A stretch of DNA of 64,000 bases, from assembly GCF_030684315.1 (NCBI RefSeq), contig NC_081355.1:16234761-16298760 (forward strand), in the 5' to 3' direction. The translations under genes and the position numbers were made by a program. Source of the stretch: Stegostoma tigrinum. Lineage: Eukaryota. The notes below the pieces were generated by a model that searched no databases, was not told the origin of the DNA, and was given only the letters and a program-made list of their open reading frames with translations. Shown piece after piece: positions 1 through 64,000 of the stretch (position 1 is its first letter; each line of letters begins with the position of its first letter).

Positions 1-299
1 AAACCAATAAGTCTACACAACGCTCTTCTATTCAAATAGTTAAATGAACTAATAATTTAGAGTGATTCTGGATTTAGTCAGTGCCAGTAATACTCCTTCT
101 TCCTCAGTAAGGTTGAACCCAGGCTTTTAAAAGAAGTGGATTAATCAGCATCAACTACCATGAAACCACATGGAAATTTAAAGGTTTTCAATTCTGAACA
201 GACACTGGTAAGTGGGGAGCTTTGATGCGGTGCTACGACAATAATATAGCCAAAACCAGCAAACAGTGCAGCTAATAAAATAAACTTTTTGGCTCAGCC

Positions 300-3104
300 A
301 CCTTGGTCCAAGGGCAAGTTAATTTATTTCTGGGTACTACAATGAGTTAAACAGCTCAGAAACTTTTCAAGTTTAATGAATAAAAGTCACATAGGGACAC
401 GATGGTTAAAATGTAGCAACACAATTGTGGGGCTCAGGTGACCTTTGACTGAATTGAATCTTGTCTGAATCCCTTCACAATGTTACTTGCCACTGATTAT
501 ACTGGAGTTTGATACACTCTCTGGTATTAAGTGTACATTGTATATGTGTAAATTTCTATCTATTTAAAAAAAACTCTTTCGCCTCAACCTTTTCATAGGA
601 ACTCAGCAGAAAACCTTAAATAGCATCTTTCTATAAATATTGTATTAAGATTGTTGCCCGTTAAGAACTAGTTAAAGGGGCATTGGGTGGGCTTTAATTA
701 GCCCAATCAGGGTCTTAGCTGTGAACCAGCGGAGCGCCCCTGCTGTTTCCTGCAAAGGCCCAACATTATTAAATGCCCTTGAGGCATGTAAATGGCTGCC
801 ATTGAGCCTGCCCTGGGATTAAGGACGCTGATGTTGGATGCCCTGGCTGCCGGAAGCCAATAGCTCCCCACAATGTCTCCAGCTGATGCTGACTGTAATG
901 TGTTCACTGGATCCCCAGGTTGGTGAGGGCGCCATAGGCCACAGGTGACGGAGGGCACCATGCAAGTCAGGATTGTAGTGAGGAGCTGGTGACTTCCAGT
1001 GCCACCACCCTTCTTTAATACAAGTCCCTTGATCAGGCACAGAAGTAACCACCACTAAAGAGGTGCTGGAAAATCTGACAGGGTTATCCAGGCTATCTGT
1101 AGGAAAAGCCCATACAATCACATGGATTTTAATGTTGCCAAAAGACTTACGTGGAGTGTCTCCCGGATTAAGTGATATGTACCCCAATTAAATAAATTCA
1201 GCCCATTTAATCATAAACTCACATCTAAACAAGATTGAGCCCCAGTATATAGAAATTACTGGTGCACTGAATTCTGAACTGAATTGAAATGGATACAGCC
1301 CCTTTAAAATAGTTAAAAGCAGCTTCAAAACATATTCAGCCACAACACAAAACATTTTGACTTTGGATTCCAAACTTAATTGACAATGTCCCCATATGAT
1401 GGAGAATATTCTAACTTGTCACATTAAAAATATATTCTTGTGATCTATTTCATGCATCCAACCACTTCCACTTTCATTAATGCATTTCAACATATCCTAC
1501 ACTATGGTGAAGTACAGTAACAATGCTTTAGCTTAAGGACAATATATTACCTTACTAACCTGACTTGCTCCTCGCTCAATTGGCAATATGTTTGTTCCAT
1601 CTCAAAGGCTTCAATCCTCCAAAGTACATACCCCATAGCACTAAAATCAACATTTTTAAATTTAGGAGCCTAGCTCTCCTGTTAACCAGGTAGAGGGAAG
1701 AACAGTCACCTGTACTGTACCATTAAGGATTGCTTACTGAATATCAGAATTCAAAACGTTTGTCATTTTGTTTCAAATCTACTACCCACGCTTGGATGTA
1801 ACGCACATACACATTATTACTCAAGTATGTGGCAAATCAAAGCTTAGAATAATGCAAGACCATTGCTTTTGGAAACTTTCTGCTTCTGACAAAATCCACA
1901 CCCTTCATGCTATGGCGAGCTGTGAGCCTCCAGCAGCAAATGAGTGGCGAGTTTACACACTGACTCCAACATCTGCTTAAATCCATTAACTACAAAGGGA
2001 AGCCATGGTCAGCACAGGGTCTAAGGAAAAACTGCTGCAAATGCTACATGCAGCAACATCTTAAATGTATTCTGAAAGCCCTTGGAATACCCTATTCAAT
2101 AATGAAAAAATCTTCACCCAACAGTCATATAAAATAAAGGTCAAAGTTCTGATCTTCAGCCAGTGCAGAACCACTGTGACACATACTCAACGCGAACAAT
2201 TATCTTACCTTCTCTGGCCAGAGGAAGTCAAGAAAATTTTACTGCAACACTATTTCAAGGAGAAATGCAAAGCTATTACTAAGAAAGAGGCCAATTTAAT
2301 GTTGTGCTTTACAATCCCACCACTTTTACCATTATTACTTAAATGTAGTGAATAAGGCAATACTGGTTACCTCTTTTAGGCCCTTCTGTGGCTCAATTCT
2401 ATCAGCATTTCATAATGTGTAAAATAAACTTTTTTGAAATAGCAAATGTGCATCAGTGGGCAGTAGTAGGGCTGGGTGGGGGTGGAATCCTTTGCCGTCA
2501 CTAAAGAGGCCTACAAAGATAAAATAAAAACATTGCAGAATTGAAGGATTAATGATAAAACATCTTAAATTAATTAGCTTTGGATGGAAGTACACAATTG
2601 TCAGAAGAAAGTTTTAACACACAGCTAGGTTGTTGGCCTGTCAACATCAGCACACTGTCTCTTAAAGACCCGGTATTCTCACTGATACGGTGAATGTTCC
2701 TGTTACATAAGTAGGCCACAAGTAAAGTCAACGTAAACATATCACGTACAACAGCATACTCAATAAATTTTCCTAATCACTTCAATTAGATACGAAAACA
2801 AAAAAAAACAAAAAAAGCAATACTTTTACCTAGGTATAAATACTTCTGAACAATCCTGATTTTAAATTTTAAAAAGCTGTCAGAACTTTAGTGCCAATAC
2901 ACGACATCTCTTTCTAGCTCTTGCTTCTCATCAGCATCGTATGATGAACAGAGCTGGCGGCGGGGCGGGCGGGGGGGGGGGGGGGGGGGGGCGGTTGGTG
3001 ATGACCGAACGTCAGGAGCAGCAGTTGGTTGTCAGTTGATGTTTCTAGCTGTGCCTTGTCCAGGCATTAGTGGCGTCTCCTGCCTCAGTTCATGCTCAGT
3101 CACC
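300..3104 (-). other. FHOD3: Putative FHOD3 3' UTR (end uncertain)
   Basis: Lies downstream of the stop and is AT-rich and largely repeat-poor. Candidate poly(A) signals on the minus strand: ATTAAA at 2295-2300 and AATAAA at 323-328. Confidence 0.4.
2958..2994. repeat. G-rich tract with a 21-G homopolymer (poly-C in the mRNA)
   Basis: cggcggggcgggc followed by G21 at 2971-2991. Confidence 0.9.
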
Positions 3105-3187
3105 TCACACCTGCATCTCCGAGGTGGTGAGTAAACCCAATGCTTTGGCCTCTTCTGGCGTCAGGCCACTCTTTAATGTTCTTCTCA
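3105..3187 (-). CDS. FHOD3: FHOD3 terminal coding exon (LRRTLKSGLTPEEAKALGLLTTSEMQV*)
   Basis: Acceptor ctctttacag at 3188, phase 1 continues the frame, stop TGA at 3107-3105. Matches the FHOD3 C-terminus LRRTLKSGLTPEEA. Not in the ORF track. Confidence 0.93.
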
Positions 3188-3225
3188 CTGTAAAGAGGAT
3201 AAATTCACAACAGGTTATCAAGGTC

Positions 3226-3435
3226 TCACTTGTAACGTAAATAAAAACCAAAAGAACAGCGGATGTAGTAAATCAGGAACAAAAACAAAGTTACTGGAAA
3301 AGCTCAGCAGGTCTGCCAGCACCTGTGAAGAAAAAAATAAGAGTTAAAGTTTCGGGTCCAGTGACCGTTTCTCAGAACATATATGAGAACTGCTGAGCTT
3401 TTCCAGCAACTTTGTTTCTGTTCTTCACTTGTAAC
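3226..3435. mobile_element. Fold-back PLE-terminus insertion (family B) with 11-bp TSD
   Basis: Inverted arms (acaaagttactggaaaagctcagcag / ctgctgagcttttccagcaactttgt). TSD tcacttgtaac at 3226-3236 and 3425-3435. Confidence 0.8.
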
Positions 3436-3509
3436 ATGCGTTTGTATAGCACTCGGGGGTCGGAGAAAACACGCCCCACACTTTTCAGAATGCAAAGTTG
3501 AATCCCTCT

Positions 3510-5713
3510 CACATCAGGCATTTATTGAGCAGTTCTACAGATTTCAGTTCTAAACTGGGGCAAGCCAAATTTCGATGGAATTAGACAGGAGCTTGCAGGT
3601 GATTGATTAGAGCGGTTTGTTTGCAGGCAAAGAAAGCTCTGGCAAGTGGGAGGCCTTTAAAAGTATGATAGCTAGGGTTTAAAGTCTATATGTTCCTGTG
3701 GGGGTGATGGGCAAGATTGGCAGGAGTAGGGAACCCTGGATGACAAGAGATATTGAGGCTTTGATCAGAAAAAAGAAGGTATGGCTCAGGAACAGGCAGC
3801 TGGGATCAAGGACTATATAGATGGAGGTATATAGTGAATGTAGGAGTTATTTGAAGAAATCAGGAGAATGAAAAGGAGGCATGAGATAGCTTTGGCTGAT
3901 GAAGATGAGAGAGAATCCAAAGAGATTCTATGAGTATATTAAAGGGAAAAAAAACTAGAGAGAGATAATAGGACCCCTCAAGGACCAAAGTGGGCACAGC
4001 AGGTGGGTGAGGTCCTCACTGAATATTTCTTCTGGGTTCCCTGTGGAGAAAGACAAGACAACTTGGGAACTTGGGGAAGTGGTGGCAACATCTTGTGGTC
4101 AGTCCACATCATGGTAGGGGTGGTGTTGGAAATATTAGAATATATGAAGGTGCATAAATCTCCTGGTCCTGATCAGATATATCTAAGAACCCTGCAAGAG
4201 GTTAAAGAAGAAATTGTGGGGGCCCTGGCTGATACATATCATCATTAGACCCGCATGAGGTCATGGAAGACCGGAGAGTAGTGAATGTTACGCCCTTATT
4301 CAAAAAGGGCTGAAAAGAAAAACCTGGAAATTATAGACCAGTAAGCCTAACATCTGTGTTTGATAAGTTACTTGAGGAAGTTCTGAGGGATAAGATATAC
4401 ATGCATTTACAAAGACAGGATTTTTTTTTAGGAGTAATCAGCACTGCTTTGTGCGTGAGAAATCATACGTCACAAATTTGTTAGAATTCTTTGATGAAGT
4501 GACTAGGAAGGCTGATGAAGGCAGGGTGGTAGACATAGTCCACATGGATTTCAGTAAGACCTTTGATAAGGCTCCACATGGTAGACTGACCTGGAAGGTT
4601 AGATCACATAGAATCCAGGGACAGCTGGCAAATTGGACACACAATTGGCTTGACGATAGGAAGCAGAGAGTAATAGTGAGAGGATGCTTGTTGGACTGGA
4701 GGCCTGTGACTAGTGGTGTGCCTTAGAGGTCAGTTCTGGGCCATTGCTGTTTGTTACCTATATCAACAATTTGGATGAGAACGTGCAAGACATGGCAGAT
4801 GACATAAAAATTGGCGGTATTGTGGACAGTGGGGAAGGTGATCAGAAATTGCAGCAGGATCTTGATAAACTGGGGAAGTGGGCAAAGAAAAGGCAAATGG
4901 AGTTTAATATAGAGAAGTGTGAGATGTTGTATTTTGGACAGTCAATTCAAGATAGGGGTTTCATGGTGAATGGGAGAGGCTTAAGGCGTGTAGTCGAACA
5001 GACAGACCATAAAGTTCAGGTGCAGTCTCTGAAAGTGGAGTGGCAGGTAGGTAGGTTAGTGAAGGCAGCATTTGGTATGCTTGCCTTTATTGGTCAGTGC
5101 ATTCAGTGTAGGAGTTAGGAGATCATGTTGTTTCTGTAGAGGGTGTTGATAAGGCCACTTTTGGAATACCATGGGTAACTCTGGTCTCCATGCTACAGGA
5201 AGGATGCTAGGAAAATTGAAAGGGTTCAGAAAAGATTGGCACGGATGTTGCCAGGGTTTGAGGCATAGAGAGAGGCTGAATAGGCTGAGGCTATTGTCTG
5301 TGGGGTGTTGGAGGCTCAGAGGTAACTTTATAGATATTTATATAATCACGAGGGGCATGAATAAGGTAAATAGACAAGATATTTTCCCCAGGGTGGGTGA
5401 GTCCAAAACTAGAGGGCATGGATTTTAGGTGAAAGGGGAAAAACTTAAGAGAGACCGAAGGGGCAATGTTTTCCACACAGGGTGCTGTATGTATGGATTG
5501 ATCTAGCAGAGGAAGTGGTAGAGGCTGGTACCATTACAACATTTAAAAACGTATCTGGATGGGTAGTAAATAAATAGGAAAGGTTTGTAGGGATATGGGG
5601 ATATGGGCCAGATGCTGGAAAATGGGACTAGATTAACTTAGGATATCTGGTCAGCATGAACGAGTTGGACCAAAGGATCTGTTTCGGTGCTCAATATCTC
5701 TGTGACTCTATGA
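3510..5713 (+). mobile_element. CR1-type LINE, 5'-truncated and decayed (RT ORF2 remnants plus 3' UTR)
   Basis: ORFs 4003-5428 carry KSPGPDQIY, TNLLEFF, DFSKTFDKAPH, VTSGVP and WQMEFN-like motifs with stops and frameshifts. Tail ends ...gactctatga. Confidence 0.9.
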
Positions 5714-6059
5714 TATGGTGTAGTTGTGGAAAATAATGTAGATCCATTTGAGGGGAAATTAGAGAAGTGCAAAGAAGAATGCAGCAGAAGGATATACTAG
5801 ACAGTTAGTCAGACGGGAAGAGGCTCATGAATCATAATCACTTAGAGACACTAGTTGGAAAGAATGACATAGTACTTTACGTAAATTTCTGGCTATGAGA
5901 AAAATGGGATGTATTTCTGACTTTCTTGTTTCTGCAAAGATGTGACATTTACTCTTCCCAAACTCTACTGCAAAGTATTTTTTTTAAACTGAGACTGCAA
6001 TAACAAATTAAGGAGAATTTTGAGTTCTGTTCACAAGTCAGACCACACCTAGAATACCA

Positions 6060-6340
6060 TAAAACTGTATTATAATTGTACAGTACAGAAAATGCCCAAT
6101 ACTGCCAAAGTTAAGCTAAATCTACACTAGTCTCACTTCTCAGCACTTGGCTCATAGCCTTAAACTTTATGACATTTCAAGCACTCATCGATTTAATTTT
6201 TGAAGGTTGTGAGGTTACCAGCCTCTACTATCCTCCCAGGCCATGCATTCTAGATCCGCACCACTCTCTGGGTGAAATGTTGTTCCTCAAATCCCCTCTA
6301 AACCTTCATCTTTGATTTTAAAATTACGTCCCCTTGTCTG
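6060..6340 (-). mobile_element. CR1 3' end fragment
   Basis: Reverse-complement similarity to the CR1 3' ends elsewhere in the window (accactctctgggtgaaa...cccctctaaacctt). Confidence 0.55.
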
Positions 6341-6352
6341 AGGAAAAATAGA

Positions 6353-6556
6353 CTGGCACTGGATATAGTGATAATGGGAACTGCAGATACTGGAGAATCC
6401 AATATAACAAAAGTGTGGAGCTGGATGAACACAGCAGGCCAAGCAGCATCTCAGGAGCGCAAAAGCTGACGTTTCAACTTTTGTGATCCTGAGATGCTGC
6501 TTGGCCTGCTGTGTTCATCCAGCTTCACACTTTGTTATCCTGGCACTGGATATAGT
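6353..6556. mobile_element. Fold-back PLE-terminus insertion (family A) with 17-bp TSD
   Basis: ~65-bp inverted arms. Perfect TSD ctggcactggatatagt at 6353-6369 and 6540-6556. Confidence 0.88.
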
Positions 6557-6586
6557 CCAGAGATGGTTCATTGTATTCAATCAGTA

Positions 6587-6835
6587 AAGGAATCCAGAGT
6601 TAGTAGGAACTTCAGATGCTAGAGAATCTGAGATAACAAGGCATACAGCTGGATCAACACAGCAGGCCAAGCAACAGAGGAGCAGGAAAAGCTGACGATT
6701 TTGGCCTAGACTCTTCTGCAGAAAGTTTTCTCAAGAAGAGTCTAGGCCCAAAATGTCAGCCTTCCTGCTGCTCTGATGCTACCTGGTCTGTTGTGTTCAT
6801 CCAGCTCGACACCTTGTTAGCAAGGAATCCAGAGT
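6587..6835. mobile_element. Fold-back PLE-terminus insertion (family A variant) with 14-bp TSD
   Basis: Inverted arms with decayed hammerhead cores. TSD aaggaatccagagt at 6587-6600 and 6822-6835. Confidence 0.85.
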
Positions 6836-7249
6836 GATGGGGTAAAAATAAAACAGAGTGTTTTATTTTTAGAAAGCGGAGTTGAGGATTATCAGGTCAG
6901 CTACAATCTCATTGGATGGCGAAGCAGCCAGGATGAGGCAAATGGCCTACTTCTGCCATTAAGCCTAATGGTCTAACATTCCACACTCTTCTTCAGCAAG
7001 TACACCTGCATCAATCTTCTCCTTTGTGAGGGCAGAAGCAAAGTGGTCAATAAGAACCAAAATCTTCTGCATCCATATGCAAATTTCCATGTGTGTTTCT
7101 GATAGGCCATAATCTTTCCTTAGTCATCCTCTGGCTCTTAATATACTCATAAAACACCTTGATTTTACTGCTAATTTGTTTTTCTGCATCTTCTCTTTGC
7201 TTTCCTAATTTCCTCCTTTACTTTATGCCTGTAGACAACATACCCCAAT

Positions 7250-7475
7250 GAGGGTTGACTCGCATAGTTGGCTGTATGCCTGGTTTGCAATGCAGAATGA
7301 TGCCAATGGCCTGGATTCAATTCCCACACTGACTGAGGTTACTGTGAAGATCCCACTTTCTCACATTCTCCCTTTGCCTCAGGCGTGGTGGCCCTCTGGT
7401 TAAGTCACCACAAATCATCTCACTCTAATGAGAGTGCAGTCCTTTGGTCCTCTTGGACAACTGTGACTTTCTGTT
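7250..7475 (+). mobile_element. SINE-like repeat (second copy at 63590-63810), inserted within a decayed minus-strand LINE region (~7000-8300)
   Basis: Shares tgcctggttt.caat.cagaatgatgccaa...ctgaggttac..tgaaga...atgagag..cag with 63590-63810. Confidence 0.6.
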
Positions 7476-8444
7476 ACTGTAATCCTGCCGGCCTATGACA
7501 GTCACAAAAACCTAATACTGTCATAAGCTTTTCTTTGCTGCATCTTAACCTGTATGTTAACCATGGGCTCGAGATTTGGCAGTACCACCCTTCCTCCATG
7601 TTGGGACATGTCAACACTTTGCCCATAGAATCCCACGTTCAAATACTTCTCATTGATTTGTCACCAATTTTCCTTCAAGTAGCTGCATTTGATCCACTTT
7701 CACAGATCACCCCTTAGCTCAATTATTTTTTACCTCAAATTAAAATTTCTATCCACATTCTACCTTTGCCCTTTCCCATGATGTTAAATCTGTGTTACAG
7801 CCACAATCTTCCAAATGTTCACCCATCACTACTTGGTCCACTCATTCAGCTTCATTTCCCAAGATGAAATAAAGTACAGCACAGCCCCACCCACCACCAC
7901 TCCAACTCCATCACTGGCTTATTTAAGTTTTGGCTAAAAAGGTTTTTCTGAACGTAGTTCAAATAATTTTATGCCCTTTGTGCCTTTCTCATTGTTTTTA
8001 TCTCAGTTGATATTTGGGCAGTTGAGTGCCCAACTATTATTGCTCCTTTTTTTTTGCATTCAGAAATGTGTGTACATATTTACCTACCTTCCCACTATTT
8101 GGGGTCTCATTGTACACAGAGCCGCTTGTGTTAACTTCCCTCATCTTTGATGGCTTCCTGACAACTAGATTGGATTCCTTAAATCAATAATGCCCCAACA
8201 GCCCCTACTCCAAATCTTTTTTTTTAAATCCACTCTCTATCCTGTCTGAAAACTTTGTCTCTTGGGATGCTGAGCTCCCTTTCATGTCTTCTTTCTTCCA
8301 ACTTTTCGCTTTAGCCCAGGTAGCTCGAGTTAAAAAGACTCCTGATTCTTGCCAGACCGGAATTTCTCCAGCAGTTGCTGTTTTTGTTCCAGTATTTGCA
8401 TCTCTATGGTTTTCCTGACAGCCCTAGTTGGGCAGGGACAGCAG

Positions 8445-9278
8445 CCCAAGATGACTTTCCATATTAAGCAGAGGTTCACCTGCACATCTGCCAATGTGGT
8501 ATACTGCATCCATTGTACCCGGTGTGGCTTCCTCTACATTGGGGAACCAAGCGGAGGCTTGGGGACCGCTTTGCAGAACACCTCCGCTCAGTTTGCAATA
8601 AACAATTGCACCTCCCAGTCGCAAACCATTTCCACTCCCCCTCCCATTCTTTCGATGATATGTCCATCATGGGCCTCCTGCAGTGCCACAATGATGCCAC
8701 CCGAAGGTTGCAGGAACAGCAACTCATATTCCGCTTGGGAACCCTGCAGCCCAATGGTATCAATGTGGACTTCACCAGTTTCAAAATCTTCTCTTCCCCC
8801 ACCGCATCCCAAAACCAACCCAGTTCGTCCCCTCCCCCCACTGCACCACACAACCAGCCCAGCTCTTCCCCTCCACCTACTACATCCCAAAACCAGTCCA
8901 ACCCGTCTCTGCTTCGCTAACCTGTTCTTCCTCTCACCCATCCCTTCCTCCCACCCCAAGCCGCACCTCCATCTCTTACCTACTAACCTCATCCCACCTC
9001 CTTGACCTGTCCGTCTTCCCTGGACTGACCTATCCCCTCCCTACTTCCCCACCTATACTCTCCTCTCCACCTATCTTCTTTTCTCTCTATCTTTGGTCAA
9101 CCTCCCCCTCTCTCCCTATTTATTCTAGAACCCTCACCCCATCCCCCTCTCTGATGAAGGGTCTAGGCCCGAAACGTCAGCTTTTGTGCTCCCGAGATGC
9201 TGCTGGGCCTGCTGTGTTCATCCAGCCTCACATTTTATTATCCTGGATTCTCCAGCATCTGCAGTTCCCATTGTCACT
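8445..9278 (+). mobile_element. Penelope-like element 3' fragment: GIY-YIG endonuclease, hammerhead motif and terminal repeat
   Basis: FTCTSANVVYCIHCTRCGFLYIGE / TKRRLGDRFAEHLRSV...LQPNGINVDF is a GIY-YIG domain, broken by a 1-nt frameshift near 8546. It ends in the same 3' terminus used by family A fold-backs. Confidence 0.9.
9151..9180 (+). ncRNA. Minimal hammerhead ribozyme motif (PLE type)
   Basis: CTGATGA-A-GGGTCTAGGCCC-GAAAC-GTC: conserved CUGAUGA and GAAA boxes, stem II GGG/CCC, palindromic ACGU helix III and a GUC cleavage triplet. Confidence 0.8.
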
Positions 9279-10065
9279 GGCAGCAGTGTTGGTTTTGCCC
9301 AAAATATGTAAATTCTTAAATCTGTTCGCTTCCTACTCACCTGTGTGGATCAGCTGTGCCAGATCTGCTCTTGAGCAATTAGACTTAGATTTTATTGTCA
9401 ATGGTACTCAAGTGCAGGAATACAGGAGTACAGAGAAAAGTGGTCAAAATCACCATTCTCCAGCTCCATCTTAGTAATAAAAACAGAAGCAGACATAAAA
9501 GATACAGGCAAAAGAAGAGGAAATGTCCAGATCACTTGCCCACAGAAAAACAAAGCCACAAGGTTCATCCTTCAGTCTGAGAAGCACTCAGGTGCTGCAT
9601 GTCCCTGCACGTTACCGCAGCTGGCGTATCCCTCCCTCTGCCATCAGGTACCTGAGCCCAGTCATGGCCTGCAGCTACGTCGCTGCCAGTCTCACCATTC
9701 TTCGATGCCACCCTTGCCTCCAGCGGTGTCTTCGCCATGAGTCTGCACTGGGCAAATCCCGGCGATGCAGCAACCACGGAAGCAGCCAGGTCCCAATCTA
9801 GGCTCAAACTGGCGCTGGGTCCCCCAGATTGAAGCAGCCGGTGCCTCTTCTGGCTAATGTTGTGGCCGCTGCCGCCTCTTGGGACCACCAGTTCAGCAAT
9901 AAAATGGGACGAGTGAAGTATGGCTCACCGCGAATGCATCTGGTATTGCATTCTCTCAGGGAGACAATGGAGGTCTACCTTCAGCAGAGTGAAGGGGTTG
10001 TTCATTTGCTTGCCTCTTGAGAAGGAGGAACAGCTAAGAACAGGTAGACATCACTCTCAGGCAAA

Positions 10066-10244
10066 TCACACGTTAGTATAAAAACCAAAAGAATTGTGGA
10101 TGCTCTCAATCAGGAGCAAAAACAAAATTGCTGGAAAAGCTCAGCAGGTCTGGCAGCATCTGTGACTGAGAAAACAGAGTTAATGTTTCAGGTCCGGCGG
10201 CCATTCCTCAGGAACTGTTCCATTTTTGTTTCACACCTTAATAT
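10066..10244 (-). mobile_element. PLE-terminus insertion (family B), mostly single-armed, with degenerate 14-bp TSD
   Basis: Same terminus as 3237-3380. Flanks tcacacgttagtat / tcacaccttaatat. Confidence 0.65.
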
Positions 10245-11148
10245 CTTTAGTCTTCTTAACCCAGCGAGCTCTACCTTTAATACTCTGGCTTTCCCTCTTG
10301 CCCTCCTTTCCTTCCCCATTAACGTGCCAGATAAAGCGAAAAAGGTTTGCAGATAGGCGCCAGTGATACATCAAAATTCTAACTTTGTTGTAAACTGACA
10401 AAACAAAGCAAGACGAAGAAACAATCATTTAATACAAATCATATTTTCCTTTGCTGAATACAAACAAAAGGGCAAAGTGGGTGAAGAGTTCTCTAAATGT
10501 GCGCAAGGAAACTTTTCTTTAATCGGTTTCCTTCCTGGCCACCAAAGCATGGAATCGGGCTGGACCTGCCTCTGGGCAGTAAACTGGGTCAAGTGCTGCA
10601 CATTTCAATGGGAATGCAGTAGGGATGAAATGACTAACTTTGGAGCAGATAAGGAAAAAGACAAAAATCCATCAAAGGTAAAAGTCCCTGCATAAAGGAA
10701 GCTCAATTCCAGAGAGTTCAAAGTGAATTTGGCCCTGTTGTGATACAGTCAAAAATTGGCATGTAACCCAGAGACTGAGCATTGCGAGGCTTTCAAAGAG
10801 GTGATTGTACAGACAGACCAGATGTTATCCAGGAGGGGGAAAGGCAGGGCATCTAAAGCTACAGCTTGCTGAGTTACGAAAGGTAAAGATATTAAAAACA
10901 GGCAGCAAAAAATACCTTATGATGTATGCCAGATTCATAATTCAGTGAAGAGCCAAAATTTAAATAGAAGATGGAGGCAATCAAGTGGGCTGAGAGACTG
11001 CATGAGAATGGATTAGTGCGCAACTTAAAGAAAACGATGAAACTTTTTTTTAAAACATGGATAATGTAAAGAACATAGTTAAAAAGGAGGGCCTGGGAGT
11101 GGGGGCGGGGGAAGTGAGAGATCTTCTGGCAGTGGAACAATATGACTG

Positions 11149-11351
11149 AGGTACACTCCAGGAACAGCAGATGCTGGAGAATCTTAGATAACAAGGTGTA
11201 GGGCTAGATGAACACAGCAGGCCAAGCAGCAGAGGAGCAGGAAAGTTTGATGTTTTGGTTCCCTGAAATGTCAAGCTTTCCTGCTCCTCTGATGCTGCTT
11301 GGCCAGCGGTGTTCATCCAGCTCTACAGCTTGTTATCTTAGGTACACTCCA
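11149..11351. mobile_element. Fold-back PLE-terminus insertion (family A variant) with 12-bp TSD
   Basis: Inverted arms. Perfect TSD aggtacactcca at 11149-11160 and 11340-11351. Confidence 0.85.
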
Positions 11352-11660
11352 AGTTGTTTGTTATCTATTCACTCAGGGCAAAATGCTTCCGATGGGAGAA
11401 TTGCTGTCTGGCCATGCCATCTCACTGTGCCATACAGACTGCTGCTCATGAAGAAGGTTACTGCCACCATCCTTTAGTTGGTGGAAACTACAGTGTGCGC
11501 TCAGCTTAACGTGGCTGAGGAAACCACAAGAAGAGCTTCCTGCAGTAAACAAGATATAGTGACATTGTCGTGAGACACATTATCACAAAGACTTGGAAAA
11601 TGACTAGACTCTAAGCCCCAATCCTTTGAGATCCTAAGCTGTTTTGCCCCCAGTCTATTT

Positions 11661-11690
11661 CTGAAGAAGGGTCCTGACCCGAAACGTCAG
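11661..11690 (+). ncRNA. Hammerhead-like motif in a solo PLE terminus (~11640-11770)
   Basis: CTGAAGA-A-GGGTCCTGACCC-GAAACGTC (CUGANGA variant, stem GGGUC/GACCC). Confidence 0.65.
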
Positions 11691-13350
11691 CCTTCCTGCT
11701 CCCCTGATGCTCCTCCAGCTCCATACCTTGTTAACTCTGACTCCAGCATCGGCAGATCTTGCTCTCTCTACATGACATCATGATAGTAGGTGGTGCTTAT
11801 GACACTCCTCGGTATTAACCCATTCACATCTATATATAGCCCCCATAAAGGAGGCAACAAAAGAGAGACTGAATAGAATAAAAATTAGGCATTTAAAATA
11901 GCTCGAAGTAGAATGTCATCTAGCATAGATGTGATGTATAGTAGGTTACAGGGTAAAGGCATGTTGGACGTAACAGGGGCTGTATCCAAAATATTCCAGT
12001 TCTCTTCATGGGGGGCTTACCAAAACTCTGGAGGGTTATAAATGGCAAACCAAATATTCAAACGTAAGAAAAAGGGGGATAAACCAGGTACCCATAGCTC
12101 TACAGTCACTGGTGGGCATCCATCACATACAACAATCTGGACAAATTATACTGTCACTTGGAAGAACTTGGGCTACGCAATGACAGCTCATGTGTATTTG
12201 ACAATGCCACACTGTACCCAATAAACTTGATCAAGTTTGTTGTTTATGTAATAGAGAGGATTGATGAAGGCAGTAGGAAGACGGTGATTGATGTAACAGT
12301 GTACAATCTCAAAAGGTGGTCGAACAAATACCTCGTAATACACTGGTTAGCAAAATTGAAGCCGATGGTATCAAACTGGCACCATGGGTGCAAAGTTGAT
12401 TAAGGAACAGAAAGTAAGGAGGAGTGATCAACTGTTGCTTTCAGACTGGAGATAAGTATACAGTGGTTCCAATTGAGATAGTTATGGTGATCAAAGCTAT
12501 GTTTGATATGAATTAAAGACATGGGCTTGGTTATATGGGCATTATTTCAGTGCAGAAACAGTGAGCGAGATGGCAACAGACAGGCAAAACGAGTAGATTT
12601 TCAACAGAGGTGCAAAGTGATACATTTTGGAGGAAGGCATGACGAGGCAATAGAAATCAAATGGTACACTTTGTGAGATGTGCAGAAGCAACAAAATCTG
12701 GGGCGGAAGTCTTTGCAAGTGGCAGGGCAAGTTGATAAGGCAACTGAAGTTAAAAAAAAAAGTGGGTCCTTCGTTATTGATAGCAGTAGTTTCCTAAAAG
12801 TAGGGGGAAAGAGTTTCAGTTTCATTCTCATTGGTCAGCCAGCCTATTTCATAGGCTTGTCTGCCTCTCTGATGTGGAGCACTCCATAGCAGGCTGCGAC
12901 TGTAGGAATGGCTAAGGACTTTGTTGCTCCAGTAACAAGAGCTCAGGAGTTGGATGTGCCCTCTGACCCCAGAATGTATGGGTCCCGAGGGGAAGGTGGT
13001 GAGCTGGAGACTCAGGTAGAAATGCCACAATTCCTCCTGGCCCTTAGGCAGAGCTTACTTGCATGAAAAATGAGTCTGCAGCAAAAACAAAATGCTTTAA
13101 TTTCTGTTGCAGACAATGTTCTGTGAGTCGAGTAGCATGACTAGATTGGGGAAGGGGGATGTTTAAATGTTTAAGGGAAAAAAAGCAAAGTACTGCAGGG
13201 GATGGTAATCTGAAAGACTTCTGGAGACAGTGGGTCAGGTTACCCGAGAACATAACTTGGTCAACAGTTCAGGAATTCGACCTTTCCTCAGAATTACTGA
13301 TATCCGTACGACAGTAACGCAGAGCAGACTGGGGAAAACAGGCCACTTAC

Positions 13351-13512
13351 AAGACTTCCTGTTCGCACGTGATCTTTTCCTCTCTCTAGGCACAGTTCGC
13401 TGATTTGGCACTTGAGTGGCTGACTTGACAATCCGATCCATTATTTCATCTGCAGCGTCATCTGTGGCATTTGGGGAATCATCGTTGCCTGCTGTGCATG
13501 ACCCAACACGGC
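13351..13512 (-). CDS. FHOD3: FHOD3 coding exon with DAD (DDAADEIMDRIVKSAT) and basic region RERKRSRANRKS
   Basis: DAD core followed by a basic tract. Acceptor ttcag, donor GTAAGT, 162 nt, phase 1/1. Confidence 0.95.
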
Positions 13513-14504
13513 CTGAATGGAGCAAAAGCCATGGGACACTATGAGAGATTTGCAATTTGGTGGCTGAAGTAGCGATATCGAGCATCAGGCTTTAACATGG
13601 ACAGGTGGTGGCCAGGATGCAAAACGACAAGGATGAGAAAAGAGGAGCCCAACACAAGTAGAGAATGTTTGAATACCTTTGGACAGTGTCCTGGCTGACA
13701 CAATGGGGAGGGGAGTTGCTAAGCAGGGGAAGGGTGGCCAAATTTCTGGGCTGCAGTTGGAGTTACAGTGGAGATTTTGACTGCGCTGTGAACGTGGGGG
13801 AGAGCATCTGCAAACTTCCTTATGAGGCTTCTGGGTTAATAAAATAATTCCGAAAGGAGTGGCTCTTATGAATTTCACATCTTTTGACTCGGGCCTGATG
13901 CTATCACCAGGGCACAAGATGTCTGAATGTTAATAGGGCTGTCCCTACCTTTTGGAAATAAATCTCTGTGGTTGGCTAAAAAAATTGAGCTAGTGAGAAG
14001 GTTTTGCTTATCTAGCCCTGATATTTTAAACCTTTGCTTCACTCCCTTGACCTTAATCCACCTGTCGATGAAACCCAGACAACAAAAAAGTAAAATTCTA
14101 TTATTGTTGAGTTCTTTCCATCAAAAATCTTCTACGAAGTTGGATAGGAGCGAATTAAAATTGAGAAGAGTAGACCATTCCACTGCTTCTTAGGCTGATG
14201 TCCAAGAATCCTCAAAAACTGACAGGCGGACTGCCAGTTTAATGCCATTAAAAACATTTTTTGTTGTCTACATTTATTTTTATAAAGTAGGTGCTTCACA
14301 TCTACATATTTCTGATGATCTGGGCACAATGTTATGGCATTCATGACATTAGAGAACGTCAGTCAGCAAGATAAACAAAGGATAGTCTCTCATACCTTCC
14401 TCAGTGCTGTGTTGTCTTTTTATTGAAAAATTTGTGAGAAAGAAGGCTGCAAAAATTATTACCTTTTCATTGGGATTGGATTGCGGTTTGATTCGTAGTA
14501 ATCC

Positions 14505-15661
14505 AATTTTAGTAAAGCTTTTGATAAGGTTCCTCACGGTAGGTTATTGCATAAAATACGGAGTCATGGATTGAGGGTGGTTTAGCGGTTTGGATCAAAC
14601 ATTGGCTAGCTGGAAGAAGGCAGAGGGTGGTGGTTGATGGGAAATGTTTATTCTGGAGTTCAGTTACTAGTGGTGTACCGCAAGGATCTGTTTTGGGGCC
14701 ACTGCTGTTTGTCATTTTTATAAATGACATGGATGAGGGCGTAGAAGGGTGGGTCAGTAAATTTGCAAATGACACTAAAGTCAATGGAGTTGTGGACAGT
14801 GTGGAAGAATGTTGGATGTTACAGTGGGACACGGATAAGCTGCAGAGCTGGGCTGAGAGGTGGCAAATGGAGTTTAATGTGGAAAATTGTGAGGTGATTC
14901 ACGTAGGAGGGAGTAACAGGAATACAGAGTACTCGGCTAATGGTAAGATTCTTGGTAGTGTGGATGAGCAGAGCAATCTCGGTGTCAATGTACATAGATC
15001 CCTGAAAGTTGCCACCCAGGTTGATAGGGTTGTTAAGAAGGTGTACCGTGCGTTAGATTTTATTGGTAGAGGGAATGAGTTTCGCAGTCCTGAGGTCATG
15101 TTGCAGCTGTACAAATCTCTGGTGCGGCTGCACTTGCAGTATTGCGTACAGTTCTGGTCACCGCATTATACGAAGGATGTGGAAGCATTGGAAAGGGTGC
15201 AGAGGAGATTTACCAGGGTGTTGCCTGGTATGGAGGGAAGGTCTTATGAGGAAAGGCTGAGGGACTTGAGGCTGTTTTTGTTAGAGAGAAGAAGGTTAAG
15301 AGGAGACTTAATAGAGACATACAAGATGATCAGAGGATTAGATAGGGCGGACAGTGAGAGCCTTTTTCCTCTGATGGAGATGGCTGGCATGAGGGGACAT
15401 AGCTTTAAACTGAGGGGAGATAGATATCGGACAGATGCCAGAGATAGGTTCTTTACTCAGAGTAGTAAGGGCATGGAATGCCCTGCCTGCAACAGTAGTA
15501 GACTCGCCAAGTTTAAGGGCATTTAAATGGACATTGGATAAACATACGGATGAAAACGAAATAGTGTAGGTTAGATGGGCTTCAGTTTGGTTTCACAGGT
15601 CGGCGCAACATCGAGGGCCGAAGGGCCTGTACTGCACTGTAGTGTTCTATGTTCTATGTTC
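14505..15661 (+). mobile_element. CR1-type LINE, 5'-truncated, relatively young (299-aa RT fragment)
   Basis: VTSGVPQGSVLGPLLFVIFIND...KFANDTK...WQMEFN...LERVQRRFTR. The 3' end has a (ttctatg)n tail. Confidence 0.93.
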
Positions 15662-15878
15662 AAGCCCTTGGATTGAATTTCTTCACCCAATCAAGATGCT
15701 GGGATTGCCCATTGTCAAGCTGATTCTGTCCCTGTGCTGATTGAGGACACAGACTTTGAAAATTCAAGGAAAGTGCTCAAGACACTCAACCGAGACAGTT
15801 TCAATATTGCTGGAGATATTCCTGCCTGCATAACACATTGCACACTTCCAAATCAGCCCATCCCTTTGGCAGCTGATA

Positions 15879-16203
15879 GGGTGGCACGGTGGCTCAGTGG
15901 TTAGCACTGCTGCCTCACAGCATCAGGGACCCAGGTTCGATTGCACTTTCGGGCAACTGTCTGTGTGGAGTTTGCACATTCACCCTGTGTCTGTGTGGGT
16001 TTCCTCCCACAGCCCAAAGATGTACAGGTTAGGTGGATTGGCCGCTAAACTGCCCGTAGTGTCCAGGGATGGACAGGCTAGGTAGATTAGCCATGGAAAC
16101 TGCAAGGTTAGAGGGATAGGTTGGCGGGTGGATTGCTCCTCAGAGGATTGATACAGAATTGATGGACCAAATGGCCTGCTTCCACACTGTAGGGATTTTA
16201 TGA
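15879..16203 (+). mobile_element. tRNA-derived SINE (HE1/V-SINE-like) with CR1-type tail
   Basis: A box tggctcagtgg, B box ggttcgattgc, central tgtggagtttgcacatt domain, tail ...ccacactgtagggattttatga. Confidence 0.88.
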
Positions 16204-16311
16204 CTTTTACATGGAGTTACAATCCTGGCATAGCCGGCTGTGCTGCAAAATATTTTAGTACTCTGCAACTGAGGCATGAGATGAGTTACCAGTGTAAATG
16301 GGGCCTTTTAC

Positions 16312-16492
16312 CTCTGCTGGCTCTTGTTCGGGTCCGCACCCCTGGCACAGCGGTGGTGACTTCGCCACATGGTACGGAGGTTTTCAGAACAGCTTTCATG
16401 TTTTCATGTTCTGCTGCCTCTTCGGCAGACTGCAATCCGTGCGGCTGGCTCTCACCCGAGACAGTTTCAGTGTTGCTGGAGAACTTTCCTGT
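16312..16492 (-). CDS. FHOD3: FHOD3 coding exon (TGKFSS...AEEAAEHENMKAVLKT...RTRTRASRG)
   Basis: The EHENMKAVL motif is typical of FHOD3. Acceptor tgcag, donor GTAAAA, 181 nt, phase 0/1. Confidence 0.92.
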
Positions 16493-18796
16493 CTGCATAA
16501 CAAATCACATACACAAATCACATCATTCCTTTGGCAGCCCATGGGGCTATATTCTTTCACATCTAATGCATACACATACTGCAAGTCCACGAAAACGCAT
16601 ACGCAAGCTTGTGTAACAAAAACAGCATTATCCGAGATCCCATGTGAAGCAACTTTAAAATTAATTTTTCTGGGTGAAGACGACAATTTTGGAGCTCAAG
16701 TGGCTGCTCTGATGGTTCTTGGACAAAATCAGATTTTCTTTCGCTTTCCCAACCCAATATTTTAACAGGTTGGGAATGCTTAGAGTGTAAAATACAGGCC
16801 TGACGCTGCTGAAGTCAGGCGCCCCATTTTAAATGAGGGATGGCAGGCAAACGTCAGATTTTCTCTTGCACAAAACATCCGCCTGGTGGCATGGGGCTTT
16901 TCAAAGGTCCACTAGATGCCCACACAGTTCAAGAGTTTGTGAAGAAAATGGGAAACCTGCAGTAGAATTGGGCACATTCTGAAAAGTTTAACATATTTTG
17001 ACACTATTGAGTGTCACAATTAGGCTCTGTCCTCTTAAGATAATCCTTATTTTGATCAACATCATCCAAGTATTCACTGTCATTAAGAATTTTTCCAATG
17101 AAGAAAATACCATAGTGTATTGAAGAGTACAAAAATGTGACTTCCGTTGTAATGTTATTGCACTCTGACTTAATTGGGCTGGCAAACCTGGCTTTTTAAA
17201 AATAAAATGCTTCTGAAGCTAGGAAATATTAGCTGCACCTTTTTCCATGCCAATGACTGACAGACATTCTGCTTGGAAGTACAACTTGATACCTGTTCTG
17301 TCAGTGGAGCTGGAAGTTTTTGTTACAATAAATATTCTATTGTGAATACTTAGCTGGGTTTTAAAATCTTCGGCTCAGCAGGTGGTCGTATTGGTCTATT
17401 GAAACCTTTGAGTCTCCAATAACAAATTATATATTTGATGTCATTTCTTGTTTGTTTACAAACCTAATAAGTTCTTAAAAAATCTCCAGTATTATTTCGC
17501 CCCTTGAGTTTTCTATTCAAAAACAATGTGTGTCTGAATTCAGGACTTTTTTTAAGAAAACAATTTTTCGAAGTTTAATGATTTTCGGATGATTTTAAAA
17601 TAACCCCTGTTACTGCTCTAAGTTTGCCAAGAGCTGGATAGTACAGGCTAAGTTTGCAATTATGGAGTATAGATACATAGGCGAAAGTGTGGCTTGTTTT
17701 TGAGAGAGGGGATGGTGTCATTGAGAGGATTGAGGTAACCTGAGTGGGCAGGACAGTTTATCAGAGAATTAGAAGTGGCTCAGATCATGGGAGTTGAAGG
17801 GGAAAGATTACGGCTGATGATGCATTGGAAAACTAATATGGTCTTCTAAGTGTTGCATCTCTGCACCCACACTCCTCACACTGTAAATTTTTTGACCAAT
17901 GTGCAGGGACCAACAATCCACACTAAAGTCACACAACGGTCAAGTGTGAGTTTTGAGATCTATAAAAGTGCACAAGTTTGGATTTTCTGAGCCCAGATGA
18001 AAACGAGCCCCAAAGTGTCAACCACAAACACGAAAATGTGGCCCTGCCTTTCAAATATCCTATAACGCCAACTTGTTTACTGGTATGATCACGGAGATTT
18101 TTTAAAAATGATAAGCAACATTCACAGCTATCAGAGGAGTGTCGTTTTTAAATTGGCAAGACAGCAGTTCTTCATACAAAAAATACTGCCCATTCAATGA
18201 TGTCCAAAGAATTGTAAATTTCAGTGTGAAAAGGGAGATTTGCAAGCTCTTCAGACTGGTGCATGAACGTTTGCAGCAGATTTTTGGTCCAGTCTCAAGC
18301 TGAAGTAGCCACTGACTAGGCCAAAATACATACAATTCAATATTAACATCCATCAGCAAAGGCTAATGAAGTCCAGAGGGAGTAAGAAATGAGATCTCTC
18401 AGAACACTGGACTCCAACCTGCCTTTTACACCAGTGGGATTCTTGCATCTGATTGTCCACTTCAGGAACATGCATTTTTTTTTAAAACCAGTCATGAAAC
18501 GTAGGTGCTGCTAACGAGACAGCTGTCTCTCACTAACTGCCTTAAAAAGCTGATGAGCTGCTTTCTAAACTGTTACTGCCTTGCATTCAGGGAGGGGCAT
18601 CTGGGATTTTACCACAGCAGCAATGAAAGAAATAAGCATATGCTCGCAAGTCAGTGCATGAGAAACTTGCAGGAAGATTTGTGGATGGGGGTGTTCCCAA
18701 TACATCTATTGCTCTTGTGATTCCAGATGGTAGATACTGTGGTTTGAAAAGTGCTGTCAAGATTTCTCTCATAGATGGGTGATGCTGCAGCCAGTG

Positions 18797-19100
18797 TGCA
18801 CCAGGGAGTAACAGAGATAATGGGAACTGCAGATGCTGGAGAATCCAAGATAATAAAATGTGAGGCTGGATGAACACAGCAGGCCAAGCAGCATCTCAGG
18901 AGCACAAAAGCTGACGTTTCGGGCCTAGACCCTTCATCAGAGAGGGGGATGGGCTGGGGGTTTATTCCAGAACCCTCACCCCATCCCCCTCTCTGATGAA
19001 GGGTCTAGGCGTGAAACGTCAGCTTTTGTGCTCCTGAGATGCTGCTTGGCCTGCTGTGTTCATCCAGCCTCACATTTTATTATCTTGCACCAGGGAGTAA
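18797..19100. mobile_element. Fold-back PLE-terminus insertion (family A) with 15-bp TSD and hammerhead cores on both strands
   Basis: Near-perfect ~105-bp inverted arms. Perfect TSD tgcaccagggagtaa at 18797-18811 and 19086-19100. Confidence 0.92.
18911..18940 (-). ncRNA. Minimal hammerhead ribozyme motif on the FHOD3 pre-mRNA strand
   Basis: The reverse complement is CTGATGAAGGGTCTAGGCCCGAAACGTCAG, identical to 9151-9180. Confidence 0.75.
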
Positions 19101-22100
19101 ACCTGGTGCACACTGCCTGGTAGTGGGCTGGCAGGTTGCTTTAGAATGGACGGTGTCAAGCTTCGAGAGTTGTTGGAGCTGCACCAAGAACATGGTGCCA
19201 GGTGGAGAGTGTTCCTCCACCTTCCTGAGTTGTGCTTTGTAAATAGTGGAAGCGGTCGTGAGGTGGCAAGGTGAATTACTCAGAGTGCCCAGTCTCTGAC
19301 CTGCACTCATAGCCATTGTATGTGTGTGGTTGGTTCAGTTATCTACCTCATTAGCTGGGACCTGCATGATGTTAATGGTGGAGTTTAGTGATTTGCAGGC
19401 AGGAGAAAATCCAGTCCCAAAAAGGAGATGGGAGTTGTAACCGCACCAGCTCTTCAAATAAGCACCATTACTGAGTGTGAAACACCTTTTTGTTAAAACA
19501 CTTGAAGTGATTTTGTGGCAAAGTTCCATCAATATGACTTTTAACCAAGCTTTGATTTAAGCAAAGAGGTTATACAGGTGGGATCTCCATAAAATATTTA
19601 AAATGGGACTAAAAGTTTAGTTTAAAAGATTGAGTTTAAGACCTAGGTGCAAATTTGGTACATCATATACTCAGCGGAACTCCGTGTTGAACATCAAAGC
19701 CAGTAGTCCTTGCAAAGTGGCTGCTGCTAACCAATCCTGACAAAGGAAATCCTGGCTTTCTCAAGGATTGTAGTGGAACTAGAAGGAAGCATGGAAGCCT
19801 CGAGGTTTAATGGTATGGCTGAACTGCTGAAGGCCACACTGCAGTAATGGGCAACCAGCTGACCATTAGACCAACATGCAGCCTTGGGAAAATCGGAAGA
19901 TTAATAATTCTGACAAGAGAGTTTCACCTTTAGCATGGTCACGTGTGTGTGTGTGACAGAGAGTGCGTGTAGAGGGTGGGCAGGAATGTATGGGGTGAGG
20001 ATGGGGAAAGACTGCACATGTGGGGGGGCTGAAGGTGGGTGACTTGGGGCCTGTGGTTGGGGGGGGGGGGGGAAGAAAAGAGAGAAACAGTGTCAGGGAA
20101 TGAGGGATGAAGGGGAGGTTGTGGTGGCGTGTTTGTGTATTTACAAACAGCAATTGCAGATGGGCCCCTCAACTTTACAAAGATGCTGGAGCTGTTATCG
20201 TTTCAAAAGGCACCTTTAACTTCTAAATGCTCCTCTTGGTCCTAAATACGCTGAAGTCAATAAAATCACTTTCTCTGAAATCCTGCTGCTGAGGATGAGC
20301 TAATGTTCAACCATGCTACCATCTTGTGTCCCTATGCATCTACATGAGAAAGCAAGACCCACATGAAACATCATGTTACCAGATGCAATGAGGCAGACAA
20401 ACACCAAACACTTTTAGGTGTCAAGCTCTTTGCTACCTTTTGATTTTAAAGTGACAGATATTTTGCTTTAGTTCCAACAAGGAAGTCTTTTTGAAAAATT
20501 GTTTGAAAGATAAAGGAGCAGAATTTGGTATAAAAATAACAGTGTGAATATTTGGTGCCCCAAGTTATTTTATGTTGACATCTAAAACGCTTCAGGCTAA
20601 GGATGTGCAGTTAAAGGAATACATCTGAATATCTTTCATGCACTGTTCCTCTGGATGTTGCACAAAAACAGCTCAGCACCTTGTGGCTACCCCATTCAAA
20701 CATCATGGATGATATGACATCCTTAAGTACTGAGTAACCATTTCCAAAAAAAAGTCAGGACTTTTCCATTTCAGCGGGAAAGTCTGAAATTGAATGGCAA
20801 AAAAAACAAGTTGCTGCAATTGAAAATCGATTTTTCACGAGTATGGAATCTCATTCTCACACATTTTAATAGTTGCAGATGCTTTTTCACATTGAGTTTT
20901 TGTACTTTTTATTCATCTTTATTCTCTCTTAGTCTTAATCCAATCCAATTTGCATTCCTTGCTCAAGGCTCTGTATTCTACACTAACCGCTTAGACTGAA
21001 GATTTGTTTCAGACAAACACATTGCGCTTGTCCAATACACTAAGTTCCCAGATGCCATGTAGAGGGCACCGCATGTATTCCATCTCCCACACGCATCCCT
21101 TTCTGCAAATGCTCGTACAGATGGGCAGGGACAAACTTAAAAGGGTGAGCACCATCCTTTTTGGATTGCAGCCAATTCAGGCCAGTATTACTAAATTCAT
21201 CATCAAATATAACTAAAACTGGACCTCATTTACAGTGTAGAATAAGCAGGATCACGGAAAGAGGTTGTAGAGGTAAATTTTGGATTTCTTTGACAAAGAG
21301 ATGGTACGGACAGTGGACTGAACAGTCTCCTTCGGCGCTTCATGCTTTTAAACTTTTTAAATCAACACTTTTCTTTCATCAAAATAAACATGTGGAAGGA
21401 TCAGTGGAACATCGGAATATCAATGAACTGTTCAACCAATACAGTCACTGCAAATTGACCATCAACAGTCATAGCCAAGTCACATTTTAACAGATGTCTT
21501 GCACTTTCACACATTTGGTTATTGTTCACAGATGACATTAAAGACAAGTCCGTCATTTACAATAAATGAAAATTAAGTAAAAGCATTTACTTTCAATCAT
21601 GACATTGGCAGATTTGAGTTTTTGAGGACGAAAGTGTTACTTGATACAATGTAAATCCTTCATTCCATTATGTAGTTAAAATCCAAGGCTTCAAACGTAT
21701 GCTTTGAGAAACTACAAATTGTATCAAGTTCCAGCAGCCTATTTATAAACGTTATTCGATATTTTCTTTTCTCAGACAGTGCCAGATCTATTGGAACTTG
21801 CTGAACTAAATTTTATTATTAAAAACAATCTATACAGCATTAAGAATCTCCTTGCTGTATAAATATGGGAAATACAACAAGCATAAAGCCTGTCAGGTAT
21901 TCAGAAAGGTTTAGTTGGGGATTTTGTTGTCTAAAGTACTGAGGAAAGAATTTTCTCAAAGAAGTGATATGCAACAACTAAGAAAAAAAAGGGGAAAAAA
22001 TAACCATGTATCATCTTACACAAAGGAATTTCAAATGCAGAAGCCTGAAATATGCAATACCAGTTTAAGAAAAGACACGGAAAGTAAATATTGAACACAG

Positions 22101-22181
22101 GAACCCGAAAAGAGACTGAGGAAATTCTGTGACACCTATATTTGGAACGAATCACAATCCGTCACAATGATCAACCAACAA

Positions 22182-22366
22182 ATTAGTGCATCAGAAGTTC
22201 CCTAGGCATTAAAACACATGAAATTACGCTGTCAAAACACTCCAGCACACTGCCGTAGGTTAAAGCTATTTGAAAAGATGCAATTCAACCTGAGGGCTTG
22301 GGTTGCAATTTGCTAATGTTAGCCGTGCATTGTGATAACAAAGGTTAGAATCAACATGATATTAGT
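22182..22366 (-). promoter_or_regulatory. Candidate intronic splicing enhancer cluster downstream of the microexon (QKI-type ACUAAY)
   Basis: ACTAAT at 22361-22366 and 22182-22187, and CTAAC at 22344-22348 and 22318-22322, all on the transcript strand. Confidence 0.5.
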
Positions 22367-22420
22367 AAGAATCTGTGCCCACAAGACAGTAGGCACCACA
22401 ATCGCAGACAGTTGCCATAC

Positions 22421-22444
22421 CTCACCATCATCTTCATCATCAGT
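22421..22444 (-). CDS. FHOD3: FHOD3 24-nt alternative microexon encoding TDDEDDGE (striated-muscle T(D/E)5XE insert, CK2 site)
   Basis: Minus strand reads ...ctcccatctctctttcag|ACT GAT GAT GAA GAT GAT GGT GAG|gtatgg. Phase 0/0, at the position after ...MITD where the mammalian cardiac isoform carries T(D/E)5XE. Confidence 0.9.
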
Positions 22445-23346
22445 CTGAAAGAGAGATGGGAGGAGGAGAAGGTGGTGAAAAAGAATGCCATAATATACAG
22501 GGATAAAAATCAAAAACTAGGAATGTAGCAAAAACAAATTTGCAAACTGGCCTGAAATATAAAGGAGGGATGGAAACACATCGTCCACATTACCTGATAG
22601 CAGGCATTACTGAATAATGCAAGCTAAAGTATAGAGCTAATAACTGAATAAAGTTAATTGCTTCACCCCTTTTATTTACTTTTTGACAACAAAAAAGTAC
22701 AATTCAGCATATGCAAGTTGCTCAGCTGTGTGTTCAGTCAGAGCTCACTAAACACTTGTCAATACTCATCTGAATTCACCTAATTTCCTCTCGTGCTGAG
22801 CCGAGATAGTGATTTTGCAGCAAACCACGACAACATTGTGCATCCATAGAGTAAATAACCCTGTTGATTTGTGTTTTCCTTTAAATTATGATATTCCATC
22901 GTTTTGATATTTCAAATACGTCAGCAGTGAATTGGAGGTTTTAAGATAAAAAGAACGTGTGGTTTACAATGACTGAAATGGAAAGAGCTCCCAGCACAAA
23001 GCATCCAACAGTAATAGCAAAGGGGTCTAGCAAACTACAAAGATGTTTAAATTGGCAGTGGGTCAAGTTAGTATACAAGTTTATAAACATGTGGGGTCAC
23101 TTCAAACTAGAAAATTACTGAAATCCTACACGTGGGAAAAGAAAAGAAAAGAGTTGCTAAAAAAAAGTGGCAAGGCTAGCATTTATTGCCCATCCTTAAT
23201 TCATCTAAAATAGGTGATTGTGAGCCGCTTTTTGGAACAGCTGCAGTCCATGTGGTATTGTACACATCTGCACTGCTGTTGGGGAAAAGGTCCAAGAACA
23301 AATTAAATAGTACAGCTCAGTTATGGACAATGGTTGACAAAGAAAA

Positions 23347-23604
23347 CTCCTATTCCTGATAAGAGATAATGGGAACTGCAGATGCTGGAGAATCCAAGAT
23401 AACAAAGTGTGGGGCCGGAGGAACACAGCAGGCCCAGCAGCATCTCAGGAGCACAAAAGCTGACATTTCGGGCCTGTACCCTTCATCAGAAAGACATCTG
23501 ATGAAGGGTCTAGGCCCAAAACATCAGCTTTTGTGCTCCTAAGATACTGCTTGGCCTGCTGTGTTCCTTCAGCCCCACACTTTGTTTTCTCCTATTCCTG
23601 ATAA
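23347..23604. mobile_element. Fold-back PLE-terminus insertion (family A) with 16-bp TSD
   Basis: Arms meet at cttcatcaga-aagaca-tctgatgaag. Perfect TSD ctcctattcctgataa at 23347-23362 and 23589-23604. Confidence 0.9.
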
Positions 23605-23614
23605 ACGTGTGCAT

Positions 23615-23990
23615 AAACAGAAGTTGTTGGAAAAGCTCATCAGGTCCGGCAGCATCTGTGAAGTACAAATCACAGTTAACGTTTTGGGTCCGGTGACGCT
23701 TCCTCAGACCTGGTGGTAGCTGAGAAAACATCAGTTTATATGCAGAAAAAAGGGGAGGGGGATGAGGTAGGGAATAAACAACAGGATAGAGCCTAAAGAG
23801 GGAGAACAGTTAGACAAAGAAGTCGATAGCGATGGCTGGGAGGGTAAATAGTTGTTAATGGGGACAATTAGTGACTAATCACAGGTAGTGTGTAATGGCA
23901 GGCTATGTGGTAACGAGGCCTGGTGCGCTGGGTAGGGGGCTGGGACATGGGAGAGTTTAGGCCTTAAAATTGTTGAACTCGATATTGAGA
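23615..23990 (-). mobile_element. Penelope-like element 3' fragment (family B)
   Basis: Family B terminus followed by a purine-rich spacer and the GIY-YIG C-terminal signature (ttgttgaactcgatattgag). Confidence 0.7.
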
Positions 23991-25619
23991 TCAGAGACTT
24001 GCCTAAGGATCTGGGTAGTAATGCAGCTGATAGTGGTTGGTTGAATGTGGAACAAATCAGTGTTTAAGAAAGAAAAAAAAAACTGGCATTCATATAGCAC
24101 TTTCATGGTCTGAGAGCATCTTAAAGTACTTTACAAACAAAGAAACAGTGTAATAATGGTGGTAATTTGGCAAGTACAGTTGTCTTGCATAAATTGGTGT
24201 ATAAATAAAGCAAGTTGTCAATTAGATCCTAAACACATCAGAGATAAGCTGTAAAACTGAACGAAAAACTGAACTTTTGAAATATGTACACGTATGAGAT
24301 GACCAGTAATTCTTCTGTTTAAAAGTAACATTCGAATAAACTGAAATAATTCAAAATAGCAGCAACTAAAGCTCATGGTGTCAAACTGCAGACCATGGAA
24401 TAAATACTGAAGGAATAGAGTCCAAAGCACAAACAATTTGTATGCAATAAACAGAGTTCATTTCAACAAATAAACCTAACAAAGCTTCAGACAACTGAAA
24501 GGCTGACACTTCCATGCTGATGAACTATAGATAGTTTTGTATATACAATTTTGCTCTTGAATAGACAAGGAATATTTATCCCTTAACCAATATCTAAGAG
24601 CCAAGGGTCAGGTCTATCATCTTGTTGCTGCAGTGGAATGTTGCAATAAGAAAATCGGGGGCTGAATTTTGCACACTTCAGAAAAGGTGCTTAATTGACC
24701 GTAAAATGTTTTGTAATATTCTGAGGCTGTTTTCAATACAGATACAATTCCTATTTTTGTTCAAAATATTCTTCAGTTCCAGATGTTAAAGTGAAGCCAT
24801 ATCTGCCTATTCAGCTAAATCTTAAAGATCCCACAGTTTTATAACAACAGGAGCAGGGGATTACACTCAATTTCCACCCAGTGACCTGACCAACATGTGT
24901 TCTTTAAGTAACAACATTTGAAATTATTTAAATGCCTAATTAATTCATTGCTCTTTGCAGCATCTTTAAAAATATGTACTGGCTGCACTCATAACCTATA
25001 ATTTCATTCCTGTGGCATTTAATGGAAGCAAAGCACTACCCGATGAGTAAAACACTTTATACAATTGGATATCTTTTCAATAAGTCATTCCAAAGGAGAC
25101 ATTAACTTGAATTACGAAGAAATTAGCATCCAATCTGTTCTCCCATTTGAAAAATTGGCAGTGCACCCAGTAACTATAGGGTTATTCAAATAACTTCGAA
25201 AGTGGATAATTTAAAGATCTGTCTGTGAATCCATGCTTACTACCATAAACAAGGGCAGCTAGTTGTAACTATCAGAAGTATTTTAAAAATGCACTACCCT
25301 TTTGAGGACTTATTTGGTTGTACTGTATTTTCCTTTCACTGTTCAAAGCACTGCTAGAAGTTGATTATCTCAGAACCTTTAGAAATGTAGCAAGCAGAGG
25401 ATACTATTATTCAATACCTGTAGATCTGAATCTGGATTGAGACATTTTAAAACAGTGCTTTAAAAATATTGATACAAAGCAGTACTTTGTCACATACAAT
25501 AGATGGAACCATTTCTTGAGATAGAAGGCATTAGATCTTTTTTACATGATGAAAAAGCATCACTGTTTTGCCTAACAAAGAGTGATAACTCTGTCTGGAG
25601 TGAATTCAAAAGATAACGC

Positions 25620-26900
25620 AAAACTCTACTCGTGCAGCATTAAAAAGTCCAGACAGGGATAACTATGACAAAACCGGCAGGGCTAACATTGATGGTGAGC
25701 AAAATTCTGAAGGTCATAATCAAGGCCAAATTAATTCTCTTGTAAATCTGTCAAAATAATAAATTAAAGCTAATTGTAAATTGTGGTTAGTTAACTAAGA
25801 GTTCTTAAGTTAAATAAGGCTTTATGTTTTGTACATGGACTTTTCCAATAGTGTTCAACAAAAATGCAACAGAATGGATTGTTAGAAAAACTGAATCACC
25901 AGAGATTAATGGGGAAGTGGCAAGGTAGGTACACAGCATACCATGATGATGGTGGCACAGTGGTTAACAGCGCTGCCTCACAGCATCAGCGACTCTGGTT
26001 TGATTCCAGCCTCAAGTTCGATTCAAGCTTCAGGCGACTGTCTGTGGAGTTTGCACAATCTCCCTGTATCTGTGTGGGCTTCCTCTCTCAGTCCAAATAT
26101 ATGCAGGTTAGATGGATAGGCCATGGGACAGGGGTAGGGCAGTAGGTGTGGGTGGGATGTTCTTCTGAGGTTTGGTGTGGACTTGATGGGCTGAATGGCC
26201 TGTTCCCACACTACAGAGATTCGATGATGAATGGTCATTTTTCAGACTGGAGAGAAGTATACAGTGATATCTTCCAGGTTATTATATTTAGAGCACTATG
26301 TACTGAATGACCTGGACACGGGTGGATGGGACATACAGTCAATGTCTTGAACACGATACAAAAAAAAAGACACTGTGATGAGGGTTGTGACCCTTATTTA
26401 TTGGGGGGGGGCCTGATTGCTGAAACAGGCTGATGCATGGCAAATTGAATGCAGAGGAATATGAAGCGAGAATTTTACACATAAGAACAGAGATAAGAGG
26501 CAACATAAACACTACGGTATAATTAAACGTGGGTGCAGCTCACATACCTTTGAATTTAATAGAACAAGTGGATAATGTTGAAAAATTTCATTTGGGATTT
26601 TTGCTTTTGTAAATTGTGACAAAATACAAAAGGGAAAAAAAACATCATGCTGAACACCCACGGATTAGGCCTAAGGTGCAGTAGCTCGCCCTATTCCTTG
26701 ACGCCACAGAGTAGGAGAAAAGCCAAGGGCCAGGAATGCAAATTATTAAGCTTAAAGGGAATAAGGGTTTCAGTTACATGAGGAGCATACAGAGCTTTTT
26801 GTGATGCATTTAACTGTGATGTCAAAAATTATACAGTAAATAAGAGGAAAATGACAGAACTGTCAGTGACCAGAGGGGAAAGCTTTAGAAATGGTAACTA
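25620..26900 (+). mobile_element. Highly decayed CR1 LINE hosting a SINE insertion
   Basis: Degenerate RT-region similarity (gtacatggacttttcc, ttttcagactggagagaagtatacagtg, gatgcatggcaaatt). Confidence 0.55.
25951..26227 (+). mobile_element. tRNA-derived SINE (HE1-like)
   Basis: ggtggcacagtggttaacagcgctgcctcacagc... and CR1-like tail cccacactacagagattc. Confidence 0.82.
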
Positions 26901-26934
26901 AATAACTGGAGATAAGGAAATTATTTTTATTATT

Positions 26935-27261
26935 GAATCAGAATGCCTACAGTATAGAAAGTGGCCATTCAGCCCATTGAGTCTGCAACGATCCTCCGAA
27001 GAGCATCCCACCCAACATCCCCGTAACCCTGCATTTTCCATGGCTAAGCCACCTGGCCTTAACATCCCTGGACACGACGGACAGGGTACCTTGGCCAACC
27101 CACCCTAACCTGCGCATCTTTGGACTGTGGGAGGAAGCTGGAGCACTGGGTGGGAATTGGAGCATCTGGAGGGAACCGACACAGGCAAGGAGTCAGCCAG
27201 GGCTGGAATCGAATCCCAGTCCTTGGCCCTGTGAGGCAGCAGTGCGAACCACTGTGCCACC
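26935..27261 (-). mobile_element. tRNA-derived SINE (HE1-like)
   Basis: Reverse complement of the same family (...tgtgaggcagcagtgcgaaccactgtgccacc). Confidence 0.85.
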
Positions 27262-28704
27262 ATTTTTTTTTTTGAATGAACTGTACTGAACAGCGGAAAG
27301 CAGGTTCAATGATGAGTGGAAGTATCTAGAAGTTCACAGACTTATAGTGACATGTGGAAGCAGCAGGGGCAGTGAGCTGATTTGGATAGTTTATGCTATT
27401 GTCTGGCTTATGCATGACAAACTGAATTCTATCATTCTATGACATTGGGGTATATTAGAGGATTTCACTTGAGTCAAGGATACAAGGGAAGCAAGTGGAG
27501 CAAGTGCAGATCTTACTTGTAGACTCAATGATTTGGGTTAGATCCTGAGCCATGAACTCTGACTAAATGAGGGAATATTGCACTGCACCTCTTGGTAAGA
27601 GGGCACAGAACGTGGCTCTTCCTCTGCAGGGCGCAGATGTTTAGGTAAAAGTCTTGCAGAGTGGAATGCAAATATAGAATGTCATTCATCTCGTCAGTAA
27701 TCTAACAATGAAGAAAAACATGTCAGCTCAGCTTACATCAGTAAAAAATGAAGGACAGGGCTTGACGAAAAGTGTTGTCCTTAGTAGATTATTGATTCAC
27801 ATTCAGGGTTAATAGTAACATTCTCAAAACAAGTCAGTGATGGCAGTCTTTGACTACCTGGAGGGGATTTACATTCCAGTCAAGTTAAGAATCACATTTC
27901 TGGGTAAGGTAGAGGCAGGCAGATCTCTGCAGGCTGGTGGTTCACACAACTGATTACACCCATTTTAGATAGATGGTGCCAGATAATGCTGGAACAGGCA
28001 TCAGTGGGAGGGAGGCTTATGCACTAGTTACCTGTTTATAGTATTTTTGATGCACAATATGTTGAGATCTGACCATCACAGATCTTTCTAATTGGGGAAC
28101 AGACATCCCTTGTAACCTTAAATAATGGCTAACCATGTAATATAGCTCAGAGAATGCAGTTCCTTATAAATGGGCATTGTTTTAGTATATCGTCAAATGA
28201 TCTGGAATGATACTTCTGTGGCTGAGTTACTCCCAGAAGTCACTTTAACGTCTGTAGGTAGCAGAATAGCTCAGTTAGCCTGGCCCTTTAGCAATAATTC
28301 ACCACTTAAGTGAACATCTGTTTTCATAGTTTGATATATATTGAAAGATAGGTCATGCAAAGTTTCTTCGTTGCTTTTGATTGTATCTGTCTATCTCTTT
28401 CCTTCTGTGAATATCATAAAAAGCAGACTATAAATAAGTGACATTACATCATTTCCTGGTGATAACTATTAATTTGTGTAACAGGGAGCAGATTAATCAT
28501 GTGATTTAGAGCTTGAATCTTCAACTAATAATCACTAAATACAATGAATGAGGGGAATCACAGTGTGAGCGGCACATGAACCAATAGTGTTGTGCCTAAT
28601 CTGAAAAATCAATGATTAATTTTGATATTGGACAAAAGACTTCAAAGTGGTGGGATGGCTAGGGAGAGAAATCATGGACTCTGCTACTTTGCCTTATCTA
28701 TACA

Positions 28705-29038
28705 ACTCCTCAAGTGTGGAAGCAGGCCTTTTGGCCCAACAAGTTTACACCAACCCTCCAAAGAACATGACACACAAACCCATACTCATACTCTGTATTT
28801 CCCATGGCTGACACATCTAACCTAGACATCCCTGGCCCCTATGGGGTGATTTTAACACGGCCAATCCAGCTAACTTGCACATCTTTGGACTGTGGGAGGA
28901 AACCGGAGCATCAGGACGAAACTCACGCAGACACTGGGAGAACACGCAAACTCCGCAAAGACAGTCACCCAAGGATGGAATCGAACCCAGGTCCCTGGTG
29001 CTGAGAGGCAGCAGTGCTAACCGCTGAGCCACTGTGCT
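28705..29038 (-). mobile_element. tRNA-derived SINE (HE1-like)
   Basis: ggaatcgaacccaggtccctggtgctgagaggcagcagtgctaaccgctgagccac. Confidence 0.85.
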
Positions 29039-29620
29039 GTTTGTTCCTTCATTTTACCATCACCTCCACTCACCACCACAGCTTTGTCAAACAACTACAC
29101 ACAACTTGGTCATTCCCAACACACAACTAGTTCCATTTCTTTGAATCCAGCCCTAATGCAAAAGCTGGACAGTAACATTCAAAAGGTTTTTAAAACAAAA
29201 AATATTGAGTGATAAATATTTTCTTAATTTAAACTGAAACTAACTAAACTTATAAAAGCTTAGGGCAGTCAAATGGTGGAAATCCTAAACATAGACAAAA
29301 AGCAGCATCTATGGAGAGAGAAAAAAAGTCACTGCTTCAGGTCCACAATTGGCACTAGTTCTGACAGAAAGATATTGGACTCTGCATGAATGCTGTCAGA
29401 GCTGTTCTACATTTCCAAATTTCCTGTTTCCAGTCAAGTCAAAATAACTCCTTTCGTCAGTCTTCAAATAAAAACAAACACACTTCTTTTAAGCTTCTCA
29501 TTCCCCTTCGGCCAGAAAGATTCCCGAGATCTGGTTTAACATCACATGGAAAATAAATTTTCAACAAAATCTTAAGATATGAAGAAAACAAAACCTACTG
29601 AGCAAAACAAATGTCAAAAA

Positions 29621-29846
29621 TCAATAACTGAATACAAAAACAAAGTTGCTGGAAAAGCTCAAAACAGAGTTGACGTTTTGAGTCCAGTGACCATCCCTCC
29701 GAAGGACCCAAGGACACCAGGCCCGAAACGTTAACTGTTTTCTTCTTCACAGATACGGCCAGACCTACTGAACTTTTCTAGCAGCTTTGTTTTTGTTCCT
29801 GATTTACAGCACCTGCAGTTCTTTGTTTTTATTCAATAATTGAATA
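29621..29846. mobile_element. Fold-back PLE-terminus insertion (family B) with 14-bp TSD
   Basis: Inverted arms. TSD tcaataactgaata / tcaataattgaata (one mismatch). Confidence 0.78.
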
Positions 29847-30289
29847 ATTTGATAGATTGAGCAACTATTAAAAATATCCATTAACAAGTGCCAAACTGCA
29901 GAGTTCACGAATAAAGTACTTTTGTTCAAGAAATCAGGGTAAAGAGAAAAAGCCCAAACACAAATCCTGGTCACTAGGAAAGTAAAGAGGTGAGCCAGGC
30001 AAGGAAATCAGGTTTAAATTGTATTCACCTCCAACGACATCAACTTCAAATTAGCCTTTGTGGAACTCATATGAACGTGGGTGTCAGAAGGAAGTTGCCT
30101 TCAATCTGGGGATTTCTCCTCACCTGGTCCAGTCTATAGGCGGATTTTGATGAGGCTAGCGTTGCGGGGAGCAGGGAAGGCTGTATGTCTGTGTGTCTGT
30201 GTGTCTGTGTGTGGGTACATGACCTACTCACTTAGAACTGCCTTGCACACCCACACAATCACCCATCCGCTTCCTCTCACCGCAGTATC

Positions 30290-30890
30290 AAGTGGGAAGA
30301 TTGGTGAGGGAAGTGGGGTCTGGATTTGGGGGCAGTAGGAGGTCGGGGTGGGATCAGGATGGAGTCATCATCAACTTCCACCTGGAAAGAAGTTCAGCGA
30401 GACTCAGTATAAGCTGGAACAACAGTACCTCATTTCTGCTTGGGGCCCCGGCAGGCTTCAGGGCTCAATATAGAGTTCAATAATTTTCTTCCTCCTTCTC
30501 CCATGTCCTTTACCCATCCTGACACCCCAGACCCTGTTATCATTCGGACCGCTTTCAGACCAGACCACCCGTCTCTACCTGCATAAAAGTCCCCATTCGC
30601 AGCTTGTCTTTCTCCTCGCTTTACCATTATCCATCCCTTTGTCTGCCTGTCTTTCTCTCCTCTGGGCTCTGTTTCTACCTCCCACCTACTCCTTTACCTC
30701 TCTACACCACCTAATCCCATCATCAGCATTCATACCACCTTCTCGTAGCTATAATCGGTTCTGAAGAAGGGTCACCGGACCCAAAATGTGAACTCAGCTC
30801 TCTCTGCTCAGGTGCTGCTGGACCTGCTGAGTTTCTGCAGCAATTTGTTTATTCTTTGACATTTACAGTATCCATGGATCTTTGCTCTGT
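30290..30890 (+). mobile_element. Decayed Penelope-like 3' fragment (GIY-YIG C-terminus and terminus)
   Basis: aagctggaacaacagtacctcattt..., decayed hammerhead ctgaagaagggtcaccggacccaaaa at 30761, family B-like end. Confidence 0.6.
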
Positions 30891-31176
30891 AATCAACTTT
30901 ATGGATGTTAGCGTCACCATTCCATAGTGAGTAGTTAACAGAATTGAGCCTAAAAATTGCTGCACAGTGACTTAATCCTTTCCAATGTTTGACTGGCAGA
31001 CAGTGTGAGAAAAGAAATTCACCCCTCTGCTGTGCGAGCAGAACTCCTAAAACCTAATAGAGTCTTAGAGTTTTACAGCACAGAATAGGACTCTTTGGGT
31101 CACCGGGTGTGCACTGGCCATCAAGTACCTATCTACTCTAGTCTCATTTTCCATCATTTGGCCCATAACCCAATGA

Positions 31177-33240
31177 ATCATACAGCCATAGAGCTATACA
31201 ACACGGAAACAGACTCTTCGATCCAACTCATCCATGCTGACTAGATATCTTAAAATAATCTAGTCCTGTTTGCCAGCCTTTTGCCAATATCCCTCTAAAC
31301 CCTTCCTATTCATGTATCCATCCAGATGCTTTTTCAATGTTGTAATTGTACCATCACCCATCACTTGCTCTGTGTGAAAAAGTGGTCTCTTAGGTCCCTT
31401 TTAAATCTTTCCCCTCTCACCTTAAACGTATGCCCTCTAGTTTTTGACATTACTACCCCGGGGAAAACACCTTAGCTATCCACCCTATTCATGTCCTCAT
31501 GACTTTATAAACTTCTATAAGCCTCAGCCTCCAACGGTCCAGGGAAAATAGCCCCAGCCTATTTAGCCTCTTCCCTGTAGCTCGAGCCCTCCAAACACGG
31601 CAATGTCCTTGTAAATCTTTTCTGAATGCTTTCAAGTTTCACAACATCCTTCCTACAGCAGGGAGACCAAAACTGAAAGCTGTATTCCAAAAGTAGCCTA
31701 AACAATGTCCTGTACAGCCTCAACATGACCTCCCAACTCCTACGCTCAATGCATTGACCAATAAACACAAGCATACTAATGCCTTCTTCACTTTCCTGTC
31801 TACTTGTGGCTTTACTTTCAGGACACTACGAACCTGCACTCCAAGCCTCTCTGTACAGAGACGTCCCCAGAACCCTACAATTAACTGTATAATCCTTCCA
31901 TGATTCGCCTTTCCAACATGCAGCACCTCACATTTCTCTGAACAAATCTCCATCTGCCACCCTTCGGCCCAAGAGCCCACCTGTTCAAAATCCCACTGTA
32001 CTCTGAGGTAACCTTTTTCGCTGTCAACTACACCTTCAATTCTGGCGTCATTGGCAAACTTACGAATCATACACGCTGATTTCACATCCGAATCATTTAC
32101 ACAAATGATAAAAAGCAGTGGACCCAGCACCAATCCTTGTGGCACACCGCTGGTCACAGGCCCCCCAGTCTGAAAATCAACCCTCCACCACCACCACCAC
32201 CCTCTCTCTCCTTTCTTCGAGCCAGTTCTGTATCCAAATCGCTAATTCTCCCTGTATTCCATATGATCTGCTAACCAGTCTACCATGTGGAACCTTGTAG
32301 AATGCCTTACTGAAGTCATGCAGATTTTTACCACTGCTCTGCCTTCAATCATCTTTGTTACTTCTTCAAAAAACTCAGCTAAGTTAGTGAGACTCGATTT
32401 TCCAGGACAAAGCTATGTGAACAATCCCTAATCAATCCTTGCCTTTCCAAATACGTGCAAATCCTGTCTCTCATGGTCCCCTCCAACAACTTGACCACCA
32501 CCAATGCCAGGTTCACTGGTCCATTGTTGTCTGGCTTTTCCTGGCCACCTTTCTTAAATAGTGGCACCATGTCAACCAACCTCCCGTCTTCTAGCACCTC
32601 ACCTGTGACTATTGATAACGGAAATATCTCAGCAGGGGGCCCAGCAATCACTTCTATAGCTTTCCACAAAGTTTCAGGGTACACCTGATCAGGTCTCAGG
32701 ATTCATCCACCTTTATGCGCTTTAAGATCGCCAACACTTGCTCCTCTGTAATATGGACATTTCTCAAGATGTCACTATTTATTTTCCCAAATTCTCTCGC
32801 TTCTGAATCCTTCTCCACAGTAAACGCAGACGCAATGTTCACATTTAGTATCTCCTGTGCTTTCACACATCGGCAGCCTTGCTAATTTTTAAGGGATGCC
32901 ATCCTCTCCCTAGTTACTCTTTTGCCTTTGATGTACTTGTAGAATCTCTTTGGATTCTCGTTAACCCTACTTGCCAAAGCTACTTCATGTCCCCTTTTTA
33001 CCCTCCTGATTTCAATCTTAAGTAAAGTCCAACTGTCTTTATACTCTTCTAGGGATTCACTCGATCCCTGCTGTCTATATCTGACATATGCTTCCTACTT
33101 CTTGACCAAAACTTCAACTTCTCTAGCCAGCCAGCATTCCCTACACTTGCCGACTTCACCCTTCACCCTAACAGGAGCATACTGTCTTTGGACTCTCGCT
33201 AGCTCATTGTTGAAGGCTTCCCACTTTCCAGCTGTCCCTT
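31177..33240 (-). mobile_element. CR1-type LINE, 5'-truncated and decayed; apparently nested in an older CR1 (31060-31175 and 33240-33640)
   Basis: ORFs 31559-32684 carry VPLFKKG, TSGVPQGLVLGPLLF, KFANDA, WQME and LLEYSFQFWSP. Confidence 0.9.
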
Positions 33241-35012
33241 GAAAAAGGCAAGTATCCCAAAAGCCGTCTTCATCACATTATCTACCTATCCTGCTGCCTT
33301 CAGGACCCGGTGGACATGCACACAAAGATCCCTCTGATTCTCTGTGTTTCCCAGGTCCTACAATTCATTGCATACTCCTTGTTTTCTAGTCCTCCGAAAA
33401 TGCATCACCTCTCACTTTTCAGGATTAAGTCATATTTGCCATTGTTGTGACCATCTGACCAGTACCGTCTGTAATCTAAGGCACTTATCTTCACCGTTTA
33501 CCATGGCACCAATTTTCATGTCATGTACAAACATAGTGATTAAACATCTGACATTTGTGCCTCGAACATTATAGCTCATACAAACAACAAAGAACCAGCA
33601 TCTATGCATGACACAGGATTCCAATCACAAAAACATATGCACCTTATAAGTTCAATGCAAAGTTCAGAGGACCTTTCTTCCATCATTCCTGAAAGATTAA
33701 ACTCTGTTTTTCAAAGTCTGGAAATCCTCCATGTAGGACTACCAGACATTTTATGACAATTAACACAGAGTAACATTTTTAGATGCTGCCAATGGAAATT
33801 CATGGTTTATAGAATAGTTTGTTCCATTCAATGCATCTTCTGGAAGAGATACTCCTGGGAAATAACGAACTAAAATGAGACAGTATAATTTTAACCCAAT
33901 GGGGATTATTGGGACTGGACAAAATAGGATCACTTTCTTGCTGTTCTTGAGCTGTAACCGTGTCAAGTGAAGGCAAACACAGATTCCAGTAGCAGTAATA
34001 TGAAAAAAAGGTAAGAACGGTTTCAAGGGAGTGTGGGACAGGAGGTTAGAAGCAAATTTATGCAAAGCAGAGGTCTCTCGAGCAATAAAGTTTTACCCGC
34101 CTCCTACCTAAGCATTACAGAGATGCTGTAAGAGCTCTGTGAAACAGGGATGCATTTATCGCATTTTTGACTGGTCTTTTCGCTCTAGAGCAAACTTAAA
34201 GGGAGGAATAGCATTAGAGAAAGAAAAAGGGTGGAACCTGAGGTTAGAAGAGGTTATCGTTACTAGATTGCAAGGTGTAGGAAGATAATCAACCAATTTT
34301 ACTGATTTGATATTTTGTTAACTGCTTCTGAAGATTCCAGAATGTTCAACCAACTGCATAGCAACTCACCCACAATTTTCATGCGAACGAAATGAATTTC
34401 ATGTTTCATGACTCTCAAAACTCAACTGTAAAACATACTGTGGTGCTTTTGCTTTTAGTTAAGGGAGAAGGTTAACTTTTTCAAGGCAGATTCATTTTAG
34501 TATGACCAACCATATGGCCATCGAAATAGAGGGAATTCTAGAGTTTGTGACAATTTCATACAAATATAACAACGACTAGAGAACTTTGTCCCTAAATAGG
34601 AATAAAAAACATCAAAATCTCACTGATAATAAAGGCCTTTATAGTTTTACTTTCAGTTCTTTAAGATCCCTGATGCATTCCTGGAATTTCTCATCCTCCA
34701 GAAAGAATTGAAACCAGTTTCAGGATATTTTGCGCATGCTTTCAATTGGGATTGACCTGCACCTGACTGCTTACAGCGATTGTGAATGACAGGGAGAGGG
34801 CTCCAGCAATTTCCTTTCCAGAAAAAGGAAATTCCCACCATTGTACTGCTCTCAGAGCCACATCTCATGTCCAAAAAAATTCCACTATTGCCTTGTTCCA
34901 AGGTATTCTGGCACGCCAAATTATCTAATCATTGGACAGCAGTAAATGCGCACCACCTCCCAACCTCTATCTTTCCCAGTGAATACCGGCAACAAAAAAA
35001 AATTCTACTTAC

Positions 35013-35205
35013 ATCTGTAATCATTTTGCCTCTGGTCTTGTTTCTTTCTCTGTGATTGGCGCGTTTCTGTTTTTGCTGTAATACTCGCTCCCTCGTGGTA
35101 CGGTACTCGAGAGCAAACTCACTGATGATCTTACAGAACTTGTGAATATTCACGTCCCTCACTGCATGTGGAGGATGTCCCATGAAGAGTAGAAAAGCAT
35201 GGAAT
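35013..35205 (-). CDS. FHOD3: FHOD3 coding exon (end of FH2; [12 protein letters not shown]...[13 protein letters not shown]...GKMITD)
   Basis: FHOD-specific EFALEYRT and [10 protein letters not shown] motifs. Acceptor tgtag, donor GTAAGT, 193 nt, phase 2/0, compatible with the previous exon. Confidence 0.95.
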
Positions 35206-37539
35206 CTACAAATGAAGTTGGGGAGAAGGAACGTAGTGTTTAGAACCATCTGTTCAGCCGTTGCACATATGAATATCTGATCACTGGACGAAATCTTGTA
35301 TGCGTCACAGTTAACTGCACAAAATCTTTTACAAGACAAACAGTGATAGAATTACAAACACTTAATAATGGGATGTTATAATGGCAGCATTCCTAACAGA
35401 AGCATTTCCACAGACTCGGTTGTTTCCCATTGTATGTGGAATTGTAGTGATGAGTTATTTTTGAGAACGATGAATTGTAAAATTGGATAATTTCACTTAT
35501 CCTAGAATTCCACTCAACAGATTTCTTACGCACTTATCTGGGGGTTGGGGGGTGGGGGGGTGGGGTTTGATCATGTTTCAGACGTACTGCAGTAAACTTA
35601 TCGAACTGAAAGACCAACAGATTTTAATTTTGGTTCTCCCATTCGACAATTCAGCTTTGGTGTCTGGGTCCACAAGCACGGTTTACCATCTAATCATAGA
35701 TGCATGATTGTTCAAAGGATCAATAAGACAGTAGTATCACTGCTGTGAAATGAGCAACAGATGGAAAAACTACGGGCCCAAAATGCTTCAACAGAATTCA
35801 CTTTAACTCGTGAGTGAAATAATAAACAAGTGGAAACTCCAAACACATCTTCACATCGAACAAAACGGCGGGGTGGATTTGGGGAAAATTAAAATTCCAA
35901 CGGCACCTACGGTGAGTGTGTGGGTCCAAGTAAGCACAGTGCCCTTAAGGCACACTCCAGGAGATTCTACAACTTCTGCCTCCTGCTGGATTAGTAGAAA
36001 AAGAATTATTGGGTGATTCCGCCATTCCAGCTGGCACTGGGGAAACCACAAATTGGCACACGAGAAAATTTTAGACATTAAAAATGATCACATCAGCCTC
36101 AAAAGGCACGGCACGGGTAAACGCAACCACCGAAAAGCGAGGTCTAGTTTTCCAGTGTGCAAAGTAGCATGGTTTTTCCAAAAAGAAGGACTCTCATTCG
36201 CTCTTCACTCTCCCTCTTCCCACACCTCATCAGAAGCAACTGAGATCCAGGATTTGTCAGCCAACCAAAAATCAAAATGGCGGTGGGTATGACGGGAGTG
36301 GTTGGGAGCGCAGAGGAGCCTGAAGCAGCAACATGACTGACTGTTCTTGGGAGAAACACTCCTGGCCTGACAAAACAGTAGGGCCTGAAAGAGTGGTAAC
36401 AGTGTGGTGGTATGTCTGCCAACCACAATCCTAATGTCAATTCTGACCAATTAAAATTGATATCAGTGCCTTTCAAAATGCCACCTGGCAAAAGGAGTGA
36501 AAAGGTCCTGGATTTTTCCCATGCCCTTCCAGCAGAAAAACAGTGAGAAAAACCCTGGATTGCCAGTGACTGGTTTGTGCCTCTCCTCACTTCTGCCCAT
36601 CACAAAACCACGGGTCGCATTTATCTAGCACTTGTAAGCTGGTCCAACGTTCTAAAACACTTCACTGGAAAATTAATCAAAAATTCAACACAGAATACTT
36701 TGAGATGTTAGGATACAAACTAAAAGCTTTTAAGGATTATTACAAAAGGAAGGAAGAGAGGTAGACAGGCTTGTGTGGGAAGTTGTAGAGCTTAGGGCCT
36801 CAGAAGATGACGGCACTCTCAACAATAGAAGATTGACTATTAATCAGGAATGTTCAAGAGGCAACAAAGGCATGGATGAAAGTTTCTGTAGCAGATAAAC
36901 TAACACAATATCGGGCAACTGAGCAAATCCTGTGTACTCTCCATCATCCACCACCATGCAACTTCCGCTTTGGTTTAAACATACTGCATAGACTATGCAG
37001 AAGTCCACACAGGGACAATAAAAATAAGAGGAAGTTTTGGTCAGAGGTGGGTCAATATTACATAGATAGAATTTAGCCATTTTAAAAATGGACTGGATTT
37101 GTGGTTGTAAGGTCATCTCAGAGTTAAAAAAAATTCCAAGGTTCTAGAAGAGAATGGTACAGTGACCAGGTCAGTGACAGAGACTGTGGCCAGAGAATGG
37201 GTTGTGGGACGGGGACTGGAGAAAATTTCTCCAGGAAGGCTGCAGGAAATTTCTGCTCCAACCTGTACCGAAAGCAAGACAAACGTCACAAATCAGAGTT
37301 GGTGAAGGAGCAGTAAGGTAGAGCTGGGGGTTTCAGAAGGTGTAAGGAACCTGATGTGTTTCCAGGTGAAGTCTCTATGAGCCAGTTTGTGGCCAAGGAA
37401 GTCTAGCCATTAGTGTGAACCAGATCCCTTTGCCATTAGAATAGTACCAGAAATTCAGTGGTCTGTTTCCACTTTGGAGCTGGGTTGACAGCTGTGCACC
37501 TAATAGGGAAGTTAACGCTTTACTCCATTTATAGGCTGG

Positions 37540-38240
37540 TGAATGAGTGAACAAATGGCAGGTGAAATTCAATGTATTAAAGTATATGATTGTGTGCTTT
37601 GATCAGAACAATGAGGACAGCCAATGGAAAACTTGGTACAATTTAAAATAATCTATGTGATGCCTTGGATTTTTGCACAAATCTTCGAGGGCACCAAGGC
37701 AGTTAACAAAGCAACTAACGGGCAATCTTGTCATAGGCATGGTGTACGAAAGCCATAATAATAGAGCAAAACCCACACAAAATAATAGTACTAGCGCCAC
37801 ACTTTGGAAAGAACGTGAAGGCTTTCGAGAGGACCCAGAAAGGATCTACTGGAATAGCTTTAAGTGATTGCAGTTGGTGTGGATAGGCTGGAGAAGCTGA
37901 GGTAGCTCTTCTTGAAGCACAGGAGGAGAGATCGGGCTTGGCAGAGGTGTTGGAAATGATGAAGGGTTTAGCTAGAATAAAGATAAACTTGCTTCCAACG
38001 GTTAAAGGAGCAACAATCAAAAGGTTCAACGGAGGCAATGTGAGGGAAAACAAGGAGGGTAGGGTGTGGAATGCACTGGCTGGTCAAATAGTGACTGCAG
38101 ATTCAATAGTAGCTTTGAAAAGTGAACTGGATAAATACAAGAGGAGAACAAATTGCAGGGATATGGGAAAGAGCAGGAAGGAGGTGGAATTAACTGAAAT
38201 GGCCTGCACAGACTTGAACTGCTGAAAGCTTTCCTCTTGT
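37540..38240 (+). mobile_element. Decayed CR1 3' fragment
   Basis: aaatggcaggtgaaattcaatg (WQ..FN) and gtgtggaatgcactg (WNAL). Confidence 0.6.
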
Positions 38241-39224
38241 TCTGCTCAAGTCCACGACTGCTTCGGTCGCGTTAAGTCTACGACTGTAACAAAACAGTCT
38301 CATTTGGTTTTCATGGTCATTGATGTTGTGTTGTTTCGAAAATAAAAAAGAATGTCAGCGAGCAGTGACAATTAATGTTAATATTCTTGAATACTTTTCT
38401 GCCTTAGTTTTTGACTTAATTGGTATATTTTAATTACAGTGTGAACACTGATACTTGCGTGGGAGGGACTGACTGGGAGAACTTGAGTTTGACAACGAGA
38501 GCAAATTTCACCTCCCAAAGGAAAATCATAAACTTCACGAGCATCAGTGACTCAGGTGATAGCCCTATTGCTTTAGTGTCTGAAAATAGTGGGCTCTCGG
38601 GCGACAGTGATTCTGTGGAGTTCTCTTCCCCAGGGATCAATGGAGCCAGAGTCATTGAACATTGAACAGAGTCAAAGGTTAAAGAGAGAAGGCAGGAAAG
38701 GGAAGTTGAGGCCACAATCAGATCAGTCATGATCAACCGGGGAAGCAGGCTTGAGAGACTGAATGGCCTACTCCTGCTCAGATGTTTATATGTACTCAAG
38801 AAGTTGACAAACCAAGATCTAAACTGATGTCTCTAGTGTTGAGGAAATAATGCCATCTCTAGTGGTGAGGGGGGGGTGCCATCTTTCCCAAGAGGCATGA
38901 ATCGGAAGCCTCCACTGCCTTCTTTGGCAGGTGTAAGAGATCCCAAGACATACACAAAAGGAACCTTGGCACTATTGTGAAGACAATCAGAGGTGTTTTT
39001 CCACTTGTCCTGGTTAATACCTGTCCATCAGCCAAGGCCAAAACAGAAGGCCTGGGACTTCTTTGCATGGTGGTGAGATTCCTGGCCCACCAGTCATACA
39101 CCCAGTGGACAGCATACTGGCACCAACTCTGGCTGCTCCACAGTTCACTGCTCACCCATCCCACGATCTGACTAACCAGACATGCTTCGATCCAAGTTGT
39201 GCAAGCTGCTGGAAAGTGCTTGGA

Positions 39225-39545
39225 TGATGGGTGACCGATGAACAAGACAGCCGAAAAATAAGGGGTAAGCCATTCAGGACTGAGATGAGGAAGAATTTCT
39301 TCACTCAGAGTTGTGAGCCTGCGGAATTCTCTCCCACAGGAAGGTGTCGGGGCCGGATCATCGGATATATTCAAGATGGGCCTGCACATGGCCCTTGCAG
39401 TGAAAGGATTCAAGGAGCATGGGGAGTGGGCGCGAATGGGATACTGAGATGCTATGATCAGCCATGATCATATTGAATGGTGGTGCAGGCTCGAAGGGCT
39501 GAATGGCTTACACCTGCACCTATTTTCTAATGTTTCTGTGTAAGA
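39225..39545 (+). mobile_element. CR1 3' end fragment
   Basis: IRGKPFRTEMRKNFFTQ motif and a typical 3' UTR (gatcagccatgatcatattgaatggtggtgcaggctcgaagggctgaatgg). Confidence 0.8.
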
Positions 39546-41513
39546 CACAGAATCCTGTGACAGGCTAGTGCGAGGTCTCAGGATGTAGATGGGTTGTGAG
39601 TGCCAACGGAGAGCTGGATGGGGTAGTAGTAGCAGCACATATAGGGAAGACCTTGTTGGTGATGGTGGAGAGGGCGATGTCACTCCCGTGTAAAGGGGTC
39701 TGTTGATGAAGGCACCTTCCCACCCAAGACCCAAGTAGGGTCACGTTCTGGGCTTCCCAGTTGCTGCTGATTTCCTCCTGCCGCACTAAATATGGAGGCC
39801 GGCTGGGAAAATCTCTTAACCAGTCATTCATTGGCAACGTAAAGGCCTCAGATGGCACTGGAGCGTTTATGCTGACATAGGCTCCCCAACTCCAGGACAG
39901 CGAGCTGATCAGGGTGGGACCAGGAGCCGTGCGATGGCTTTTCAAGGAATTTTGTGGGCCCCCTCAACACATCCCTCCTAAAATTCCCACAAACTCCATT
40001 TTTTTTGGGGGTGTGGGCATGGACAGAGAGGAGAGGAAAGCACTGTAAAGTTCAACTTGTGATCTAGCCTTCGGTTTCTGAATGTGGGATCTATCTGTGC
40101 ACAGATTGGCTGCCAGTCTTCCAACACAACAGTGCAAACATTTCAGAAGCTTTTCAAAGTTTTAAAGTGCTTTGGGACATCCTCAGGGAGTGAAAGGGTG
40201 AATGCAAAATGTCAGATCTTTGTTTATAAAAAGCACATTCATAATCTGTTACATCCAAAATTTTCTCCTGCTCACAGTGGGTAGAACAGGAACCAATATC
40301 ACAAAGCCTACCCTGCCAGGATAAATTGGGATTTCAGACACACACTGACCAACGTCATCAGATGAAATGGTTAGAAAACTCTAAGCACGGTGTGCCTAGA
40401 TTGTCAATTATATTCTTGATAGCACAGCCATAGAGTCCTGAATATTTTCGAAATTACAAATGCAACAACAATGCATTTTTCAAGACTGTTGGCGCCTGTA
40501 ATTCTGTACTGATTCCACTGTTGATTTGACGCTGAAGATGAGAGAGAAGCTGACTTTTGATTTAACCTCCAGTTTCTTCCAAGAAAACATCACCAGATGA
40601 TGACTGACCAAGATCAGGAAGTCAGTTTGAAGGACATCACAAATAAGGGGCTGGAGTTAAATATGACTCTCACCATGTTTTTGTGCATCACTGCTGACCT
40701 GTAACTCATTCAGCTACTCTGTTCACAACCCTTCAGATTATCTACTCATCTAACATGTACTTTCACTGAGAACCCTTGACTGTGACCATTTCTTTAAGGT
40801 CCCAATACAAAGGCTTTTGTGGTGCAGTGGTATTTTCTCTAGCCCGGAGCCAGGAGGCCTGGGTTTACCTGCTCCAGTGGTGTGTCGTAACATCTCTGAC
40901 AAGTTGATTTAAAAAGATCTTTGCCATTTGTTCTGTTTCTCTCATACTCAGAATTTCCTTCATATGGTAAACTGTTGAGGCATCCTTGTGCATGATGAAC
41001 ATAGTATTGGTGTTGTGAGTTGATCCTACATGCCACTTAATCCAAACACAAAGGCTGTTGTATTCAGCAAACTAATTCTCTGTACTCCACTCTTATTACA
41101 GGGAAGTTTGCACATTTGAAAAAAAACACTACTTTTAATCCACATGAGAATGAATGTCAAAATAAAGGAATATTAAACGTAATTCGCTGCAAATGTTGAA
41201 TTTTATCAATACAACCAGTGACCTTTTATTAAAAAAGAGCTCAATTACACCACACCACTACCTCTTCATTCATCTTGTATGCTCTCTTACATTTTTCTCC
41301 CAATTGTGGAAGGGCCTCAGTTTCTTTTGTTTAGCTTTTTGGATGGAAAGTAAAAATTCTGAAAACAAAATTAAGTCTTTTGGCAACATTTCCTGTATTT
41401 TTTTAAAAATCCGAAACAAAACTACGAAAAACCAAGTTTAACTTACTCTCACAAATAAAAAAAAAGAACAAGACAACAGAGCACGTTTGGGAATAGATAT
41501 CTGGATCTTGTAC

Positions 41514-41704
41514 CTGTTCATTACTCTTCTGTGTACGATTTTCAAAATGATGATCCTCTCAGCACAATCTTTCAGAAACTCGGACATTTTCTGCTTCAGG
41601 CTGGGTTTGATTTCGTGCTTTGCAATAGCCTTTAGATGATCCCATGAGGCTTTGCACCTCCGCTCCAGCTGGGAAAGGTTTTCTTGAAGCTGGTCAAAGT
41701 CGAT
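41514..41704 (-). CDS. FHOD3: FHOD3 coding exon (FH2; IDFDQLQENL...IVHRRVMNR)
   Basis: FHOD-like translation. Acceptor ccgcag, donor GTACAA, 191 nt, phase 0/2. Confidence 0.95.
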
Positions 41705-43914
41705 CTGCGGACAAGAAATCAACCCTTGTATTTTTTTTAAAAAGTCTTTTTTACAGCTCAAGTCAGATTTGCTCACATTTCTGACATCAGTGCCATTAGA
41801 ACAGGCAGCCAAGGTGTAGGACAGAAAGGTTTGCAGTGCCAACAAAACACAGATCATTCCAGATTGAGCTAAAGAATCGAAAAAGAGCCATGCCTCAGCT
41901 GAACTTTTATGGAGACTGGGCAGCTGGAGAGGGTATGACAAATCATGTTTTCCCCCCATGGAAAGTCTTAACTCTCAAATGCTAACTATGTTCCACTCCT
42001 GACTTGCTGCAAGTTTCCAGCATCTTCTGCCTTTATTAACTCCTTTAGTTTTAGACTTTGATTTGAATATGACTCAAGCTAATAGGACAGCTATTGCCTG
42101 TAAGGGTGGTCAGCATAATAACTTGAATCGTCTCGATTCTATCGCATAAAAGCCAATAAGATTGCTGGAATGGAGACATCAGACTAGCACAGTATAGGGG
42201 TTCAGCAAGTTTTAGGGGAAGGAATCATGTTGATCTGTGGAGATATTCTAACAGTAACAATGCAATCAAAATGCAATGGTGCTTCATTCACCAACCTGAG
42301 AGTATATCTCGTGTGCTAACGCAAACATTTGTTTAAACAACAACTTATTTTTGTAGCTGCTTAACTTACTTTGGTGAATTTTCTCTGTTGGGATCAGCAG
42401 TGACAACTCAACAGCTCAGAAGTAGAGAGAGCAAGAAGGAGAAATACCATGAAGCAATGGGTCTCAAAGGAACATTCCATAGTAGCTGGTCAAGAACAAT
42501 TGCCCAGAAGAAAAATAAAGGATCTTGTTTGAGGTAGTTTCAGTCAAAGTTGCATTGATTTTTAGACTGAAATGAGATTATCACTCACCTTAGAACTATC
42601 TGTTGCAAACAGGCACACAAAGAGCAGAGATTAAGCATCTACAATCACTGCCCAATTTCATGGACAAGGATTGCCCATTCTTTGCCTCTGCCATGTGTTG
42701 TATTAGCAGAGAAAATCAACCCTTAGTATGTTTAAGTCTATGGCTAGGTCAGCGATTTTCAATGAAAAACCATATTGAAAGGTGATATCTATTGTGTTGG
42801 GCTGATACATTTTACACCAAACATGGTCATTTAGCAAAATTCTTGCAGGTCTCCCTCTCAGGTGGTAAAATGGTTAATGGTTTCAAGACAAAGAGCCTCT
42901 GGGATTGCACTGAGCTTCTGTGCACGATAAAGTCATTAGTTTAACAAATGCTAACTCCCAACTGCTCCCGGTGTTTGATTTATGACAAATAGACCTGCTC
43001 CAGTGATGAAGAGTTGACGGCAGCACAAATCCCAAACGGTCAGGCTGGATCGTAAACATGTCTTTACATTGCTGACAGCAGCATTTGCAAAACTCCCCTT
43101 AGCGGCCAAGGTTAGATTGATTAGGCCAGCAGATTCTAGTGGCTGGTGTTAAGACAAAGGAACAAAACGCATGCCTGCTCTAAACTCATGAAGAAATTGA
43201 AGCACAAAGAAATTAAGAGCTTTTTTTTAAAAAGAAAACGTAAAAATCGCATGCTGAGTTTGAGAGATGGTATCTCATTCTCAAGCGAGTTTAAACAATG
43301 TGAAAAGTTAAATGAGGTTGTTACTTTCAGCTTTACATCTCTAATGTGTTTTCTTTAGCAACAGATATTGACAGTTCTAGCATCAGGGAATCTGTAGCTG
43401 ATAAAGGAGCAACTGTTGAATTTATCAACATGAAGGAAACAAATAAGCCTGGTTCCAATAAGTGAAAATGGTTATGGTGATCTTAACTCAGTCTCTCTAA
43501 AGTGTCAGGCAACTGTTTTGTGCTAACTAGCTTGCAATAGTAGGAACTTTGCATGTGGTCTGAAGTCAAAACTAAACCAATTGCCTTAATATATTTACAC
43601 TGTCATAAACTCAACAATTTAAAGGTTATATCCATTAGAACTACAGAATTTGTTGCAGACAATGGATTGAAATCATGTGTTCTTAGAACTGATCTATTTA
43701 GGTCACTGCCCATAAGACTTTCTACCTTTGTTTGGAAAAATTACTTTCCCAAAACTAACCCATATTCATCTGTCTCTATTGTGAAATCCAGAATTTGAAT
43801 TAAAATATATCTATTCATATACCTTTCGTCACATCAAGAGTTATTATTCTCTTTCAGTATTGAATCAGGCAAAAATTACAGTGTTCAGTTCTGCTTGAAA
43901 TATTCCCTAAGCAT

Positions 43915-44330
43915 TACTCATAGCTCAGCTGGTAGCACTCACACCCCTAGATCATAAGGTTGTGGGTTCAGGTCTCACTATAGGGACTGGAGTACAAATT
44001 ATACGTCAAGACTTTGGTGCAAATCTGAAACTGTGCCTCATTCACGCTCACTGTCCGTGATGCTGCGCATCAGGCAACATGTAAAACTATGACCCAGTCT
44101 TGCTGAAACAGGCGGACGCTGAAGATTCAAAAGGCGGGTACAAATTTGGACAAGATTATCGGAAAAACCGTTCATTAAAATAGCAAATGATCTGCTCATT
44201 GATGTTTGCAGGAGCTTTCTGTGAACAAATTTTCCTCCAGTACAACAGTTATTATTTGGCTGTCAAATTGAGTTTGGGTCATTTAAATGGTGACACGTGC
44301 TATAATAATCGAGTTATTTCTTTCACTTAT
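43915..44330 (+). mobile_element. Old tRNA-derived SINE (Deu-SINE/SacSINE1-like); related decayed copies near 24580-25070, 38830-39110 with 40080-40230, 53930-54170 and 55170-55470
   Basis: Head tagctcagctggtagcact...ggttgtgggttcagg. Shared internal blocks (aaagatccca...gaagagcaggg...tatctaaccctcaatcaac) recur across the copies. Confidence 0.5.
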
Positions 44331-44978
44331 TAGATAACTTAGAGGAAACTAGCAAACTTGATTGCAGAAATGCTACATATGGAAGCAGGCCAATTCTTTC
44401 AGCCTACCAGACCAAGCTATAAACACATCAAGCAGGTTATGTCATTTCTCGTCTGCAGAGTTCATCAGATAGAATGATAGGAGATAAACAGGAAATTTAG
44501 CAAGGTTGAAAAAAAATAACAATTCACAAAAAAAAGTTAAACTAACCGAAACACCAGTCATGAAGAGTGAATCGCAAGATCTGTAATGTATCATTTCACA
44601 AGTTAAATAACACGTGACTGCTTGATAGAAAAGCTCAAAAGTCAGAATTCAGAATAATTATAACACAGCTGGATGATATTATATAAGTTCTTTTTTAAAA
44701 TGGGAGTTATAGATATCTAATGGCTATTTAAAATCTCCAGACCTAGATCCTACAAACTAAGAAACTGCAACTCCTAAATTTTTCAAATTAACCTTTCTAG
44801 ACATGTTATGACACACCTATGGAGGAGATGGGACTTGAACCTAGGTCTCCTGGTTCAGAGGTAATGACATTACCACAGTGCAACATGTATCTGCTGCTGC
44901 TTCTGTACTTGTCAGGTCCATAAGTCAATGTAAAATAACCAATATCTAATGTACTGTACATGTTCTCTCTGTATATCA

Positions 44979-45183
44979 AAGGCCAGAAGTCACACGTTAC
45001 TAGGTTATAGTCCAACTGGTTTATCTGAAATCTCAAACTTTCGCAGTACTGCTCCTTCATCACCAGACAAAGGGGCAGTGTATGGAAAGCTTGTGATTTC
45101 AGATAAACCAGTTGGACTCATAATCTGGTGTCATGTGACTTCTGGCCTTGTTCACCTCAGTCAAACACCAGCACCTCTGCATT
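44979..45183. mobile_element. Fold-back PLE-terminus insertion (family D)
   Basis: Arms aaggccagaagtcaca...tccaactggtttatctgaaatc / gatttcagataaaccagttgga...tgtgacttctggcctt. Decayed hammerhead core with GAAAGCTT helix III, and a ~34-nt extra tail on the right arm. TSD unclear. Confidence 0.7.
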
Positions 45184-46381
45184 GTGGCAGTATGAAAGGC
45201 AAAATAAAGCTCGGAAAGAAAACAGAACTGGGAAAGTAAACCTGTTACTGAGTCAGAGAGAGTGCACATCATTTTGAGCTCAACCAGAGGGAGAGATATT
45301 GTATAACCACCTGTGTTTCACTCTCGTTACTGCTTTTGTGGTTATGGAGAAATTCACCATCAAGCAAATCCTTCCAGAGAATTTAGTCATTGAAATAGAT
45401 TGATATAAGTAACAACTTTCACGTAGAACCTGTTGCTGTGTTTTAACTGGTCCTACTCTCCAGGCCCAAGAGGCTGAGGAGCTTGCATCATGCAACTGAG
45501 CCTGAAAGGTAACTGTGGTTTGAGTTAAATATAAATGAAAATGTTAAGGTGGTGATTCAGCAGGTAGATCTGGAAAGTCAGCCATGGTCAAATGGGGGGA
45601 GTAGGATTATGGGATTATGATCTACCCACTGCTCTTATTTCTTCTGCCGTTTGGGGAATGGAAGCAGTGATCATGAAATTTGTTTTCTCTTTTTTATGTG
45701 ACTGCCTGTCATAGTCTGTTGCCTACTGCCATCGTATGAATAGCAGGCAACCATCCAAACATTAATGTTTCGGAAATGAAGACGTTCAGTTGTCAGCTTT
45801 GGTAATCCGTGTTACACAGCAAGTGTGGAAGAGATTTTTTTTATATTGATAGTATTGCAGAAGCTAATCTCTAGGATTCCACATGTGCCTTGGATGAATG
45901 ACATTTTAAGCCATCATATTTCCCAGTTCCAAATAAAATCACATCCAATTGTTTCAGCTAATATAACCACTTTGATTTGATTTGATTTAATTTATTACGG
46001 TCACATGTCCAGAGATAGTGATAAGTATTGTGTTGCATCTTATCCAGCCAAATCATACCTTAAATACGTACACCAAGGTAATAGAACAGAATGCAGAATA
46101 TTGTGTTACAGCTACAGAGATGGTACAGAGAAAGATCAACTCTATTATTTGAGTGCTCTGTACACAAGTCTAACATTGTAAATCAGGGTGAAGTTAGTTG
46201 ATTCTTTAAAGATCCCAGTTAAATGCATCGTCTAGCAAAGATTCTAAAATACCCCAAAACTCAACTTGTAAAGTTTCTGAGTGAAATACATACCAATATT
46301 TTGTTACTTTCTGGCCTGGCTGGAAAATACAGCTGCGGCATCTGGATAATAGACAGACAGAATGTTTTTTCGCTGACATAC

Positions 46382-46543
46382 CTTGGCTGACCTTGTGATG
46401 GCCCCAATCTCTGAATACAGGTCTGAACTATCTGGAAATTTTTCCACCACAATAGTTGCTGTGTGATGCAGCAGTGATTGCTTATGCACTGTGTCTTTTA
46501 CTTCTGGTACTTTCTCCAAGTACCCGAGCTCAAAACCTTTTGC
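46382..46543 (-). CDS. FHOD3: FHOD3 coding exon (FH2; [27 protein letters not shown]...ITRSAK)
   Basis: FH2 'GF.L..L.KV.EVKD...K.SLLHH' motif. Acceptor ggcag, donor GTATGT, 162 nt, phase 0/0. Confidence 0.95.
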
Positions 46544-46950
46544 CTGCCAGGAGAAGTGGGAGGGGGGAAAAATAATTACTCCAAAAGATACATATTTAGC
46601 ACTGACAGGGATCATTATGTTTGCAAAAGCAGAACCTAATCACATATAAAGTAAAATTATGCGACTAATCTTATCATTAGCAATAAAGTCAAATGTTTAA
46701 AATTCATTGCTGTAATACAAAACACGAAGAGACACTAAGTGGATGAGCACTACAATTGACCATGTTTACTGAAAATATAAACAATCCTGCCCACCAGGAA
46801 GTCCCCACATGACAGTGTTTTGAACAAGGTTGGCATTGACTCAGGTGACAATATGTGCTCCACAGCTCAAATAACTGGCCGGCAATTACTGGATTTATTC
46901 TCTGCAGCATACATCCAATGACACCAGTAGTTGTTGTCTATCCCCAATTA

Positions 46951-47167
46951 CCCAAGTGCTGAGATAATAGGAACTGCAGATGCTGGAGAATCTAAGGTAA
47001 CAAAGTGTGGAGCTGGATGAACACAGCAGGCCAAGCAGCATCTCAGGAGCACAAAAGCTGACGTTTCGGGCCCAGACCCTTCATCCTCTGATGAAGGGTC
47101 TAGGCCCGAAACGTCAGCTTTTGTGCTCCTGAGATGTTGCTTGGCCTGTGTTTGCCCAAGTACTGAG
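46951..47167. mobile_element. Fold-back PLE-terminus insertion (family A) with 13-bp TSD and an intact + strand hammerhead core (47088-47117)
   Basis: TSD cccaagtgctgag / cccaagtactgag. Core ctgatgaagggtctaggcccgaaacgtcag. Confidence 0.88.
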
Positions 47168-47337
47168 CTGCTTCCTCAAACATTTTAGAGAGAAGTTAAG
47201 AGTCAACCATATTGGGCCAGATGACAGGAAAATTCCTTACTTAAAAAGGACATTTGTGAACCAGATGGTTTCTTTTTGGATAAGTGGTTACCATTGTGGA
47301 GATTAGAATTTGATCTGGAATTGTAAGCTAAGTGAAT

Positions 47338-47741
47338 CTAAATACAGATTCTGGATGTGAGTTTGCTCACTGAGCTGGAAGGTTAGTTTTCAGACGTTTT
47401 GTCACCATTCTAGGTAACATCATCAATGAGCCTCCGACGAAGCGCTGGTGTTATGTCCTGCTTTCTATTTATCTGGTTAGGTTTCCTTGGGTTGGTGATG
47501 TCATTTCCTGCGTTGGTGATGACATATCCAATGCAGGGAATGACATCACCATCCCAAGGAAGCCTAACCAGATAAATAGAAAGCGGGACATAACACCAGC
47601 GCTTCGTCGGAGGCTCGCTGATGATGTTACCTAGAATGGTGACGAAACGTCTGAAAACTAACCTTCCAGCTCAGCGAGCAAACTCACATCCAGAACCTCA
47701 ACCTGAGCTACAAATCTTCTCAAAACTCGCTAAATACAGAT
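47338..47741. mobile_element. Fold-back PLE-terminus insertion (family C) with ~165-bp arms and 12-bp TSD
   Basis: Long near-perfect inverted repeat. Perfect TSD ctaaatacagat at 47338-47349 and 47730-47741. Confidence 0.9.
47618..47651 (+). ncRNA. Minimal hammerhead ribozyme motif (family C)
   Basis: CTGATGA-T-GTTACC-TAGAAT-GGTGAC-GAAAC-GTC: a 6-bp stem II unrelated in sequence to family A, with the same core. Confidence 0.8.
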
Positions 47742-49699
47742 GTTTAAAATAGTGGCATTTGATCCATTGTCCTTGGAACACTCTGGATTACAAGACCAGT
47801 AATATTACCAATGTGGATTCATCACCCCAAGCAGCTGATTGAAGGGCTGCTAACTGTATCCCTACGTGAGTCCATGACTTTGGGAGTGAATAGGAGAAAG
47901 TTGAGGGAGGGAGAACATGAAAAGGTTCACTGTAAAAGTTTATCTTCTGAGTAAAACTTCTTCTGTTGACAACCATAACCTGTCAAGAATTTTGCAGTTC
48001 AAGAAGCCACGTCTGACCAACAACTCCCTAATACCGTCATATGGTCCATTTTAAAATCTTGGATCAACATCAAAATTCCTTAATACACAAGAAAAAATGT
48101 GAACTGCAGTTAGATTAAAAAGGCACATTTAATCACTGTCTATGTGAATTACTTGTACTAGTTGCTTTTAAACTGAGTAAACTGCAAAAAATGATATTAC
48201 TCTCAGCTCTCGTGTAACTTTCTGTTACCAGGAAGGTTTTATGACCTTCTTCTCCTATACTGGATGTGATTTGATTTTAAAAAAAAAACAAGTGACTTTC
48301 TCAAGGTTAGCATGTAACGCAACTTAATTCTCTGTAGTTTTGGCCATTGAACAGTAGCTTTTATATGCAGTTGCTCCAGCCATGGATGTCATTCTCAGTG
48401 AGTAGAGAGGTACATAATTCCAACCCGAGTCAGAAATTGAACCCAGTAGCATGGATTCGTGTTATATTTCTCTGTTGCTTAACAATAATACTGTTGGCAC
48501 AAGGTGTTGGGATTCATTATTTGTTTATTTTTTGAAAAGGACTTCAGAAAACTCCTACGCTACTTGCTTTATATTGACTTATACCACGGTTTGCTGGTGT
48601 GTGTGTTTTTTTAAAAAACTCCTTGTATTGGTGAAATGACACGAATTAACAAATCTGAACATTCCATACTGTCTTGTCTGAGTACATCTTTACTTCTCCC
48701 ATATTTGCCTTGACCATCGCATCTCAGGATCATAAAATTTTCCTCTTCATGTTGCTTTCCTTTTTGTATCTCACAACACTCCTGTGTATTCCTTTGCTGT
48801 TTTTATATACATAGCCAGTCTAGATTTCCAAATCTTACCATTTCTATAAGACTTTTATTTTACCTTGCTGCAGTATTTTATCTAATTTATTGAACATATC
48901 TGCTTAACTACACAAGCAAAACTTTTGTCTTTTAGAGATGCGAGTCAGTTTTGTGTCAAAGCCAAAATGAAGAGGGACTTTTGTCCCTGTTCATAGACTT
49001 ATGCACAAACAGGTCAACAATTTACCCTACAGGTAATGCAAGGTTCCTTCCAATTGAAACATGCTCAATTTAAAATTTAGAACCAGTTTTTGACTCCTCT
49101 TTCTCACTCTCCCTGAAACCCAACATTAAATTCAATTGTATTATGGTAATTATTACAAAATGTGTCACCTCTGCCCACCAGCTTCCATAGTCAACAGATC
49201 ATTCAGCATTATGTCTATTCCTAAATACACTTTTATCTCCCCCGACACTTTCGGCATTCAAAAGGAGACTGTCCACTAGCACACACTCCCTTTTCCCATA
49301 GCCCTGGGCAAATGCAGGAGATTCAGCACTTGCCCTTACATCTCCTTTCATCCAACCACTCTGGGCCCCAAACAGAATCCCCAGCAAAAACAACTAGTAA
49401 ACTGAAAGATGTGCAACGTTGCCTGCTGCACTGCTGACTGTCAAGTAGTGTACTGTACATTTAGGAGGCCGCAAACGCAAATAGAGTGATTGCTTTCCTG
49501 AATTACTTCAAATAAACTGAAACCATGATCCTGAGCTTCTAATAACCAGACACTAATTCTTCACTTTACTTACTCGAGGAGTTCAGCCTCCTGCATAACC
49601 CGATGGAGGGTGTGAGAATTAATCCTTGGAATGGGATGTCCCAATTAGTACAAAACCCAAGGATTGGTCTGTGCGCGAGATTCTATCCAACTAACTCTC

Positions 49700-50760
49700 A
49701 GAGTCACACTGTAGAAACAGCCCTTTTGGCCCACCATGTCTTTGCTGAACAATAAACACCAAACTACACCAATCCCAATAACATGCACTTGGCCCATAGC
49801 CCTACTATACCCCAAACATTTTAAGTGCTTGCTCAGATGCTTTTTTAATGTGAGAATATGCGCTTCCACCACCCTTCGGGCAGCACCTTCCATATTTCTA
49901 CCATCAGGGTGCAGTTTTTTTATTCTCAGATCTCCCCTAAACTGCTTGCTCCTCACCTTAAGCCTATACCCTCTGGTGTTAGACACGTCTGCCATGGGGA
50001 AGAGAATCTCATGATCTACTCTTTCTATGCCTCAATCAGATCCATCTCAGCCTCCTCTGCTCGAAGGAAAACAAACCCAGCCTAGTCAGTCTCTCCTCAC
50101 AACTGAGACTTTGTTTCCCAGGCAATATCCTGGTGAATCTTTACCGCATCCTCTCCAGTGCAATCGCATTCTTCTGACAGCATGGCATCAAGAACTGTAC
50201 ACAGCATTCCATTTATCACCTAACCAATGTTTTATAAAGTTGTAGAAGACTCAGTGTTCATATATTCTACACTGCAGCTAATGAAGGCAAGCATCTTGTA
50301 TGCCTTCTTCACCACCCAGTCAACCTGGGCGGTATGGTGGCACAATGGTTAGCACTGCTGCCTCACAGCACCAAGGACCCAGGTTCAATTCCAGCCTCAC
50401 TGTCTGATTGGAGTTTGCACATTCTCCCCGTGTGCGCGTGGGTTTCCTCTGGGTGCTCCGGTTTCCTCTGGGTGCTCCAGTTTCCTCCCAAAGATATGCA
50501 AGTTAGGTGGATTGGCCATGCTAAATTGTCCGTAGTGTTCAGGGATGTGTAGCTTAGGTGGACAACAGGGGAATGGGTCTGGGTGGGATGCATTGAGGTT
50601 CAGTGTGGACTTGTTGGGCCAAAGGGCCTGTTTCCACACTGTAGGGATTCTGTGATTCTGTGTTGACATCATGGCAGATCTGTGGACCTGTACACCAAGA
50701 CTCCTTTATTTCTAAGTGCTCCCTAATGATCTATCATTCAGCTTCGGAGTTCCCTGCCAT
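49700..50760 (-). mobile_element. CR1 3' fragment interrupted by a SINE
   Basis: ORF 49645-49995 has NTRGYRLKVRSKQFRGDLR, and CR1-like sequence resumes after 50662. Confidence 0.8.
50327..50662 (+). mobile_element. tRNA-derived SINE (HE1-like)
   Basis: A/B boxes tggcacaatggttagc / ggttcaattcc, tail ...gtagggattctgtgattctgtg. Confidence 0.88.
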
Positions 50761-52180
50761 GATGATCCTGCCCAGTTTGCCTATTCACCTGCTGTTCTAT
50801 TGTAATGATTTAGGTTTCCATTTGTCTTGCATTTTGTTCCTTCACTTGTTCTATTACCACCCCAGAAAGCATTATTCTATTTTCCCTTTTATTATTTAAT
50901 CATATAGCTGTTCATTAAACATCTCTCTCTTTTCCCTAGCCATCTTTGTTGAAAAGTTAGAAGTCTAACATCACTGTTCTGATGCAAGATCTAAATTATC
51001 AACTCAGGTCCTCTCACCATATATGCTACCTGACTTACTGAGTGTTGCCAGGCGTTTCCATTTTAGACTGTTGGCTGGAAAGATTTATGAGAAATGTGTC
51101 TTTTTCCCCCTCAATGTCTTTAGTTCAATTCCATTTTCATCATTGTTACTTAGAGATTCTACAAGTTCCCTCAGCTAATGTGCGCATCTATGATGTCCAC
51201 TGATAAGCTTTCCCCTCTTTAGCCATTATTAGGGCAGACTTTTTAAAAATTATTTTTCTCCCAAATCCATTATGCAAATAAAGTAACAGGAAAACAGATG
51301 AGTAATGTTAATAGCTGGAAAAACCAATAGACTGTTCATAAGTCAGAGACTTTTACACTCAACTTGCTGAGAAACCTTTCATCGAGAAAGCTCCAAGTCA
51401 AAAAGCAACTCCTCATACATTCCCTTTCATCTACTTTCCCATTACCCAATTTTCCTGTACATTATACACATCAAATTATGGACATTTCTAGTCATTTAAG
51501 ACCAACCAGGCTCAAATAATGCCACACAAAATTGTGCCTGCTCACGCACTAAGAAGGAATATGTAACTATTGCTGAAAGTCGTTGGGTGTCAACCTCTTT
51601 CTGGCCAACATAAATCTACTCATCTGATTGTTTTTCAGAATATGTCAATTTAGTATGGATCTAGTCAACAATTTCAAAGCTCTGAATATGACCAGTCCAT
51701 AGTTTCTTTGTCCAGCATCTAAAGGATTCAAGGGACAGTAAGAGTCTATGTACAAAAGTGCCTCAATACAGAAAGCAGAGAGTAAACTGGAAAACTGTCA
51801 TTATTCAGGCTGGAGGTAAACACATTAGCATCCAACATGGGTCACTATTAAAACAATTGCCCAGTTGGATATATACGAATAACTTTGCTTTGGTTACAGG
51901 GAGCAAAATTTCCAAGTTTGCAGAAAATACAAAACTTAAATGGGGTGGAATGGGGGTGAAAGGTTTTAAGGGCAAGCAGGAATGCAGATTTGAGGCTATA
52001 ATCAATCATCGGCCATTATCTTAACGATTGGAGTAGACGACTCACAGGGCTGAATTGTCTATTCCCAATTCATATATATGCATGAATGAAAGAAGGACAA
52101 AGCGCAAAAGTAAAATAGTTTGGCTGAACGATTGTAATTTAAGAATGAACAAACCGGAGAAAGAAAACTCTCAAACTTAC

Positions 52181-52300
52181 ATTTGATGCATTTAGGAAGT
52201 TCCCTATAGCCAGTAATGTTGCCAGGATGTATCTTAAAGTTTTATTGTTTTCTAACTGGTCCATTCCTTCTTTCAAGTCTTGCAGAGGCTCCGCAACTTC
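52181..52300 (-). CDS. FHOD3: FHOD3 coding exon (FH2; [16 protein letters not shown]...[11 protein letters not shown])
   Basis: Contains the formin FH2 GNFLN motif. Acceptor cgcag, donor GTAAGT, 120 nt, phase 0/0. Confidence 0.95.
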
Positions 52301-52731
52301 CTGCGAGTATGACATAAGCATACTGTATCACCAAGGTCACAAGCACTTGTTACATTATGCACTGTATAATATTTTAAAAATCATTCGTGTGTGTCATTAG
52401 CTGTGGCAGCATTATTGCCCATCACTAGTTACCCTTGAGAAGGTGGTGGCAAGCTGCTGATTAACGTTCAGCCAAACATCAACTTCTCTATGATCCTTCA
52501 ATAAAGCTGAATGCTATTTATACATTCAAATCTCGTAAGCTGCATTACACCAAGAAATTTGTGTCTGTGAAAAAGGCAGCTCGTGAACATTAGTTGTGAA
52601 AATTCCTGGCTTGGCCTAACAGTAGCCTCAATTTCATTTGCAATTCCATACAATTTAGCAGATTCAGATGCATTGTGGCATCAGCTGTTCAGTGCTGAGC
52701 AGGGAATTATATTCATGTAAGATATAAACCT

Positions 52732-52805
52732 TCAAACTATACTCAGTTGCAGTGTTGGCATACTATCAAACTATACTCAGTTGCAGTGTTGGCATACTAT
52801 CAAAC
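52732..52805. repeat. Perfect 34-bp tandem duplication (2.2 copies)
   Basis: tcaaactatactcagttgcagtgttggcatacta twice, followed by tcaaac. Confidence 0.95.
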
Positions 52806-53132
52806 ATTGTACCCTCATTAACGATCCCCTGGCAGCCAATAAATATGCACTGGTTTAAAGTGAACTAAAATGATTCTTGCAATCATTGCCTTGTACAAAA
52901 ATACACCCCTTGACAGTTACTCTCTCACTTTTATTCCACCCCTTATCAGTGAGAAAACGTCAATCTCATTAATATCCCTAACTGGTAGCAAGTCATAGTT
53001 GTTGTAAGCAACAAAAGGCTAAAGATGCGATTGCATTTTACTTAGTTATCCATTGAAGCGGGCATCATAGGGCCATACTCTTAATCAAATGCTGCACATA
53101 TAAACAAATTTTTTTTTCTGCATTGCAGTTAC

Positions 53133-53315
53133 CTTCTCAACTGTCTCATAGTCTAGCTTGAAGGCCCAGAGTTGGAGTCTGGCTGAGAGTTCACTAATAG
53201 AAGACAAAGTAAGAAGAAACTGCTCTGCAGAACCCAAAGGAATGTCGGGATTCAGCAACTGGGCCTCCTGGATCTTCTGCTTTTCCTCTTCACTGGGAAT
53301 CATGGTCAGGATTTT
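53133..53315 (-). CDS. FHOD3: FHOD3 coding exon (FH2 domain; [20 protein letters not shown]...[12 protein letters not shown]); first exon found in the window, earlier exons apparently lie beyond 64000
   Basis: Translation matches the FHOD-family FH2 sequence. Acceptor ttttag at 53316, donor GTAACT at 53132, 183 nt, phase 0/0. Confidence 0.95.
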
Positions 53316-54646
53316 CTAAAACAAAATCAGATACATGACAGCCATTTAATTATCAATTGCCTGCAGGATTTGGGATTTTTTTTATATTTTGTGGGTCTGT
53401 GCATTTTACTTTGGAGAGTGACATTCTACATAGGACCATCTGCTGGTTATACAATTAAGGTTAGTCACTCTTCTTTTCCAATGTTTGAGCAGGAGAGAAT
53501 CAGAATTCTTAAACCCTCAATGTTAACTTGTCTAACGGCATGTTGGACAAAGGTCTGAAGGGTGACGTGCAATCCATCTGACTTGTAAATATTTGAATAC
53601 ACAATATATCAAATCTTAGGGTGAACATTGAAAGGAAATTCAGTAGCAAACTGTATTTAAAAAGTGAAACTCTCAATTCTGGCCAGCTCTCAGTTAGATT
53701 CTACAAGAATGCGCTCTCCTCACAATCGACCTTGGGCACTTTGAGAGACATGACAAATACTGGTCCTATAATAGATAAAAATTTGAAAAAAAAAACAAAA
53801 ATCTGCTCAGTAGCATACAGGGAAGTACATTAGAGATATTAAAAATGAAACTAGATGCTATATTATCAGACAAGGCAGCCAAAAAAATGAATGGGTGAAA
53901 TAGCCTTTTCTCTCATTTCTTCATTAACTGCTCAGTAACAGTAACATCAGAGTAGGAAAGTCACGACTTCCAGACACACTTCAGAGATGCGAGCACGTAA
54001 TGCAGATCACCAATGCAATACAGTGCTGAGGAAGGGAAAAAAAAATATTAAACCGAGACCCTGTCTGCTCTCTCAGGCCAGTTTAATAGACCCCATGGCA
54101 TTACTTCGAATAAGAGCAGGGAAATCTTTGATGTTCTGACTAATATCTAACCCTCAATCAACAGCTTAATTGGGAAACCAACTGCCTCAACAGGAGGCTC
54201 ATCTTGACTCATTCCATACCTTTATGCATGGTCAGAAAGGGACAGAGAAATCCACTGGAAGCTTACCTCTATACCTTCTTTATTCAAGGCATATTCATCA
54301 AAGTTCAGAATTGCAGTCTTAATTGTTCTTGGTGGTGGCAATACGGTCAGTCCAATGTTAATGGCATTGCTCCGTTTGGAGTCTAACACAATGATTTCCT
54401 GTCTCTTCCCATCTGCAGCCGTTTTCTGAGATAAAAAGTTACATATTCATACAGAATTAGACGACACACACAAGATAGCTTTTGAGGTCTCAGAATGTTG
54501 GCTATTTGTTTAGGATAGACGACATTGCTGAGAAATACCAGGGTGCTAAAGATAAAAATACACCTTTCCTTGAGCACACTTTCCATGTCTATTCTCTTTC
54601 AAAGAAAGGGGTAGTAAGGAGTCACAAGCACTTCCTCTGCTAACTT

Positions 54647-54976
54647 ACACAATCCCTGCAGTGTGGAAAGAGGCCCTTCAGCCCAACAAGTTCACACCGA
54701 TCCTCCGAAGCGCATCCCACCCAGACCATTCCCCTACCCTACATTTCCCTTGCCTAATCCAAACATCCCAAAACACGACAGGCAATTTAGCCTGGCCAAT
54801 CCACCTAGCCTGCACATCTTTGGGCTGTGGGAGGAAACCAGAGCACTCGGAGGAAATCCACACAGACACGGGGAGAATACGTAAACACCACACGGAAAGT
54901 CGCCAGAGGCTGGAATCGAACCTGGGTCCCCGGCGCTGTGAGGCAGCAGTGCTAACCGCTGAGTCACTGTGCTGCC
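54647..54976 (-). mobile_element. tRNA-derived SINE (HE1-like)
   Basis: ggctggaatcgaacctgggtccccggcgctgtgaggcagcagtgctaaccgctgagtcactgtgctgcc. Confidence 0.88.
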
Positions 54977-56839
54977 AAACTCCGAGGGTGACTGCCACAT
55001 CAATGCTCCAATTCCACCTACTTCCCACAAAGATCTTTGTGTCCCACTTAAACGCGCACTCTAAGTTGTGTTTTTTTTAAAACAATAAAAAGAAGAATAA
55101 TCGAGGAACATTTCCGTTTTGTACATGATTATACCCTGATGTAAATGTTCTAATCCACTGATTGTTAGATCAATGACATTGTAGCTCAATCCCATCTCTG
55201 AATCACAATGTGGCGGATTCAAATCTAATTTGAGCCCTGGGGCTCAAAAATCACAGTTAAATCTAATGCATTTCTGAAAGAGCGCAGTTCTGGTAGAGGT
55301 CACAACTTATCGGTAAGTACCTGCTGGTCTTCTGAAGGGGAAAAAGATCCCACAGACAATTTTGAAGAAGAATTGCAAGAGAATTATATCTGGTAACTTA
55401 GCCAACATTTATGCCTTAATTAATATCAGAAAAACTGATTTCCTGGCATTAACACATTGCTCGCAAGAGTTCACTGAATTGCACCAGTCTAAGTTGGGTG
55501 ATGTAAGTTTGGCATGTTCGTGATCACCATTTGTAACGTGCCCCTGATTGATCTTGGTAAGTATGAGCAGGTCACGGTTACCACTTAGATACAGTGGGAG
55601 AAAAATGGGAAAGAGATCATATCAAAATATGAAGCAGTAGAACACATGAACAGCTTAGGAGCGGATCAATTACCTGTCAACTCAGACTGACACTGGTGTC
55701 TTGTCTAGAGAAACAGCTTCAAAAATAACTTAAGGGGGGAAACACAACTCAAGAAAAAAAGGATAAGAATGTGTACTCTTCGTGTACGAATGAACACAAA
55801 GGATCTCGTGACCTTACAGGAACCATTCACTTATTAGGAAAACAGTCTTCAAAATGAAAACATACACGAATTTCCAATAAAAAAAACATCTGTAGGAATG
55901 ATTTCCTGGTAATTCCACCTGCAGAATATTATAACATAGAATGACTGGAACGCACAAAAGCCCACAGACTCTCTTTTCAGAGAATATTGTAGGAGAGAAA
56001 AGAAAACCAAAGCAAACACACACTGCCCTTTGAGAGCCACAGGAGTCTTTCAAGGCTGAAATGGAAGACTGTAGTTTTGTGGTTCATTGCGACAGCTGTT
56101 GACTCGATATCATTCTTTTTCCTATCTCATTTCAAATGAACATTCTCTGTTAGGATGCTACAGGAGCTTTATTTCAGAAAGGCTGTTGAAAACCTGGTAA
56201 GAATGAGGTTGACATGGAGTTGGAGAGGGGTGTACCAATAAGACTGACCACAAATTACTACCTGGCTGACACAAGCCACCTGCATTATTACAATGCACCT
56301 TTAACCACCAAAGGCATTGAATCATACATTAGAAAATATGTTCTACTTACATTCTAATGCCTTGCTAAAGTAACCATTTCTCCCTGATTTTTCAACTCAC
56401 TTCTGTTTTTATTCCTGATTTACAGCATCTGCAGTTCTTTTGGTTTTTAACCGTTTTTCGCAATGTATTAGCAAAGGCCCTGAATACAAGGGGTTCTACA
56501 GCAGAGTTTGATTCTGCCATCTTCCACAGTCTGTAACTTTACACTTTCCAGTATGGGTCAGAGTCCATTTACGTTTCAGGTTAGAAAGGGCACTTATTGT
56601 ATCTCTAGTCCAGTCAAGGCCAATTAACTCAACGTAGATGACTCCAAGAGGAACTGCCTCATCTATATAATCCCATTTCCCACATTGGGCAATGAATTCC
56701 CAAATTAACTATCAAGAAAACCCCACAATAAGATTTAGAATAGAATTTTTTAGCATTCTATTTGATTAGAAACAGACTGTTAATGTTGACTGGTGCCAAG
56801 TCACCTTTTTATTTAAATAGATGCCAATAGAATGCTATT

Positions 56840-57250
56840 AATTAGGGTTGAGAGGTGTCCTTTTAGAAGTTTATAAAATCATGAGGAGTATAGATATGTA
56901 GGTAAAGAGGAGTTAATGGTAGGTGTCTTCACCATAGGGTGAGGGATTTCAAGACGAGGAGGCATGTTTGTAAGTCGAGAGGCACACAAAGACGGGCAGA
57001 GAGAGACTTAAATAACATGAGGGGCCAAATTTTTGCATAAAGCATGGCTCATATGCGGAATGAACTTCCTGACAAAGTGGTGTTTGCGAGCACAGTTACA
57101 ATGTTTAAAAGGCACATGCATAAGTACACAAGTAGGAAAGGTTTGGAGGAATATGGGCCAGGAGTGGGCAGGTGCGACTATTTAGTTTTGGATTATGATT
57201 ATCATAGACTGCAGGGACCAATGGGTCTGTTTCTGCGTATAACAGGATTC
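56840..57250 (+). mobile_element. CR1 3' end fragment
   Basis: agaagtttataaaatcatgagg..., NELPDKVV motif and CR1 3' UTR. Confidence 0.75.
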
Positions 57251-57714
57251 AATCACACATTGAAATAGTGGACACTACATTCTAAGCCAGTAAACTGTAG
57301 GAACAAATTGACTAGAGTGTTAACTTTCCAACTGGTGGGTCAGTAGAAAAATACTGCTACCAGCAGGTATACAATTTCATCCCCTTCTACCTGTCATAGC
57401 TGCATAAGATGAAGTACAAAAATTATTATAAAACAAAAAGCTAATCTTGATCAGGCAAGACTGACAGTCAAGATGAAGGTGTTGCCATTACACTGGAGAG
57501 GGTTAATGGTTCCAGATCACTATAAATATCTCCAGCCTACATCTGCATTCTCTCCAGAGGTATATTTTAACACTACAAAACCTTGCTTAGGCAAGAATGT
57601 ACTCAGGAAAATGTGTTCCTCGCATTTCTGTAGCTATGTTGGCAAGGCTAGGCTATGCTTATTTAGAACAGGTGGCTTTTATTGGAAATAAAATTCAGCA
57701 CTTACTGGGGACCT

Positions 57715-58635
57715 GAACTAAGAACAGAAAATGCTGGGAAAACTCAGCAGGTCTGGCAGTATCTGTGGAGACAGAAACAAGGTTAATGTTTCAACACCAA
57801 TTTAATTCTTCGTTGGAACTTCAGGAAGTGTTGAAAAATGTGGGGAAGAGTAAGTGGAACAGGAGGGAAGGTCAGAGGGCAAAGTGAGCTCAAGATCACA
57901 GGTGTCACAGTGGAGAGAGGGAGGGAGGGGGCATGCAGGGGAAGGAGGGTGCGTGCCAAGAGAGAACAGATATTAAATTTAATGTCAAGTCCAGAAGGCT
58001 GTACAGTTCCTAAATAGAAAATGAGGCACTATTCTTCCACTTTGTATGGAGCTTCACGGGAAAACTAGGACAGAAACATGAACAGGAAAGCCGGGTAGTG
58101 TATTGAAAATGACAGGACGGACTTGGGATCATGCTTGCAGACTCAGCAGAGGTGACCTGCAAAGTGGTCATCCTGTCTGCGTTTGGTCTTCTGGTCAAGC
58201 CTGACACAAGCTGGAGGACCAACACCCCATTCACGTTTTGGCATTTTACAGGATTTGGGATTCAGTGTTAAGTTCAACAAATTCAGATCTTGAACATCAA
58301 GTTCCATCTGGTTTTCCTTGCCTTTTTCTCTTCATCTGATTCCCCCTAAGCAAGTCTGATTCTCTGGCAGAGCTGACCAATATTCTGCACTTCTCTGGAC
58401 CTATCCTCTCTACACCATTACCACTCTCTTTGCCTTTTTTGTCCTGTGACACCCATGACCTCCCTTACTTTCTAGCCTTCCCTTCTGCTCCACATGCTTC
58501 TCCCCATTATTGTCCACAGTACATTTTCTCTTCAGTTCTGAAGAGGAGTCATCATGGATTCAAACATTAAACATGCTTCTCTAATCACAGATTCTGCCAG
58601 ACCTGCTCAGTTTTTCCAGCATTCCCTTTCCATTA
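57715..58635. mobile_element. Older, longer inverted pair of PLE 3' fragments
   Basis: The left part (57715-58190) is a minus-strand terminus plus GIY-YIG remnant. The right part (58205-58635) is the plus-strand equivalent, ending ...ctgccagacctgctcagtttttccagcatt. Confidence 0.6.
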
Positions 58636-60909
58636 TGGATTTTATTGCACCCATGTATAAATGAAAGCAACACTCTTGCATTCATTGATATTACCCTTTT
58701 AGTTCACTGTTTCTCCTCATGGCAAAATGTGCCAGAGGGGGAGCGTGTGAATCAGGGCACAAGCCAGCTTCAAATGAAACAGAACAAGGGGAGGCCACAC
58801 CCTGGGTCAACGGTAATGTGACACACTCTACCGCATATTTAAAGGTTTATGGAAGGCACTATAGTCAGTGCTGCTCAAAAGGTTTGAAATTTGAAATGGC
58901 TGAGACAGTGCACACTGTGAAATCACAATTTCTTCCAGAATACGACCGGCACAATCTTCTTATTTGCGTGATCAAAATAAAACTAAACATGGCATTACCA
59001 CAGAACTCAGAGGGAGAGGATGATAAGAAACTGAAGCTGCATATAGAAGGAATGAAACTTGGCCATAGATTTGAAGACATACACAACATTAATGGAAGGA
59101 ATGGATGGTTATTCTATAGGGCTGGATGAATTAGGGCAAGAGGAGCTTCGTGTGGTGTAAACCCAGGCATAAACCAATTAAGCTGAATAGCCTGTTTCTC
59201 TGCAGCACATTCTCAGCGAAGGTACTCAAGTGGGAACTGGTTAATTTTTGATTTGGTAAATTTTGTTCAGAACATATTTTCCACTCCAGAGGATGTGCGG
59301 AGGAAATATCAGCAGAAGATGAGTTTAAATCCAGACTGTCTTTGGAATAGATTGCTGGAAGATCCAAAAATACCATGGTATTTCAGCAAAGACAATTATT
59401 TGGATCGAAGCCACACATGATGATTCTAAGTGCTATGAAAGATCAGAGAGTGGGGAGAGGTGCAATTGGTTAATATCGCTCATGAAAAGCCTGCATATAG
59501 TGACCCCATTTAAGCACTGCAGCATCCTTGAATTTGCATTGAAGAGACTGATAGGTGTTACAAAGGGCACAGCTGTTAATCTTGCAGCTACATGTAAGAC
59601 AAAGAATGAATGCATCTTACTTTTAATGTAAAAAGTCTCTATTAGCAGAAAAACATAAATGGCTAAACAATGACTAAGCAGTCCACCAAGGATCAACAAC
59701 AAATTGGAGAGAACACTATCAACATTGGTGAATTGATAAACAGAGTCATAGAATTGTACAGCACAGAAGCAGACCTTTCAGTCCAACTCATCCAAGCTGA
59801 CCAGATATTCCAAATTAATCTAATCTACTCTTTTGTTTCATTTGGATTAAACCAATATAAGAACTGCACTGAGATATTTTGAGGTGAGGACTGCTAGACT
59901 GCTGAGACTGAATACGGTTTTGTCACCCACAATATGGCAAATTTGGCAGCTATCTTAACACTGCTAATGACACACATGATCATAGTTGTGCTGAATAGTT
60001 TCTCCAATCATCACCATTAGTAGCAGGAGGTAGGGCCGGAAGAAAATTACACATCTAATGTCGTGGAGGCAGTGTTTTGATTTTGGGAGCAGGAGCTGTT
60101 AATGAACTCTGAGCAGTTAGTGAGAAATTCAATTAGAACAGATCATTAACTGGATCTTGCACTTGATCAAAATATTCTTGATGTACCTCATGCCCCTATT
60201 TAGTACCATTTCCACTATGCTGCTATAATTCTGTTACATGGATTCAACAATGAGCCAGGGAGACAATACAAGATTGACAAAATCTGATATTTACAGTCAG
60301 GAAACTGCATTATATCAGATTACACATTCCACTGCAACTAGAGGACAGGATTTTTGGTATTACAATGACAGAAACCATCTGTCGAGCTCAAAATTTCATT
60401 CCTACACATGATGTATACAGCAACAACAATTTCTATCTATTTAGCACCTTCAGTTCAGTAAGAGGCCCTCAGCACTTGACAGGAACAGTGAAATAAAATT
60501 TGACACAGAGACTCTCAGAGAAAATTAGGGTGGGTGAATAAACATTTTATCAGGTTGGCTGGTTTTAATGAACATGTTAAAGGGGAGACAACAGACAGTG
60601 ATGTTTAGAGCCAAAACCATCAAAAATACAGGGATTAAAATTTGGTGGACAGGGGGCTAAATGAGAGAACTTAGAGAAGGAGAAAGATTTCAGGGAGGGG
60701 TAAAGCTGTAGGGATTTGAAAATATGTAGAGAATTTTAAAATTTAGGCATTGTTAAACTGGGGAGGAAGCAGAGGTCAAAGAGTAGAGAGGTATTTGAAA
60801 ACATAACATGGAATGGCTACTTGAATTTCAATGATATTAAAATGATACCAAAGTTTTTACATACTATAATGTATGATGGGGAAGAAAGAAACAGTGCTAA
60901 GGATAAGAG

Positions 60910-61565
60910 AACAGTGAAGATAGTGTTTGCCTTCATTGGTCAGTGCATTTATCACTGCAGTTGGGAGGTCATGTTGCAGTTGTACAGGACACTGGTTGGG
61001 TCACTTTTGGAACACACCAAGCAATTTTGGTCCCCTCGCTATAGGAAGGATGTCGTGAAACTTGAAAGGGTTCAGAGAAGGTTTACAAGGACGTTGCCAG
61101 GGTAGGACGGTTTGAGCTATAAGGGAGAAGCTGAATAGGCTGGGGCTATTTTCCCTGGAGTGTCAGAGGCTGAGGGGTGAGCTTATTGACGTTCATAAAA
61201 TCTTGAGGGACATGGATAGGGCGAATAGCCAATATCTTTTCCCCAGGATGAGGGAGTCCAAAATTAGAGGGCATAAGTTTGACCGGGGGGGGGGGGGGCG
61301 CAGGGATTTAAAAAGGGACCTAAGGGGCAACTCTTTCCACAGAGGGTGATGTGCATATGGAATAAGCTGCCAGAGGAAGTAGTTAAGACCGATACAATTA
61401 CAATATTTAAAAGGCATGTGGAAGGATATATGAATAGGAAGGGCTAAGAGGGATCTGAGCCAAACGCAGGCAATGGGATGTGAATAATTTAGAATATCTG
61501 GTTGGCATGGATGAGTTAGACTAAAGGGTCTGTTTTCAATCTGTGCAGCTCTGCGATAAGACTGT
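60910..61565 (+). mobile_element. CR1 3' fragment
   Basis: FAFIGQC...VMLQLYRTLV...FWSPRYRKDVVKLERVQRRFTR followed by 3' UTR. Confidence 0.88.
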
Positions 61566-62702
61566 GAAAGGTTGGAAAAGTCAGAAGCTCTTCCCAGGAA
61601 AGTCTTCCATAGCATCTAGCCGTTGATTAGGGTTTTTACACTAGAGCTTCATTCGAGCCCAGGATTTTTTCTTGTAATTTTGCAGCTGGGTATTAGGGTG
61701 AAGCCAATTTAATTTGAAAATTTTTAAATAGAAACCCGTAAAGCTTTGGAACTCGACATTAGACATCATCATAATGCTAAGTCACCGAGAGTAAAAGAGC
61801 AGAGGTATATAGTTGAAAAAACCTTGCAATAAACTCACTTCTAATGACCTTTTATTCTCAGTTACAGACAAAAAACCACAGGAATTTTGCCAACTCTGCT
61901 TGGTTTGTCAGGGTTACCTTTGAAATAGTTGCCAATGTCTTTCAATGTAGCGGATGTGTTCATTGCACACATGTCTAACAATTGTTTGGCATTACAAAAC
62001 CAAACTGTTGACTGATACACATCATGTGAAACCATTTGAACGTTTTATTTAACTCAGACCCAAGCTGTGGGTTGAAACTATAACAATGTTCCTTCACTTT
62101 TATTGTTCTGGGTTTGCCTCGAGTAATAAGCACACACTCTGAGTACAGGGATATCCGAAGCCTGCAATTACAATGCAGATGTTGGTCTACACCAACATTG
62201 CATCAAAAATGAACTTAAAAAGGGAAAATAGAAGAGACTCCATGCTAGGAGTAAAAGTATTTCAAAAACTGTTTGCTATAGGTGCGCGTTTTTTAATTGC
62301 GCAAAAAGGCTCTTGAAAGTTAGCAGTGAAAGGGCATGCTTACAACGACAATTTGTACAACTCATTGAAGGCTGTTACAGATATAAAATTGGTTACATCT
62401 GTACAAAGAAAGCTTCACAAAATTCTGAAAATCTGATCTTAAAGTAAGTTGTCAGTCACATATGCCTTTCCACCTTTCACTGTTGCACCTCCCCAAACAA
62501 AGAGAATATTTGCATTGTATCACACATTCTTTCAAATATTCCTCTTTCCCAGTAGTAGCAACTTTGATAACTTGGCCAAAACAGGCTACATGAATAATGG
62601 TGATAATAGCAGAGATACACAAAGCTCACCATTATTTATGTACAAATCAAACAGCAACCTCTACCGAAATAGTAGTTGGACACAAATGCACTGCTGTCCC
62701 AC

Positions 62703-62925
62703 GTAACAAGGGGTAGAGCTGGATGAACACAGGAGGCCAAGCAGCATCAGAGCAGCAGGGAGGTGGAGGCAAATGGAAGATGGATAAAGAAGCAGATAGC
62801 TGCAGAGGAGACAGACAGGTCAAGGAGGAAGGGCTGTAGCCAATAAAAGGTGAGTGTAGGTGCAGAGTTAGGGTGAGGGTGGGTCAGTCCAAGAAAAATA
62901 GACAGGTCAAGGATGCAGGGATTCA
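62703..62925 (-). mobile_element. PLE 3' fragment (family A variant)
   Basis: gtaacaagggg...gctggatgaacacaggaggccaagcagcatcagag terminus plus purine-rich spacer. Confidence 0.65.
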
Positions 62926-62934
62926 ATTTAAACA

Positions 62935-63160
62935 AAAAACAAATCTGGAATTGTGTGTCTAATGATGACCACGAATCCATGTTGATTACTGGAATAACCC
63001 ATCTGACTCACTAATGTCTTTCAGGGAAGGAAACTGCTATCCTTACCTGGTCTGGCATACATGTGACTCCAGGCCCACAGCAATGTGAGTGACTCTTCAC
63101 TGATGGGCCACCAATGCTGGTCTAGCCAGCAACACCCACATGACACAAATGAATAAAAAC
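62935..63160 (+). mobile_element. SINE/LINE 3' tail repeat (related minus-strand pieces at ~23170-23290 and ~52400-52460)
   Basis: Recurrent block ...aatgctggtctagccagc...aatgaataaaaa, whose reverse complement matches gcatttattgcccatc segments. Confidence 0.55.
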
Positions 63161-63589
63161 AAAAAATACCCAACAAACAACTTCTCTGACAATAAATCTT
63201 TATTACATGAAGTCTCATTCCTTTATACTTTAATTAATTAATTAGAGATTTAAAAAGATACTTTCCAAACATTTTCTTTATCTCTTACCCCTCTCAAATC
63301 AATCTTACTTTCCTTCTCCATTATGTTTTACTTTTACACCCAATTTTGCATTTAATAACACTATTCTAACTTCCTGATTCAGCTGCTGATCAATGATTTT
63401 CAACGTGGTTGGTTCCGAGTTTATGGATCCCAGATGCTTGTAGAAGGCACCAAGCTGTTGGGCTGACAGTAACATGCTATGCAAGAGCCCATTGAACGTT
63501 TATAGGCAAATGCAGGGTCAATGAACCGCTGGCACGCTTTGTTCATTGCTTCCAAAAACATCTAACCTCACGTTTATTGGTGCTTGCAG

Positions 63590-63810
63590 AGGAGTCGGTT
63601 TAGCCTAGTTGATTAGATGCCTGGTTTACAATACAGAATGATGCCAACAGCATGCGTTCCAGTTCTATACAGGCTGAGGTTACCATGAAGAATCCTCCTT
63701 CCCAACCTCTCCTGAGGTGCGGGGACCCTCGAGTTAAACTACCACCAGATGTCTGTCTCTCATGAGAGCACAGCCCCATGATCTGTTAAGGCTATGGCTA
63801 TTTTAACTTT
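63590..63810 (+). mobile_element. SINE-like repeat (same family as 7250-7475)
   Basis: Colinear similarity with 7250-7475 over ~200 bp. Confidence 0.6.
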
Positions 63811-64000
63811 GCTTCCTGTTCCATCACAAGTTTGCAAAGTACAGGAATTGGGAGAACAGAAAGTTGAGAAAATAAAATCAGGTGACCGGTCAGCTCAAGA
63901 CCAAAGACCGTAAGATGTAGGAACAGAAATTAGGCCACTCAGCCATCAAAAGCTCCCCATTATTCAATCAGGTCATGGCTGGTCTGATAATATTTAACCC

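Follow-up and report, generated by a model that had tools for sequence, protein, structure and literature searches.

Short head-to-head pairs of Penelope-like element 3' ends, each with one tail and, where scorable, closely matched inner ends, in a shark genomic window

Insertions of Penelope-like elements (PLEs) have been described as carrying an inverted, 5'-truncated copy, a palindromic junction, a target-site duplication (TSD) and a tail of 30-40 nt at one end (PMC3846280; Craig et al. 2021, PMC8557442). In the parts of these sources cited here, the way in which PLEs make such inverted and tailed insertions was called undefined (PMC8557442), and the later insertion steps were left open by in vitro work (PMC11167929). 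A single 64-kb stretch of shark DNA (Stegostoma tigrinum, contig NC_081355.1), referred to as the window, contains 11 short hairpin elements built from PLE 3' ends, and raises the question of what these hairpins are and how they were made.

The ten loci listed in a sequence-only reading of the window were all confirmed, with their coordinates, as inverted head-to-head pairs of PLE 3' ends (10/10), and an eleventh, absent from that list, was found at 10066-10244. The density is thus 11 per 64 kb, about 1 per 6 kb, within the window. The hairpin cores spanned 151-380 nt, and their ORF-less arms of ~65-200 nt were imperfect copies of each other (for example, 75/90, 111/115 and 161/172 matches). 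The hairpins, cited below by their start positions, were as follows.

3226-3435: family B hairpin; TSD 3226-3236 and 3425-3435 (11/11); tailed arm left, 39 nt extension; right arm short, with an apparent internal deletion
6353-6556: family A hairpin; TSD 6353-6369 and 6540-6556 (17/17); tail left, 33 nt; junction within the hammerhead, -7/-1 from C17, 2-nt overlap
6587-6835: subfamily A' hairpin; TSD 6587-6600 and 6822-6835 (14/14); tail left, 31 nt; junction ~-30/-30
10066-10244: family B hairpin; TSD 10066-10079 and 10231-10244 (12/14); tail left, 41 nt; right arm mostly gone, its last ~12-15 nt left
11149-11351: subfamily A' hairpin; TSD 11149-11160 and 11340-11351 (12/12); tail left, shortened, 24 nt; junction ~-11/-10
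18797-19100: family A hairpin with the best-matched arms (111/115); TSD 18797-18811 and 19086-19100 (15/15); tail left, 36 nt; junction -49/-59, 2-nt overlap; intact hammerhead, minus strand from 18940
23347-23604: family A hairpin; TSD 23347-23362 and 23589-23604 (16/16); tail left, 36 nt; junction -28/-28, 6-nt filler; intact hammerhead, minus strand from 23489
29621-29846: family B hairpin; TSD 29621-29634 and 29833-29846 (13/14); tail right, 37 nt; left arm with a ~27-nt internal deletion
44978-45183 (44979 below): family C hairpin without a clean TSD; tail right, 33 nt; junction ~-27/-28
46951-47167: family A hairpin; TSD 46951-46963 and 47155-47167 (12/13); tail left; right arm stopping ~22 nt before the usual tail-less end, net extension 56 nt; junction -25/-29; intact hammerhead, plus strand from 47088
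47338-47741: family D hairpin; TSD 47338-47349 and 47730-47741 (12/12); tail right, 35 nt; junction ~-133/-123; intact hammerhead, plus strand from 47618

A census of PLE ends (nhmmer, E<1e-3) gave 20 loci, comprising 11 short hairpins, 1 long inverted pair and 8 single arms; weak matches at 13179 and 29302 (E 0.003-0.011) and all those with E>0.08 were excluded. The earlier claim that hairpins are the main PLE product here therefore accords with 11 of 20 loci, a share that is biased upward because these very families were the basis of the profiles, and the 8/20 single arms are a caveat to the dual priming considered below. All PLE-end pairs were inverted, and no head-to-tail tandem units with a hammerhead each, the hallmark of retrozymes, were found among them. 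Loci other than the short hairpins included the following.

8445-9278, plus strand: single-arm, 5'-truncated family A PLE with a GIY-YIG coding remnant, frame break near 8545, 3' UTR, hammerhead at 9151-9178 and tail
11658-11769, plus strand: single-arm A' end, tailed, beginning ~3 nt before hammerhead C3
23612-23990, minus strand: single-arm family B copy, tail-less, reaching the endonuclease C-terminus
30370-30890, plus strand: single-arm family B-type copy, tailed, with the endonuclease C-terminus and a possible 8-bp TSD (p=0.012, uncorrected)
56389-56449, plus strand: family B end, tailed, 61 nt, with a possible 12-bp TSD (10/12, p=0.02, uncorrected)
57716-58623: old long inverted pair with B-related ends, a GIY-YIG remnant in the left arm (57975-58190, minus strand) and no TSD; it may be one insertion or two
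62692-62913, minus strand: single-arm A' end, tail-less, with an internal deletion

The four arm families proposed earlier were recovered, namely A (with a subfamily A', 15-30% diverged), B, C and D; A and B cross-matched by HMM. As claimed, family A arms matched the end of the copy at 8445-9278, for which no inverted partner or TSD was found. The translation of 8546-8779 was 94% identical to carpet-shark proteins P0001 (Stegostoma) and P0002 (Rhincodon), and the P0001 alignment ran along 8445-9192, into the hammerhead region. P0002 matched GIY-YIG with E 9e-5; its RVT_1 match, also with E 9e-5, fell below the curated cut-off. By eye, the translation of 8448-8779 contained a CxxC between two motif halves and histidines downstream (motif per PMC8557442), while the Neptune/Nematis-type CX2-5CxxC linker was present in P0002 and P0023, in a region lying upstream of the window copy. 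No Pfam match was obtained for the window's own endonuclease pieces, so the link of family A to RT and GIY-YIG came through relatives; no PLE RT was found within the window. Judged through these relatives only, the source of family A is a PLE encoding an RT plus a GIY-YIG at the C-terminus in one ORF. In the Atlas, a GIY-YIG cluster first appeared at rank 21 (score 0.91), with the family on 26% of its members. B-type ends were joined to endonuclease C-terminal remnants at 23612-23990, 30370-30890 and 57975-58190. Families C and D had no coding copy in the window, and their tail, hammerhead-like motif and architecture suggest an assignment to PLEs.

The description of the elements as hammerhead-bearing was too broad. 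An intact minimal core was present in 4/11 hairpins (18797, 23347, 46951 and 47338); by eye, four others spanned a decayed motif (3226, 6587, 10066 and 44979) and three ended inside it (6353, 11149 and 29621). Our motif search returned eight matches in the window, six in PLE ends (four hairpins and two single arms) and two weak ones elsewhere. The motif showed the features of minimal type I hammerheads as given in the cited part of PMC4209133, that is, a conserved core, a bulged base before helix II and a palindromic helix III; self-cleavage is putative. No hammerhead was among the 13 Rfam matches at E<=1, which were mostly miRNA-like hairpins plus one snoRNA, none of them reaching the gathering score. 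In its minimum-energy fold, 9120-9278 did not form the ribozyme, and the single-arm 3' end RNA folded no better than shuffles (z -1.18). The hammerhead is probably a passenger, since a hairpin transcript would carry at most one sense copy, buried in a long duplex.

The 11-17 bp TSDs reported for nine of the listed loci held up, each scoring higher than any of 1,500 pairs of random positions (p<0.001). The TSD of hairpin 10066 matched at 12/14 (p=0.006), and the best candidate at 44979 (9/10, p=0.019) was not clean, overlapping one arm and lying 7 nt off the other end. Long variable TSDs directly adjoined the arms in 10/11 hairpins, with one pair bracketing both arms. An AT-rich target preference was not found in the TSDs (58.7% versus 58.4% for the window).

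The insertions and their long TSDs had been rightly described, but two features had been overlooked, a diagnostic one-sided tail and coupled inner ends. An extension was present on exactly one arm in 11/11 hairpins (24-56 nt, and 31-41 nt in 9/11), for which the probability under independent choice at each end is at most 0.5^11 = 5e-4. The outer ends of both arms sat at recurrent family positions. The inner ends of the two arms fell at nearly the same template position, with a mean difference of 3.9 nt in nine scorable hairpins, and 8 of 362,880 permutations were as good (8 of 40,320 without 47338). Hairpins 3226 and 10066 were left out of this test; adding their visible right-arm starts gave a permutation p of 5e-4 and lowered Spearman rho to 0.47 (p=0.15). 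The inner ends of 6587, 11149, 29621, 44979 and 47338 were placed partly by eye. The tail-less arm extended further upstream in 4/9 hairpins (18797 by 10 nt, 46951 by 4, 47338 by 10 and 29621 by 3), the ends were equal within 1 nt in four further scorable ones, and at 6353 the tailed arm was 6 nt longer, with a 2-nt overlap at the junction. As the earlier reading had stated, the junction sequence was different in every copy, none being shared in 10 same-group pairs (6 A, 1 A' and 3 B). Hammerhead C3 lay within 3 nt of the junction in 6/11 hairpins from four sequence groups (p 0.0001-0.006 by scan statistic, with nulls of four shapes), a clustering that points to an RNA feature. Small local palindromes were seen at the 3226 and 10066 junctions.

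In 6/6 elements the two arms agreed in being A or A', and different hairpins came from different subfamilies; 18797 lay nearest, at a distance of 0.05, to the coding copy at 8445. The partner arm was the nearest neighbour in just 1/6 A/A' elements (18797), so that a single shared RNA is only a possible template. Gene conversion between arms was considered and found no support in the arm distances, partners not being nearest except at 18797. The tailed arms of 6587 and 11149 had a common 3-nt deletion that was missing from their partners, a caveat to dual priming in that a single RNA does not explain it.

The hairpins are very short, dead PLE insertions, each consisting of two mirror-image end copies. 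They share with the PLEs of PMC3846280 and PMC8557442 the head-to-head inverted 5'-truncated copy, the 30-40 nt tail at one end and the variable TSD (8-10 bp in Adineta). They differ from the published insertions, which have a long or full-length body in the parts cited, by their ~65-200 nt, ORF-less arms, by TSDs of 11-17 bp, and by making up about half of the counted loci. The excerpts of PMC12910113 and PMC8969392 contain the known inverted-copy description and nothing further. Pairs of minimal type I hammerheads on opposite strands, 100-700 bp apart, are known from Schistosoma and were ascribed to truncated PLEs (Cervera and de la Pena 2014, PMC4209133), in one sentence without TSD, tail, junction or mechanism analysis in the part cited. 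The hairpins had been presented as a new class; they are rather the shortest form of a known inverted-copy-plus-tail insertion (PMC3846280, PMC8557442 and PMC4209133, as excerpted). Going beyond the earlier reading are the one-sided tail, the coupled inner ends and the junctions near hammerhead C3. LINE-1 twin priming starts at both target ends, with the element RNA as template, and inverts an upstream, non-overlapping part of that RNA. The hairpins likewise point to priming by both target ends, but the 3' stretch that is copied is the same in their two arms. Non-LTR retrozymes (Li, Clavereau, Pollet 2026, bioRxiv 10.64898/2026.07.22.740005) are also ORF-less, hammerhead-containing derivatives of PLE ends; their units repeat in head-to-tail tandem and include two or more sense ribozymes, whereas the hairpins are head-to-head with at most one per strand. 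A tie to the ancient vertebrate Eulor/UCON hairpins was unsupported by the cited part of PMC5753468.

A biochemical precedent is PAc, the Poseidon element of Anolis (Frangieh et al. 2024, PMC11167929), the one PLE reported there to cut both target strands in vitro. PAc cuts and extends both strands, uses mainly uncleaved RNA, begins reverse transcription at two sites that delimit the tail, and is a predicted dimer; it showed no start-site difference between strands and prefers AT-rich targets. The window differs in that its TSDs are not AT-rich and the family A relatives have a Neptune/Nematis-type linker; these contrasts, and the lack of a start-site difference between strands in PAc, are caveats to dual priming. 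The main text of PMC11167929, as excerpted, draws no link to inverted insertions, a one-tail rule or coupled stops; its supplementary figures may show inverted insertions, and a term search of its text supplements gave no match. Priming from both target strands, already proposed in the earlier reading, fits best and agrees with the PAc data, although for these hairpins we infer it.

We consider it likely that each hairpin is a one-off, dead-on-arrival insertion by a PLE with an endonuclease, in which both 3' ends of a staggered cut primed and the resulting short cDNAs were joined. An RT/GIY-YIG protein, probably a dimer on PLE RNA, would cut both target strands 11-17 nt apart, leaving two 3' overhangs, as the TSDs suggest. 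Each 3'-OH would prime reverse transcription of uncleaved PLE RNA, the tailed arm from an outer start site and the tail-less arm from an inner site 31-41 nt upstream; the use of one of each per insertion is suggested by the hairpins, not by PAc. Extension of both cDNAs would end once ~65-200 nt had been made, with almost identical stops on the template that lie most often at the 5' edge of the hammerhead core; this coupling may reflect a single RNA common to both or two RTs that advance in concert. Annealing is precluded by the like polarity of the two cDNAs, so that they would be joined by a template jump or end-joining, with a 0-2 nt overlap or a few filler bases; annealing through hammerhead stem II was rejected because the overlaps are just 0-2 nt. 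Fill-in would then make the TSD, giving the order TSD, inverted arm, junction, sense arm, TSD. The arm geometry and the recurrent outer ends are as expected from two target-primed cDNAs. Further caveats are the sample of 11 hairpins from a single 64-kb window and, for families C and D, the lack of a coding copy within it.

In an account proposed for head-to-head palindromic PLE junctions by Arkhipova et al. 2013 (PMC3846280, as excerpted), self-priming takes place on an antisense template; a cDNA or antisense RNA would fold at its 3' end and copy itself as the second arm. This directly explains the near-symmetric inner ends and same-subfamily arms, and fits both 6353, with its longer tailed arm and overlap, and the junction palindromes at 3226 and 10066. 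Yet the tail-less arm has template sequence missing from the tailed arm in 4/9 hairpins, which copying back from a tailed cDNA could not supply, and the ends agree within 1 nt in four more; copy-back would have to halt precisely at the inner start site, and in PAc sense RNA is copied from primers on both target strands (PMC11167929). We regard such self-priming as unlikely. Symmetric inner ends could also arise later from deletion at the hairpin tip, a caveat to dual priming: insertions born longer and less symmetric would have been shortened by slippage or cruciform repair. Arm deletions at 3226, 10066, 29621 and 62692, the long inverted pair at 57716-58623 and 2-nt overlaps at two junctions agree with such trimming, which is compatible with dual priming but would remove the case for coupled termination. 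Against it, six of 11 junctions lie within 3 nt of C3, suggesting an RNA feature, and 18797, with the best-matched arms, is already short; we hold trimming to be quite unlikely.

Amplification, whether MITE-like or non-autonomous, of a small set of master hairpins would account for elements that are small, ORF-less, non-coding and dense (11 in 64 kb), with strong fold-back (z = -28.6 for 18797), junctions clustered near C3 and a deletion common to two A' tailed arms. However, the TSDs are variable at 11-17 bp rather than fixed and short, and one arm carries an unpaired extension of 24-56 nt in 11/11 hairpins, so that the ends are neither symmetric nor terminal inverted repeats. Nor, in this small sample, do the 10 same-group pairs have a common junction; core lengths (151-380 nt) and internal sequence are not uniform across the hairpins, and family A hairpins stem from different subfamilies. 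Amplification of this kind is very improbable, and the earlier reading's PLE origin, de novo formation and distinction from MITEs were all supported. Inverted chimeras are a known sequencing artefact. An assembly or amplification artefact, or a chance neighbouring of two independent insertions, is nevertheless scarcely credible given the imperfect arms, the single TSD pair around both arms and the one-tail rule.

Within dual priming, a concerted complex is a tentative possibility, in which one uncleaved RNA would be used from its outer site at one target end and its inner site at the other, with a joint stop, usually at the protein-bound hammerhead, making short hairpins the commonest PLE product in sharks. 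Neither this model nor the strict one-tail, coupled-stop pattern was found in our literature search.

The regular asymmetry of the hairpins makes them a useful fossil record of PLE insertion, in the simplest product form of two start sites, one junction and one TSD. If a density of ~1 per 6 kb holds beyond the window, shark genomes would contain very large numbers of them, so that counting could test dual priming against self-priming, and a single RNA against two. For annotation, the hairpins resemble MITEs or miRNA precursors and are neither. If the concerted model is true, short hairpins would be a genome-scale readout of an undefined mechanism and would supply, in quantity, both long double-stranded RNA and repeats open to mislabelling as MITEs or miRNA precursors.

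All ten hairpins recognized by the sequence-only reading, in which two 3' ends of Penelope-like elements (PLEs) are joined head to head, were present as described and were the principal inverted repeats with closely spaced arms in the window. Direct repeats adjoining the arms were scored against 1,500 random position pairs, and the target site duplications (TSDs) of nine loci, 11-17 bp long, each outscored all 1,500. This search found no clean TSD at hairpin 44979, the best candidate (p=0.019) overlapping the arm. An eleventh hairpin of family B was identified at 10066-10244 (TSD 12/14, p=0.006), with its right arm reduced to the last 12-15 nt. The two arms of a hairpin do not match perfectly (111/115 matches at 18797 and 75/90 at 6587, for example), evidence against a sequencing chimera. 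Clustered insertions were also seen:
6353-6835: two hairpins 30 bp apart
23347-23990: 7 bp between a family A hairpin and the end of a family B copy

The PLE origin of the arms was traced through coding remnants. The endonuclease remnant at 8546-8779 shared 94% identity with Stegostoma and Rhincodon proteins, and the Rhincodon protein combined RT and GIY-YIG matches within one chain with a CX4CxxC linker, a type that marks Neptune/Nematis-type PLEs in the available part of PMC8557442. The Stegostoma protein alignment spanned 8445-9192, reaching the 3' region that makes up the family A arms. B-type ends were joined to endonuclease C-terminal remnants at three places:
23612-23990
30370-30890
57975-58190
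Within the window no coding copy of families C and D was found, and both were assigned to PLEs by architecture only. By eye, similar short motifs precede the inner and outer ends within each family (9240-9278 and the family A and B arms; TTATC-like in A and T-rich in B), which might reflect a recognition element common to both start sites.

A census with profile HMMs made from the arms (E<1e-3) yielded 20 loci, comprising 11 short hairpins, eight single arms and one long inverted pair that lacks a TSD (57716-58623); the reversed window gave no match at E<=1. Matches with higher E values were left out, two of them at E 0.003-0.011. The proposal that hairpins are the main insertion product therefore holds for about half of the 20 loci only, a share biased upward because the profiles derive from these same families. 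Other features of the window were as follows:
29290-29440: old, decayed B-related hairpin-like element, uncounted (E 0.003 for its minus arm; remnant of a plus arm recognized by eye)
13179-13293 (minus), 50985-51064 (plus), 8350-8411 (plus): B-related PLE ends, older and degenerate
41441-41974 (minus): exon-like, Pfam formin FH2 domain match (E 2.5e-14)
14555-15526 (RVT_1 match, E 2e-8), 3639-5714, 31134-33231, 60740-61535: mutually matching LINE RT remnants, presumably CR1/L2-like
25949-29039, 50327-50656, 54646-54974: dispersed SINE-like repeat family of ~330 bp, which we take to resemble the shark HE1 SINE
A formin gene probably lies at least partly within the window.

The hairpins showed three regularities. 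Exactly one arm carried an outer extension, or tail, in 11/11 hairpins (39, 33, 31, 41, 24, 36, 36, 37, 33, 56 and 35 nt, the 56-nt value including additional loss from the tail-less arm; 8 left, 3 right), a pattern with a probability of at most 5e-4 under independent choice per end. Inner arm ends differed by a mean of 3.9 nt in template position in the nine scorable hairpins, whose junctions fell anywhere between about -1 and -133, counted from the cleavage site. This agreement was equalled by 8 of 362,880 permutations (8 of 40,320 without the family D hairpin 47338), with the inner ends of five hairpins partly placed by eye and 3226 and 10066 dropped; adding these two at their visible right-arm starts left the permutation p at 5e-4 but brought Spearman rho down to 0.47 (p=0.15). 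Six of the 11 junctions lay within 3 nt of C3, the 5' edge of the hammerhead core (p 0.0001-0.006 under four null shapes picked after the data were seen). Most arms pass through the cleavage site, and the template was therefore uncleaved RNA. The tailed arms of both hairpins of A', a subfamily 15-30% diverged from A (6600-6725 and 11160-11260), had a common 3-nt deletion absent from their tail-less partners.

From this geometry we infer dual target priming for the shark elements. A staggered cut would leave a 3' overhang on each strand; reverse transcription of the 3' region of the RNA would start from both, and the two cDNAs would directly give TSD, inverted arm, sense arm and TSD. The one-tail rule suggests that the ends may use different start sites within one complex, and the coupled stops hint at a single shared RNA or at a pair of synchronised RTs. 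Arms were joined by 0-2 nt overlaps or short fillers. By eye, the outer junctions of 6353, 11149, 18797, 23347 and 46951 often showed a 1-3 nt TSD match to the replaced element sequence, as expected under target priming. The accessible text of PMC11167929 describes PAc, a Poseidon-clade PLE protein of Anolis, as cutting and extending both strands in vitro, starting at two sites whose spacing corresponds to the tail, preferring uncleaved RNA and being a predicted dimer. However, PAc belongs to another clade, it showed no start-site difference between strands, and the AT-rich target preference it reports was not found at the TSDs here. Also counting against this reading are the deletion seen in the tailed but not the tail-less arms of the A' hairpins 6587 and 11149, the single arms at eight loci, and the partner arm being the nearest neighbour in only 1/6 A/A' elements.

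Self-priming is proposed for head-to-head PLE palindromes in the available part of PMC3846280 and accounts for arm symmetry; however, copy-back of the second arm from the tailed cDNA gives a clean fit for 6353 only, while the tail-less arm extends further upstream in 4/9 hairpins and inner ends are equal to within 1 nt in 4/9. Symmetric hairpins could also arise by later trimming of longer inverted insertions, arm deletions being visible at several loci, but clustering at C3 is not predicted by trimming. Amplification as MITEs fails, contradicted by termini, TSD length and junction identity, with a common junction in none of 10 same-group pairs (a small sample).

A motif search of the window returned eight hammerhead matches, six of them in PLE ends; an Rfam search detected none of these hammerheads. 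The description of the hairpins as hammerhead-bearing stands for the four of 11 with an intact core in one arm; by eye, a further four span a decayed hammerhead and three are cut within the motif. The two copies per hairpin point in opposite directions, so that a transcript holds at most one, paired inside a long stem. Minimal PLE hammerheads require a dimer or protein, according to the portions available of PMC4209133 and PMC11167929, and those in the hairpins are likely passengers.

We conclude that the hairpins are real, PLE-derived and not MITEs. They form a minimal variant of a known PLE insertion type and no new class, since an inverted 5'-truncated copy, one-end tail, palindromic junction and variable TSD already appear in the accessible parts of PMC8557442, PMC3846280 and PMC8969392. 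Opposite-strand hammerhead pairs 100-700 bp apart are recorded for Schistosoma in the text available of PMC4209133. Non-LTR retrozymes, in the part available of bioRxiv 10.64898/2026.07.22.740005, are tandem, whereas the shark hairpins are inverted. The openly accessible papers covered by the search, PMC11167929 being covered by its text, yielded neither an account of short PLE hairpins as a dominant product in sharks nor a dual-priming model for them. Flanked by direct repeats of 11-17 bp, hairpins would be substrates for clean loss via replication slippage, which could imitate an empty site in comparative tests. Being abundant and countable, the hairpins form a record from which the PLE integration route could be resolved.
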